The position numbers and the translations under genes were made by a program. The notes under the pieces were generated by a model, which had not been told where the DNA came from, ran no database searches, and was given only the letters and a program-made list of their open reading frames with translations. This document shows, piece after piece, positions 1 to 64,000 of a DNA stretch of 64,000 bases. The DNA is from Chiloscyllium plagiosum (lineage: Eukaryota), in contig NC_057719.1 of assembly GCF_004010195.1 (NCBI RefSeq), positions 46,609,533 through 46,673,532 on the forward strand, given 5' to 3'. Position 1 is the first letter of the stretch, and the number at the start of each line of letters is the position of its first letter.

Positions 1-334
1 GGGGTGACTTGTTAGAGGTTTATAAGATGATCAGGGGAATAGATAGAGTAGACAGTCAGAGACTTTTTCCCCGGGTACAACGGAGTGTTACAAGGGGACA
101 TAAATTTAAGGTGAAGGGTGGAAGGTATAGGGGGGATGTCAGGGATAGTTTCTTTACCCAGAGAGTGGTGGGGCATGGAATGCGCTGCCTGTGGGAGTGG
201 GTGTCAGAATCATTGCTGACCTTTAAGCGGCAATTGAATAGGTACATGGATAGGTGCTTAAGCTAGGAAAAATGTTTGGCACAACATCGTGGGCTGAAGA
301 CCCTGTTCTGTGCTGTATTGTTCTATGTTTCTAT
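1..334 (+). mobile_element. CR1 LINE 3' end (ORF2 C-terminus and 3' UTR)
   Basis: ORF 9..266 reads LEVYKMIRGIDRVD..LFP..TRGHKFKVKGGRYRGDVR..FFTQRVV, the typical CR1 ORF2 C-terminus. It ends in a CTATGTTTCTATG tail. Confidence 0.9.
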
Positions 335-1412
335 GATCATTTGGACAGGCAAATGTCCATCTAGTGTCTGGATAGCATCTGTAATATATAGTATACTTTA
401 ATTTGAAATTAGCACATTTTATATTAATTGACTTCATATTTACAGTGAGTTCAGGCATGTGATTATAAAAGGATACTAAAACCTTGTGACAAGATAAAGT
501 GACAAGACTTTTTTGACAAAGATGTCTTTGGTGTGCTCTAACTGGTGTACTCCAGCGGTTATGTGATGATGAATATTATAGCAGCTATTTGACCTTAAGA
601 TTTCCAAAAATGTGCCATGACTTGAAGCATGATCTCTGCAATTTATGCAAAGTTCCTGAAACAATCACATCTATGCAACCTTATTGAATGTGTCTGGAGA
701 GTGACTTATTGGAATCCAATAGGTTAGAGCAGCATTCTAAATTACTGAAGAGGTTTTATGCATTTTGTGATAGTTATTTTGAACCACTTTTACATGAAGG
801 CTGCTTTGTCTTGATTGTTACCAAAATCATCAGACTGTCCCATCACTATATAGTAATGTGATTAGTAAATTATTTTGCAAATGTAATCATCGTTGTAGGT
901 AAAGAACCCGACCAGTTTTGCATTTAACAATGTCCACTGTCAGCGAGTGAAGAAGGGCTAGTTAATCTATTTTATTTGTGCAGGGTGAAAATTCGTACTT
1001 GGGAAGAAATCTCTGCTCTTTTTTTGTGCTGTTGAACCACTTACCTTAATTTGGACATAAACCTGAACACTGCAATATAAAGTCTATTTTGAAAAATGAC
1101 ACTTTAAACAACACTGCTCCTTAAGTTTATTTTGTCATATTGAGCATGGTGTTCAGAAAAGTAGATAAAGTGCAAAATATATTAAGAAGATTGTGGAATT
1201 GAAACATTTAAACGGGGAACTGCTGACTTGTTATATGTATAATAGTTTTACAGAAATATAAAGCCAACAAAGTAAGAAGATGGGTTAAGATTATTGATAT
1301 CTGTGAATGGATGATGTAAATTGGCAAAAATCCAGGAGGGGTATGTTACATATCTCGAACAGTGCCTGCTAGGTTTATCATTCATTAACTTGAACAGAAG
1401 GGGAAAATTTCT

Positions 1413-2146
1413 TCAGGGGTCAGGAGGGGGATGGGGCTGGGGAGGGGAAGGTAGCTGGGAATGAGATAGGTAGATGAATGTGGGGGGTGATGGTGGTAGG
1501 TTGGAACAGATAGATGCAAAGGAAGATATACAGGTTATGACAGTTCAAGAGAGTGGTGCCAAGTTGGAGGGTTGGATCAGGGATAACGTGGGGGGAGGGG
1601 AGATGAGGAGGAAACTGGCGAAATTGACATTGATTCCGTGTGGTTGAACTCTACCTCCCACTCTGCCAAGGTCATGCTAGTCCTGGGCTGCCTCCACCAC
1701 CAAATCCTAGCCACCCGATGACTGGAGGAAGAACACCTCATCTTCCGCCTTGAGACCCTCCAACCACATGGAATCAATGTTGATTTCACCAGTTTCCTCA
1801 TTCTTCTCTTCCCCCCCCCCCCCCCATTATCCTAGGTCCAACCCTCTAACTTGGCACCGCGATCTTGAACTGTCATACCTGTTCATCTTTCTCCCCACTA
1901 ATCTGCTTCACCCTCCGCTCTGACCTATCACCAATACCCTCCCCAACCTTCATCTACCTATCGCATTCAAAGCTACCTTTCTCCCCCCCCACCCCTCCTC
2001 CCTCAAAAGTCCCAGCCTCCGCTCAATTTGCCTCTCAACTCTCCACTCACCCCATTTTCCTGATGAAGAGCTTATGTTGTTGACTCTCCTGCTCCTCGGC
2101 TGCTGCCTGATTGGTTGCGCTTTTCTAGTGCCATACTTTTTGACTT
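1413..2146 (+). mobile_element. Penelope-like element 3' end with inverted upstream copy (pseudo-LTR)
   Basis: 1722-1796 encodes LEEEHLIFRLETLQPHGINVDFTSF, a GIY-YIG endonuclease C-terminus typical of PLEs. ~1413-1648 is a reverse-complement copy of ~1760-2000. A decayed hammerhead-like CTGATGAAGAGC lies at ~2060. Confidence 0.8.
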
Positions 2147-2366
2147 GTGGGAGAACTTTCCCAATTTTGACATGTGTTCTCAGATATTAGCAAGAAGAAC
2201 TTTAAAAGGTCAATAGAAATGTATGTGCCTTTGCTGTTTCTGGTGACTTGGTCAATGCCATTTGAGCCATTCAGTTTCATTCCTTTTACCAGAGTTTGTA
2301 CTAGTTAGAAACAACTGAGTGATTTGCTATTGTCAGTAAATATTCAATTTTTTTTTTCCCCTACAG

Positions 2367-2420
2367 GCTCCAGTGATGATTCATCCAAGGCTGGCTTATT
2401 TGCTCTTTGCACATTGGATG
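2367..2420 (+). CDS. ITFG2: Internal 54-bp coding exon of KICSTOR subunit ITFG2 (phase 1 to phase 1)
   Basis: Strong acceptor (T-run CCCCTACAG|) and donor (|GTAAGG). It translates as (G)SSDDSSKAGLFALCTLD(G), matching in length and motif the human ITFG2 segment GHGTESSGSGLFALCTLDG, recalled from memory rather than searched. Confidence 0.85.
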
Positions 2421-2589
2421 GTAAGGACTTGTAATTATTTCTAGTTTGGCATAACAATAAAGTCTAGAGATTTTATTTTCTTTCCAACATGTTTTTCAAA
2501 CCAGCAAGGTCAATCATTACCTTTTCTCACTGTCATCATTTCTAAGATAGTGCATTATTCCACAATGAATGGTTATCCACATTATATTC

Positions 2590-3942
2590 ACGGTTTAAGA
2601 ATGGTGGTAAGGACAAGCCAGGGAGCTATAGACCAATGAGCCTGATGGTGGTGGGCAGGTTGTTGGAGGGAATGCTGTACATGTATTTGGAAAGGCAAGG
2701 GCTGTTAGGGATAGTCAACATGGCTTTGTGTGTAGAAAGTGATGTCTCACAAACTTAATTGAGTTTTTTGACAATGTAACAAAGGATTGATGAGGGCACA
2801 GCTGTAGATGTGATCTATGCGGGCTTCAGTAACGCGTTCAACAAGGTTCCCTATGGGAGACTGGTGAACAAGGTTAGATCTCAAGGAATACAGGGAGAAC
2901 TAGCCATTTGGATACAAAGGTAGAAGACAGAGGGTGGTGGTGGAGGGTTTTTTTTCAGACTGGAGACCTGTGACCAGCGGAGTGCCATAAGCATCAGTGC
3001 TAGGTACACTACTTTTTGTCATTTATATAAATGATTTAGATGTGAGCATAAACAGCATAGTTCGTAAGTTTGCAGATGACATCAAAATTGGAGGTGCAGT
3101 GGATAGTGAAGATTATAATGGGATCTTGATCGGATGGGCCAAAGGGTTGAGAAGAGGCGGGTGGAGGTTAATTCGGATAAATATGAGGTACTGCATTTTG
3201 GGAAAGCAAATCTTAACAGGACTTGCACACTTAATGGTAAGCTCCTAGGGGGTGTTGCTGGACAAAGAGACCTTGGAGTGCAGGTTCATAGCTCCTTGAA
3301 AGTGGAGTTGCAGGTAGATAGAATAGTGAAGGTGTTTGGTATGCTTTCGCTTATTGGTCAGAGTATAGAGTACAAGAGTTGGGAGGCCATGTTGCGGCTG
3401 TACAGGATATTGGTTAGGCCATTATTGGAATATTGTATGCAATTCTGATCTTCCTATCAGAAAGATGTTGTGAAACTTGAAAATGTTCAGAAAAAATTTA
3501 TAAGGACGTTGCCAGGGTTGGAGGACTTGAGCTATGGGGTGACGTTGAACAGGCTAGGGCTGTTTTCCTTAGAGCATCGGAGGCTGAGGGGTGACCTTTG
3601 TAGAGGTTTGTGAAATCATGTTGGGTATGGATAGGATAAATAGACAAAGTCTTTTCCCTGGGTTGGGGAAGCCAGAACTAGAGGGCATAGGTTTAGGTTG
3701 AAAGGGGAAAAATATAAGAGACCTAAAGGGCAACTTTTTCACGCAGAGGGTGGTACATGTATGGAATGAGCTGCCAGAGGAAGTGGTGGAGGCTAGCACA
3801 ATTGCAACATTTTAGAGGCATCTGGATGGGTATCTGAATAGGAAGAGTTTGGAGGGATATGGGCTGGGTGCTGGCAGGGGGGACTAGATTGGGTTGGGAT
3901 ATTGGTCAGCATGGGTCTGTTTCCATGCTGTACATCTATGAC
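2590..3942 (+). mobile_element. CR1 LINE, 5'-truncated (RT to 3' end), degenerate
   Basis: ORF fragments [20 protein letters not shown] and LYRILVRPLLEYC. The 3' UTR ends in CTGTTTCCATGCTGTACATCTATGAC, directly abutting the minisatellite. Confidence 0.9.
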
Positions 3943-6900
3943 GGAAGCAGTCCCGGAGTAGCAGCCGGCACGGGGAAGCAGTCCCAGAGTAGCAGCCGGC
4001 ACGGGGAAGCAGTCCTGGAGTAGCAGCTGGGACGAGGAAGCAGTCCCAGAGTATCAGCCGGGACGGGGAAGCAGTCCCGGAATAGCAGCCAACATTGGGA
4101 AGCAGTCCCAGAGTAGCAGCCGGCACGGGGAAGCAGTCCCGGAGTAGCAGCCGGCACGGGGAAGCAGTCCCGGAGTAGCAGCCGATACAAGGAAGCAGTC
4201 CCAGAGTAGCAGCCGACACAAGGAAGCAGTCCCGGAGTAGCAGCCGATACAAGGAAGCAGTCCCAGAGTAGCAGCCGGGACGGGGAAGCAGTCCCAGAGT
4301 ATCAGCCGGGACGGGGAAGCAGTCCCGGAGTAGCAGCCGACACGAGGAAGCAGTCCCGGAGTAGCAGCTGATACGGGGAAGCTGTCCCGGAGTATCAGCC
4401 GATACGGGGAAGCAGACCCGGAGTATCAGCCGATACAAGGAAGCAGTCCCGGAGTAGCAGCCGACACGGGGAAGCAGTCCCAGAGTAGCAGCCGGGAGGA
4501 GGAAGCAGTCCCGGAATAGCAGCCAACATTGGGAAGCAGTCCCAGAGTAGCAGCCGGCACGGGGAAGCAGTCCCGGAGTAGCAGCCGGCACGGTGAAGCA
4601 GTCCCGGAGTAGCAGCCGACACAGGGAAGCAGTCCCGGAGTAGCAGCCGACACGGTGAAGCAGTCCCGGAGTAGCAGCCGATACAGGGAAGCAGTCCCGG
4701 AGTAGCAGCTGGGACGAGGAAGCAGTCCCGGAGTAGCAGCCGATACGGGGAAGCAGTCCCGGAGTCGCAGTTGGGACGAGGAAGCAGTCCCGGAGTAGTA
4801 GCCGACACAAGGAAGCAGTCCCGGAGTAGCAGCCGGGAGGAGGAAGCAGTCCCGGAATAGCAGCCAACATTGGGAAGCAGTCCCAGAGTAGCAGCCGGCA
4901 CGGGGAAGCAGTCCCGGAGTAGCAGCTGGGACGAGGAAGCAGTCCCGGAATAGCAGCCAACATTGGGAAGCAGTCCCGCAGTAGCAGCCGATACAAGGAA
5001 GCAGTCCCAGAGTAGCAGCCGGGAGGAGGAAGCAGTCCCGGAATAGCAGCCAACATTGGGAAGCAGTCCCGGAGTAGCAGCCAGCACGGGGAAGCAGTCC
5101 CGGAGTAGCAGCTGGGACGAGGAAGCAGTCCCGGAATAGCAGCCAACATTGGGAAGCAGTCCCAGAGTAGCAGCCGATACGGGGAAGCAGTCCCGGAGTA
5201 GCAGCCATTACAGGGCAGCAGTCCCGGAGTAGCAGCCGGGACGAGGGAAGCAGTCCCGGAGTAGCGGCCGACACAGGGAAACAGTCCCGGAGTAGCAGCC
5301 GATACGGGGAAGCAGTATTGGAGAAGCGGACGGCACGGGGAAGCAGTCCCGGAGTAGCAGCCGACATGGGGAAGCAGTCCCGGAGTAGCAGCCGATACGG
5401 GGAAGCAGTCACGGAGTAGCAGCTGGGACGAGGAAGCAGTCCCGGAGTAGCAGCCGATACGGGGAAGCAGTTCCGGAGTAGCAGCTGGGACGAGGAAGCA
5501 GTCCCGGAGTAGTAGCCGACACAGGGAAGCAGTCCCGGAGTAGCAGCCGACACAGGGAAGGAGTCCCAGAGTAGCAGCTGACACGGTGAAGCAGTCCCGG
5601 AGTAGCAGCCGACACAGGGAAGCAGTCCCGGAGTAGCAGCTGACACGGTGAAGCAGTCCCGGAGTAGCAGCCGATACGGGGAAGCAGTCCCGGAGTAGCA
5701 GCTGGGACGAGGAAGCAGTCCCGGAGTAGCAGCCGACACAGGGAAGGAGTCCCAGAGTGGCAGCCGACACGGGGAAGCAATCCCGGAGTAGCAGCTGGGA
5801 CGGGGAAGAAGTCCCGGAGTAGCAGCCGACACGGGGAAGCAGTCCCGGAGTAGCAGCCGACACAGGGAAGCAGTCCCGGAGTAGCAGCCGACACGGGGAA
5901 GCAGTCCCGGAGTAGCAGCCGATACCGGGAAGCAGTCCCGGAGTAGCAGCCGGGACGGGGAAGCAGTCCCGGAGTAGCAGCCGATACGGGGAAGCAGTCC
6001 CGGAGTAGCAGCAGATACGGGGAAGCAGTCCCGGAGTAGCAGCAGATACGGGGAAGCAGTCCCGGAGTAGAGCCGATACCCCGATACCGGGAAGCAGTCC
6101 CGGAGTAGCAGCCGATACCGGGAAGCAGTCCCGGAGTAGCAGCCGATACGGGGAAGCAGTCCCGGAGTAGCAGCAGATACGGGGAAGCAGTCCCGGAGTA
6201 GCAGCAGATACGGGGAAGCTGTCCCGGAGTAGCAGCCGACACGGGGAAGCAGTCCCAGAGTATCAGCCGATACGGGGAAGCTGTCCCGGAGTAGCAGCAG
6301 ATACGGGGAAGCAGTCCCAGAGTAGCAGCTGGGACGGGGAACAGACCCGGAGTAGCAGCTGGGACGGGGAACAGACCCAGAGTAGCAGCCGATACCATGA
6401 AGCAGTCCCGGAGTAGCAGCCGATACGGGGAAGCAGTCCCGGAGTAGCAGCCGATACGGGGAAGCAGTCCTGGAGTAGCAGCCGGGACGAGGGAAGCAAT
6501 CCCAGAGTAGCAGCCGACACGGGGAAGCAGTCCCGGAGTAGCAGCCGATACGGGGAAGCAGTCCCGGAGTAGCAGCCGATACGGGGAAGCAGTCACGGAG
6601 TAGCAGCCGACACGGGGAAGCTGTCCCGGAGTAGCAGCCGATACAGGGAAGCAGTCCCGGAGTAGTGGCCGACACGGGGAAACAGTCCCGGAGTAGCAGC
6701 CGACACATGGAAACAGTCCCGGAGTAGCAGCCGATACGGGGAAGCAGTCCTGGAGTAGCAGCCGGGACGAGGGAAGCAATCCCAGAGTAGCAGCCGACAT
6801 GGGGAAGCAGTCCCGGAGTAGCAGCCGACACGGGGAAGCAGTCCCGGAGTAGCAGCCGATACGGGGAAGCAGTCCCGGAGTAGCAGCCAGGACGAGGAAG

Positions 6901-9900
6901 CAGTCCCGGAGTAGCAGCCGATACGGGGAAGCAGTCCTGGAGTAGCAGCCGGGACGGGGAAGCAGTCCCAGAGTAGCAGCCGATATGCGGAAGCTGTCCC
7001 GGAGTAGCAGCCGACACGAGGAAGCAGTCCCGGAGTATCAGCCGACATGTGGAAGCAGTCTCGGAGTAGCAGCCGATACGGGGAAGCAGTCCCGGAGTAG
7101 CAGCCGGGACGAGGAAGCAGTCCCGGAGTAGCAGCCGATACGGGGAAGCTGTCCCGGAGTATCAGCCAACACAGGGAAGCAGTCCCGGAGTAGCAGCTGG
7201 GACGAGGGAAGCTGTCCCGGAGTAGCAGCCGACACAGGGAAGCAGTCCCGGAGTAGCAGCCGGGACGAGGGAAGCAGTCCCGGAGTAGCAGCCGATACGG
7301 GGAAGCAGTCCCGGAGTAGTGGCCGACACAGGGAAACAGTCCTGGAGTAGCAGCCGATACGGGGAAGCAGTCCCGGAGTAGCAGCCGACACAGGGAAGCA
7401 GTCCCGGAGTATCAGCCGGGACGGGGAAGCAGTCCCGGAGTAGCAGCCGACACGGGGAAGCAGTCCCGAAGTAGCAGCCTACACGGGGACGCAGTCCGGG
7501 AGTAGCAGCTGGGATGGGTAGGCAGTCCCGGAGTATCAGCCGACACGAGGAAGCAGTCCCGGAGTAGCAGCCGATACGGGGAAGCTGTCCCGGAGTAGCA
7601 GCCGACATGAGGAAGCAGTCCCGGAGTATCAGCCGACATGTGGAAGCAGTCCCGGAGTAGCAGCCGATACGGGGAAGCAGTCCCGGAGTAGCAGCCGACA
7701 CGGGGAAGCAGTCCCGGAGTAGCAGCCGACACGGTGAAGCAGTCCCAGAGTATCAGCCGACACGGGGAAGCAGTCCCGGAGTATCAGCCGATACAGGGAA
7801 GCAGTCCCGGAGTAGCAGCCGACACGGGGAAGCAGTCCCAGAGTATCAGCCGACACGGTGAAGCAGTCCCGGAGTAGCAGCCGACACAGCGAAGCAGTCC
7901 CGGAGTAGCATCCGATACAGGGAAGCAGTCCCGGAGTAGCAGCCGACACGGGGAAGCAGTCCCAGAGTGTCAGCCGACACGGGGAAGCAGTCACGGAGTA
8001 GCAGCCGACACAGTGAAGCAGTCCCGGAGTAGCAGCCGACACGGGGAAGCAGTCCCGGAGTAGCAGCCGATACAGGAAAGCAGTCCCGGAGTAGCAGCTG
8101 GGACGAGGAAGCAGTCCCGGAGTAGCAGCCGATACGGGGAAGCAGTCCCGGAGTAGCAGTTGGGACAAGGATGCAGTCCCGGAGTAGTAGCCGACACAGG
8201 GAAGCAGTCCCGGAGTAGCGGCCGATATGGGGAAGCAGTCCCGGAGTAGCAGCCGATACGGGGAAGCAGTCGCGGAGTAGCAGCTGGGACGGGGAAGCAG
8301 TCCCGGAGTAGCAGCCGACACGGGGAAGCAGTCCCGGAGTATCAGCCAGTACGGGGAAGCAGTCCCGGAGTAGCAGCCGACACGGGGAAGCAGTCCCAGA
8401 GTAGCGACGGGCGCGGGGAAGCAGTCCCGCAGTAATGGCCGGTGTGGGGAAGCAGGCCCGGAGTAGCGGGGGGAGTGGGGAAGCCGGCACGGAGTAGCGG
8501 GCAGTGTGGGGAAGCAGAACCCAGAATAGCTGCCGGTGTAGGGAATGAGGCCCGGAGTAGCAGCCGGTGTGGGGAAGCAGTCCCGGAGTAGCGGCAGGTG
8601 TGGGGAAGCAGTCCCGGAGTAGCGGCGGGTGTGGGGAAGCACGCCTGGAGTAGCAGTGGGTGTGGGGAAGCAGGCGCGGAGTAGCGGCAGGTGTGGGGAA
8701 GCAGTCCCGGAGTAGCAGCGGGTGTGGGGATGCAGTCCCGGAGTAGCGGCGGGTGTGGGGAAGCACGCCTGGAGTAGCAGTGGGTGTGGGGAAGCAGGCG
8801 CGGAGTAGCGGGCGGTGTGGGGAAGCAGAACCCAGAGTAGCTGCCAGTGTAGGGAATGAGGACCGGAGTAGCAGCCGGGGTGGAGAAGCAGTCCAGGAGT
8901 AATGGCTGGTCTGGGGAACGGTCCTGGCGTAGCGGCCGGTGTGCGGAAGCAGACCCAGAGTAATGGTCGGTGTGGGGAATCAATCCCGGAGTAATGGTCG
9001 GTGTGGGGAATCAATCCCGGAGTAATGGTCAGTGCGGAGAAGAAATCCCGGAGTAATGGTCGGAGCGGGTAATCAATCCCGGAGTAATGGCCAGAGCAGG
9101 GAAGCAATCCCGGAGTAATGGCCGGTGTGGGGAATCAATCCCAGAGTAGTGGCCGGTGTGGGAAGCAGTCCCGGAGTAATGGCCTGTGTGGGGAAGCAGA
9201 CCCAGAGTAGCAGCCGGTGTGGGGAAGCAGGCCCGGAGTAACGGCAGGTGTGGGGAATCAATCCCAGAGTAGTGGCCGGTGTGGGAAGCAATCCCGGAAT
9301 AACGGCCGGTGTGGGGAAGCAGTCCCAGAGTAACGTCCAGTGTGGTGAAGCAGGCCCGGAGTAACGGCAGGTGTGGGGAAGCAGTCCTGGAGTAATGGCC
9401 AGTGTGGGGAAGCAGACCCGGAGTAGCAGCCGGTGTGGGGAAGCACACCTGGAGTAGCAGCCGGGACGGGGAAGCAGACCCGGAGGCAGACCCGGAGTAG
9501 CGGCCGGTGTGGGGAAGCAGACCGGAATAACGGCCGGTGTGGGGAAGAGGTCCCAGAGTAATGGCCAGTGTGGGGAAGCAGGCCCGGAGGAGTGGCCGCT
9601 GTGGGGAAGCAGATCCGGAGTAATGGCCGGTGTGGGGAAGCGGTCCCGGAGTAGCAGCCGACACGGGGAAGCAGTCCCAGAGTAGCGGCTGGTGTGTGGT
9701 AGCAGACTCGGAGTAGCGGCCGGTGTGCAGAACGGTCCCGGAGTAATTGTCGGTGTGGAAAATCAATCCCGGAGTAATGGCCGGTGCGGGGAAGCAATCC
9801 CGGAATAATTGCCGGTGTGGGGAATCAATCCCAGAGTAGCGGCCGGTGCGGGGAAGCAGTCCCGGAGTAATGGCCGCTGTGGGGAACAGTCCCGGAGTAG

Positions 9901-12900
9901 CAGCCGACACGGGGAACCAGTCCCGGAATAATGGCCGGTGTGGGGAATCAATCCCGGAGTAATGGCCGGTGTGGGGAAGTAGTCCCGGAGTAAAGGCCGG
10001 TCTGGGGAACAGTCCAGGAGTAATGGCCGGTGTGGGGAATCAATCCCGGAGTAATGGCCGGTGCGGGAGAGCAATCCCGGAGTAATGGCCGGTGTGGGGA
10101 ATCAATCCCGGAGTACTGGTCTGTGCGGGGAAGCAATCCCGGAGTAATGGCCGGTGTGGGGAACCAATCCCAGAGTAATGGCCAGTGTGGGGAACCAGTC
10201 CCGGAGTAACGGCCGGTGTGGGGAATCAATCCCAGAGTAATGGTCGGTGTGGGGAATCAATCCCGAAGTAATGGCCGGTGTGGGGAATCAATCCCGAAGT
10301 AATGGCCGGTGCGGGGAATCAATCCCGAAGTAATGGCCGGTGCGGGGAATCAATCCCGAAGTAATGGTTGGTGTGGGGAAGCAGACTCGGAGTAGCGGCC
10401 GGTGTGGGGAAGCAGTCCCGGAGTAACGGCCGGTGTGGGGAAGCAGACGCGGAGTAATGGCCGATGTGGGGAAGCAGTCCCGGAGTAATGGTCGGTGTGG
10501 AAAATCAATCCCGGAGTAATGGCCGGTGCGGGGAAGCAATCCCGGAGTAATTGCCGGTGTGGGGAATCAATCCCGGAGTAGCGGCCAGTGCGGGGAAGCA
10601 GTCCTGGAGTAACGGCCGGTGTGGGGTCGCAATCCCAGAGTAAGGCCGGTGTGTGGAACCAGTCCCGGAGTAGTGGCTGGCACAGGGAGGCAGCCCCAGA
10701 GTAGCAGCCGGCATGGTGAAGCAGTCCTGGAGTAATGGCAGATGAGGGGAAGCAGACTCGAAGTAATGGTCGGTGTGGGGAATCAATCCCAGAGTAATGG
10801 CCGGTGTGGGGAAGCAGTCCTGGAGTAATGGTCGGTGTGGAAAATCAATCCCGGAGTAATGGCCGGTGCGGGGAATCAGACCTGGAGTAAAGGCCGGTGT
10901 GGGGAAGCATTCCCGGAGTAAAGGCCGGTGTGAGGAAGCGGACCCGGAGTAATGTCCGGTGTGGGGAAGCTGTCCCGGAGTAATGTCCGGTGTGGGGAAG
11001 CTGTCCCAGAGTAATGGCCGGTGTGGGGAAGCTGTCCCGGAGTAATGTCCGGTGTGGGGAAGCTGTCCCAGAGTAATGGCCGGTGTGGGGAAGCAGACCT
11101 GGAGTAATGGCCGGTGTGGGGAAGCAGACCCGGAGTAATGGCCGGTGTGGGGAAGCAGACCCAGAGTAATGGCCGGTGTGGGGAAGCTGTCCCAGAGTAA
11201 CAGCCGGTGTGGGGAAGCAGACCCGGAGTAACGGCCGGTGTGGGGAAGCAGTCCCGGAGTAATGGCTGGTGAGGGGAAGCTGTCCCAGAGTAATGTCCGG
11301 TGTGGGGAAGCTGTCCCAGAGTAATGGCCGGTGTGGGGAAGCAGGCCCAGAGTAACAGCCCGTGTGGGGAAGCAGGCCCGGAGTAGCGGCCGGTGTGGGG
11401 AATGGTCCCGGAATAATGGCCGGTGTGGGGAACGGTCCCTGAGTAGTGGCCGGTATGGAGAAGCAGACCCGGAGTAGCGGCCGGTGTGGAGAAGCAGTCC
11501 TGGAGTAATGGTCGGTGTGGAAAATCAATCCTGGAGTAATGGCCGGTGCGGGGAAGCAATCCCGGAGTAATTGCTGATGTGGGGAATCAATCCTGGAGTA
11601 ATGGTCGGTGCGGGGAAGCAATCCCGGAGTAACGGCCGGTGTGGGGAAGCAGAGCTGGAGTAACGGCCGGTGTGGGGAAGCAGACCCAGAGTAATGGTCA
11701 ATGCGGGGAAGCAATCCCGGAGTAATGGCCTGTGTGGGGAAGCAGACCTGGAGTAAAGGCCGGCGTGGGGAAGCAGTCCCAGAGTTGCGGCCAGTGTGGG
11801 GTAGCAGTCCCAGAGTAACAGCCAATGTGGGGAAGCAGTCCCGGAGTAATGGTCGGTGTGGGGAAGCAGACCCGGAGTAATGGTCGGTGTGGAAAATCAA
11901 TCCCGGAGTAATGGCCGGTGCAGGGAAGCAATCGCGGAGTAATTGCCGGTGTGGGGAATCAATCCTGAAGTAATGGCCGGTGTGGGGAAGCAGTCCTGGA
12001 CTGGAGGCTGACATGGGGAAGCAATCCCAGAGTAACAGCCGGTGTGGGGAAGCAGTCCCGGAGTAGCCGCCGGCACGGGGAAGCAGACCCGGATTAGCAG
12101 CCGGCACAGGGAAGCAGTCCCAGAGTAGTAACTGACATGGGGAAGCAGTCCCAGAGGAGTAACGGCCTGGAGTAATGGCCGGTGTGGGGAAGCAGACCCG
12201 GAGTAGCGGCTGGTGTGGGGAAGCAGACCCGGAGTAATGTCCGGTGTGGGGTAGCAGACCCGGAGTAGCGGCTGGTGTGGGGAAGCAGACCCGGAGTAAT
12301 GTCCGGTGTGGGGTAGCAGACCCAGAGTAACGGCCGGTGTGGGGAAGCAGACCCGGAGTAACAGCCGGTGTGGGGAAGCAGACCCGGAGTAACAGCCGGT
12401 GTGGGGTAGCAGACCCAGAGTAATGGCCGGTGAGGGGAAACAGTCCTGGAGTAACGGCCGGTGTCAGGAAGCAGATCCAGAGTAATGGCCGGTGTGGGGA
12501 AGCAGACCCGGAGTAATGGCCGGTGTGGGGAGACAGTCTCGGAGTAATGGCCGGTGAGGGGAAGCATTCCCGGAGTAACGGCCGGTGTAGGGAAACAGTC
12601 CCGGAGTAACGGCCGGTGTGGGGAAGCAGACCCGGAGTAATGGCCGATGTGGGGAAACAGTCCCGGAGTAACGGCCGGTGTGGGGAAGCAGACCCGGAGT
12701 AATGGCCGGTGTGGGGAAGCAGTCCCGGAGTAATGGCCGGTGTGGGGAAGCAGTCCCGGAGTAATGGCCGGTGAGGGGAAGCATTCCCGGAGTAACGGCC
12801 GGTGTAGGGAAGCAGACCCGGAGTAATGGCCGGTGTGGGGAAACAGTCCCGGAGTAATGGCCGGTGAGGGGAAGCAGTCCCGGAGTAATGGCAGGTGTGG

Positions 12901-12966
12901 AGAAGCAGTCCCGGAGTAATGGCCGGTGTGGGGTAACAGTCCTGGAGTAATGGCTGGTGTGGGGAG
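3943..12966. repeat. ~9 kb GC-rich minisatellite, ~31-bp unit (roughly 290 copies), two sub-arrays
   Basis: Left unit GGGGAAGCAGTCCCGGAGTAGCAGCCGAYAC (~3943-8400); right unit GGGGAAGCAGWCCCGGAGTAATGGCCGGTGT (~8400-12966). The long minus-strand ORFs are a by-product of the repeat. Confidence 0.98.
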
Positions 12967-13431
12967 CCTGTCCTGTGCAGGGTAGGCGCTGAGTGATACC
13001 CAAAACAAAGGCCATTATGAGGAGGGAGGTCAGAAAGGGCAAGCAGTCCTGTGGGAAACGTACCCAGGAGCAGCTGGGACTTGGTGCGGAGAGGACTGGA
13101 GGCTTGGGGCAGAGCTGGGATGGTTGTTAGACTGTGGTCTGGCGCAGACAGTGCTGAGCTCCCACAGTGTCATGTTTATGTGTAATTTATTTATCTGACA
13201 GTAATGTCCATCTTTTAACTATGTCTCATTTCCAACTTATTCTTTAAACACTGTAAAGTAATGCAACTAATTTTATTTTTTATTCCTCTTTTTGAGTCTA
13301 AGATTTGTTCCTATGCACTTGTACATAAGATTGAACCATAAAAGGCAGCATTGCAAAACTTTTCACCGTATTCCTGTACTTCTGTACTTGAGTACACATG
13401 ACAATAAAAGATATTCTAATTCTAATTCTAA
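12967..13431 (+). mobile_element. 3' body and Rex1-type tail of a non-autonomous retroelement continuous with the minisatellite
   Basis: Ends AAACTTTTCACCGTA..GAGTACACATGACAATAAAAG..(TTCTAA)3, the same terminal motif as the Rex1-like LINE (17150-17212) and the element at 36023-36866. Confidence 0.65.
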
Positions 13432-13645
13432 AGTCGGACTGTTTTCACTGGGAAGATGGAGGCTGAGTGGGTAATCCAATGGAGGTCTACAAAATTATGA
13501 CAGGCCTAGATAGGATGGAAGGTGAGAAGCTTTATTCCAGGACAGAAAGGTCAACTAAAGAGGGCACAGGTCCAAGTCAAGAGGGGAAAAGTTTAGGGGA
13601 ACAGTGTGGGGAGGGTGATGTGCGTCTGGAATACACTCCCAGTAG
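13432..13645 (+). mobile_element. Short degenerate CR1 3' fragment
   Basis: GLFSLGRWRLSG / MEVYKIMTGLDRM motifs. Confidence 0.7.
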
Positions 13646-15132
13646 AGGTGGCTTTTTGGAACAGCTTGTCATGGAGCCCACAAGGGAGCAGGCTATTCTG
13701 GACCCAGTGCTATGTAATGAACCAGACTTTATAAAAAATCTTAAAGTAAGGGAACACTTAGGAAGCAGCGATCGTAATATGGTAGAGTTCAGTCTGCAGT
13801 TTGAAAGAGAGAAGGCAAAATCGGATGTAATGGTGTTACAGTTAATTATGAGGTAATTATGAGGGCATGAGAGAGGAACTGACGAAAATCGACTGGAAGC
13901 AGAGCCTAGCGGGGAAGACAGTTGAGCAAAAATGGCAGGAGTTTGTGGGTGTAATTGAGGACACCGTACAGAGTTTCATCCCCAAGAAAAGAAAGATTAT
14001 CCGGGGAGGGATTAGACAGCCATGGCTGACAAAGGAAGTCAGGAAATGTATTAAAGAAAAAGAGAGATCCTATAAAATGGCCAAGAACACTAGGAAATCA
14101 GAAGATTGGGAAGGCTACAAAAACAAACAGGATAACAAAGAGAGAAATAAGGAAGGAGAGGATCAAATATGAAGGTAGGCTAGCCAGTAATATTAGAAAT
14201 GATAGTAAAAGTTTCTTTTAATACATAAGAAACAAACGACAGGCAAAAGTAGACATTGGGCCACTTCAAACTGAGGCTGGAAGGCTTGTGATGGGAGATA
14301 AGGAAATAACTGGAGAACTTAATAAGTACTTTGCGTCAGTCTTCACAGTGGAAGACATGAGTAATATCCCAACAATTAAAGGGAGTCAGGGGGCTGAGTT
14401 GAGTATGGTTGCCATTACAAAAGAGAAAGTGCTAGAAAAGCTAAAAGATCTTAAAATTGATAAATCTCTTGGCCCCGATGGGCTACATCCTAGAGTTCTG
14501 AGTGAGGGGGTTGAGGAAATAGTGGAGGCTTTGGTTGAGATCTTTCAAAAGTCACTGGAGTCAGGGAAAGTCCCGGATGATTGGAAGATCGCTGTTGTAA
14601 CCCCCCTGTTCAAGAAAGGATCAAGACAAAAGATGGAAAATTATAGGCCAATTAGCCTAACCTCGGTTGTTGGTAAAATTCTAGAATCCATCATTAAGGA
14701 TGAGGTTTCTAAATTCATGGAAGAGCAGGGTCGGATTAGAAGAAGTCAACATGGATTTAGTAAGGGGAGGTCGTGCCTGACAAACCTGTTGGAATTCTTT
14801 GAAGAGGTGAAAAGTAGGTTAGACCAGGGAAACCCAGTGGATGTGGTCTATCTAGACTTTCAAAAGGCCTTTGATAAGGCGCCACACGGGAGGCTGCTGA
14901 GCAAGGTGAGGGCCATGGTGTTCGAGGTGAGCTACTGGTATGGATTGAGGATTGGCTGTCTGACAGAAGGCAGAAAGTTGGGATAAAAGGTTCTTTTTTG
15001 GAATGGCAGCCGGTGACAAGCGGTGTCCCGCAGGGTTCAGTGTTGGGGCCGCAGCTGTTCACGTTATACATTAATGTTCTGGATGAAGGGACTGGGGGCA
15101 TTCTAACGAAGTTTGCCGATGATATGAAGTTA
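13646..15132 (+). mobile_element. CR1 LINE ORF2 (end of endonuclease and RT), relatively well preserved, runs into the assembly gap
   Basis: ORF 14288..14986 has GPDGLHPRVL, WKIAVVTPLFKKG, NYRPISLTSVVGKILE, QHGF, VYLDFQKAFD; followed by [11 protein letters not shown] and FADD. Confidence 0.95.
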
Positions 15133-15212
15133 NNNNNNNNNNNNNNNNNNNNNNNNNNNNNNNNNNNNNNNNNNNNNNNNNNNNNNNNNNNNNNNNNNNN
15201 NNNNNNNNNNNN
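15133..15212. other. Assembly gap (80 N)
   Basis: Run of N. Confidence 1.
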
Positions 15213-15427
15213 ACCCAGTACTCTGCCTTCCTGTTTTTCTTCCCAAAGTGAATCACCTCACATTTAGCTGCATTGAACTCCATTTGCCACCTCTCAGCCC
15301 AATCCTGCAGTTTATCCAAGTTTCCCTGCAACCTGCAACATTCTTCCCAACTGTCCACTACTCCACCGACTTTAGTGTTATCTGCAAATTTACTAACCCA
15401 TCCACCTATGCCTGCGCCTAAGTCATT
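15213..15427 (-). mobile_element. CR1 RT fragment, inverted relative to neighbours
   Basis: Minus strand reads LQGNLDKLQDWAERWQMEFNAAKCEVIHFG. Confidence 0.85.
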
Positions 15428-15822
15428 TAGGGGAGATCTAATAGAAACTTACAAGATAATACATGGCTTGGAGAGGGTGGACGCTAGGAAATTGTTTCTG
15501 TTAGGCGAGGAGACTAGGACCCGTGGGCACAGCCTTAGAATTAGAGGGGGTAAATTCAGAACAGAAATGCGGAGACATTTCTTCAGCCAGAGAGTGGTGG
15601 GCCTGTGGAATTCATTGCCGCGGAGTGCAGTGGAGGCCGGGCGCTAAATGTCTTCAAGGCAGAGATCGATAAATTCTTGATGTCACAAGGAATTAAGGGC
15701 TACGGGGAGAATGCGGGTAAGTGGAGTTGAAATGCCCATCAGCCATGATTGAATGGCGGAGTGGACTCGATGGGCCGAATGGCCTTACTTCCACTCCTAT
15801 GTCTTATGGTCTTATGGTCTTA
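15428..15822 (+). mobile_element. CR1 3' end with (CTTATGGT)n tail
   Basis: RGDLIETYKII..TRGHSLRIRGG..FFSQRVVGLWNSLP, then the 3' UTR and an octamer tail. Confidence 0.9.
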
Positions 15823-15910
15823 TAGGTGGTGGAAGCAGGTACATTTTGTTTGGCAATACTCCCTAGGGCCCTACCATGAACTGTATAAATCCAGCCCCTG
15901 GTTGGCCTTA

Positions 15911-17212
15911 CCTCCATAATCATGGAGTGATTTGAGAGGCCCACATCAACTCCAGTCTTCTTGCCTGCCTTGATCCCCTGCAATTTGCCTATCGGCATAA
16001 CAGGTCCACAGCGGAGGCCATATCCTTAGCCCTGTATTCATCCCTAAAACATCTGGACAACAAGGACACCTATGTCAGACTCCTGCTCACCGACTAGAGC
16101 CCTGCCTTCAACACCATAATTCCTTCCAGACTCATCTCAAAATTCCAAGGTCTAGGTCATGGCTCCGCCCTCTTTAACTGGATCCTCAACTTCCTGACCC
16201 ACAGACTGTAATCAGTGAAGATAGACAACTGCACATCATCCATGATAACACTCAACACTGGAGCTGTTCCAAGGATGCGCTCTCAGCCCCCTACTGTACT
16301 CATGTACCCATGACTATGTAGCCAAATTCCAAATGAATGCCATTTCCAAGTTTGCTGACAACACCACCATGATCGGATGGATATCAAACAATGATGAATC
16401 AGAACACACAAAGGAACAATGGCTTGGTGACGTTGTGCAATGAGAACAACATCTCTCTCAACGAACTGATCACTGACTTCCGAAAGAAAGGAGGAGGACA
16501 TGTCCCCATTTACATCAACAGAGCTGAGGTTCAGAGGGTGGAATATGTCAAGTTCCCCGGAGTGACGAATACAGACAACCGGTCCTGGATTTCTCACGTC
16601 AATGCAATGGTCAAAAAGACACAACAACACCTCTTCTTCCTCAGGCAGCTCAGGAAGTTTGCCATGTCCATTAAGATCTTCGTCAATCTTTACAGATGCA
16701 CTATAGAAAACATACTGTCCGAGTGCATAAAGACCTGGTATGGCAACTGCTCTGGCCAGGACTGTAAGAAACTACAGAAGGTTGTGTGTACAGGCGGGCC
16801 ATCATGGAAGCCAACCTTCCATCCATCGACACCATTTACACCTGTCATTGCTGTAGAAAGGCTGCCAACATCATCAAAGATCCATCCCGCCCTGGTAATG
16901 CACTCTTTCAGGCAGAAGATACTGAAGCTTGAACCACGCACGAACAGGTTAAAGAACAGCTTCTTCCCTGCCATTATTAGACTGATGAATGGATTCTCTA
17001 ACTTCAAATCATATTGATCTTGTTAATTCAGCTTGCCTCGCACACATCCTGTGTGGTGTAACCTGTATGCCTCACTCTGTCCAAGTTTGTTTCACCCTAT
17101 GATCTGTCTGTCCCTGCTTATTATGATCTATCTGTACTGCTCGCAAACAAAGCTTTTCACTGTACTGTACTTAGGTACACATGACATTAAATTATATCAG
17201 TCAAGCAATCAA
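15911..17212 (+). mobile_element. Rex1/Babar-like LINE, 5'-truncated, nested in a minus-strand CR1
   Basis: [47 protein letters not shown] 16391..17017 with QQHLFFLRQLRKF..YRCTIENILS..WYGNC and TNRLKNSFFPAIIRL. Tail CTTTTCACTGTAC..ACACATGACA. Confidence 0.9.
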
Positions 17213-17945
17213 AATGTAGCACCTCACATTTATTCAAATTAAACTCCATTGCCACTCCTCGGTCCATTAGCCCATCTGATTAAGATCCCATTGTGCTCTG
17301 AGATAATCTTCTTTGCTGTCCACTACACCTCCAATTTTGGTGCTATTTGAAAACTTACTAACTATACTTCCTATATTCACATCCAAATCATTTAAATAAA
17401 TGACAAAAAGTAGTGGACCCAGCACTGTTCATTGTGGCAACCATTGGTCACAGGCCTCCAGTCTGAAAAGCAGCCCTCCACCACCACTCTCCGTCACCTA
17501 TCTTAGAGTCAATTTTGTATCCAAATGGCTAGCTAGCTCTCCCTGTATTCTATGTGCTCTAACCTTGCTAACCATTCTACCATGTGCAACCTTGTAGAAG
17601 GCCTTGCTGAAGCCCCTTCATCAGACTTCGTTGTCACTTCTTCAAAAAAACTCAATCAAGTTAGTGAGACATGATTTCCCACACACGAAGCCATGTTGAC
17701 TTTCCTTGCCTTTCCAAGTACATGTAAATCCTGTCCCTCATAATCCCCTCCAAAAACTTACCCATCACTGATGTCAGGCTCAGCAGTCGACAGTTCCCTG
17801 GCTTTTCGTTACCACTTTTCTTAAATAATGGCACCACGTTAGCCAGCCTCCAGTCTTCCAGCACCTCACCCATAGCTATCAATGATACAAATATCTCAGC
17901 AAGGGGCCCAGCAATCACTTCCCTAGCTTCCCACAAAGTTATCTT
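17210..17945 (-). mobile_element. CR1 RT fragment (continues at 15840-15910 across the Rex1 insertion)
   Basis: Minus strand reads EVIAGPLAEIF..WRLANVVPLFKK..LTSVMGKFLEGI. Confidence 0.85.
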
Positions 17946-18177
17946 ATCTAAGATGGTAGTAAAATTGTGACTTCTGAGTTTAGCAATTCTGGTTAATGGA
18001 ATTCTGGTTAGCCTGGAGTTCTGGGTGTGGGTCACCAGGATCAGCACAGGAACTGTGCAAGGACAGGACCAAGTGCAATTGATGGAGCCCCCATGCCACC
18101 ATGAGCCCTGTTGCCTAGTTACATTTAGTGTCTTGAATTTGCACACATTTTATTATGTCAGAATATACCCTCGGTGA

Positions 18178-18756
18178 TATATTGGGTGTGGGTGTTTGCA
18201 CTCCCTTTTTGATTTTCTTAAAAACCTCCTCCTTTGCTTTTAGTTGTACTTCAGTCCAACACTCCTGATCTTCGGGCACCCGGTACGGAGGACGGAGGGC
18301 AGGTCTGAAGACCTCCTTGTGGGTCTGCTCCTGGGCCTGGCCAAACTGGCCATAAACAGGTCCAGGCAGCGGGCCGTGGAGGGGGTCGTTAGGGCCGACT
18401 GCCTGCCCCTCTTCCACGGTTACGTTAGAGCCCGGGTGTCTCCACCGACACCCTGGAGTTGTTCAGGGAGAGGTGGGCGCCGCAGGGAGTGGAGTGCATT
18501 ATTTCCCCCTCCAACTCTATTTTGATTTAATCCCTGCCCTCCCTTTCACTGTTTGATCACACAGCATTGCCCTTTGACGTGAAGGGCACTGCTTGTCACT
18601 GGCCACTCGGGTGTTTCCTATCTTCCTGGTGGTGGAAACTGAATAAAGATTCGTGCACCTGCACACACACACACACAACATGGGTGCTGGGGGAAAAAAT
18701 AAGCACTACCGCAGTTAGGTGGAAGTGTGGGGGTTAAAAAAAAGAAAAAAATGTAT
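18178..18756 (+). mobile_element. L1/Tx1-type LINE 3' end with 15-bp TSD
   Basis: LLVGLLLGLAKLAINRSR..LFHGYVRARV..FRERW C-terminal motifs, AATAAA and an A-rich tail. TSD ATATACCCTCGGTGA at 18163-18177 and 18757-18771. Confidence 0.8.
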
Positions 18757-19149
18757 ATATACCCTCGGTGAGGTCCATTCTGAACCAGGACTTCATTCCA
18801 TTGTTTTTATTTCTTGTTGGTGCTTACATAGGTGTTCTAGTTTGGCATGGGTGGGAGGTTGGCTGGCTAACCGGAAGCAGGAGGCAGAATCTTGCCCATT
18901 TTCAGTTAAGATGTTTCATCAAGTGCAATTTGTGGTGCCCAGTTGCCATGACACATAGCAGATTTTCTCGCACATTCTTCACCACATTAATTATGGAACT
19001 GGGCACTGTCACACCCTCCTTGTGGAATCATACGGCAGGAAAGGTAGAAGTGCCCACCATTACTGGGACCTTTGAGCATTCAGGCCTCTACTTAAAGCTC
19101 AGCTATACCTGACATAGACAATCACGCCAAGAACTGTCTCACATGGTGT

Positions 19150-19800
19150 GATGCTGAAATATGGCCATAGGAAAGGAAGGTTCACTCCTCTCTTCTTGAT
19201 CTGGGACCTGGAGGTGCTGGTAGATGGGATGGTGCTGGGGAGAAGGCCCATCCTTTTTCTTACACTGTCCCACAGGAGGCCACACCAGCAGACCAAGAGA
19301 ACTTGGATCCAGATTGCAGCTTTATCTCAAGTGCAGGGTCAACATGAATGATGTCCTGTGCTCTCCAAACGTAAGTGCTACTGTTTTCCCACTGCTATTT
19401 CACAGTCACAGGGCCTCCCACTGACTCTAACGCTGTCATTACACATATTTCTCACCAAGACTTGTGGATTACAATGCTCACCGCTGGATGCATATTTTAC
19501 ACTCAATGCGTTTCCACCACCTCATTTTCCTAAATTACTAATTCTTCCTGCTCTCTGCACGTCCTGTTCTCTCAGTGGGAGCACTTCACCACTTCTCCTG
19601 TTCCTGCATCACCTCTAACTGCTCTTCCATCCACCTCCAACATGCTCAATCCCTCCCTCTGTGTCATTGCAAAAAGACTGGCTCATGACCAGGCCAAAAG
19701 ATCCAAGACCAACATGGGGTGGGGGCAGAGATCAAACTCCATGCTCCAAGTGAAGTGAAGATTCTTGAATTCGATGGACAACAGGGTTATGATATCAGCC
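19150..19800 (+). mobile_element. Relic of a PIF/Harbinger Myb/SANT-like DNA-binding gene (two exons)
   Basis: DLEVLVDGMV..RRPILF..RRPHQQTKRTWIQIAA..CRVNMND resembles the trihelix Myb/SANT domain. A GTAAGT donor follows at ~19370, and a downstream segment reads LAHDQAKRSKT. Confidence 0.55.
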
Positions 19801-19802
19801 AA

Positions 19803-20692
19803 TGTTATAACTGGATAGGTCAGATCCCAGACTGAAATCTGGCTTGATATATTATGGTTCTCACTGAAACATAAGTGCAGAACACTCCAGGTTTGCTTTT
19901 AGCAATAAAACAGAATATATTAAGCAAATTAAATGAAGATAAAATGAATTAAACCAATTTACATGTCTTAAAAGTTTAAAGGCTTTGAGCTATATAGCAA
20001 AACACAAAATCCTTTTGCAGCTTGCATAACAAAGAGAATTCCCTTTGATTTTGCATCTACAGGGTTTAACTTAAACTGTGGTTGTCAATCCAATAGGCTG
20101 TTCTGGAGCCTTCATTCAGCTGAGCTTATATTTTCTTAGCTTCGAAAACACTCTTCAGGGTTTTAAACAAACATTTCTGATCTTGAACATATGGATTTTA
20201 ACTTCCAATATTATGGTAATCTCTTTCCTAACAGCCCTAACCACCTTCCTTTTTTAAGAGCAGTTATTTTATTCATCCAGCTTCAGCCAAAGCTTCTGCA
20301 AAACAGCTCAAATTGAACTGAAAGGCTTTCCTTCCCAGGCCATGGGTGTTTCCCTTAATCAAAAGAAAAATAATCCATTCTTAACTTATTAAACTGAATC
20401 AAATGCACAATTTTTGCTTTTGGTCACTTGTAAAATTCTCCCAATGTAACCAAATTCCTAATATCTTCCCCAAATGATTCTTCTCAGACTGTTTTAAAAA
20501 AAAGTTGCTGGTCTTGGACCTTTTTGGTCTGGTTACGGGCCAATCCTCTTTCACCATAGCTACGGAAATACCTACAAATTAATCATGAAATGTCTTTAAA
20601 CACACAGAAAACCCATATGTCACTAGTTCAAAATTCAAGAATCAAAACTCAGTGATAGAAATACAGATACAAATCACACACCTCACATTACA
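19803..20692 (-). mobile_element. Putative 3' LTR of a Gypsy element
   Basis: On the minus strand it starts TGTAAT right after a purine tract (GGAGAGG) and ends TTATAACA. It lies immediately downstream of the RNase H relic. Confidence 0.55.
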
Positions 20693-20859
20693 CCTCTCCA
20701 CAAAGAAGAACGAAAATGTCTTTTTAAGAGGCATTGCTATTCCTCATCGAAATGACCTTAACACTACATCTATGGCTCACTAACAGTACTAACATGTTGA
20801 CACTAAACATACAATGAGTTATACAACAATCATGTTTGATATAAGTCCATCGGCACATG

Positions 20860-21480
20860 TGCTCTCAAGAAAGCATCTGCTATAGTGTTTTATTTTCTAG
20901 GAGCATGAATGATATTCAAATGATATGATTGGACAATAAAGCTCCAGTGAAATAGTCATTAATTCTTGTAAAAGGTTCTCCAAGAAAATCAAAGGATCAT
21001 GGTCCTTACAAAGAACAGTGTCTTCCACATAGTTGGTGACCTAAATGTAAAAATGATATCGCGCCGGCACTCGGCTCAATGTCTTCTTCACCGTGGAATA
21101 CTTTTGCTGACAGTCAGTCAGTTTCCTTCAAACAGAACTGACAGACTATTCAAACCCTCACCTTTTCACATTGCAGTAAAAACTGCCCCCACACTGAGGT
21201 CCTTGACAATCAACAGCTAGTTTGAACATCTTTGAATAACTCTACACAGCGAAAACCAGTGCAGCTGTCAGCCCAGCTTTCTTGTTTTCAAAGGCATTTT
21301 GACGCGCTTGCATTCATTCAAACATTCTGCACTTTTCAACAACTTTGTTAAAGATGTAATGACAGTGTTGAAGTTTGGAACAAGCTTACGATAAAATGAC
21401 CCATGCCAACATAACACGAAAAGTCACATTTTGTCCTAGGCACAGGAGTACCCAAAGTAGCCCGTACTTTCATCTCTGCA
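20860..21480 (-). mobile_element. Degenerate Gypsy RT connection/RNase H
   Basis: Minus-strand translation with frameshifts: PVPRTK..YVGMG.FYRKLVPNF..ITSLTKLL..FKLAVD..VGAV..QQKYSTV..DHDPLIFL..LFHWS..NTIADAFLR. Confidence 0.75.
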
Positions 21481-22689
21481 GATACTACATGATAAAGAAT
21501 TAGAAGAAGTGCAAAGCCAGGGTATTCATTCGCGAAGCATGCCTTCCAGAGGTGAGCTCTAACTTCGGGAGCTTGATGAGGCATTGTTCTGTTGTCTTCT
21601 CTTGGACAGCGCTCCTGAACTGAAGTTCTGAAGAGAAGTCATATCGTTCTCAAAGCATCAATTCTGTTTCTCTTTCCACAGATGCTAGCAGATCTGCTGA
21701 ATTTCCTCAGCACTTTGTTTTTGTAGCAAGATTCCAATTTTGTTTCATTTGTGAATGACTGGCAGTCTCTTCCTGTGACATATGTTCCCTCTGGTGTTGC
21801 TATCCCTCTAGCCTCTATGCTGACTCAGCCTCACTCTACTTCCATTGAGTCCCTTAAATGATTATTAACGTCCCCACTTTACCACCAGAACCCACAATTT
21901 TAGAACTTGCCATGCTCTTGTTGACCTTGCTGTCCACTCATGTAGAGTTCAGAGTTCCTGTGGCTTATTTAAATCTATTTCCAAAGCTCTCAATCCCCCC
22001 CAATTCACTGTGAGGCTTCATCCTACTGTCTTGAGTTTTCTATCACTGTCACCATTTCCCCAGCAAGCCAGCACAATGAAGCCCAAAGCTTAACATGAGT
22101 TGCCTGCTTTGCCCAAGAATCCACGGACTGCACTTTGATAAGACACTGGACCATTAAGGACCAAATTGCAGGGCTGACTTGGCAGGATGGTCCAGATTGG
22201 TCATGGCCCACCCTTCAGACCAATGTCTCCAAGCAACCTGACTGAGCTACCTGCAATCCCTAGTCTGTTTGCATATGGCCCAATCCCGGACTGCCAGGAC
22301 ATAGATCCACGAATTCTGTTCGGATTAATAAACCAACTGACCATTGTCAAACCTCTAGGCTGGCATGGGATGGGCCCTTTGACTAACTGTGACATTACCC
22401 TTTGATTGACTATAATGCCCCTTGACCTCACTAAGAACTGCTCCACTTTGACTTTCAGACATGGCCATTTGCTTAAACCACATGCAGTGAGTCGGAAAGA
22501 AAACAGAAAGTGCTAAAGAAATTCAACAGTGTCAGTGGATAAAGAAACAAACTTGAATGTTTCAAGACCCATATCAGTCCCAAAAAGAGTCACATTAGAC
22601 TCGCGATGTTAACTATGTTCTTCTTTCCATAGATGCTGCCAGGCATGCTGAGTTTCTTCAGCACTTTCTAGATTATAACAGGGGATATT

Positions 22690-22945
22690 TTTCTAATCAA
22701 TCTGCTCAGAAATTACATTACAACCCTCTAGAGAAGTTTAGTCTTGAATGTAGGCCTCTTGACTTGGAGGTAGGGACACTACCACTCCATCATTCTGCCA
22801 TGAGAATGCTCCTAACAGTAGATATTTGTAATCAACCTGTTCAGAGATGTTATTACACATCTCTGGACTAGGTGGGACTTGAACATGGGCCTCCTGGCTC
22901 AGACATAGGGAAAATACCACTGCACCACAAGAACCCTTGCCTCCT
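22690..22945 (-). mobile_element. Tandem pair of short tRNA-derived SINE-like units
   Basis: Minus strand has TGGTGCAGTGG (A-box-like) and GTTCAAGTCC (B-box-like), then a short body ..AACAGGTTGATTA. Related units occur at ~27590-27745 and ~28120-28200. Confidence 0.55.
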
Positions 22946-23369
22946 AACAATGGTCTTTTTTACAATACCTTTAATCAATAGGTTCAGGCATATTATGGAA
23001 CACCTATGGAACAGATAGTACTTGGGCTCATTTCCCCCGACCCCCAACAGTGTCCTTTTCTTGATGATTTGATGCAGGTGGCGAGTATTACTTAGAGATT
23101 CACTTGAACGCTTAATAATTGGACAAACAAGATTGATAGTTCTTAGGTTAGGAGGTGTACATTTGCAATGCGTAACTCTGAAAATAAAAAAATTGTAAAG
23201 CTTGCCTCCAGTTTTAGCCTTCATCAATATTTTTTGGAGTACTACAATCTTCCTTGACATTTGTGAATTTAAATTGGAAACTAATATCAGCAGGAAGTGA
23301 TGAAGTAATAGGATAATTGATACAGAATTTACTAAGTATTCAAACCATTGAATATAACCTTGACCTTGT

Positions 23370-23660
23370 CAAAGCCTGGGTGTGCCTGGAGAAGGAGCAC
23401 GCGGTGTCCACCAACACCCTTGAGATTTTCAGGGAGAGGTGGACACCGCAGGGAGTGGAGTGTATTATTTCCCCCTCCAACTCTATTTGATTTGATCCCT
23501 GCCCTCCCCCTCACTATTTGATGACGCTGCATTGCCCTTTGATGAGAAAGGAGCTGCTTGTCATTGGCCACTTGGGTGTTTCCTTTCTTCCTGGTGGTGG
23601 AAACTGAATAAAGATTTGTACACCTGTTGTCTTTCACTGTGTCTCACACCTGCAAAAAAA
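23370..23660 (+). mobile_element. Second L1/Tx1-type 3' end, same family as 18178-18756
   Basis: Nearly identical to 18430-18660, with a poly-A tail. Degenerate TSD AATATAACCTTGACCTTGT (23351-23369) / AATACAGCCTTGACCATGT (23660-23678). Confidence 0.8.
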
Positions 23661-25457
23661 ATACAGCCTTGACCATGTGAATCACTATTTGCAATCCATT
23701 TTCCCTTCACAGTTATGTTATGCAATAACATCTCAAACAGATTTTTGAGTAAAAGCCTAATGACTAAATGGATAGCTTGGACTAAAATAATCACCAAAGG
23801 CCTTGGGCAGGATTTTCCCACTTCATCTTGAGGGTGAATCATGACAGCAGGGCTTTCGTGATTGTTGTGGAGAACAATTCTGAGGTCTGTGTCTCCACTA
23901 TCAACCCTAACTTGAATCATTCTCGGAATGGGTTTTCACATCAGGCTGTCAAATATTGCCTGCGATTCTGTAGAAATGTGACCTTTCAGACCTTCTTCAG
24001 TTTTCAAGTAATCAACTGATTCCATAGAGCCATGTGATTCACACCAGCTCAGAGGTGCCGGGACATAGTGGAGTTTGTTCCTGAATGGTTATCTGCCTCT
24101 CCCCTTCCTCCCCCATCCCACCCCCAGATGTTGGAAAGCCAGCAGTGAGAGAGTAGAAAGCTTAGATCACTGTTTTAAATTGTGCAGTTCTTTCCCTTAT
24201 CCTTTGTTTGGATATAAAGATTTAAATCTTTCAAGATGTAATGACTTCCACTGATCAGCTGCAAAGACTGGACTAAAGTACTTAAAACCAAGGGCTAGAA
24301 CTAAATCTGTCAGATTGATGTATGAGTGATCTCCCTATTGTGTACATTTAATGGCAGCATTAAGTACACTTTGAAAATTAGCAAAACAAATGCTCGTTAT
24401 ACACTTGGGATAATATGCTCATACATTGCGTCCATTTTTCTAGCACCTAATTTCACTTCTCAGTTGTCATTTCCATCACCTTCCACATGCCTATAAACTG
24501 ATACATTCTTTTCTAATTCCCAAGCACGGAGCAAATTCCAAACCTTAGCTGTTAAGCTTTGTTTTTGTTCAACTTTCACACTTACTTTCTCCACATTACA
24601 CTGCTTCAACCATGCCAGCCAGCAACTGACTTAACAATTCTTTCAAAACTCACAAAGGATGGAATTTAGGTATATTGAAAACATTTCACCAAAGTAGGAG
24701 TGAAATGCTTACTTCAACCTTGTATGTAAAGTAGACGGAGAATTAAAATTTTGTTGAAGAAAGTCCATCTCATTTGTAATGGTCAGAAACTTCAATCAGT
24801 CCATTCCCTTCATCAAAAACAAGTCTCATATGAATTCCATTTAAGCTAGGATGAGAAATCACATTGAAAGGAGGGGAAGTTGGGTTCAGTTTTAAAATAC
24901 AGGAGAAAGGAAATGTATAGGAATGTGACTAACTTGGACAGGACAAGTGGAAAATGGGAGGCATTTGTAGCATTAACAGAATAAAAGTAAGATTGAATGC
25001 CAGATGACAAGAAAATCAATTTAAATGCAACTCATCTCAGGCTGTTATATAAATGAAAATTGTCTGATCGTCCACAGGAAGTTGGAGGGTGAGCATAAAT
25101 TTAAAAAAACAGTTTACCCAACAATTTTAGACAATGTCCTGAGATTATAATCACAAATAATTTTCAAAGCATAGAATACAAAATGTGTTCATTCTCCTCA
25201 TAATTTAAAGTTTCTTAGTTTAGAAGGTTTGATAAATGTAAGATTAAAGATGCTTTAACGTCTGCTGTTAATGGTCATTGTGGAACTGCATGAACATTTA
25301 TTTTTTAAATTTGATACATTTTCCTTTATTATTAATAGAAAGAGAATTTAGAGTACCTCAGAAAATATTTTTGCGGAATGAGCAGAGATTTTTTAAAACA
25401 TGTACTTATTTGTTGTGTCACGAAATGGCAAATGTATTTCACATCAATTATTTCATT

Positions 25458-25780
25458 ATAGAATCTCTACAGTGTGGAGGCACACCATTCAGCTCATCAA
25501 GTCCACAATGTCTCTCTGAAAAACATCCCACCCAGACTGATCCCCTACTCTACCTCTGTAACCCTGCATTTCCCATGGCTAATTCATCTAACTTGCATAT
25601 CCATGACACAATGGGTAATCCACCTAACTACAGATCTTTGGACTGTGGGAGAAACTGGAGCACCGAGAGGAGATCTAAACAAACATGGGGGGAATGTACA
25701 AACTCCACACAGACAGTTGCCTGAGACTGGAATCAAACTCAGGTCCCTGGCACAGTGTAGCAGCAGTGCTAACTACTGAG
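25458..25780 (-). mobile_element. HE1-type V-SINE, degenerate
   Basis: Reverse complement of the tRNA head, V-domain (GTGTGGAGTTTG..TCCCACAGTCCAAAGAT) and CR1-like tail. Confidence 0.8.
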
Positions 25781-27791
25781 TCCTGTTATAGTGTGTCTCC
25801 AAACAAATCCATAAAGGTCTTTTAAGACTTTTTTATAGGGTCTTTCAAAATACTTAACAAATTCTCATTGGACACAAAGTCATTTTTCTTTTAGTTGGAA
25901 AATCTACAAACATTTTAAAAACTATCTTACAGCATTGTTTAGATGTACCTATTGGTATGTTTGTTATAATGCACCACTAGGAGGGATATAGTTTAAAAAT
26001 CCTTTTCAAATACAGATGGTAGTTTTCAAGGAATACTGTCTCTGCCAATGTGCCTTACTTATAATACTGAGGGGGAGGGCTGGAGGGAAGAGTCAGTCAT
26101 TGGGTGGCCAGGTTTTTATGTACAAGAGTGTGACACAAATTATTTTCATACAGTGGAAATACAGAACAGCTGTTTTCTACATTTTGCTTTTTTCCTCATA
26201 ACGTTCAGAATATTACATTGAATTTTGTGAAAAAAATTCAACGCAAACCCTTTATTTTCACATGCAGGAAAATTACACTGCAGCAGTTACTTGGCATCTG
26301 AATCTCCCTGCTGGTTTTGACTGGCTAAGAATTGGAGCAGTTATTTTGGAGAAAGGGTGAAAATGAGCATGAAGTGCATGCCATGCTAATTAAATAGAGT
26401 TTGTCTAAAATTTTGGTTTAAGCTGATAATTTCAAGGTTAATTGCTGATCGCTATGATTTAAAGATGTTTGGTGGCACAAAATGGAAACCTTCATATTTG
26501 TTTAGGGGCACAGTTTAGGGGCAATTTGCCTGGAGCAGGTTATGTAGCTTCCATATATGCACTTGCACTGAAGGGGAACAGCCCACTGGCTGACAGACAA
26601 TGGCACATATCAGAAAGGTGCCAGGTTTTCTGATGTGGCTTTGGAGTGTTGGTGGAAGAAGGATATCCTGCGCTCATTTGACTTGTGGTGATGTGAAGGG
26701 TGAGAGCTGGAGGAGAAGTTCACTAATGCAGCAAATGTAGGAGGAGATCATCATTTAGACTAACATTCATACAGCCCACAATATTCCTCCACAGGCACCA
26801 ATTGAATCTCACTCAACTCTCTCAACTCTTCAATTATATGAGGCAACTGGAGAAGGGGCTCAGTGCAGAAAACTCCACTGCACCAATTGTTAACATTGCA
26901 CTAGCACTAGACTGGCTGCAGGTCACATTCAATGTTAAGGGCACTGTAGGTGCCACCTTGCTGGTGAGGAGGTGGGGGTAAGGTTTCACATAGGTTTCAC
27001 TGCAGAGGCATCAGGTGAGGACCTCACAGGGCCAAGCTTCAACAGAAGGCTAATGATTGCAATAAACTAAATATTATATACAACGAATGCCTTACCGGAG
27101 AAGTTGTGGGCTGTGGCTGCGCAGATTACCAAATAGAGTCTATTGTGTTGCCAGCATGGCCCATGGAAATGATAATTGGTTTGTTCTGGTTTTAAGAATG
27201 ATGTCCCTTTAAGAGGTTCAGCACGCTGTTGAGTCAAGTATATGGATGCAATTAAATAATGGGGAACCATGGTCACTTTGCATTGCAGTACCAAAACAAA
27301 GGATGTGTCCAGAGATTAGTCTGTACTGTTTAGCTGCAAATAAGCCCAGAGATGTTTATGTGAATGGAATTGTCATACTCCATTTGTGTTCCACATAAGT
27401 AGTACAATCACGATACAGTGAGCAGCAGCCATTGTCTCATTTGAAAAGCAGAACAAAGAAGACAATGATATAGCTTGCAGATCATGGGGGGTAACAGCAG
27501 ACAAAATTCAAAAGTACTCCAAATGTTCAACATTCTTACCAGACAGGGAATAGCAGAAAAGATACAAAGAAAAGAAGATTTCTTCTTAAACAGAATGTAT
27601 ACAAGCAGGTCAAAGCAGACAGGCAGCTGTCTCAAAACTGCACTATCTGAAGTCTATTGCACACCCCCTGGAGCAGACGGAACCTGAATCCAGGTCTCCT
27701 GGCTCAGAGGTAGGGGCACTACCAGTGTGCCCTAACAGCCCTCATACACATGGAGAGGCACGTTTTTAATCAATGTGTTATAATACATTGT

Positions 27792-28120
27792 GGGCGGCAC
27801 GGTGGCACAGTGATTAGCACTGCTGCCTCACAGTGCCAGAGACCCGGGTTCAATTCCCGACTCAGGCGACTAACTGTGTGGAGTTTGCACATTCTCCCCG
27901 TGTCTGCGTGGGTTTCCTCCGGGTGCTCCAGTTTCCTCCCACAGTCCAAAGATGTGCAGGTCAGGTGAATTGGCCGTGCTAAATTGCCCGTAGTGTTAGG
28001 TAAAGGGGTAAATGTAGGGGAATGGGTGGGTTGCGCTTCGGCGGGTCGGTATGGACTTGTTGGGCCGAAGGGCCTGTTTCCACACTGTAAGTAATCTAAT
28101 CTAATCTAATCTAAAAAAAA
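27792..28120 (+). mobile_element. HE1-type V-SINE, full length
   Basis: tRNA-like head (TGGCACAGTG..GGTTCAATTCC), V-SINE core GTGTGGAGTTTGCACATTCTCCCCGTGTCTGCGTGGGTTTCCTCCGGGTGCTCC, CR1-like tail GGGCCGAAGGGCCTGTTTCC and (TCTAA)n. Confidence 0.92.
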
Positions 28121-28629
28121 ACACACCTCAGGAGTACATAGGATTTCAACTCAAGTTCTGTGACCCAGAGGTAGGGGCACCAAAACTGCACCACAAACCC
28201 CACCATATGGAGTGAGAATGGACACTTTGGAAACTAAATTCACCTGCACAGTATTTGTTGTTGACAGGCTCATATGACATTGCAAGGAGAAAGGAATCTA
28301 TGATGGGACAAGCACCGCTATATGTTTTTCAAATCCATGTTCTTCCGTGTTATTCTACATGCCTTGGATGGGACCACATATACACAGCTTTGGGGAAGTC
28401 ACATTCGGGCCCTGGGGCTACCTGTCAGGCAAGCCTGGTCTGGTCAGTTGATCTTAACCAGCAGGGCACACAGTGTTACGGTGCAGACTGAAGCAGATTG
28501 GTCCATTGTGTCAGCATCATATCTCAAAGCATTTCAATTTTGGGCCAATTGCTGGCCTTCTTCTGGTAACTTGGAATTGTTTCTGAGTCATTAATCACCA
28601 ATGCTCTGGTGAATGCCTCAACTGAATGT

Positions 28630-30070
28630 GCCTCCTGCTTCCAAAACATTCCAAACCCTAGCTCCTACTGGGAGAGAAAGCTTTTGTGCAACTTACATTT
28701 GTCTTTAAAATCTTGCCTTCTGATTTTTGATCCTTTAATGAGTCACAACAGTTTCTCCCTACCTTCTCAGTAGAGACCCCGTAATAATTCTGACAGCCTC
28801 TATCAACTCTCCTGTTAGCTTGTCCTCTCCCAGGAAAATAGTCCCAAATTCTCCAATCTATCTTCCTAAATGAGGTGCCTCACCCAGGAAGCATTCTCAT
28901 AAACCTCTTGTACACTTTTTCTAATGTGTTCACATCCTTCCTATAGTGTGGCATCTAGAACTATATACAATACTCCAGCTGAGGTCTAACTAGTGTCACA
29001 TATATATTTCATCATAATCTCCTTACTTTCGTACTCTGTGTCCTTGAAAATAATCCTAGAATATTGTATGCTTTATTAACAACTCTCTCTCTCTACTTTA
29101 TCCTGCTACATTTAATGACACACCATTAGCACTTCTCTGCTAAATACCATGCTCCTGGACATCATTCAAAATATTTCCCTTTATTTTATACTGATTCCCC
29201 ATTTTGTACCAAAATGTATCAATTCACATTTCTCCACATTGAACATCATCTCTCACCTATCCACCCTCTCCACCAATGTGTAAATGTTATTTTGAAGTCT
29301 TACTCTGTCCTTGTCACAGTTTACAACTCTTCCTAGTTAAGTGTCTTCACAAATTTTGAAATTATCCCCTGCACACCAAGTTAAGGGAAGAACTCCAGCA
29401 TAAACCTTCTTCCAGGTGGAAAGATACCCTGGAAAGCAAAAAAAAACACAAAGAACTTCGGATGCTGAAAATCAGAAACAAAATCAGAAATTGCTGGAAA
29501 AGTTCACAGGGCTAGCAGCATCAGTGGAGAGAAAGAAGAGTTAACGTTTTCGGTCCAATGACCCTGCTTCAGAACTGTAACTCTCTGTTTGTTATCTGTA
29601 AGCCAATTAATATCCATGTTGCTACTGTCCCTTTTATTCCATGACTTATAGCTTTCCTCTCAGGCTTGCTATGTGACTCTATATTGAGTATCTTTTGGAA
29701 GTCCTTGTACAATACATCAACAGCCTTCCCCTCATCAATTCAATCTGTTACCTCATTGAAAAACTCCAGCAAGTAATTAGACACAATCTTCCCTTAAAAA
29801 CTCCATTCTGACTCATTCAAATCAGCCAACTTTTTAGTTTACCCAGCACTGAAATTAAACAAACTGTGTGTATTAGCTTGACTGATTGTTACAACCTTTT
29901 TTGAATAAGGGTGTAATGTGTGCAATTCTCCAGTCACTGGCACTACCCTTCAATCTAGGGAAGATTGAAAGATTATTGTAAATACCTCTGCTATTTGCAC
30001 TCCCTTCCTTCAATATCCTCAGATGGATCTCATCCAGTCCTGTAGCCTTATCAACTAAGTCAATGGCGTA
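28630..30070 (-). mobile_element. Old degenerate CR1, interrupted at ~29432-29576
   Basis: Minus strand reads KATGLDEIHLRILKE..DWRIAHITPLFKKG; the remainder has CR1 RT and 3' similarity. Confidence 0.7.
29432..29576 (-). mobile_element. Penelope-derived terminal fragment with hammerhead-like motif (family 3)
   Basis: Minus strand GTT-CTGAAGC-A-GGGTC-ATT-GGACC-GAAAA-CGTT-AAC, followed by the GATGCTG..TCCAGCA tail shared with other PLE fragments. Confidence 0.65.
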
Positions 30071-33000
30071 ACCAAAACTCCTTTTAAATTCACTAACCAA
30101 TGAACAGTGAAAACTGAGGATGGCTTTAACGCTACTCGCAATTCTTACCAATGGCTACTCCTATATAGCTAGTCACTGTTAGAACAGGACAACACTTGCT
30201 GCATGCACAGGCAAAATAGCAAGCAACTCCTTTAAGGAGTAGTAGAAGCCATTGTTGATCAGTGGCTTAATCTGTCCAGAGGCAGTTATACCTAGCATAC
30301 AATTTCTTTATGAAGATGATGTATTGCATTAAATGTGAGTTAATCAATTTTTGCTGTTCAAGATCCCCCCTTTTAATTCTTTAGCACTTCAGCTACACGT
30401 TATGATTGAAAATAGTAATTCATTAATAAATTTCAAAAATAATTTGTCAGAAAAAGACATGAAAGCTGGATACTTATCAGAGTAGATCTTCATTTCTCGG
30501 CTTAAACCCAACTCAAATAGTTGGGAAATAGGATTTTTTCTTTTGTAGTCAGATGAAGGTCAAAAGTGAAATGTATTTGGACAATTCAAGTCCCAGTGGA
30601 TGGGAGTTTACAACACAAAAATCCTTTCAACTTCATTATTAATTGGGATTAATTAATTTGGCCATCCTTCTCTGGGGCATGAAGAATCTGAATGTGGAAA
30701 AATAAATGTGCAGGAGGTATTCTCCTCTGATCTGGGACTTTAACACCTTTTATGCATATTTTAGGCTGGGGAACTCTGTAAATGTTTACAAATGTTCCAT
30801 TCCCCGGCACTGTCATCCTTCATCTTGATGAGTGTATATATTTTCATTTCCCCTTCCCCCCCGCCCCCCATTGTAAAAGGAAATTCAACTTGTTGCTCTG
30901 CCAATGATATTTTCTATAACATCCAAATATAAACACTTTAATTAATTCCTTCACTTCAGTAATTAAAGTTCAGGCAGGAACTTCATAGTCGTTGCACAAA
31001 CGTCTACTATTTCCTGTTTGAAAAAAACAGCTGTATTTCTTTGTCCAACATCTGTCACATACCAGCTGTGCACTGAAATTATAACTGTTTAAAGAAACAA
31101 CAGAATTTAGTTTATATAAGCATATGGAGTAAAAACTACCTAATGAATGGTAAAAACAAGAATTTAAACAAATAATAATCCAAAATTAAAAATTTGGGGA
31201 GAATAAAGTTTCTATACAATGTAATTCCAAGCTTTAAATTAAATTTTAAAAACTGAATCACCAAATCTACACATTACAAAGGCTGATTTGAAAACTAAGT
31301 GTTTGAAGAGCAACTGGTATTTCAGGTTTGCAGACACCATAGAAGTGTTTGGTCAAACCAAGTCTAACCTGACCTTTGCTTGGGTCATAATTGTGTAGAT
31401 CTGTTTTCCAATTGGAAAATGGAAACTTGAAGATGAGCCAAATTTTCACTTTACTATTGAGCTGGAGGAAGAAGTAAACATTTCAGAGGTTCAGATCTGA
31501 CCCAGATTGTTGGGAAGCCATTAGCTCATCCCAAATGTTTTCTGTGATTCATTTTTATGAATCTAGTACTGTATGCCCCTTTCCTCTCCATGACCTTAAC
31601 TACTTAAAAGAAATGTTGTAAATCTTGTGTTTCATCGTTCTGTTCAGAATCAACAACAAGGAATTCAAAAGAACATTTTTACCCAAGTGTCACTTCCCCT
31701 CATAAAACATTGGAATTCTTTCATGTTTAAGAGGTTTTATTACCATGTAGTTGTTTATAGGGTTTGTTCCCTTGTTAGTTCAATAAAGCACCGTAGCGTT
31801 CTGGAACAAATTCAGCAATGCTAATTTCAATCAACATTAAAACTCCTTAAATGAGTAATTTTCTAAATATGTGGATAAATCATCTTGATGTAACCTTAGT
31901 CAAAGGAGCGCAAGAGTGTTGATGGTTCATACTTTAGAGATGAATTATTGCTGAAGGATTGGTACTGCCTATAGTTTGACCACAATATGGTTAATCAAAT
32001 ATCAATTCATTGCAGATTTGTCAGTTGAATTTATTTCATGCACACCACTAAACCATCCTCAGAGTTATTTATTGCAAGAAAAATATCAAGAAAAAAGGAC
32101 CAATGTGACCAAAAAAAGATAATTTTACCTGCTCAGGAGCTAGTCTTTATGACTTACCTGATCTCTTGATTCTTGGTCCTAGGTATTTAATGACAGAGTA
32201 TCACCAGTCCTTGGTGAATATCTTATCGTCTAAAAAAAAGTTGAAAAATATGTCGAAACACACTGAATAAGTTCGGACCTGATTTTGACAAATTTACAGC
32301 ATGAGTATGTTGACAATCAAATGTGCCTGAAATGAACTGGTCAGTATAAAGATAGCGATGGACTTGCTAGCACCATAAGTAGGAGAATAATGACTGATTT
32401 TAAGATCTCAATTCCCAATTGAATGAAAGGCCTTCCTGGCTGAAATTAATTCAGAAATTCTCAACATAAACCGACCAAAATTGAACAAAAGCTGTAAAAC
32501 AATGCTGAAAGATACTTCACGTTATGGTATGAAGCTTTTCTTAATTTCAAAACATTGCTGAGACAAAATACAGAATAGTCTTTTCTATATTTGATATGAG
32601 TACAAAAAGCAGAAGGTTGTTCCTGTCTGGACTGAAGTCCATCCTAATTTTCCCCAGTTTAGGCACCTAAATGGAAATGTGGAGGCAGCAGAGAGAGGGA
32701 TTGACCTAGGTGTAGTTGGACCAGTGATGTTAAAGATTAATACAGCCAAGCTGCAGTGGATATATGAGGATGGTACTAGTCAAATGAGCGTGGCAGTCCA
32801 TGGCAACAGTTCTCCTGGCAGTAGCTACATAACAGCAGCTGTATACTGTTTCCTTCCTGTAGCTGTTCTCCATTGATGGCAAAATGTTGGTCATGATCTT
32901 GACATTGAAAGGTAGCAGCAAAGATGATTCGGTTCCTGTTCTCACTCAACATCCATACAGATTTAATTCCTGTAAGGATTCCTGGCTAGTCACAAGGAGG

Positions 33001-33519
33001 TAAAGCTGACCTTTGCTTCTTCGGTGCAGAGGTTCAAAGTAGCTCCTTACTGCTACCCTAGTTGATATATAGTCATCAATATAAGCCGATGACCACGGCC
33101 CTGGTTTTTATAGTTGAATAGTACACTATTTTTACCAATTAGACATCTTGGCTTGGAAACTGAATCAGTTTCTTTTACAAAATGGCCACCTAAAGATGCA
33201 GCCACCTAAGGATGCAATCTGGTGGCATTTGCTCATTCAACAGAGTACTGTGCCACCCGCAGTATTGTTAGAGTTCCTCTATAGATATCCAGAAGGTATG
33301 TTTCAAAGTTAGGTTCATGGTAAATACAAGTAGGAGTCCAACATTCTGTCATGGACATTTTATGAAATTTAAGAGTGAATTATAACAGCATATGAACATG
33401 CGTGTGATTTTTTTTTAAACCAGTGATTCTTAAAGGGAATGCCAATGGTTGCCACCTGAAAAATAACTTCTAAGTTTTCTTTAACTTATGTTAATAAGGA
33501 GCTACATCTTTATTTCACT

Positions 33520-33830
33520 CTTGTACACCACCAATTATACACTCTTTACCTCCTCCACCCTCCCTTACATCCCAAGGAATACATCACTAACTGCCAATTC
33601 CCCTCACCACTCAACATCCTGACATGGAAACATATCACCATTTCTTCGCTGTTACGAGGTCAAAATCCTGGAATTCCCTCCCTAATGACATTTTGGGTCC
33701 ACCCACAGCAGGTGAACTGCAGCAGTTCAAGAAGGCAGTTCACCACCACCTTCTCAAGGGCAACTAGGGACGGGTAATAAGTGCTGGCCTAGCCAGAAAT
33801 GCTCACATCTCACACATAATAAAGAGAAAA
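33520..33830 (+). mobile_element. 3' end of a second CR1/L2-group LINE family
   Basis: SKSWNSLP..QFKKAVHHHLL C-terminus and tail GGGACGGGTAATAAGTGCTGGCCTAGCCAG..CACATC. Confidence 0.7.
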
Positions 33831-36109
33831 TGAAAATATTAAAGTGCATATTTTGGAATGAATAGCTCACAGTGAGACTTTCAAATGTCTCTGGTGAAGA
33901 AACTCCTCAGCTGCAGGTATTTCTGGAACAAATACTTCAATCCCTTTCCTTTTGAAACTGATGCATTTGGATCTGCAAAAGTGATCAACTCTGGTTGAAA
34001 ACTGACTGAAAGCTGGAATCTTTTAGAATATGGAAATCTGCTCCATACAACTACATTCAGATGAACAACCAAACCAGCTCACATATAATTCACTAACTGA
34101 AGAACAGGAGTTATTCGTTCAATTTGACCTCCCCTCATTCAGTTTGCTTGCATGTTAGTGTATGGGTTTTTAGCCTTGAATAAAATTTATACTTAACTTG
34201 AGTAAGTTTACAGTAAACTAATCCTTAATTGTGATTAACTGAAGGAGATCTCTCTAACCTGTTCTTCATAGCTTGAACACATGTTCAAACGTATATTGAA
34301 TTGGGAAGAAAACACATCTGTTTAAAAACTTAAAACTGTTATATCAGCCTCAGGAATGAAAAGAGAGGAATTTGTCCACCCTTCCAGATTTAGTCCTAAT
34401 GTAATATCATGGCCTCATCAAATGCATGCAGTGTGAAATGTGTTGGCTTATAGCATGTTCCAATTCATGGACCTCCAATTTAAAGATCATGTGGACATGT
34501 CAGAAAAAATGTTTTTTGAAGGTTGGGTTTTTAAAATCAAAAGTAGATGCTAAACTCTTAATGATTAACTTAGGAGTACACCAGAGGCTGGAAAATAAGA
34601 CATTTGTATCATGCCTTATGGAGATTAGCTTTAGTGCAGAGAGAGATCTGTTATTTCAAAAATGTTCTGTGATTTCTTGTTTGTTAAATTATTACCCATT
34701 TGAGATATCAATCCAAACACACTTGTAACGCTATGAAACCATTTGGTTAGTGATCCAAACACTTTGAGAAATCAAACTCATAGATGTTGACTAATTTTCT
34801 CAGGCAGTCTGCCTGATAAATCCATTTATCCTCCTCATCCCATGGTACAGCAACTATAGCCTTAAAGTGTAAGTTTTGGACTGACATGTAAAACAGAACA
34901 TTCAAATGCTGTAGCAATGTGTGCTTTTTACCAGGTTTAAAAATGAACACACAAAGCTTTAGAGTCCTTTTGACATACAGAGCAATATTTTCCGTTAACT
35001 GTGGTTTGAAGGTCTGGGGCAATGGACATTGAAAATTATGGAACTGGACGGTGTGTCAGGACTTAACAAAAAATATTTTATTTTGACTGTAAGTGTGGAG
35101 GTGGACCTAAAAGCAAGAGGGACTTCCACTCAGAGGCAGATATAGGTACAGAACAACACCAATGTTAATGGTAAGGATGCTCTGAAAGCTGTTGGGATCT
35201 TACTCCAGTGGCTTATAACTTTTGGATGTGATATTAAACCTTCAAGGACAATCAATCAACCTCTGTTCAGCATTGCCACCCAGCTCTAGGGATGTCAGAT
35301 AGCAGACAAAAAGCAGTACTACGTTTTAGTGATGTCCCCTAAAGCTGCCGTGGAGAGATGTTCTTGCCGGAAATAACATGCTGACTGATGAAAGCAGCCT
35401 GGAGAGAGGGAGTTGTGAGATCAGGGCCTAGGGAAGGCTCCACTGCTGCAAGTGAATGAATGCTGTGCTGCCCTTTGCTGGAGGAAAAACCACCTTGTGA
35501 TTCTATGTGTCTCCATTAATATTGTGAGGTTGCTGCTGTGGAGGGCAGTCATGAAGAGATTAAGTGGTTGACATCTCCAAAAGATATCTCTCAGCTGTCA
35601 GTTAATTACAGATACCAATGAGGATTTCTGGTACCAGAGCTGTATTGCCTCTGACACATCCCAATGAATCTTTTCTGAAATGGTTCCACAGCAAGAATTT
35701 CCTTTCTTTAGTAAGGATACCAAAAGAAACCCATTCCTTCAGGTGTAGTATTGCCAATAGCAGTTGCAAGACCTCCTTACCTCTACATTCTGCCATCCTG
35801 CAATAAAAGCCAGCATTCCATTTGCCTTCTGGATATTTGCTGTACTGCCTCACGTTTTAGATTCCTGTATAAACATATCCAATCCCTCTATGCTTCAGAA
35901 TTCTGCAGCATTTCACTATTTAAATAATATTCTCCTTTTCAATTCTTCCTGCCAAAGTAGACAACTTCACATTTCCACGTACCATTCTCCATCTGCCCAT
36001 GCTCAGTTAACCCATCATATCCGGTAAGATGGCAGCAGAGAGTAAGATGCTCTAGCTGGAACTACTTCGCTCTGCCCATTCGTTTTCTTACTTCTCTTCT
36101 TTTTTCCCT

Positions 36110-36190
36110 CCCCTCACTTACCTCCCCACACTTACCTCCCCTCGCTTACCTCCCCTCGCTTACCTCCCCTCGCTTACCTCCCCTCGCTCC
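36110..36190. repeat. 14-bp tandem repeat (CTTACCTCCCCTCG) x ~5
   Basis: Directly visible. Confidence 0.9.
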
Positions 36191-36276
36191 CTTCTCTCAG
36201 CCTCAGACACCTGGCTCCAGCCTCCAAATCCCAGCCTCGGAAGTGGGGTTTGCAGTCGGCGGAGACAACAGCGGCT

Positions 36277-36505
36277 GGAGCAGGGATGCTGGAGATGCCA
36301 GTGACCGGAGCGGGGATGCTGGAGATGCCAGTGACCAGAGCGGGGATGCTGGAGATGCCAGTGACCGGAGCGGGGATGCTGGTGATGCCAGTGACCGGAG
36401 CGGGGATGCTGGAGATGCCAGTGACCGGAGCGGGGATGCTGGAGATGCCAGTGACCGGAGCGGGGATGCTGGTGATGCCAGCGGATGGAGCCGGGATGCC
36501 TGGAG
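36277..36505. repeat. 30-bp minisatellite GGAGCGGGGATGCTGGAGATGCCAGTGACC x ~7.5
   Basis: Directly visible; near-identical copies. Confidence 0.95.
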
Positions 36506-38435
36506 TCAGAGCAATAATGCTGGTGACCAGCAGCCCAGTGTAGAGTGGGATAATGGCCCAGCACAGAGTATGGTGGCAGCCAGCAGTCAGACCATGTGGA
36601 AGCCCCTGCACTGGGCTGCTGCAGAGCGCCTTTGGAGAGCGACTGTGATGTTTGCCTTATTAACTTTGCGTCTTGTTTTTTCTGACCTATGGTCACACTG
36701 TGTACAGCTGTAATGTAACATTGTTTTCTGCATTTCTCTATTCTGTAATAAAGAATTATAGCTCGGTACCTAACATGGCACTTTAATTGATGACATAAAC
36801 TTTTCACTGAACTCTTGTGAGTACCATATGACAATAAAGTTAATTCAATTCGATTCAATTCAATTCTGTACCCCTTTGCAGTCACAACGTATCCTCTTCA
36901 CAACTTGTTTTCCCATTTATCTTTATATCATCAGCAAATTTAACTGTAATACACTCAGTCACTTTACCCACATCATTAATACAAATCATAAATAATTGAG
37001 ATACTAACACTGATTCCTGTGGCACTCCATTTGTTACAGTTTGCAACATGAAGGTTCAGCTATCCCATCTCTGTTTCCAGTTAATTAATCCTCTATCCTT
37101 GCTTACCTTCTGCACAAACCTTTCATGTGACACTTTACTGAATGTGTTTGGAAATCCAAAAACATCCTACCTACAAAATTTCTCTTTACACCCTCGAAAA
37201 TCTCTAATATGTCAAATGTGATTTTCATTTCACAAAGCTATATTGAGTCTGCCCTGATTTATTATGATTTTCCAATTATTCTGATATTACTACCTCAACA
37301 ACTGATGGCAGATGTTGAGCTTACTGGCCTATATTTTCCTCCTTCCTGTCTCCTTCATTTTTTTGAATAAAACTGTTAATTTCGCAGTTTTTGAATCCAC
37401 TGAAACTTTTCTTGAATCTGGAGAGTTTTGAAAGATGACTATCAAGGCCGCTATTATCTCTGTAGCCATTGCTTTTAATATCCCAGGCTGTAGACCATCA
37501 GTTCCAAGGAGCTTATCGCATTTAGGTTACCCAACACTTTGTTTCTCAAGTGATTGCAATTCTCACACAGTTCCTCTCTGCTTTTTTCACTATTCTACAT
37601 TTGGTGTCAGATTGTGAAAACAGAATAAAATTTGTGCTCAAATTCTCTGCCATTTAAACATTTCCCTTTATTAATTCCCTCAACTTAACCTTGAAGGTAC
37701 CAACACAAATTTACTATTCTTCTTCCTTTTATAAGTTTGAAAATGTTTTACCTCCCTATTCTTATTTTTCTGGCCAGCTTTCTTTCATTTTCCAATCTCT
37801 TCCTTATGTTGTCACTCTTTGTAGATTTCTTAAAGTTTCCCAATCTTCTGGTGTTCCACTAATCTTCATAGTATTGTACATCTTTGCTTTCAATTGGATG
37901 CCATCCTTAACTATATTACTTAGTCACAGATTATGAACTTTTCTCCTGGAGTCCTCCTTTCTGAATGGAATTATCTATATTTTGAATCACAAAATATCTC
38001 CCTAAATGTATGCCACTGCTTCTTTGCTGTCTTATCTTTTAAGCTTTGTTCTCATTCAATTTAAGGCAACTCTGTTTACATACCATTGTAATTGCCTTTG
38101 TTTACATTTAAGACTCATTCACATTTCTCATCTTCAAATGGAATGTAAAATTCTGACACAACAAAGCACAAATTTGGAAACCAGACATGACATAAACTTA
38201 CAATTGGGCTTCTTGTTCAAATCTGGCCAACACACATGGAAATTACCTGCTCTGCTAACTTTATGGACATGTGAGACATGGGTTCAGCCAGTTTCCATTT
38301 CGTTCTGAGTGAATAATGACTTTGCACAAAACTGTCCAATATCTGATACAAACAAATTTATTTTGCAAAATATCCAGAAAGATGGTTGAGATGAAGAGTA
38401 TGAATAATACATTTGTGAAATAAAAGGATGCTCCC

Positions 38436-39008
38436 TGAAATAATTGCACAGAGGCCAGGTCCTCATTTATTTACTGATGTGCAGTGCAGTGGCTATGCCC
38501 AGCCAGCTTGGAGTCAGTCCTCAACTGAAGAGATTGTAATCTCCTGGTCTTTTTTTTAAGTGACCAAAAAAGTTTATTGGAAATTTAAACAGTGACAATC
38601 TAATACCTCAATGCATAAGACAAATAGTCCCTCACAGATAATACAGCACTCGTCACTACCCCTTGACATTCATAGATGACTCTCAATGGAAAGTCTACAA
38701 GGCCTCTTCGTATGGGCTGAAATTTTGGGTTCAATAGCGGGCTGAGTATACATGAGTAACGGTTGAATTCTTTACCTTGCTCATGACGCCAAACATGTCA
38801 CCTTCCCTGTACTCTGTGTTGTTACTTATCTGATGAGTCCCCAACACCACCTACCCTCCCCATATTCCCCCTCCTCTTCCCACCCCACCCTCATACCCCC
38901 TTTCTCCTGGTCATATTGGTCAGCCAAGGCTTTCCTAGTTGGCCCGGGTTAACAACCCCAATCAGGAACCTCATAATTAATCTAATCCACCTGGTCCCAA
39001 TCAATACA
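38436..39008 (-). mobile_element. Gypsy 3' LTR (TG...CA), interrupted by a polyadenylated insert
   Basis: On the minus strand a purine tract (39009-39035) precedes TGTATTGATTGG; AATAAA lies near the end, which is ATTATTTCA. Confidence 0.7.
38550..38902 (-). mobile_element. Retroposed poly(A)-tailed insert with 10-bp TSD
   Basis: TCTCCTGGTC at 38540-38549 and 38903-38912; the minus strand ends CCAATAAAC..AAAAAAAA. Confidence 0.7.
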
Positions 39009-39099
39009 TCCTTCCACCACCTCCTCCCACCAATCCATCTCCCCACCCACCCCAAGCGCGGGGATGGAGGCCTAGTCTTTCATTTATAGCTTCTCTTGC

Positions 39100-40800
39100 G
39101 ACATTTACACCCGGGGACTGGGATTTTTTCTGATTTGGACTCAGACACTGGCAATGTGTATTGGACTGTGGCTTGCATCTTGCGTCTGGAGGGTCTCAGA
39201 AAGTCTCCTCCTCTTCTTCTGGCAGTAATGGTTTTGAGGCTCCATCCATTTTGGACTCTGAGATTTCCTCGACACTAGACAGAGGGTGAGAATCTATGGT
39301 TTCTGCCAGGCCATCTGGCTGCTCTGAGAGACCAAGTATGTTTTGCTCCTGTCTTATTTGCCTGGTAACAGCTTTCAGGTGATCCACGTGTTTGCTCAGG
39401 ACTGTATCATCTACCTGAACTTTGTAAGTCATGGGATTTAACCTCGTCTTGTACCCATACAGGACCATTTCTATGGTTCCAACACCAATCTTTATCCCCT
39501 TTATTAAATTGTCTCTCCCATGTAGAGGAGGCATTTGGCTGGCACTGCTGTTCCTGCTGCCATTTCACCCTGCTCCCTCCTCCTCTAGGTCTGGGAAGAT
39601 CAGGTTTAACATGATGTGGAGTTTTCTCCCCATCAGTAACTCTGCTGGAGCTATCCCTTTAGTCACATGTGGGGTGGACCTATAATTGAACAGGAACCAG
39701 GACAGTTTGGTCTGAATTGACACTGTCGGCTGATACTTTAAGCCTGCCTCTTTCCGCTAGACCATTGAATGATGGATGGTATGGAACTGTCCAAACATTC
39801 CAAATGTCATTGGACTTTAGGAAATACTTGCATTCCCTGCTGGTAAATGACGTCCCATTTTCCGTGACCAATACCTCTGAGAGTTCGTGCATCATGAATG
39901 ATGCTCGCAGTTTCTCAATCGTTATCCCTGAGTTTCCTGAATGAACTTTATGCACATCCAACCACTTTGAATGAACAGGAACATTAAGCCCATGAAAGGA
40001 CTGGCACAATCAACATGCACTCCAGGGTTTACCCACAAATGTGTGATGCTGCTGGTAGCAACTTATGTCCTTATTGGCGCTCTGGGCACTGTTCCACCAA
40101 CACAGCCATGTCAGCATCCAACCCTGGCCACCAGACATAATTTCTTGCCAACATCTTCATCTTGGAAACCCATGGATGACCCTGGTAGAGTTCAGCCAAT
40201 ACCTGGCGGTGACCTTTATTTGGGACAACACCCCCCCCAACCTTGCTCCCCCCCCCCGCCTTGCTCCCTACAGTAATATGCAGTCCTTTACAGTGCACTG
40301 GTCTCACTAGGTCCTGAAAGGTTTAAATCGGGTTACAGTGGCCCTTCTGTTTGCCTCATTACCACCAACTGTTTTAGTTTTGGTGGATTCGACCAGAAGG
40401 TCTTGACAGCACCATCTTGTCTTCCTTCAGTAGCTCTAGAAGGGTGATATGATCTGTTCCCTTGATGGATTCCTGCCAATAACAGTACTGGTGAAACTTC
40501 CTCACACCAAGGGCGACTGCTAAGACTTCCTTCTCTACCTGGATATACTTGTGTTCGACATTAATCAAAGTCCAGGAAGCATACATTATCGGGCATTCCT
40601 CTCCATTGGGCCACCGGTGAGCCAACATAACCTTGATACATGCTGGGAGGCATTGCATGTCAGCACTACTTCTCACTTCGGGTCATAGTGGGCCAACACC
40701 TGAGATGATGACAGCTGTTTTCTCATTTCCCAAAAGGCTGCTTCCTGGCTACACGACCATTTCCAAGGCTAATCCTTTTTCAATAGCAGGGTAAGGGTAA
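39100..40800 (-). mobile_element. Gypsy pol relic (RNase H then integrase)
   Basis: PIMYASWTL..HKYIQVEKEVLAVALGVRKFHQY..TDH (RNase H); GHPWVSKMKMLARNYVWWPGLD (integrase zinc region); HSKWLDV..VTENGTSFTS..PYHPSFNGLAER (integrase core). Confidence 0.9.
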
Positions 40801-40985
40801 GAAGGCCAGGTTGTGTAATGAGAGCAAAATCTTGGAACTCACTCCCTAATAGCATTGGCACCAAATAAGTAGCGTGTCATAAGATTCTTAGAGGGTGCCA
40901 CCTGTTGGATGCCAATGGGGAGCAAGTGGCCTGGGTCTACGTGTCATGCCGTAAGATGTTTGTGCCCAGTGCCCAATATGGAGGT

Positions 40986-41765
40986 TTGATTTGATTTGAT
41001 TTATTGTAGTCATGTGTACCTAGGTACAGTGAAAAGCTTTGTTTGTGAGCAGTACAGGCAGACCAGAGTAAGCAAGGACATAGAGATCACAGGATGCTGA
41101 GACAGAGTGAGGCATACAGGTTTCATGACACAGAACACGCATGAGGCAAGAACAGCATTAACAAGATCAACATCATTTGGAGGTAGAGAGTCTATTTGCC
41201 AGTCTAACAACAGCAGCGAAGAAGTTGTTCTTGAACGTGTTGATGTGTGTTCAACCTTCTGTATTTTCTGCCTGATGGAAGAGGATGTTCCTGCAGCAAT
41301 GAGAGGTGTAAATGGAGTCCATGGGTAGGAGGTTGGTTTCCATAATGGATTAGGCTGTGCACACCTTCTTCTATAGTTTCTTACGGTCCTGGGCACAGCA
41401 GTTACCATACTAGGCTGTTATGTACCCAATCAGTATGGTGCACCTGTAAAGGTTGGTAAGGGTCCTTATGGATATGCCAAACTTCCTAAGCTGCCTGAGG
41501 AAGAAGAGAAATCAAAAAGTGTGGTGCTGGAAAAGCACAGTAGGTCAGGCAGCATCCGAAGAGCAAGAGAGTCGACGTATCGGGCATAAGCTCTTCATTT
41601 ACCTTATGTCTGAAACATTGCCTCTCCTGCTCCTTGGAGGCTGCCTGACCTGCTGTGCTTTTCAAGCACACACTTTTCGACTCTGACTTTCCTGCATCTG
41701 CAGTCCTCACTTTCTCCTAGTTGAAGAAGAAGAGGTATCATTGTGGCTTCTTGACCATTGCATCT
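40986..41765 (-). mobile_element. Rex1/Babar-like LINE 3' part
   Basis: Reverse-complement similarity to 16620-17212, with a (TCAAA)n tail. Confidence 0.85.
41509..41721. mobile_element. Penelope-derived head-to-head hairpin insert (family 1) with 13-bp TSD
   Basis: Inverted arms (GCTGGAAAAGCACAG..CAGGCAGCATCC / GGCTGCCTGACCTGCTGTGCTTTTC). TSD TGAGGAAGAAGAG (41496-41508) / TGAAGAAGAAGAG (41722-41734). Confidence 0.75.
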
Positions 41766-42208
41766 AGGGAGAGGCTGAACAGGCTGGGGCTGTTTCCCTG
41801 GAGTGTCGGAGGCTGAGGGGTGACCTTATAGAGGTTTACAAAATTATGAGGGGCGTGGATAGGATAAATGAACAAAGTCTTTTCCCTGAGGTCGGGGAGT
41901 CCAGAACTAGAGGGAATAGGTTTAGGGTGAGAGGGGAAAGATATAAAAGAGACCGAAGGGGCAACTTTTTCATGCAGAGGGTGGTACGTGTATGGAATGA
42001 GCTACCAGAGGATGTGGTGGAGGCTGGTACAATTGCAACATTTAAGAGGCATTTGGATGGGTATATGAATAGGAAGGGTTTGGAGGGATATGTGCCGGGG
42101 GCTGGCAGGTGGGATTAGATTGGGTTGGGATATCTGGTCAGCATGGATGGGTTGGACCGAAGGGTCTGTTTCCATGCTGTACATCTCTATGACTCTATGA
42201 CTCTATGA
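41766..42208 (+). mobile_element. CR1 3' end with (CTATGACT)n tail
   Basis: ORF 41846..42118 has SRTRGNRFRVRG..FFMQRVVRVWNELP. Confidence 0.92.
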
Positions 42209-42269
42209 CAAGTTGTCAGTTATCATCATTCCTAGGAACCTGATGCTCTCAACCCTCTCAACCTCCACT

Positions 42270-43190
42270 CTGTGATGCTAATCAAGTGGACTGCATTTCC
42301 CTGGGTGCTGTCAAGCTTCTTGAATGTTGCTGGAGCTGCACCTATCCAGGCAAGTGGTGAGTATTCCATCACAATTCCAACTGGTGCTTGTAGATGGGAG
42401 ACAGGCTGTGGGGAATCAGAAGGTGAGTTATTCACTACAAGATTCCTGAACTCTGACCTGCTCTTGTCACCACAGTACTGACATGACGAGAGTTTCTGGT
42501 CAATGGTAAGACTCCAGATAATGGGAGATTCCATTACACCATTGAATATCAAGGAGCAATAGTTAGATTGTCTTTTATTGGAGATGCTCATTTACTAGTA
42601 CTTCTGTAGTGCATATTTGGACATGTACTGCTTCAGTATCTGAGGAGTCATGATTAATACTGAACATTGTGCAATCATCAGCAAACATCCTTGTTGAAAC
42701 AACTAAAGATGGTTGGGCTCAGGACACTACCCTGAGGAACACCTCCAGAGAGGTCCTGGAACTGGGATGACTGACCTCCAACAACCACAACCATCTTTCT
42801 ATGTGCCAGGTATGAGTCCAAACAGCAGAGATTTCCCCCTGATTCCCATTGACTCCAATTAAGTCCTAGAATTCCTTGATGCTACACTTGGTCAAATGCA
42901 GCTTTGATGTCAGGTGCTGTCACTCTCACCTCACCTCTGGAATTCAGCTCTTTTGACCATGCTTAGATCATGACCATAATGAGGATAGGAGCTGAGTGGT
43001 CCTCCCAGAACCCAAACTGGGTGTCAGTGAGTTGGTTATCACTGACAAAGGGTTACTCCATGGTAATGTTAATTAAATCTTCCATCCTTCCAATCATAAT
43101 TGAGAGTAGACTGATGGGTGGTAATTGAAGTGATTGGATTTATTCTGTTTTTCTGTGCTTAGGAAATACCAGGGCAATTTTCCACAGAAA
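42270..43190 (-). mobile_element. RT fragment of the second CR1/L2-group LINE family
   Basis: Minus strand reads VMEYSPLAWIGAAPATFKKLDSTQ and [21 protein letters not shown]-like motifs. Confidence 0.75.
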
Positions 43191-43779
43191 TATAAAAGAA
43201 AAGTAGACACTATGCTAGAGAGGAAGAAATGAGGAATGTCTTCAGAACGTCACAGAAATACATTTAAGGAGGATCCTATTGGAGGATGGAAGTGGATGAA
43301 CTTAGGGACAAAATTCCAGAGGTTGAGTGAATGAGTGAGTGAGTGATTGCGTGTGTGTGTGTGGGAGGGGCTCAACTGTAGCAAAAGTAGGCAAGATGCA
43401 AAAAAGGCACAAGTTAAATTGGTGGTTTGAAGGGGTTGGACATGATGGTAGGACTGGTAAGATTACAGAGTATGGGTGGTTTGAGGTCAGAATATACTTA
43501 AGCTTAATTTTTAATTTTGAAACATCAAGCGATTGAAAACCAACCTAAGCAGTATGAATATGAGAGATAAGTAGCCAAGGCTAGGATAAAAGGCACTCAA
43601 AATATGAATGTTAAGTATTTCTGACTCAAATCAATAAAATTTTCTTTCCTACCTTTTAAATTATCAACTTTATTTTCCCAATTATTTCTCACCACTATTA
43701 CTGTATTCCTGTTCTTATATTCAAACATGAAAATACCTGATAGTATGTATGCTTTGGTGATGGTCAGCTGTCCACCCTT

Positions 43780-44280
43780 TCAGGAACAAGAGGAGACCAT
43801 TCAGCCCATTGAGCCTAATCCAACATTCAACTAGATCCTGACTGATCATCTACCTCAATGCTGCTTTCCTGTATTGCCTCCATATTCTTTAACGTCATTA
43901 CTGTTCAGAAAGCCATTGATTTCTGTTTTGAACATGATCCCATCTAAGATTGAGAATTCCAAATATACACTACCTGCTAAATGAAGAAATTCCTCCTCAT
44001 CTTCATCATCTTAAATCCCTCCTCAACATCATCTTAAATGGTCTATCCCTTATCTTCTGATTATGTCTCTCAGTTTTAAACTCATCGGTTCGAGGAAACA
44101 TTTTACCGACATCCACTCTGCCTTGCAATGTAAAGTTTGATGTTTCCCTGAAGTCATCCCTCATTTTTCAATCTCACATCATAAGACAATCCTGCTAACA
44201 TAGGTGCTAATCACGTTGCACTGTCTCTATAGCACATATACCCCTCCTTGGAAAAGGGGGAACCAAACTATACACAATAA
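43780..44280 (-). mobile_element. Degenerate CR1 3' end
   Basis: Reverse complement of a CR1 3' UTR (GGCTCAATGGGCTGAATGGTCTCCTCTTGTTCC) and a decayed ORF2 end. Confidence 0.6.
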
Positions 44281-44825
44281 GAGGATTCTGGGAAATCCAA
44301 GATGGAGGATAGGAAAAGTTGTGACTGCAAGAACTGCTCCTTTTTTTCAGGTATTTTCAGTGTTGGAGCTGATTTCCTCGAATTCTAGGAGCAGTAATTA
44401 CTGTTTTATAAGCTGTTGCATTGTTTTGGAACTTCGGGGAAAAAAAATCAAAACAACGGCACTTTAAAAAGGAGGAAGTCAAATAAAGGCAGTGGCCACA
44501 TAGGATGAGAATAAATCTGCACTGCTGTCTGCTCCAGCAGTGAATCTGCACAGCTAACTGTTCTGATGTTTGATTTCAAGTATCTCTGGATATAGGAGCT
44601 CTTCTAAGAAAAATTAATAAGCAGTGAAATTCAGGGCTGACCTTGGAGAAACCTATGTGAGAGAGCTAACTGCAGGGGAGCAGCTAAGTGTTTTTTTTAA
44701 AAAGTGTAACCTTACTGTTCTTTTTTTGTAAATTTACAAAGTGAGTAGAGTGGGTTCCTTTTTGATTACATGTTTAATCGAGATCTGTCTCTTGAGTAAG
44801 CTTTAAAAATAGAGGTACTAAGTTT

Positions 44826-45127
44826 TTAGATTACATTAGATTCCCTACAATGTGGAAACAGGCCCTTTGGCCCCACAAGTCCACACCGACCCTCCAAAGA
44901 GTAACCCCAGTCCCATTTCCCTCTAACACTACGGACAATTTAGCATGGCCAATTCACCTGGCCTGCACATCTTTGGACTGTGGGAGGAAACCAGAGCACC
45001 CGGAGGAAACCCACGCAGACACGGGGAGAATGTGCAAACTCCACACAGACAGTCGCCCGAGACTGGAATCAAACCTGGGACGCAAGTGCTGTGAGGCAGC
45101 AGTGCTAACCACTGAGCCACCATGCCA
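44826..45127 (-). mobile_element. HE1-type V-SINE
   Basis: Reverse complement of the 27792-28120 family. Confidence 0.9.
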
Positions 45128-46115
45128 CTCTGGAGCAGTGCTGTTTTCTGGGTCTGTAGGTTGTGAGTAATGTGCTCTTCCTGTTGGATGTGGAAGATTA
45201 GGGAGAGTTTCCATGTTATTGATGATTACTCGGCAGGAAATGTGTTTGGTTGTAACTCCTATCGATTGGATGGGTTACCTCCAGGAAAGTGCGAGATGGA
45301 CATAAGTACCGCAGGGGTTTCCTGTGGCTATCCCCATATCAAACAAGTATGTTCTTTTGGAAAATGTAGGGGATGATGGACTCACAGGAAAATGTAGCAC
45401 TGATGGCCTGGTTTCTGGTACTGAAACTGCTCTAATATAGGGAGGAGTACATCAGGTTCCAAGTATTAGATTGTGATAGGGGACTCTCTAGTGAGAGGCA
45501 CAGACAGATGTTTCTGTGACCAATAGTGAAACATCAGAAAGGTGTGGTGCCAAGATCAATGATATCTCAGAGAGGGTGCAGAATGTTCTCAGCAGGAGGT
45601 TGTTGTACACATTGGAACTAATGACATAGGAGGAGAAAAGGATGAGATTCTAAAGGGAGAATACAGAAAGTTAGGCAGGAATTTTAAAAGGAGGTCGTTG
45701 AGGGTAGGAATATCTGGATTACTCCCAGTGCCACCAGCTAGTGAGCGTAGGAATAGGAGGATAGAGCAGATGAATGTGTGGCTGAGGAGCTGGTGCAGGG
45801 AATAAGGATTATGGGATCTCTTCTGGGGTAGATGTGACATGTATAAGAAGGATGGATTGGACCTGAATTGGAAGGTGACTAATATACTGATGGGGAGATT
45901 TGCTCGAGCTACTCAGGACGGTTTAACTGATAAGGGAGGGGGTGGGGATAGATGATGAGGAAAGAGATCAGTCTGAGACTGGTACAGTCAGGGCAGACAG
46001 AGACAAAGCAGAGAATGAGGTAGGACTGATAAATTAAAGTGCGTTTATTTCAATGCAAGAGGCCTAACAGGTAAAGCAGATGAACTGGGGGAATGGTTGA
46101 GAACATGAGACTGTG

Positions 46116-46425
46116 ATTAGATTAGATTAGGTTCGGTTCCCTACAGTGTAGAAACAGGCCCTTTGGCCCAACAAGTCCACACCGACCCTCCGAAGTGTAA
46201 CCCACCCCCTCTGACTAACACACCTAACACTATGGACAATTTAGCATGGCAAATTCATCTGACCTGCACAACTTTGGATTATGGGAGGAAACCAGAGCAC
46301 TCGGAGGAAACCCACGCAGACACGGGGAGAAAGTGCAAACTCCACACAGCCAGTCCCTCAAGGCTGGAATTGAACCTGGGACCCTGGTGCTGTGAGGCAG
46401 CAGTGCTAACCACTGAGCCACCATG
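46116..46425 (-). mobile_element. HE1-type V-SINE inserted in the CR1 endonuclease domain
   Basis: Same family; flanked by TGTGAT on both sides; CR1 reading resumes at ITAITETWL. Confidence 0.9.
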
Positions 46426-49329
46426 TGATATCACAGCAATTACAGAAACGTGGCTCAGATGGACAGTACTGGCAGCTTAATGTTTCAAGGTATAGATGCT
46501 AAAGGAAGAATAGAAAAAGGGGCAAGAGAGGAAGGGCAGTGGTGTTTTTGATTAGGGTTAACCTTACGGTTATACTTTGGATATTCCTGGGAATACGACC
46601 AGGAAAGTAATTTGGGAGGAACTGAAAATAAAAAGGGATGGTCACCTTATTGGGATTTTACTATAGACACCCCAATAAGTCAGTTGGAAGCTGAGAAACA
46701 AATTATAAGGACATCTCAGTTATCTGTAAGAATAATAGGGTGGTTAAGGTAGGGGATTTTAACTTTCCAAACATGGACTGGGATTGCCACAGTGTTAAAG
46801 GTTTAGATGGAGAGGAATTTCTTCAGTGTGTACAAGAAAGCTTTCTGATTCAGTATGTGAATGTACCTACTCAGGAAGGTGCAAAACCTGACCTACTCTT
46901 GGGAAATAAGGCAGGGCAGGTGACTGAGGTGTCAGTGGGAGAGCACCTTGGGGCCAGCGACCATAATTCTATTAGTTTTAAAATAGTGATGGGAAAGGAT
47001 AGACCAGATCTAAAAGTTGAAGTTCTAAATTGGAGGAAGGCCAAGAACTTTCAGAAGTTGATTGGGTGCAGATGTTCGCAGGTAAAGGGATGGTTGGAAA
47101 ATGAGAAGCCTTCATAAATGAGAGAACGAGAGCCCAGAAATAGTATGTTCTTGTTAGGGTGAAGGGAATGATAGGTGCAGGGAATGCTGGATGATGATAG
47201 AAATTGAGGTTTTGGTCAAGAAAAAGAAGGAAGCATATGTCAGGTATAGAGAGCAGAGAGTGAGTGAAGCCTTAGAAGGGTATAAAGGCAGTAGGAGTAT
47301 ACTTAAGAAGGAAATCAGGAAGGCAAAAAGGGGACATGAGATAGCTTTGGCAAGTAGGGTTACAGAGAATCCAAAGGCATTCTACAAATACATTAATCAG
47401 GGAGAGAATAGGGTCCCTTAAAGTTCAGTAAGGCAGCCTTTGTGGAACCACAGGAAATGGGGGGGATACTAAATGAGTATTTTGCATCAGTGTTTATTGT
47501 CAAAGAGGATATGGAAGATATAGAATGTAGGGAAATAAATGGCGACATCTTGAAAACTGTTGATGTTACAGAGGCGGAGATGCCGGACAGCTTAAAACGC
47601 ATAAAGGTGGATAAAGTCCCAGGACCTGATCAGGTGTACCCGAGAACTCTGTGGGAAACTAGGGGAGTGATTGCTGGGCCCCTTGCTAAGATATTTGTGT
47701 CATCAATAGCCACAGGTGAGGTGCCAGAACACTGGAGTTTGGCTAATGTGTTGCCAATATTTAGGAAAGGTGATAAGGAAAAGCCAGGGAACTGTAGACC
47801 ATGGAGCCTGACATTGGTGGGTGGATAATTTGTTGGAGGGAATCCTGAGGGACAGGATTTACATGTATTTGGAAAGGCAAGGACTGATTAGGGATAGTCA
47901 GCATGGCGTTATGCATGGGAAATCATGTCTGACTATCTTAAGTGATTTTTCTGAAGAAGTAACACAGAGGATTGATGAGGGCAGAGCAGTGGATGTGATC
48001 TATGTGGACTTTAGTAGGGTGTTCAACACGGTTCCTCATGGGAGACTGGTTACCAAGATTGGATCACATGGAATTCAGAACTAGCCATTTGGATACAGAA
48101 CTGGCTCAAAGGTAGAAGACAGAGGGTGGTGGAGGAGGGTTGTTTTTCAGACTGGAGGCCTGTGACCAGTGGAGTGCCACAAGGATCAGTGCTGGGTCCA
48201 CTACTTTTTATCATTTATATAAATGATTTGGACGTAAACATAGGAGGTATAGTTAGTAAGTTTGCAGATGACAATAAAATTAAGAGATGTAGTGGACAGT
48301 AAAGAAGGTTATCTTGAAGTACAATGGGATCTTGATCAGATGAGCCAATGGGCTGAGGGGTGGCAGGTGAAGTCTAATTTAGATAAATGTGTAGTGCTTT
48401 ATTTTGGAAAGGCAAATCAGGGCAAGACTTAGACACTTAATGGTAAGGGCCTGGAGAGTGTTGCTGAACAAAGAGACCTTAGATTGCAGGTTCATTGTTC
48501 TTTGAAAGTGGAGTCGAAGGTAGATGGGATAGTGTTGAAGACGGTGCTCAGTATGCTTTTCTCTCTTGGTAACTGCATTGAGTATCGGAGTTGGGAGTTT
48601 GTGTTGTGGCTGTACAGGACATTGGTTAGGCCACTGTTGGAACTGCATGCAATTCTGGTCTTCCTGTTATAGGAAGGATGTTGTGAAACTTGAAAGGGTT
48701 CAGAAAAGATTTACAAGGATGTTGCCAGGGTTGGAGAGTTTGAGCTACAGAGAGAGACTGAATAGGCTGGGGGTATTTTCCCTGGAGTGTCAGAGGTTGA
48801 GAGATGACCTTATAGAGGTTTATCAAATCAGGAGGGGCATGGACAGAGTAAATAGATAAGGTCTTTTCCCCGGGGTGGGGGAGTCCAAAACTAGAGGCCG
48901 TAGATTTAAGGTGAGAGAGTAAAGATTTAAAATGGACCCAAGAGGCAACATTTTCATGAAGAAGGTGGTGAGTGTATGGAATGAGCTGCCAGAGGAAGTG
49001 GTGAAAGCAGGTACAATTACAAGATTTAAAAGGCATCTGGATGGTTATATGAATAGAAAACGTTTAGATGGATATGGGCCAATTGCTGACAAATGGGACT
49101 AAATTTATTTCGGATATCTGGTCAGCATGAACGAGTTGGACCGAAGGGTCTGTTCTCATGCTGTACAACTCTATGACTCCAATTGAGATTGTACTCATGC
49201 TCTATACAAGGCATTAAGACATGTTTTCACCTGTACTCAAATCTCCTTATAATGAAGGCTAGTTAATCACTTGTCTTCCTAATTGCTTGCTGCACTTGAA
49301 TTATAACGTTGAATGATTCATGGGGAGAA

Positions 49330-49638
49330 AATGGCCTGGTGTTGTTATCGCTGAGCTGTTCATCCAGAGACCTAGGTAATGTTCTGGGGTCCTGGGTTTA
49401 AAGATGGCAGATAGTGGAATTTGAATTTGATTTTAAAAAGTCTGGAATTAAGAGTTTAATGATAACTATGAATCCATAGTCACTTGTTGAGAAAACCATC
49501 TGGTTCCCCCTTAGGGAAGAATACTGCTGGTCTAGCCTAATGTGACTCCAGGCTCACAACAATGTGGTTGACTCTGAGGGATGGGCAATAAATGTTGGCC
49601 TAGCCAGTGATGCCCTGATCACATGGATGATTGAAAAA
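49330..49638 (+). mobile_element. SINE sharing its 3' tail with the LINE at 33520-33830
   Basis: Non-coding body ending GGGATGGGCAATAAATGTTGGCCTAGCCAGTGATGCC. Confidence 0.65.
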
Positions 49639-49941
49639 GATGAACCAGGACACTCAAATCCCTTTGGACAACCAAATTTTTCTGACAGAGATTTATGCGA
49701 TATTGCTCCCATAATTGATATCTAGATCTCAGAAAGACAGGAGGTTGGAATGAACATTTGCAGAAAAAAATATGAAGAAGGTCAAAAGAGAGAAGGAGGC
49801 ATAGAGAAAATATGCGAGGAAGTGAAATAACAAGATGTTGTAAAATCTATCAGGAATAGTACGATGATAGTAAAGAATGAATTAGATCAAGTACATTATG
49901 TCCTCTCCAATCCTGAAATCAGAATTTCAGAAACACCAACT

Positions 49942-50148
49942 GGATGTAGGTTTGCTCACTGAGCTGGAAGGTTCATTTTCAGACATTTTGTCACCATACT
50001 AGGTAACATTTTCTCTAGGCCTCCAGACGAAGGCTCACTGACGACGTTACCTAGTATGGTGATGGAATGTCTGAAAATGAACCTTCCAGCTCAGTGAGCA
50101 AACCTACATCCAGAACCTCAACCTGAGCTACAAATCTTCTCAAAACTC
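49942..50148. mobile_element. Penelope-derived hairpin insert (family 2) with 11-bp TSD
   Basis: ~68-bp inverted arms (49940-50007 / 50046-50113). TSD AAACACCAACT (49931-49941) / AAACACTAACT (50149-50159). Same sequence as the termini of the PLE at 57416-57993. Confidence 0.8.
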
Positions 50149-50172
50149 AAACACTAACTATACAGTCATTGA

Positions 50173-50282
50173 ACCAGGACCCTCATTCCTGAAGAAGGGC
50201 TTATGCCCGAAACGTCGATTCTCCTGCTCCTCGGATGCTGCCTGGTCTGCTGTGTTTTTCCAGCACCACATTTTTTAACACA
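50173..50282 (+). mobile_element. 110-bp Penelope-derived insert (family 1) with 14-bp TSD
   Basis: TATACAGTCATTGA at 50159-50172 and 50283-50296. Confidence 0.8.
50185..50220 (+). ncRNA. Minimal type I hammerhead ribozyme motif (intact core)
   Basis: ATTC-CTGAAGA-A-GGGC-TTAT-GCCC-GAAA-CGTC-GATT: CUGANGA box, 4-bp stem II, GAAA box, palindromic ACGT mini stem III and a GUC cleavage triplet. Confidence 0.75.
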
Positions 50283-50850
50283 TATACAGTCATTGAGTCA
50301 GAGAGCAGGGAAATAGACCCTTCAGTCCGACTCGTCCATGCTAACCAAGTTTCCCAAACTAAATTAATCCTACTTGTCTGCATTTGGCCCATATCCCTCT
50401 AAACGTTCCTATTCATATACTTGTCCAAAGGTCAAGTACTTTGTAACAGTACCCGCATCAACTACTGCCTCTGGCAGTTCATTCCATTTCCCCATCACCT
50501 TCTGTGTAAAAACGTTGTCCCTCAGGTCCCATTTAAATCTTTCTCCTTTCATCTTAAAACGAGTTTTGAACTCGCTTTGCTATTCACCTTATCCGTGCCC
50601 CTCATGGTGTTATAAATGTCTATGAGGTCACCCCTCAACCTCTTCTGCTCCAGTGCAAAATGTCCCAGTTTATCCAGCCTGCCCTCATAATTCTTACCCT
50701 CCAGTCCTGATGACAACCTTGTAAATATTTTGTGCACCCTCTCCAATTTAATAATATCCTTCCTCCTCCAGGGTGACCAGAACTGTACACAGTACTCTAA
50801 AAGTGGCCTCATCAACATCCTGTACAACCTCACATGACATTCCAACTTCT
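50283..50850 (-). mobile_element. CR1 3' end
   Basis: LYRMLMRPLLEYCVQFWSP..LERVHKIFTR..RLRGDLI. Confidence 0.9.
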
Positions 50851-50961
50851 AAATTGAAAGGAAACAGTGGTTGTCCGGAATTTGTTAAGCAGACTCACTG
50901 AGTCACCAGTCTGTTGAATGGCTACTGTTTGAAGGCATTAATTCTCTTTTCACTGTCTATG

Positions 50962-51151
50962 TTAAAAATCATACAACACCAGGTTATAGTCCAACAGGTT
51001 TCTTTGGAAGTACTAGCTTTCAGAGTGTTGCTCCTTCATCGGGTAGCTCTGAAAGCTAGTACTTTCAAGTAAACCTGTTGGACTATAACCTGGTGTTGTG
51101 TGATTTTTAGCTTTGTCCACTCCAGTCCAACATGGGCATCTCCACATCTTT
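50962..51151. mobile_element. Penelope-derived hairpin insert (family 4) with ~10-bp TSD
   Basis: ~60-bp inverted arms (50964-51025 / 51047-51108). TSD ACTGTCTATG / ACTGCCTATG. The minus strand has CCGATGA-A-GGAG..CTCT-GAAA-GCTA. Confidence 0.7.
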
Positions 51152-51424
51152 ACTGCCTATGATACTCTCTGTTGGTCTCTCTGTCAATCCATTTTTTTTA
51201 TCTCTCTGCTTCTTACTGACTTTCTCTTTGTATGAGTATGCCTCTATCTCTGACTCCCCCTCCTCTCCTATCATAACAATGTTTTTTTTTTGGATTCATA
51301 AGGTTATATGTAAGTAAAGTGTACCATAATGTAAGCATGTTACTCAAAGTTATTGGAAATGTAGAAGTCATTAAGAAACTAGACAAAGCTGCTTCAGCAA
51401 TAAATTGCTGTAAGACAAGTGATG

Positions 51425-53400
51425 TGGATGCCTGCATTTGACCCATATCCCTCTAAACTTTTCTTATCCATGTACCTGTCCAAATGTCTTTTAAATGTTG
51501 TAATTGTACTCACCTCCAACACTTCCTCTGGCAATTTGTTCCTTTTTCGCAACATCCTCTGTGTGAAAATGTTGCCCCTCAGTTCTCTGTTAAATCTTTC
51601 TCTTCTCACCTTAAACATATGGCCTCTGGCTTTGGACTCCCTTACCCTGGGGAAAAGACCTTGGCTATTCACTTTATCTATACCCCTCACAATTTTATAA
51701 ACCTCTGTAAGGTCACCCCTCAACTTCCTATGCTCCAGGGAAAAAAGTATTAGCCTATCCAGACTCTTCTTATAACTCAAACTCGCCAGTCTCGGTAACA
51801 TTCTTGTAAATCTTTTTTGTACACTGTCCAGTTTAGTAACAAACTTCCTATAGCTGGACGACCAGAATTGCAGGCAGTACTCCAAAAATGGCCCAACCAA
51901 TGTCTTCTACAGCTGTAACATTATGTCCCAACTCCTATACTCAGTGCTCTGACCGATGAAGGCAAGCGTACCAAAGGCTTCTTTGCCAGCCTGTGTACCT
52001 GTGCCACCACTTTCAAGGAACTGTGCACCTGCACCCCTTGTTCTTTCTGTTCAACAACACTCCACAGGGCCCTACCACTAACTGTATAAATCCTGCTCTG
52101 GTTATCTTACAAAATCTTACCTTACATTTAACTAAGTTTTTAAAAATCTTCCATTCCCTGGCCCACTGGCCCAGTTGATCAAGGTCCCATTGTACTCTTA
52201 GATGACCTTCGTCATTGTCCACTATACCACCAATTTTGGTGTCATCGGCAAACTTACTAATCATGCCTTATATACTTTCATCCAAGTGATCTACATAAAT
52301 GATGAACCACGGTGGACCCAGCATTGATCCTTGCGGCACACACTGGCTACAAGCCTCCACTCTGAACAACAACCCTCTACCACCACCCTCTATCTCCAAC
52401 CATCAAACTAATTTTGTTTTCATTTGGCTAGCTCTCCTTATATCCCATGTGATCTAACCTTACTAACCAGTCTAACCAGTCTACCATGTAAAACCTTCTC
52501 AAAGGCCTTGCTAAAGTCCATATAGACAATGTCTATCACTCTGCCTTCATCTGTCTTAGAACATAGAAGAATACAGCGCAGTACAGGCCCTTCGGCCCTC
52601 GATGTTGCGCCGATCCAAGCCCACCTAACCTACACTAGCCCACTATCCTCCATATGCCTATCCAATGCCCGCTTAAATGCCCATAATGAGGGAGAGTCCA
52701 CCACTGCTACTGGCAGGGCATTCCAAGAACTCACGACTCGCTGAGTAAAGAAATCTTCAAATCTTCATGGTCACCTCTTCAAAAAATTCAGTCAAGTTTG
52801 TGAGACATGAATTCCCACCTACAAAGCCTGATCAGTCCTTGCCTTTCTAAACGTATGTAGACCCTGTTTCTCAGAATCCCTCCAACAACTTATCCACGAC
52901 TGAAGTCAGGCTCACTGATCTGTACTTCCCAGGCTTTTCCTTGCAGCCTTTCTTCAATCATGGCACCACATTAGCCAGCCTCCAGCCTACCAGCACCTCA
53001 CCCCTGGCTGTCTGTGATACAAATACCTCTATTAGGGGCCTTTCAATTTCTTTCCTATCTTTCCATAATGTCCTGGGATACACTTGATCAGGTCCTGGAG
53101 ATTAATCTACTCCCCAAAACCTCCTCTTCTGTAATGTCAGCTCTCTTCAAGCATCTGGATTTATTTCCCCAAGTTCCCTGGCTTCTATCTCTTTCTCTAC
53201 AAGAAATACTGATGTGAAATAGTTGTTTGAGACTTCATCCATATCCTGTGGTTCAACATATAAATGGCCTCATTGATAGTTAAGGGGCCCAAATCACTCC
53301 CTAGTTACTTTTTTGGCCTTAATATACTTGTTGAATCTCCCTGGATTCTCCTTAACCTTACCAGCCAAAGCTATCTCATGGTCCCATTTTGCCTTAATGT
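51425..53400 (-). mobile_element. CR1 LINE (RT to 3' end), with a nested CR1 3' end at ~52555-52752
   Basis: ORFs 51394..51900 and 52013..52264 (KFADDTKIGG). The nested piece has its own CTATGTTCTAAG tail. Confidence 0.9.
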
Positions 53401-55019
53401 TTCTGAAAATGTCTCACTAAATATTTCAGTTAAATAATTTTATTAATGGTGTCTTCCAGTGCATACATTCTCATGTCATTCTATAATCCAGAAAATTCTG
53501 AAAAGCAGAAATGACTTTTCTCAAGCATTCTGTACTGGAGATGTTGTGATGTATTAGTGAGCAATCTGCGTAAACTCAAGATGGCCAATTATAAGTCGCT
53601 TTCAGGAAGACTGGGGAAAGCGTGTCAATATATAGCAGATAAGATTTAAAAAACAGCCATATCCAGGTGAAAAGCAATTTTATCAATTTTAAATTGAGAA
53701 ATTTAAATTACAATAATTTAAATTATCTCATGTTTTTTCTTAAAAGTTGCCAGATGCAATAATTCACTAACTTTGCATCATAATGACTACACAGCATTAG
53801 TAATGCCAGATTATGGTTGACTTCTGGGTTCCAGGTTAATTTTGCAGATGGAAAAAATAATGAACAGTGCATTTGTTGTGTGTTTTTCTGTTTGTGTATT
53901 CACAACAATTATATTTTCTCCACAAATCTGCTTTCTTTGTGAATCTAACAGATACTTTAAAACAAATAGATATTATCCAGCTCCTGTGCTATCTGTAATT
54001 TTGATTTAGAAAGCAATTTCTACAACTTCAATCCTCCACCATTTGTTATCTGTGCTTTGTGGGTGGATACATCTTTAAGAAGACTAGTCCACTTTTATGT
54101 TAAAGCAATTTGGAGGAATATTCCTCCACCTTATAGCCTCAAAATGGAAAACAGTTCTTAACTTAAATGGCCTCCTGGTTCTGAAGTCTCTTCCCGCTGT
54201 CTTCACCTGATGGATAAGCCATGTTGAATTTGCCACTAAGGACACAGTTAACATTAGAGTAGGAGACCAGTGGGGACATCTGCATGCTTGAAGAACCACC
54301 TTTCTGGTTTTTGTCCTTGATGCTTGATCATGGATCCAGATTGCAACTGAAGATGGCAGTACCCATGCGGGACATTAAAAAAAAAGTCACCTAGTGAATT
54401 TAACTGCTCATTTGTCCATATTTTCCCTTTAAAAAAAATCTGAAAACAAGACACCAACTTGGTTCAGGATTTTCAAAAATGATTGGCAAAATATATAATT
54501 GGATATCTTTCATTTTATTATATCTTTACATTGTTGTTAAATATCAATAGAACTTCAGTTGACGTCTTTTGGCACTGTTCACTCCAGATGTGGTAATTTT
54601 ATTGGTGGGAGTGTTGCATTTCTGCAACGCAGAGTCATGAAGGGCATGATCTCATTGATACTACACAGCCAGGCATCAAAAATCAAATTATATGCCAGAA
54701 AGTCATCTTGGTTCAGTCAGTGGTACTGTTTCCCAGATTCTGAGGTTTGTGGGTTTAAGTGGAAATGGATCCAGATCCATTTTCTTCATGTTTTCAGATT
54801 CCTACTATAAGTACTCTATCAAGAGAAGGCATGGGTGCTGTTGTGGAACAATATCATGGCCCTCATCCAGAGGTAGCAAAATAGAAAATCAGACAATTTG
54901 TCTCGAGCTGTGGTAATGTGCCTACTTAAGTACCTACAAACACTAATAACAAAAGGTTGGGCACAGGTCTTCAAGAATGACTAATGGTGTAGGAAAAGGG
55001 ACAAAGCATTACAGCTTAA

Positions 55020-55500
55020 AAGTACAAACAATTTGTGTCTACATAACATCTTTCACATAGTAAAACATTTGAAGGCACTTCACAGGAGATTTATCAAACA
55101 AAATTTGACACAGAGCCACATAAGGAAATATTAGGACAGATAACCCAAAACTTGATTAAATAGATAGATTTTAAGGAGTGCCTTGAAGGAGGAAGGGTAG
55201 CTGGAGAGGCAGAGAGGTGAGAGGTAGAATTCCAGAGGGTCTTACCAGCTGGAAAAGACAGTACTAATGGTAAAGCTATTAATATCAGAGTGCACAATAA
55301 GCTAGAATTGGATGTACAGATATCTCAGAGTTGCAAAGCTGGAAGAGATTACAGAGAAAGGGAGGAAACAAGGCCATAGATGGATTGGTGAACAAGGATA
55401 AGAATTTTGAAATCAAAGAGTTTCTCAATTGACAGCGAATGTAGATCAATGAGCATAGGGAGAACAAAACCACATTTAAGGTAAGATACTGGCAGCAGAG
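55020..55500 (-). mobile_element. L2-type LINE 3' end, degenerate
   Basis: Minus strand reads LIDLHSLSIEKLFDFKILILVHQSIYGL, resembling the L2 motif LHWLP..FKIL.L....GLAP; then TLWNS. Confidence 0.65.
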
Positions 55501-56524
55501 TATAAAAAGTGGAGCAAGAAACAAAAATGCTGTAACTGTAAACTACTCTTTTTGATCCCGAATCTCCCCAGGCCTGGTTTCACTTTTGCACTGTCATTTT
55601 ACAGAGAGACCGGCTTTGGTTCTTTCTGACAAATTGATTGGAAGCCTCATAGGGGCAATTCCTTCTTTTTGCTGTACTGATTCTACAGAAAATTTATTAC
55701 ATAGAAATCTGCTCCCTTTTTCTCACAGGCAAATTGATGCTAAGCATCTTGCAACCTTTTCAATTCAGAAAGATGCCTGAGTGGGGATTAGGAGTGCACA
55801 AGGCAATAGAGGTACTGTCTTCACCTTGGTTCCTGCCATGTACATTGGAAAACAGATGTAAGTCTTCCTTCTGGCATAGCAAAACTCTAAAGTACCTGAT
55901 CAAACTATGAACAGAAACCTGGGGGATATTAGTAATGCCACCTGGTTCAGCCAAGTCATGTTGACAACTACAGTCAGCAATGCCCATGCTGTGGTAAAAA
56001 GTGGGACCACAACAGGCAAGCTCACTGGTAACTTCCTTAATGAAGGAAAGCTCCTTCTCAATGAACACAAAGGATCTTTGAGAAGTCTGTGTATAATTTC
56101 CTGCATGCTGTACTTCTCCTTCTCTCTTCTACCCAGCCCAGAGAGGTGTATTCCTTCTTCTGATCCTATAGCCGCAAAGGCACATCTGCCAGACGAAGGA
56201 CAGCTGCTGGAAAATGCTTTGATCGCAGACAACACTAGCCAAAGTTCTTATTAGAGAAGTTCTTAATAGTTTTACAAGGCTTAAATAGACATAGCATAAA
56301 CCAAAGAATCAACAAATTCTGCTTTAATAAGACGCCTTGTAAATAGCACTACTGCAAGTTCCATGATGCTATGGAATACTGACTGAGCTTATCATCTGAC
56401 ATGTTAAATATCTAATTTTTCAGAAGGTCTGACAGTGAACAATATACATTAATACAGGTTGAACCTGCACACACAATTGCCACATTGAACTCTTTTGGTA
56501 ACTGTAACAAGGTGTGAAACTTAG

Positions 56525-57030
56525 TGTCATTGAGTCATAGAGATGTGCAGCATGGAAACAGACCCTTCGGTCCAACTCGTTCATGCCGACTAGATGTCCT
56601 AATCTAGTCCAGCATTTGGCCATATCCCTCCAAACCCTTCCTATTCATATACCCATCCAGATGACTCTTAAATGTTGTAATGGTACCAGCCTCCACCACT
56701 TCCTCTGGCAGCTCATTCCATATACGTACCACCCTCTGCATGAAACAGTTGCCACTTAGGGCACTTTTAAATCTTTCCCCTCTAACCCTAAACCTATGCC
56801 CTCTAGTTCTGGACTCCCCCATCCCAGGGAAAAGACCTTGTCTATTTATCCTATCCATGCCCTTCATGATTTTATAAACCTTATAACGTGACCCCTCAGC
56901 CTTTGACGCTCCAGGGAAAATAGCCGCAGCCTACTCAGCCTCTCCCTACAGCTCAAACCCTTCAACCCTGGCAACATCCTTGTAAACCTTTCCTGAACCC
57001 TTTCAAGTTTCACAACATGATTCCTTTAGC
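56525..57030 (-). mobile_element. CR1 3' end
   Basis: ORF 56604..56867 has SRTRGHRFRVRGERF..QRVVRIWNELP. Confidence 0.92.
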
Positions 57031-57415
57031 TGGGAGATCACTCTTCTAGGATAATTTTATATGGCTAAATCCTACTTCTTATTATTAAAAAAAATATTTT
57101 TGTCCAAACTTTAAGCCATTGTCTCATTAAAACCCATTTAGAAAGCCACATCTGAGGTATCTGAAAGTTGTTGGAACTGACATCCAAGCTACAGTGCCAA
57201 TGTCCTCTCATGACATACAGAGAGAAATTGAATAAAATAGGCTTATATTCCCTGGAGTTTGAAGAATGATGTGTGATCAAATTGTGTGATCAAATTGAAA
57301 CATTTACAAGCCTTAAAAAATTTGAAACAAAAACAGAGAATGCTGGAGAAACTCGCAGGTCTGGTATCATCTGTGAAGAGGGAAACAGAGTTAATTATTC
57401 AAATCCAATATGATA

Positions 57416-57993
57416 TGTAGTGAGTTTTGGGAAGATTTGTAGCACAGGTTGAGGTTCTGGATGTAAGTTTGCTTGCTGAGCTGGAAGGTTCATTTTCAGA
57501 TGTTTCATCACCATACTAGGTAGCATTATCAGTGAGCCTCCGGTGATCCACTTTCTGTTTGTGTTTAGGTTTCCTTGGGTTGGTGGTGTCATTTCCTTTG
57601 GTGATGCCATTTCCTATCTCTAGTATCCTTACATACAGATGAAGAAGGACTCCTCTTCGACTGGGACAACACATCCAACTTAGGACAAGCTAAAGAGAGA
57701 CACGCATTAGAATTCCTAGAAGCATGGTATTCCAACTGGAATTCTATCAACAAACACATTGACTTGAACCCCGTTTACCACCCTCTGGGAAAAATAACAG
57801 GAAATGACATCACCACAGGAAATGATATTACCACTGGAAATGACACCACCAATCCAAGGAAACCTAAACACATGAATAGAAGTGGGTCTTAATACCAGTG
57901 CTTCACCGGAGGCTCACGATGATGTTACCTAGTATGGTGACAAAACGTCTGAAAATGATCCTTCCAGCTCAGTGAGCAAACTTACATCCACAC
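57416..57993 (+). mobile_element. Penelope-like element 3' end with inverted pseudo-LTR (family 2), 7-bp TSD
   Basis: ~57655-57790 encodes FDWDNTSNLGQAKERHALEFLEAWYSNWNSINKHIDLNPVY (GIY-YIG C-terminus). 57416-57610 is an inverted copy of the 3' end. TATGATA lies at 57409-57415 and 57994-58000. Confidence 0.85.
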
Positions 57994-58499
57994 TATGATA
58001 CTTCTTCAGAATTGAAGAGAGAGATGATAACTTTTATAATGTTGAAAAAGATAGGGAGGAGCAAGTTGAACAGAAGGTAAGTCAGGGAAAACTTAGGGAT
58101 TAGAGATCACAGAACAAAATTAGGTGGAGTTCTGTAAAGTGGACTCCCCAATGTAGAGGAGATCCCACTGAGAGTGGCAAATGCAGTACACAAGATTGAA
58201 AGAAGTTCAAGTAAACTGCAGTTCTCTGGAGTCCTTGGACCTTGAAAACTGAGGAAGGAGGAAGAATCAGGAAGTATGACCTTGAATTTCTGATCACTTG
58301 CTATTTTAATATTCCAACATGCTCTCATGGTTGCATTTCTGTTCTAGAGCTGCTGCAGTGTTCCAGGGAAGTCCAGTGCAAGCTATTTCTATTTCAGGTT
58401 TCTAATATGTGCAAGATTTTACTTCTATCTTAAAGAATCTGACAGAGTCGATGCGGAGAAAATATTTCCTTTAGCTGAGAACAGTGGGTCATCATTGTA

Positions 58500-58795
58500 G
58501 GCAGCATGGTGGCTCAGTGGTTAGCACTACTGCTTCACAGCACCAGGGACCCAGGTTTGTGTCCAGCCTCAGCCAACTATCTGTGTGTAGTTTGCACCTT
58601 TTCCCTGTGTCTGTGTGGGTTTCCACCGGATGCTCCAGTTTCCTCCCACAGTCCAAAGATGTGCAGGATAGGTGGATTGGCCATGCTGAAATTATCCATA
58701 CTGCTCAGGGATGAGTAGGCTAGGTGGACTAGCCATGGTAAATGTGGCATTAATGGGCTGAATGGCCTCCTTCAGCACTGTAAGGGTTCTATGGT
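58500..58795 (+). mobile_element. HE1-type V-SINE, degenerate
   Basis: TGGCTCAGTGGTTAGCAC head, V-domain and tail. Confidence 0.85.
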
Positions 58796-60877
58796 CTCAG
58801 AGTAAGAGTTTCGACATTTAGAATTAAGACAAAGTGAACCTCTTTTACAAAATTAAAAGGCTATGCTCCATGATTGGGACAGGGGGTTTCATAAATTATT
58901 GAGTGTAATAGGAGTTAAGAAATATTGGGTAAGTGCAGGAAGGTAGAAGTGAGGTAGGAAAGTAGAATTGAGGTGGATGGTCAGCCATGGTTTGACTGAA
59001 TGGTAGAATAGGCTTCAAGGGCTAATTAGTCTTGTTTGGGTCTTAGTTTACATGAATTGTGGGCCCACCAAAATATGTCAGAGGAAGTTAACTTCATTTA
59101 ATTATGCTCAACAAGTGCCCAGATTATAAGGGAGATATCTCAGGTGGGCATTAACTGCCTTGCATGGCAATGTTTAGGACATGTAGCAATTCCGAAAGGG
59201 CTCCATGGAAACGGAATTGTTTTAACAGAAAGTTGGGACCTCATTTGTCGCTCCCAACAGACTCCTGCAGAAATTACTCTGCGAGTGCACCGGAAACTTC
59301 TTGTCCCAGTATATTTGACCAAGCCTATGTAGAGGCAGTGTTGTGAAGTTTGTTGCTCTAGTCCCCCTGGTAACAGTCTTAACAGGGGCATAGCACATAA
59401 TTTTCATGTAAATACAGAAATCATCACTGCTTGATTAACAGTTCCCTTTTGAATTTGAGGAGCCAGTTTTCAAAATCCATGAGGTTCCAGCAAATCTTTT
59501 CTGATATATAAAAGCCGGTTTCTATCATTTTCGATATGAAACTTATTTAAAATCCCTGCAGGAGAAGGAATTCTGAAATCTTTAATAAAAGACAACAGGA
59601 GACATTTTGGAAAGAATGGACACATTGAAAATCCTGATGGCCATGAAAAAAAGTACATTCTTCACTTCGAGAGATTAGTTCATCATTGTCAGCATGTCAG
59701 AATTTTTTTCTCACCATGGAGAATCTCCCAGGACAGAGACCATCTTTGCTTTTTCATTAAATAGAAGTATGTTTACCAAAATGAAGTCAGAAGTCTTCTG
59801 CCTCAAGGAATGCCAAATTTTAAAAAGCAGGTAGCATCCAGGATGACTATAACATAGACAATGGTTTTCAGCTTAGCTTTTCAGTCAACTCACTCTAAGA
59901 GTATTTTAACGTGCCCTACCATTCTAGAAAAAATTCTGTTATTTTCTTGGTGATCTTAGAACTTAGATGATAACAGCATCATCTTATATAGGATGTTTAA
60001 CATGCTAAAATGCCCCAAGGCTCCTTACAGGAGTATTGCAAGTCAAAATATGTCACCAGGCCATATAAATACCTCAAAATACTTGCAAACTAGTTTGGTG
60101 CAGGCTTTGACAAGCATATTTGCAAACATTCATCGAAATCTCAATAAGAGCGTCGAGTTTAAGAAGCTGAGATTTATCTATAAGAGTGATGAAAGCTATG
60201 ACAGCTTTTACACTCCATGATCCCTTGGGGAGAGAGGGGGAGATGGTTGGGGTTGGGGGCGGGGTGGGGGGCGCGAGGGGAGTGCTAATTTACAGTCATA
60301 GACTCATGGAGTCATACTGCATGGAAACAGACCCTTCGGTCCAACCAGTCCATGCCGACCATGATCCCAAAATAAACTGGTCCCCCCCCACCTGTGCCTG
60401 GCCCATATCCATCCAAATATTTCTTAGTCATATACTTATCTAAATGTATTTTAAATGTTGTAACTGGACCCGCATTCATGACTTCCTCTGGAAGTTCATT
60501 CCACACACGAACCAGTTTCTGTGTAAACTAACTGCCCCTCATGTTCTTTTTAAATATTTCTCCTTCACCTTAAAAATGTGCCCCCCTCGTCTTGAAATTC
60601 CTCATTCTATGGAAAAAACACCAGCCATTCGCCTTATTTATACACCTCATGATTTTATAAAACCTTATACGGTCACCCTTCAGTCTCCCTCGCTCCCAGT
60701 GAAAAAGTACCAACCTATCCAGCTTCTCCCCATAACTCAAACCCTCCATTCCTGGCAAAATCCTGGTAAATCTCTTCTGAACCCTCTCCAGTTTAATAAT
60801 ATCCTTCCTATAACAGGGTGACCAGAAGGGTTTATGCCTGAAATGTCGACTCGCCAGATCCATCCTGATGAATGGCT

Positions 60878-61625
60878 TATAGAGTCATAGAAAACACCCA
60901 CAACCTACCCAACCTCTCCTTATAGCTCAACTCCTCCAACCCTGGCAACATCCTTGTAAATCTTTTCTGAACCCTTTCAAGATTTGGAACATACTTCCGA
61001 TAGGAAAGAGACCAAAATTGCATGCAATATTCCAAAGGTGGCCTAACCGATGACCTGTACAGCAGCAACATGACCTCCCAACTCCTATACTCAATACTCT
61101 GACTAATAAAGGAAAGCCTTCTTCACTATCCTATCTCCCTGCGACTCCACTTTTAAGGAGCTATGACCCTGCACTCCAGCAACACTCCCTAGGACCTTAC
61201 CATTAAGGGGATAAGCCCTGCTAAGATTTGCTTTCCCAAAATGCAACACCTCACATTTATCTAAACTAAACTCCATTTGCTACTTCTCAGCCCATTGGCC
61301 CATCTGATCAAGATCCGTTGTAATCAGAGGTAACCTTCTTCGCTGTCCACTACACCTCCAATTTTGGTGTCATCTGCAAACTTACTAACTATACCTCTTA
61401 TTCTCACATCCAAATCATTTATATAAATGATAAAAAGTAGTGGACCCAGCACTGATCCTTGTGGCAATCCACTGGTCACAGGCCTCCAGTCTGAAAAACA
61501 ACCCTCCAAAACCACCCTCTGTCTTCTACCTTTGAGCTAGTTCTGTATCCAAATGGCTAATTCTCCCTGTATTCCATGAGATCTAACCTTGCTAATCAGT
61601 CTCCGATGGGGAACCTCGTTGAATG
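60878..61625 (-). mobile_element. Nested CR1 fragment inside a Penelope-derived insert
   Basis: [34 protein letters not shown], with its own CTATGACTCTAT tail. Confidence 0.85.
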
Positions 61626-62388
61626 CCTGACTTGCTGAATCTCCTGCCCCTTGGATGCTGCCTGACCTGCTGTGCTCTTCCAGCATCATATTTTTCGACT
61701 CTGATCACCAGCATCTGCAATACTCACTTTCTCCTGACCAGAAATGGACACAGTACTCCAGAAAAGACCTCAGCAACATCCTGTACAACCTCAACATAAT
61801 GTTCCATGCCTATACTCAAACGTCTGAGCAATGAAGGCAAGTGTACTAAAAGCCTTCTCAATCACCTTGTTTATATGTGATGCAAACCTCAAAGAATTAT
61901 GTACCTGAACTTATTTTGTTCTACAATACTACCTAAGGCCTTACCTTTAATTGTATAAATCTTACTCTTTTTGTTTTATCAAAATGCAATACCTCGCATT
62001 TATCCAAATTAAACTCCATCTGCCACACTTCAGCCCAATGACCAATTGATCAAGATCTCTTTGTAATCTTAGGTAACCTTCTTCGTTGTCTACTATACAA
62101 CAAATTTTGGTGTCATCTGCAAACCTACTAGCCATGTGTTCTAAATTCTCATCTAAATCGTTTATATAAATTACAAACAAAAGAAAGCCCAGTCTTGATC
62201 CCTGTGGAACACTACTGGTCACAGGTCTCTGAAAAATAACCCTCCACCATTACTCACTGTCTCTTGTTGTTAAGCCAATTTTATATTCAATTGGCAAGTT
62301 CACCCTGAATCTCATGTGATTTAACTTTACTAATTAACGTACTATGTGGAACCTTGTCAAAGGTTTTACTGAAGTCCAAGTAAACAAC

Positions 62389-62574
62389 AGGAAAAATTGA
62401 CGTTTCGGGCAAAAGCCCTTCAACAGGAAATGGGCAGCCCTTACTGATGAAGGGCTTTTGCCCAAGACATTGATTTTTCCTGCTCCTCGGATGCTGTCTG
62501 GCCTGCTTTGCTTCTCCAGCACCACTCTAATCTTGACTCTGATCCCTAGCATCTGCAGTACCCACCTCCGTCTC
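62389..62574. mobile_element. Penelope-derived insert (family 1) with two head-to-head hammerhead-like motifs, 15-bp TSD
   Basis: GTCCAAGTAAACAAC at 62374-62388 and 62575-62589. Minus strand CTGTTGA-A-GGGC-TTTT-GCCC-GAAA-CGTC; plus strand CTGATGA-A-GGGC-TTTT-GCCC-AAGA. Confidence 0.8.
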
Positions 62575-62996
62575 GTCCAAGTAAACAACGTCTACTGGCT
62601 CTGCCCTCATCAGTCTTCTTCATTACTTCCTGAAAAATATCAATCAAGTTTGTGAGACACGATTTCCCTCCACAAAACCATGCTGACTATCCCTAATCAA
62701 TCCCTAATCAATCCTTGCACATAAATCCTATCTTTTAGAATCACCTCCAACAATTTATCTACCATCAAAGTCAGGTCGAGAGCTCCCAGGCTTCTCCTTA
62801 CATCCTTCCTTCAGCAAGCTTACAACATTAGCCACACTCTAGTCCTCCGGTACCTCAACCATAGTTATAGATGATACAAATATTTCTAAAAGGGATGCTG
62901 CAATTTCCTCCCTAACTTCCCACAACCTCCTGGGATGCACTAGATCAGATCTGGAGATTTATCCACCTTTGCATTTGCTAGGACCTCCAAGACTTC

Positions 62997-63843
62997 AAGG
63001 ACTGATTTGGGATAGTCAACATGGCTTTGTGCATGGGAAATCATGTCGTACAAACTTGATTGAGTATTTTGAAGAAGAAACAAAGAAGATTGATGAGGGC
63101 AGAGCAGTAGATGTGATCTATATGTATTTCAGTAAGGCATTCAACAAGGTTCCCCATGGGAGACTGATTAGCAAGGTTAGATCTCAGGGAATACAGGGAG
63201 AACTAGCCATTTGGATACAGAACTGGCTCAAAGGTAGAAGACAGAGGGTGGTGGTGGATGGTTGTTTTTCAGACTGGAGGCCTGTGACCAGTGGAGTGCC
63301 ACAAGGATCGGTGCTGGGCCCTCTACTTTTTGTCATTTACATGAATGANNNNNNNNNNNNNNNNNNNNNNNNNNNNNNNNNNNNNNNNNNNNNNNNNNNN
63401 NNNNNNNNNNNNNNNNNNNNNGTTCAGAAAAGATTTACAAGGATGTTGCCAGGGTTGGAGGATCTGAGCTACAGGGAGAGGCTGAACAGGCTGGGACTGT
63501 TTTCCCTGGAGCGTCAGAGGCTGAGGGGTGACCTTATAGAGGTTTACAAAATTGTGAGTGGCATGGATAGGATAAATAGACAAAGTCTTTCCCTGGGGCA
63601 ACTTTTTCACGCAGAGGGTGGTACGTGTATGGGATGAGCTACCAGAGGATGTGGTGGAGGCTGGTACAATTGCAACATTTAAGAGGCATTTGGATGGGTA
63701 TATGAATAGGAAGGATTTGGAGGAATATGGGCCGGGTGCTGGCAGGTGGGACTAGATTGGGTTGGGATATCTGGTTGGCATGGACGGATTGGATCGAAGG
63801 GTCTGTTTCCGTGCTGTACATCTCTATGATTCTATGACTCTAT
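62997..63843 (+). mobile_element. CR1 LINE (RT to 3' end) spanning the second gap
   Basis: ORF 62969..63637 has [20 protein letters not shown]; (CTATGACT) tail; GACTTC on both flanks. Confidence 0.9.
63349..63421. other. Assembly gap (73 N)
   Basis: Run of N. Confidence 1.
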
Positions 63844-64000
63844 GACTTCCTCTTCCATAATGTGAACTGTTTCCAAAACATCAATATTTATTTCTCTGTG
63901 CTTTCTAGCCTCCATTTCTTTTTCCAAGGAGAAACAAATGCTTTAAAATATTCATTTAGTATCTCTCCCATCTTCTGAGATTCCTCTATTTAGATCCGTA

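Follow-up and report, generated by a model that had tools for sequence, protein, structure and literature searches.

Metazoan Penelope-like elements (PLEs) carry minimal hammerhead ribozymes in their pseudo-LTRs (pLTRs), as described in 2014 by Cervera and de la Pena (PMC4209133), who reported several families per genome (four in Schistosoma mansoni, six in the coelacanth Latimeria and eight in Xenopus), variation of stem II, a palindrome and pairs on opposite strands. Their motif consists of CUGANGA, one unpaired base, a stem II opened by G-C, GAAA, palindromic positions 15.2-16.2, an NUH triplet and a short helix I, and occurs mostly as solo copies, with opposite-strand pairs 100-700 bp apart. 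The copies in the window, the whole 64,000-nt stretch of DNA analysed here, largely resembled these, so that the PLE hammerhead pattern found here is already described and not new. They differed in the G-U pair closing stem II of the window copy of one family (F4). While 4,000-9,000 intact motifs per genome were reported in that study, the density here was far higher, with 19 arms in 64 kb when decayed arms were counted. No cartilaginous fish was found in its main text and supplement file 2 (four names, 0 hits).

The insertions also resembled those of known PLEs (Arkhipova 2013, PMC3846280; Craig 2021, PMC8557442) in 5' truncation, an adjacent inverted copy and a one-ended tail of 30-40 bp there, with target duplications of 8-10 bp compared to 9-14 bp here. 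Unlike those, most inserts here were barely more than motif and tail. Non-LTR retrozymes (PMC7229834; bioRxiv 10.64898/2026.07.22.740005) are likewise non-coding, hammerhead-bearing and pLTR-related and reportedly form tandem arrays with a complete motif per unit, in contrast to the solos, inverted pairs and one broken partial tandem seen here.

A search of the published papers found no description of the individual families, named F1-F4 here. Exact-pattern scans for F1/F3 in metagenome contigs, F3 in prokaryote genomes and F4 in viral contigs were empty; these collections are not expected to contain such DNA.

Results

Hammerhead arms and insertions in the window

The window contained truncated, mostly decayed end pieces of several PLEs, each with a minimal hammerhead. 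A total of 19 minimal-hammerhead arms in 12 insertions accounted for approximately 5% of the sequence; arm positions were set by hand on family alignments with C3 as the reference position. The original prediction had listed more than ten traces, and a hammerhead-like trace was indeed present at each. Second arms at 41600+, 22563- and 51051+, the remainder at 61633-61734 and a GIY-YIG remnant at 58141-58409 were added to its list. The features were as follows.

1413-2146, plus strand: F1 long copy with an inverted 5' arm (~1413-1646), endonuclease C-terminus, 3' UTR and a decayed arm (C3 at 2060) in which GAAA and the 3' half of stem II are deleted; no target duplication detected (inverted arms, arm table)
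1647-1802, plus strand: PLE GIY-YIG endonuclease C-terminus of F1, 52 codons with one in-frame stop (24 relatives at E<=0.001)
21620-21726, plus strand: stub of the F3 sister subfamily, C3 at 21628, GAAA lost (family alignment, arm table)
22498-22672, inverted pair: F3 sister subfamily, arms 22563- and 22579+, heavily decayed
29453-29580, minus strand: F3 stub bearing a tail, with its C3 at 29572 and a helix I of 4 bp (strict scan, arm table)
41509-41721, inverted pair: F1, both arms starting within the motif, only the + arm having a tail (41 nt); the 13-bp target duplication has 1 mismatch; arm 41601- has lost box 1 and reads GATA for GAAA (inverted arms, arm table, target duplication)
49942-50148, inverted pair: F2, C3 at 50015- and 50038+, both arms with stem II paired at 6/6 bp, the + arm carrying a 36-nt tail; the 11-bp target duplication has 1 mismatch (inverted arms, family-wide evidence, arm table)
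50173-50282, plus strand: solo F1 stub, the one arm whose core is intact (50189-50216), bounded by an exact 14-bp target duplication (strict scan, arm table)
50962-51151, inverted pair: F4, full arm with C3 at 51042-, + arm (51051+) starting in loop II; a 39-nt tail is present, and the 10-bp target duplication has 1 mismatch
57322-58428, minus strand: F3 sister-subfamily long copy, C3 at 58009 and G12 at 57400, split in loop II by an F2 element
57421-57990, inverted pair: F2, long, around the ORF C-terminus, C3 at 57532- and ~57916+, 10-bp target duplication with 1 mismatch
57620-57790, plus strand: F2 ORF C-terminal peptide, 75% identity to P0001 and 66% over 32 aa to P0026
58218-58141, minus strand: decayed GIY-YIG motif of the F3-type long copy (tblastn within the window)
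58248-58409, plus strand: inverted endonuclease C-terminal piece of the same copy (tblastn within the window)
60828-61734, plus strand: F1 partial tandem, one arm from 60828 (starting at stem II) and one with C3 at 60865, both motifs broken, the second interrupted by CR1 sequence at 60881-61632; the 9-bp target duplication is exact
62387-62574, inverted pair: F1 variant with loop TTTT, C3 at 62426- in an arm with A6>U and at 62444+ in one that has lost GAAA; the 13-bp target duplication is exact

The F1 pair at 41509-41721 lies in an L2-like repeat, and the variant pair at 62387-62574 sits within a CR1 piece.

A strict scan, requiring CUGANGA, a stem II of at least 4 bp, GAAA, the palindrome and NUH, gave 1, 4 and 7 hits in the window at 0, <=1 and <=2 core mismatches, respectively. 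Across 20 dinucleotide shuffles scanned in the same way, the corresponding means were 0, 0.45 and 4.9 and the maxima 0, 2 and 10. The four best matches (29572-, 50189+, 51042- and 62426-) thus exceeded chance, as the count of 4 at <=1 mismatch compared with a shuffled mean of 0.45 and a maximum of 2. Candidates at 20158-, 56025+ and 58430+ were dropped as hammerheads because they were at chance level in the shuffled scan, and CTGAAGA at ~1416- was dropped for having neither a stem nor GAAA after it. Rfam returned no hammerhead among its eight matches to the window, even at E up to 5. This, together with the seven hits at <=2 mismatches falling within the shuffled range, is what would be expected if the motifs were chance matches within ordinary repeats. 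That explanation is hardly conceivable and is already contradicted by the strict scan, the family letters and the arm table: in addition to the excess at <=1 mismatch, four families share one architecture, including the unpaired base following CUGANGA, the core is restored by the family letters among the differences listed, and the motif sits just downstream of PLE ORF ends.

Stem II, palindrome and decay of the core

The original prediction of at least four distinct families held for the stem II types, four of which were present. F1 and F3 cross-match, however, and are related by their sequences, leaving about three lineages. Stem II is 4, 6, 5 and 4 bp long in F1, F2, F3 and F4, respectively. 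As predicted, it differs and still pairs: the stem of every family pairs fully (chance 0.4-2% per family), and full pairing, preceded by one unpaired base, was found in 9 of the 15 arms that kept both strands. The families were not alignable outside the core, and a cross-family MAFFT alignment was discarded because F2 was misaligned. Because the stem lengths differ and no alignment exists outside the core, the predicted covariation-like support amounted to structural conservation across about three lineages rather than column covariation; within families, a single compensatory stem pair was detected, in F3 (G-C in 29572-, A-U in 22579+).

The core boxes were conserved as the majority state of each family, not in individual copies, since CUGANGA and GAAA were both intact in 1 of the 19 arms (50189+). 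U16.1 of the NUH triplet was kept in all 17 arms retaining the region and no helix III was present, but the palindrome (ACGT or AGCT, positions 15.1-16.1) predicted to precede it was intact in 7 of these 17, most others being CpG-decayed. Over the 13 arms scored, helix I had 0-4 contiguous pairs, with 2 for the intact copy, 3 for F2 and F4 and 4 for F3, compared with 2-5 bp in the PLE type. The core decay is CpG-biased: 16 of 47 CpG positions had changed versus 7 of 72 non-CpG positions (p=0.002), in a window with a CpG o/e of 0.23.

Family-wide letters were obtained from relatives in three public runs (X1, X9 and X15), the evidence being the 40 of 112 differences and the 18 of 3,781 loose ends that were listed. 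None of the runs listed as containing these sequences is recorded as RNA; X15 is a putative RNA run, and the raw RNA run X22 was uninformative, with 0 reads. Among the differences listed, A13 of F2 was restored at a depth of 345,986/351,684 in X1, and U4 of F4, which is C in the full arm 51042-, in 37,797/40,624 in X1, 79% in X9 and 44% in X15. The lost core letters of F2 and F4 were thereby recovered from the public runs, and those of F3 by the in-window majority only. The F3 box given in the original prediction, 'GAAAACGTT', was that of one copy (29572-, with A9>C and G12>A). The five F3 arms point instead to GAAACGTT, with majorities of G 3/5, A 4/5, A 4/5, A 3/5 and C 3/5, followed by A3/G2 at position 16.2 (a CpG decay pattern), T 5/5 and T 4/5; an extra-A reading was ruled out by this five-arm table. 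The decayed relatives, which had been assigned to F3 with its GGGTC stem II, carry RAGTC/GACTC and are therefore a sister subfamily.

Coding remnants adjoining the hammerheads

The Penelope derivation of these minimal type I hammerhead families was supported by PLE ORF remnants adjoining three of the four (F1, F2 and F3-type) within the window. GIY-YIG endonuclease remnants were present upstream of the pLTR in F1, F3-type and, by homology, F2, all below Pfam thresholds. Pfam detected no family in either of the two window peptides, and among relatives it detected GIY-YIG only at E 0.008 (P0017) and 0.18 (P0015). Aligned relatives of the F1 peptide showed the VYC..LYIGET motif and, as seen in P0013 and P0024, a CxxxxCxxC linker before GIY-YIG; of the 24 relatives, P0002 (a repetitive, chance-like match) and P0006 (oversized) were left out of later steps. 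The linker matches the CX2-5CxxC of the Neptune clade (PMC8557442), although it was seen in relatives and not in the window, and Nematis carries such a linker too. The pieces at 58141-58409 gave tblastn E values of 1.4e-4 and 1.5e-5, with 13/26 residues identical to P0024. F1 and F3 thus appear to adjoin Neptune-type GIY-YIG endonuclease remnants, the clade name being taken from motifs and not from a tree.

The C-terminus flanked by F2 is probably of the Penelope/Poseidon type, again a name given by motifs rather than by a tree. The N-terminal part of P0026 is a reverse transcriptase (Pfam RVT_1 16-98). The nearest Pfam-bearing Atlas cluster to the F2 peptide has GIY-YIG in 17% of its members (score 0.85), which serves as a lead only. 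The near-length protein search with this peptide gave no candidate, and two longer-length searches gave one protein each. No full-length element and no reverse transcriptase adjoining any family was found within the window; reverse transcriptase was joined to matching C-termini only in the predicted relatives P0026 and P0024 (the latter resembling RT on visual inspection and giving no Pfam match), and P0026 and several other relatives are chimeric gene predictions. No PLE ORF adjoining F4 was found within the window.

F2, which has no intact ORF here, also resembled the Poseidon element PAc of Anolis (Frangieh 2024, PMC11167929) in placing its start codon where stem II begins, as found in three of the four F2 arms. 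The predicted cut lies 28 nt downstream of the ATG in F2, versus 26 bp after the start in PAc. As in PAc, two 3' ends, here 70 and 106 nt into the frame, define an A+C-rich tail (72% A+C in F2), its end at 106 nt compared with initiation at 111-118 in PAc. In 57526- the frame stays open as far as the end of the tail, and 3/4 F2 arms contain a stop; none of the four has an intact motif. The open frame of F4 stops after 8 codons. ATG-started open frames in loop II of F1 were discounted as too short.

Ends of the copies

Inverted arm pairs, short or long, occurred at six loci, in addition to the inverted 5' arm at 1413, and tails of 36-41 nt were on one arm only. A target duplication score of at least 8 was obtained at 8 of the 12 loci, compared with 9 of 300 random loci; no duplication was detected at the remaining 4. 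Inverted arms, one-sided tails and target duplications of 9-14 bp fit Penelope-like insertions. Ten of the 19 arms started within ~20 nt upstream of C3, five inside the motif and four far upstream, and none at the cut site. Among the loose ends listed, the 5' ends of the F1 stub at 50185/50186 run family-wide into unrelated flanks, with a 3' end at 50270, and the F4 3' ends lie at 51109 and 51148, 39 nt apart.

As arms start upstream of or inside the motif but never at the cut, and 5' ends enter unrelated flanks, the template may have been uncut by the ribozyme in vivo. We tentatively consider that priming might occur in the initial 70-106 nt of the ORF and copying run back as far as a start site a short way upstream of the hammerhead, producing a unit of 100-130 bp; the genome would then record, in very large numbers, the transcription start and both priming sites of several PLE lineages. 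This is a possible reading rather than the expected one, and similar ends would be expected from reverse transcriptase stalling at the folded motif or from a religated circle. No literature addressing such a reading of PLE copy ends was found by title or abstract start.

Discussion

The window copies are very probably 5'-truncated insertion products of at least three endonuclease-bearing PLE lineages, each master carrying a minimal hammerhead in its pLTR. The anatomy, the links of F1-F3 to ORFs and the decay pattern were observed, whereas cleavage and every enzymatic step are inferred. In a scheme modelled on PAc, the target would be nicked by the GIY-YIG endonuclease. Reverse transcription would begin internally, at either of two RNA positions ~40-80 nt beyond the motif, and the choice between them would decide whether the copy ends with the tail of 36-41 nt. 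Copying would pass back through the uncut hammerhead, usually halting near the upstream edge of the motif, a second, inverted copy would often be added, and repair would leave the duplication of 9-14 bp. The motif would be maintained by selection on the master RNA alone, which probably cleaves weakly, either by dimerising via the ACGU/AGCU palindrome or when assisted by the protein of the element, while the genomic stubs would decay neutrally.

The original prediction went further and proposed ribozyme-dependent mobility. In its strict form, where cleavage and religation make the template, this model was proposed by Cervera and de la Pena (PMC4209133). All four families preserve the core, stem II and palindrome at the family level, which argues that selection acts on the master RNAs to keep the fold; such selection indicates a use, not a requirement for mobility. 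In vitro, PAc inserts normally when its ribozyme is mutated, in a study that detected no RNA ends at the PAc cut site (PMC11167929), and minimal motifs cleave poorly (PMC4209133). Naiads without the motif reach very high copy numbers (PMC8557442), and no window copy begins or ends at the cut. Ribozyme-dependent mobility was thus unsupported, because 18 of 19 arms are broken, their decay is CpG-biased, the PLE ribozyme is dispensable in vitro and ribozyme-less Naiads are abundant; we regard a strict requirement for cleavage as unlikely.

Still less probable is that the short stubs are independent non-autonomous elements of a retrozyme-like or SINE-like kind, which would be transcribed, self-cleave, circularise and rely on PLE enzymes acting in trans for their copying. 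The copies are mostly 100-210 bp long with target duplications, and the families are extremely abundant (151,199 X1 contigs on 1.25 kb, CR1 piece included). Short head-to-tail joints also occur, at 60828/60865 and, among the loose ends listed, back to 50184-50188, and pLTR-derived retrozymes were reported in one chondrichthyan (bioRxiv 10.64898/2026.07.22.740005). Against this, none of the 19 Tandem Repeats Finder matches was a tandem array of the motif, and no retrozyme-type tandem units with complete motifs were present in the window, its sole same-strand pair (60828/60865) having two broken motifs. The 5' ends vary, with 4 of 19 arms extending into UTR or ORF; the absence of arm starts at the cut site and the 18 broken cores also argue against it. 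When folded, the inverted pairs form long hairpins of -49 to -135 kcal/mol in which the motif is buried.

Insertion of truncated copies from PLE masters, our preferred reading, leaves the existing model of these elements unchanged. The window adds a shark-like genome to the animals whose PLEs carry minimal hammerheads, at high density, and flags a repeat class missed by Rfam. The very many copies in several lineages provide material for real covariation tests, and mapping where copies start and end against the ribozyme bears on what the PLE hammerhead is for.

Hammerhead motifs and their decay

At least four hammerhead-bearing Penelope-like element (PLE) families (F1 to F4), each with its own stem II, had been proposed in the window, and this observation was confirmed in part. 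Profiles built from the window arms (copies of the minimal-hammerhead end piece, named by C3 position and strand) recovered all the traces originally listed, and no additional locus was found in the window. When scanned under strict criteria for minimal hammerheads, the window yielded 1, 4 and 7 matches at 0, ≤1 and ≤2 mismatches in the core (CUGANGA and GAAA boxes), as compared with means of 0, 0.45 and 4.9 in 20 shuffled controls. The best four matches were F3 29572-, F4 51042-, and F1 50189+ and 62426-. Rfam reported no hammerhead in the window.

The arms, placed by hand, numbered 19 in 12 insertions and occupied 3,314 bases (5.2% of the window), and only one of the 19 was intact. Box 1 was changed in 15/90 cases, in part via truncation. 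In the second box and the palindrome, changes were found at 16 of 47 CpG positions versus 7 of 72 other positions (p=0.002). This CpG-biased pattern is the one expected of neutral decay.

Sequence setting

The window has a GC content of 44.6%, is rich in repeats and is depleted in CpG (o/e 0.23 outside the satellite). LINE pieces bearing RT and endonuclease domains are numerous; we take the surrounding repeats to be CR1, L2 and Gypsy. The following features were also observed.

3943-12965: 9-kb satellite of 31-bp units, GC 53-64%, divided into two sub-domains, one at 3943-9485 and one at 9482-12965; strand skew gives long stop-free frames on the minus strand, and a CR1 piece is apparently interrupted by the satellite
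36107-36505: pair of short tandem repeats (one 14-bp x 5.9, the other 30-bp x 7.6) lying in a 250-codon stop-free frame
39196-40682, minus strand: decayed integrase (Pfam rve, E 0.006) and RNase H (RT_RNaseH, E 2e-13) sequence from a retroelement of LTR type; fragments of both domains occupy 39680-40682
25611-25780, 27786-28114, 44826-45126, 46117-46425 and 58493-58703: five copies of a dispersed repeat (170-320 bp, 73-86% identity), presumably SINE-like
62598-63105: CR1 piece whose end is repeated next to it in inverted orientation (71-nt arms, 83% complementary)

Restoration of the core and pairing of stem II

Contigs of three public sequence runs, under three organism labels, were aligned to 49900-51150 at 80% likeness, giving 151,199, 140,161 and 24,444 aligned contigs, numbers that include a CR1 piece and are not copy numbers. 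The family letter (that of the aligned contigs) at F2 50065 was A in 98% of the depth in one run (X1), restoring GAAA, and that at F4 51041 restored U4 in 93%, 79% and 44% of the depth in the three runs. The F1 core showed no difference among the 40 rows listed of 112. F3 lies outside this contig comparison; the majority of its five window arms reads GAAACGTT except at position 16.2, where A and G occur in three and two arms and both CA and TG are present, which points to a decayed CpG. Because the five-arm majority reads GAAACGTT, the GAAAACGTT originally given for F3 is a change in a single copy.

Since full pairing of a family stem is expected by chance in 0.4-2% of cases, and a Watson-Crick 15.2/16.2 pair in 19%, the master elements from which the stubs derive are under selection for the hammerhead fold. 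The covariation-like support claimed in the original prediction is weakened by family stems of unequal length, a joint alignment that fails for F2, cross-matches of F1 and F3 (E 1e-5 and 1e-6) and a single compensatory pair within families. The four families amount to about three independent lineages.

Anatomy and starts of the insertions

Inverted arms were found at seven loci (1413, 22498, 41509, 49942, 50962, 57421 and 62387). Tails of 36, 39 and 41 nt were confined to one arm, and ends in the contig alignment lay at 50270, 51109 and 51148. Direct repeats of 9-14 bp scoring ≥8 surrounded 8 of the 12 loci, compared with 9 of 300 random loci. F1 62387 and F1 60828 were nested within a CR1 piece, and the arm at 60865 was split by another. 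Predicted folds of the inverted pairs were hairpins (from -49 down to -135 kcal/mol), and each transcript of a pair holds only one sense arm; we therefore infer that these loci are unable to form a dimeric ribozyme in cis.

Insertions of F2, F1 and F4 lie within 1.2 kb at 49931-51161, and F2 57421 is nested in loop II of an F3-type copy; PLEs may favour AT-rich sites or those already occupied by a PLE. Both arms of the F4 palindrome (51011 and 51061) carry the same helix I variant, which is the minority state of the family (69% and 84% of the X1 depth show the family letter). This would fit a single template for the two arms, or conversion afterwards.

The start lay no more than ~20 nt upstream of C3 in ten of the 19 arms (limit set by the partner arm or the duplication, and judged by eye in 21628 and 29572), inside the motif in five, far upstream in four and at the cut site in none. 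Loose ends at 50185 and 50186 in the contig alignment led into unrelated sequence (agreement 0.31-0.33) and those at 50181 into common upstream sequence (0.43-0.46); none occurred at 50217 among the 18 rows listed of 3,781.

Links to PLE coding sequences

The PLE assignment held for three families by ORF link and for F4, which has no ORF link within the window, by anatomy. Within the F1 copy (1413-2146) lie 52 codons with 24 protein relatives, some carrying a GIY-YIG motif and a CxxxxCxxC linker; the Pfam GIY-YIG signal was weak (E 0.008 in one of 22 scanned). A tblastn search with these relatives detected another such remnant (58141-58409), which lies upstream of the F3-type arm 58009-. Between the arms of the F2 pair (57421-57990) is coding sequence for a peptide with 75% identity to the protein P0001 and, across 32 residues, 66% to P0026, which is a chimeric prediction with RT in its N-terminal part.

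F2 resembles PAc, a Poseidon-type PLE of Anolis, in its layout: stem II begins with an ATG in three of four arms (98% of the depth has T as the family letter at 50045), the F2 cut lies 28 nt after it, and F2 ends at 70 and 106 nt. By eye, the F2 family motif (50038-50071) and the second Clonorchis sinensis motif of PMC4209133 (Fig. S3) disagree at only ~4 of the 34 positions between C3 and the cut. The simple reading would be a common lineage in which coding and folding both act as constraints; horizontal transfer between the lineages of fluke and fish may also account for it, and a literature search listed nothing on the matter. A downstream block common to F1 (50220-50270) and F3 (29490-29540, minus strand), consisting of CTGAC or CAGAC, a pyrimidine run and CAG, resembles a candidate branch point and 3' splice site; introns in PLE pLTRs are known (PMC4209133).

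Relation to known elements

PMC4209133 describes the motif, notes that one genome can hold several families, compensatory changes included, and also covers the palindrome, solo copies, pairs on opposite strands and low activity in vitro. Inverted copies, tails and target duplications of PLE insertions are reported in PMC8557442 and PMC3846280, and internal priming and protein-assisted cleavage in PMC11167929. According to a preprint (bioRxiv 10.64898/2026.07.22.740005), retrozymes occur in one chondrichthyan, while five vertebrate classes have Neptune and Poseidon; the available portion of PMC8455134 records Penelope in whale shark and does not mention ribozymes. Literature searches listed no published description of these particular families. 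The proposed ribozyme-dependent mobility was not supported: ribozyme mutants had no effect on insertion in vitro (PMC11167929), and Naiads without a ribozyme still proliferate (PMC8557442, PMC3846280). The families of the window belong to an already known kind of element.

Follow-up and report, generated by a model that had tools for sequence, protein, structure and literature searches.

The hammerhead-bearing insertion and its surroundings

The window, i.e. the whole 64-kb stretch of DNA that was analysed, belongs to contig C10 of the assembly (G000:C10). It contains a 110 bp insertion with a perfect 14 bp target-site duplication (TSD), both of which had been predicted from the sequence and are real at the positions listed in Table 1. 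Once the insert is taken out, the restored empty site can be aligned along its full length (117-118 nt at 73-74% identity) to other LINE tails, which implies that the 14-mer is a true duplication; both TSD copies carry the decayed letters peculiar to the host LINE copy. The element-derived part of the insert is limited to 50181-50279. Within 464 kb, searched on both strands with up to two mismatches permitted, the 16-mer spanning the 5' junction has a sole other match, of 15 bases out of 16, at 49641-49656. It is likely that the 8 bp patch at this junction was copied during repair from this DNA, 529 bp upstream, the rival explanation being that five of the bases match the ACCAG found upstream in the family and are accompanied by a 3-base insert.

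Table 1. Coordinates of the insertion, the hammerhead motif and other features of the window
Feature	Position	Strand	Remarks
Orphan ITFG2 exon	2367..2420	+	Splice-site scan; Itfg2 positions 212-232, E 0.0045
Likely donor of 5' junction patch	49641..49656	+	
Second hammerhead-bearing repeat family, head-to-head pair	49931..50158		Core broken (GGAAUGUC)
10-bp TSD of second-family pair	49931-49940 and 50149-50158		9/10 identical
Left copy of 14-bp TSD	50159..50172		TATACAGTCATTGA
Insert between TSD copies, 110 bp	50173-50282	+	
8 non-element bases at 5' junction	50173..50180	+	Likely patch copied from 49644-49651 during repair
Pseudo-LTR (pLTR) fragment of GIY-YIG Penelope-like family	50181..50279	+	From 8 nt before core to inner 3' end, without tail
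Stem I 5' strand AUUC	50185..50188	+	
Core C3-U4-G5-A6-A7-G8-A9 plus extra base	50189..50196	+	Feature named in Cervera 2014
Hammerhead core CTGAAGA	50189-50195	+	Read from sequence
Extra A between core and stem II	50196	+	Read from sequence
Stem II GGGC-TTAT-GCCC	50197..50208	+	4 bp, 4-nt loop, G10.1-C11.1
G12-A13-A14-A15.1 (GAAA)	50209-50212	+	Read from sequence
ACGU palindrome replacing stem III	50212-50215	+	Suits dimer; dimer modelled
CGTC, predicted cut after C17 (50216)	50213-50216	+	Sequence; U6 joints at matching bond in sister copies
Stem I 3' strand GAUU	50217..50220	+	Two pairs, U.U mismatch, one pair
3 additional bases ahead of right TSD	50280..50282	+	
Right copy of 14-bp TSD	50283..50296		TATACAGTCATTGA
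Decayed LINE 3' tail, insertion target	50297..50400	-	Identified by alignment of empty site to other LINE tails
LINE frame	50552-50848	-	

The left TSD copy, starting at 50159, directly abuts the TSD of a head-to-head pair of a second hammerhead-bearing family, which ends at 50158, with no bases between them. This second family is also found at 57421-57542 and 57907-57990, again head to head and with broken cores. A heterodimer of the 50189 motif with the adjacent second-family ribozyme is ruled out by the broken GAAA and the non-pairing stem I ends of the latter. Decayed copies of the insert's own family, together with another inverted repeat of 63 bp, are found at 1887-2150, 41510-41714, 50963-51109, 60824-60861, 61590-61737 and 62395-62574, while decayed frames at 39200-40700 bear a likeness to what we take to be LTR-retrotransposon pol.

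The letters and positions of the hammerhead motif (50189-50216) could be confirmed from the sequence. All core features of the minimal hammerheads of Penelope-like elements (CUGANGA, GAAA and NUH) are present, as are G10.1-C11.1 and the extra base preceding stem II; among 28 aligned motifs this base pair is G-C in 21 and G-U in 7. A descriptor search of the kind originally proposed, using the strict pattern of core, stem II and GAAACGTH, finds 30 instances in a 652 kb sample, against none in each of ten dinucleotide-matched simulations. This sample consists of the window, 400 kb of its flanks, 16 spaced 10 kb pieces and the ITFG2 locus, and was not picked for this family. The looser pattern CTGANGA..GAAA is not enriched in the window (11 instances, against 6.8 ± 2.5), and the core at 50189 is the only intact one within these 64 kb. 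The Rfam hammerhead models, the other search originally proposed, give no match either at the gathering score over the whole window or at E ≤ 10 over 49900-50600. This is to be expected, as the motif has no stem III; by the standard of the curated Rfam model, which includes that stem, it is not a canonical hammerhead. The Rfam miRNA matches near the insert correspond to a neighbouring inverted repeat.

The parent family

The 28 nt hammerhead core occurs in 33,157 exact copies genome-wide, and the 39 nt ribozyme including both strands of stem I in 10,305, with none for reversed control patterns. The motif at 50189 is hence one among 33,157 identical cores and not distinctive. The closest copies of 50181-50279 are 98% identical to it; relative to the majority of the 29 nearest copies the window copy has a single difference and retains four CpG dinucleotides, implying that it is young.

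Longer copies of the family extend upstream into a GIY-YIG frame and then a reverse transcriptase (RT) frame. The RVT_1 matches in these parent elements have E values of 2e-8 and 8e-7, with that in L152 above the cut-off; the GIY-YIG match (E = 0.008) is under the Pfam cut-off, with the motif itself visible. In L149 the window sequence forms both pLTRs, 3,425 bp apart, and the same 459 bp repeat is found at both ends of an RT frame. The original attribution of the motif to the minimal type I hammerheads of Penelope-like elements is thus borne out by its location in the pLTR and by the order of RT and C-terminal GIY-YIG in the parent. A cysteine linker, C-x4-C-x2-C, precedes GIY-YIG in L151, L152, L156 and L157; a linker of the form CX2-5CxxC is a feature of Neptune and Nematis elements (Craig et al. 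2021, PMC8557442). Placed by such motifs, the parent fits a Neptune/Nematis-type EN+ Penelope-like element. No uninterrupted ORF was found among the 14 long copies of the family examined. An outcome that had been named as contrary to the prediction, a family consensus lacking CUGANGA, GAAA and stem II pairing, was not observed: both core and stem II are conserved.

Several rearranged members of the family were also encountered. In L153 (3089-6424), L160 and L161 a short unit has expanded in tandem within the Penelope ORF, leaving more than 1,100 codons open in L153. Five loci (L005 and L035-L038) represent a rearranged subfamily with pieces of the tail and of the ORF start upstream of the pLTR. 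Two intact hammerhead cores lie in direct tandem, 33 bp apart, at L128:2735-2817, a candidate for a natural dimer.

How the copies are built

The 652 kb sample contains 127 copies of the family, 21 of which have a strictly intact core. The ends of these copies, being taken from local alignments, are blurred by a few bases. Measured from C3, 5' ends fall at -61 or beyond in 25 copies, -60 to -26 in 5, -25 to -11 in 10, -10 to +4 in 50, +5 to +19 in 21, +20 to +35 in 9 and later in 7, such that the interval from -25 to +19 holds 81 of the 127. An accumulation of genomic 5' ends at the cut site is ruled out, as a single copy begins at +28, the first base past the cut. The 3' ends are bimodal, lying either near +75 to +100 or from +113 to the end of the model, and the window copy spans -8 to +90. 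Partial tandems, inverted 5' copies and one-sided tails are all present in the family; 44 of the 127 copies form 22 head-to-head pairs, usually with one arm tailed and the other tailless. TSDs measure approximately 9-17 bp where found, and among solo short copies, exact duplications of at least 9 bp were found in just 7 out of 45 and 6 out of 25.

The insertion could have arisen as follows. The GIY-YIG nuclease of an element would have made a staggered cut in the old LINE tail, giving rise to the 14 bp TSD. Of the two internal start sites, reverse transcription would have used the inner one, about 90 nt past C3, on uncut RNA; it would have passed through the hammerhead and halted 8 nt short of the core, where the majority of copies end. 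Joining of the 5' end would then have involved the 8 bases copied from the DNA 529 bp upstream.

The chief alternative concerns this last stop. Rather than a 3'-end copy truncated at its 5' end, the insert could represent the capped front end of the RNA, copied in full as a 'strong-stop' product, which is quite possible, if short of probable. It would account for the 50 copies of 127 that begin between -10 and +4, and for the letter preceding the A at -4. At 99 sites this letter is C in 72, T in 12 (11 of them templated by the pLTR), G in 11 and A in 4, and among the 16 junctions beyond the end of pLTR homology that have a letter other than C here, 11 have G. However, the window copy extends four bases past the A at -4 and lacks a G there, and a clustering of ends at this point would also be expected from stalling or fold-back at stem II. 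The choice between a strong-stop copy and a truncated one alters the origin of this copy but not its identity.

U6 joints in sister copies

At six other loci of the family (L194, L211 and L218-L221), U6 is joined exactly to base 1.1, i.e. at the predicted cut. Of 48 U6 loci listed, 30 were examined, two of which show this joint; two further U6 loci join elsewhere in the element, one identified by profile and one by eye. A genome-wide pattern permitting joints across 31 positions places all four of its hits at base 1.1, and one for U6 joints before the core has no hits. The six loci have differing flanks and represent differing subfamilies, with candidate TSDs of 8-13 bp at three of them, and all six have U at 1.3, as does the window copy. 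This implies that a weak stem I is no bar to cleavage. Ends with a 5'-OH are ligated to U6 by RtcB (Moldovan et al. 2019, PMC6789731), and the position of the joints thus suggests that the ribozyme of this family is likely to cut in the germ line.

These junctions resemble the U6/LINE-1 chimeras described in the same work, in which the 3' end of U6 is joined to retroelement RNA with a 5'-OH and the product retrotransposed, with the difference that here the joint lies at the predicted cut of a ribozyme, in sister copies rather than at the 50189 locus itself. No U6-Penelope hammerhead chimera was found in print by a literature search that was narrow and so does not show absence. Among the 30 U6 loci, 11 (L192, L199, L200, L204, L209 and L212-L217) pass into a SINE-like repeat at its head, as judged by eye, and L195 continues into tRNA-like sequence.

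Predicted activity of the window copy

In folding, stem II of the window copy has pair probabilities of 0.94-1.0, whereas stem I, with two base pairs, a U.U mismatch and one further pair, does not exceed 0.055 in the monomer. The folding of the insert as a whole is unremarkable (z = 0.09). Stem I does covary: among the 28 aligned motifs both sides change in three of its four pairs, a figure inflated by related rows, and the covariation score of 0.368, drawn from two or three families, exceeds that of every one of 500 shuffles and of every slid control. That the ACGU palindrome in a fresh insertion would suit dimers, as originally proposed, is also borne out, and in the modelled dimers the active form with one site (-14.7 kcal/mol, core energy not counted) compares with an inactive form at -24.1 kcal/mol, the latter being 9 kcal/mol more stable. 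The nearest intact cores on the same strand lie at -10975 and 102784, 61 kb and 53 kb away respectively, and there is no tandem partner. Published minimal hammerhead monomers show no detectable cleavage, and dimers low cleavage (Cervera and De la Peña 2014, PMC4209133). Given the absence of a partner, the weak stem I and the failure of such monomers to cleave alone, the lone window copy is likely to be silent, a predicted ribozyme. The claim that it is the best candidate for an active ribozyme in the window thus stands insofar as its core is the only intact one there, but does not extend to activity of the lone copy.

For RNA evidence, a portion of a poly(A) single-cell run amounting to about 2% was placed on 49300-51100; no reads were placed from a second run. 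The reads fall mainly on repeats, with a fraction of 0.92 running on into other loci. In this same portion of the run, read depth was zero in the bins of the single-copy upstream flank (49666-49909), and no pile-up of read ends was seen within 49300-51100. RNA of the family is present among the poly(A) reads. Also in view of the six U6 joints, the stability predicted for the active dimer and the tens of thousands of cores that could conceivably supply a partner RNA, it might be argued that the copy is transcribed as part of a different RNA that escaped detection, and that low-level cleavage takes place in trans or with the aid of an element protein. This is unlikely, since the inactive dimer is the stabler one, the upstream flank has no reads and no host exon was found: none of 334 frames from the window and locus (34 + 150 + 150) gave a match above the Pfam cut-off, nor did any of 193 out of 220 splice-defined candidate exons within 200 kb on each side, a search in which short exons can be missed.

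The ITFG2 exon

The insert had been described as sense to a host pre-mRNA and situated within an intron of ITFG2. The exon on which this rested is real and single-copy, shares its strand with the hammerhead and lies 47.8 kb upstream of it, but the gene continues on a different contig, C19, which carries all six of the Itfg2 family matches. Searching with the six C19 stretches of Itfg2 by tblastn finds nothing in the window; the window exon, being a different and short one, was detected only by the splice-site scan. Conversely, 80 kb of the C19 ITFG2 locus do not contain it; there, a gap of 5,379 N (G000:C19:26122689-26128067) separates its preceding and following exons, and its splice phases fit the C19 exons on either side of this gap. 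The gap edges match the window at -3029 to -2844 (96% identity) and 3754-3942 (98%); other copies of the repeat at 3754-3942 are 82-87% identical. The orphan exon thus belongs to a piece of approximately 7 kb, from about -3029 to 3942, and 50189 is 46 kb outside it.

On C10, this piece interrupts a minisatellite that is missing at the C19 locus. The minisatellite is long and GC-rich, extends over 3943-13200 and -3632 to -3030, and has long open frames on its minus strand. The piece is probably either a contig misplaced in the assembly or a duplication into the minisatellite. In both cases ITFG2 continues on C19, where its neighbouring exons lie, and 50189 is not in an intron of this gene. An active intronic ribozyme cutting ITFG2 pre-mRNA, suggested by the intact core, the sole one in the window, and by a genuine exon upstream on the same strand, is hence very improbable, there also being no partner ribozyme nearby. 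Finally, a mere chance resemblance to the hammerhead pattern, with which the lack of an Rfam match and of enrichment of the loose pattern would be compatible, is refuted by the strict descriptor counts, the preservation of the core across families with different stems and the U6 joints at the exact bond.

Relation to known ribozymes and retroelements

The motif shares with the minimal hammerheads of Cervera and De la Peña (PMC4209133) a type I core without stem III, the palindromic 15.2-16.2, the extra base between 9 and 10.1, the G10.1-C11.1 pair, the location in pLTRs and the occurrence mostly as single truncated copies. It differs in having a stem II of 4 bp, as against 7-8 in Schistosoma, and a stem I of 2 bp, U.U and 1 bp, as against 4-5 bp. 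The 33,157 exact cores also contrast with about 2,000-9,000 motifs in the genomes of that study.

The Poseidon element of Anolis is cleaved only with the element protein, uncut RNA being the main template (Frangieh et al. 2024, PMC11167929). The family described here is similar in the position of the hammerhead at the border of pLTR and ORF, in uncut RNA as the main template, and in having two internal start sites and copies with and without tails; it is unlike Poseidon in its CX4CXXC linker, which is of the Neptune/Nematis type. Furthermore, that study found no RNA ends at the cut, whereas U6 chimeras mark the cut here. With Neptune and Nematis (PMC8557442) the family shares RT followed by a C-terminal GIY-YIG, the CX2-5CxxC linker, the DKG motif, partial tandems, inverted 5' copies and a tail of 30-40 bp at one end. 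The head-to-head and two-start architecture of its copies agrees with both Craig et al. (PMC8557442) and Frangieh et al. (PMC11167929). Non-LTR retrozymes (Li et al. 2026, 10.64898/2026.07.22.740005) are similar in being non-coding, related to pLTRs and flanked by a TSD, with a type I hammerhead, but consist of tandem units each with a ribozyme, while the insert consists of one pLTR fragment, derived from a coding element. With no tandem units, a single copy, and no other intact core on its strand within 53 kb to one side and 61 kb to the other, identity with a retrozyme was rejected.

Conclusions

The window copy is a known kind of element with a known kind of motif, a young, solitary pLTR fragment carrying a minimal hammerhead. 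With considerable confidence, the insert can be interpreted as a short pLTR-end copy of an abundant Penelope-like element with an intact minimal hammerhead, of a family whose RNA is likely to be cut only as a dimer or with the element protein, and as likely to be silent at this locus. The locus is of little weight in itself, since identical relics number in the tens of thousands and no gene was found to contain it. The ITFG2 exon in the window probably reflects a misplacement in the assembly, by which the annotation of this gene would be broken.

For the family as a whole, we lean slightly towards a scenario in which its RNA is cut in the germ line, the resulting 5'-OH ends are ligated to U6 and the products are reverse-transcribed into the genome. 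The short copies, of which there are several hundred thousand, would mostly be run-off products of the front end of uncut RNA, the window copy among them. If this is true, the cutting of the RNA of an animal Penelope element and the start of its transcript are both recorded in the genome; in the literature compared, neither is shown in vivo. The U6 joints at the exact bond provide a testable handle on cleavage by minimal Penelope hammerheads in living animals.
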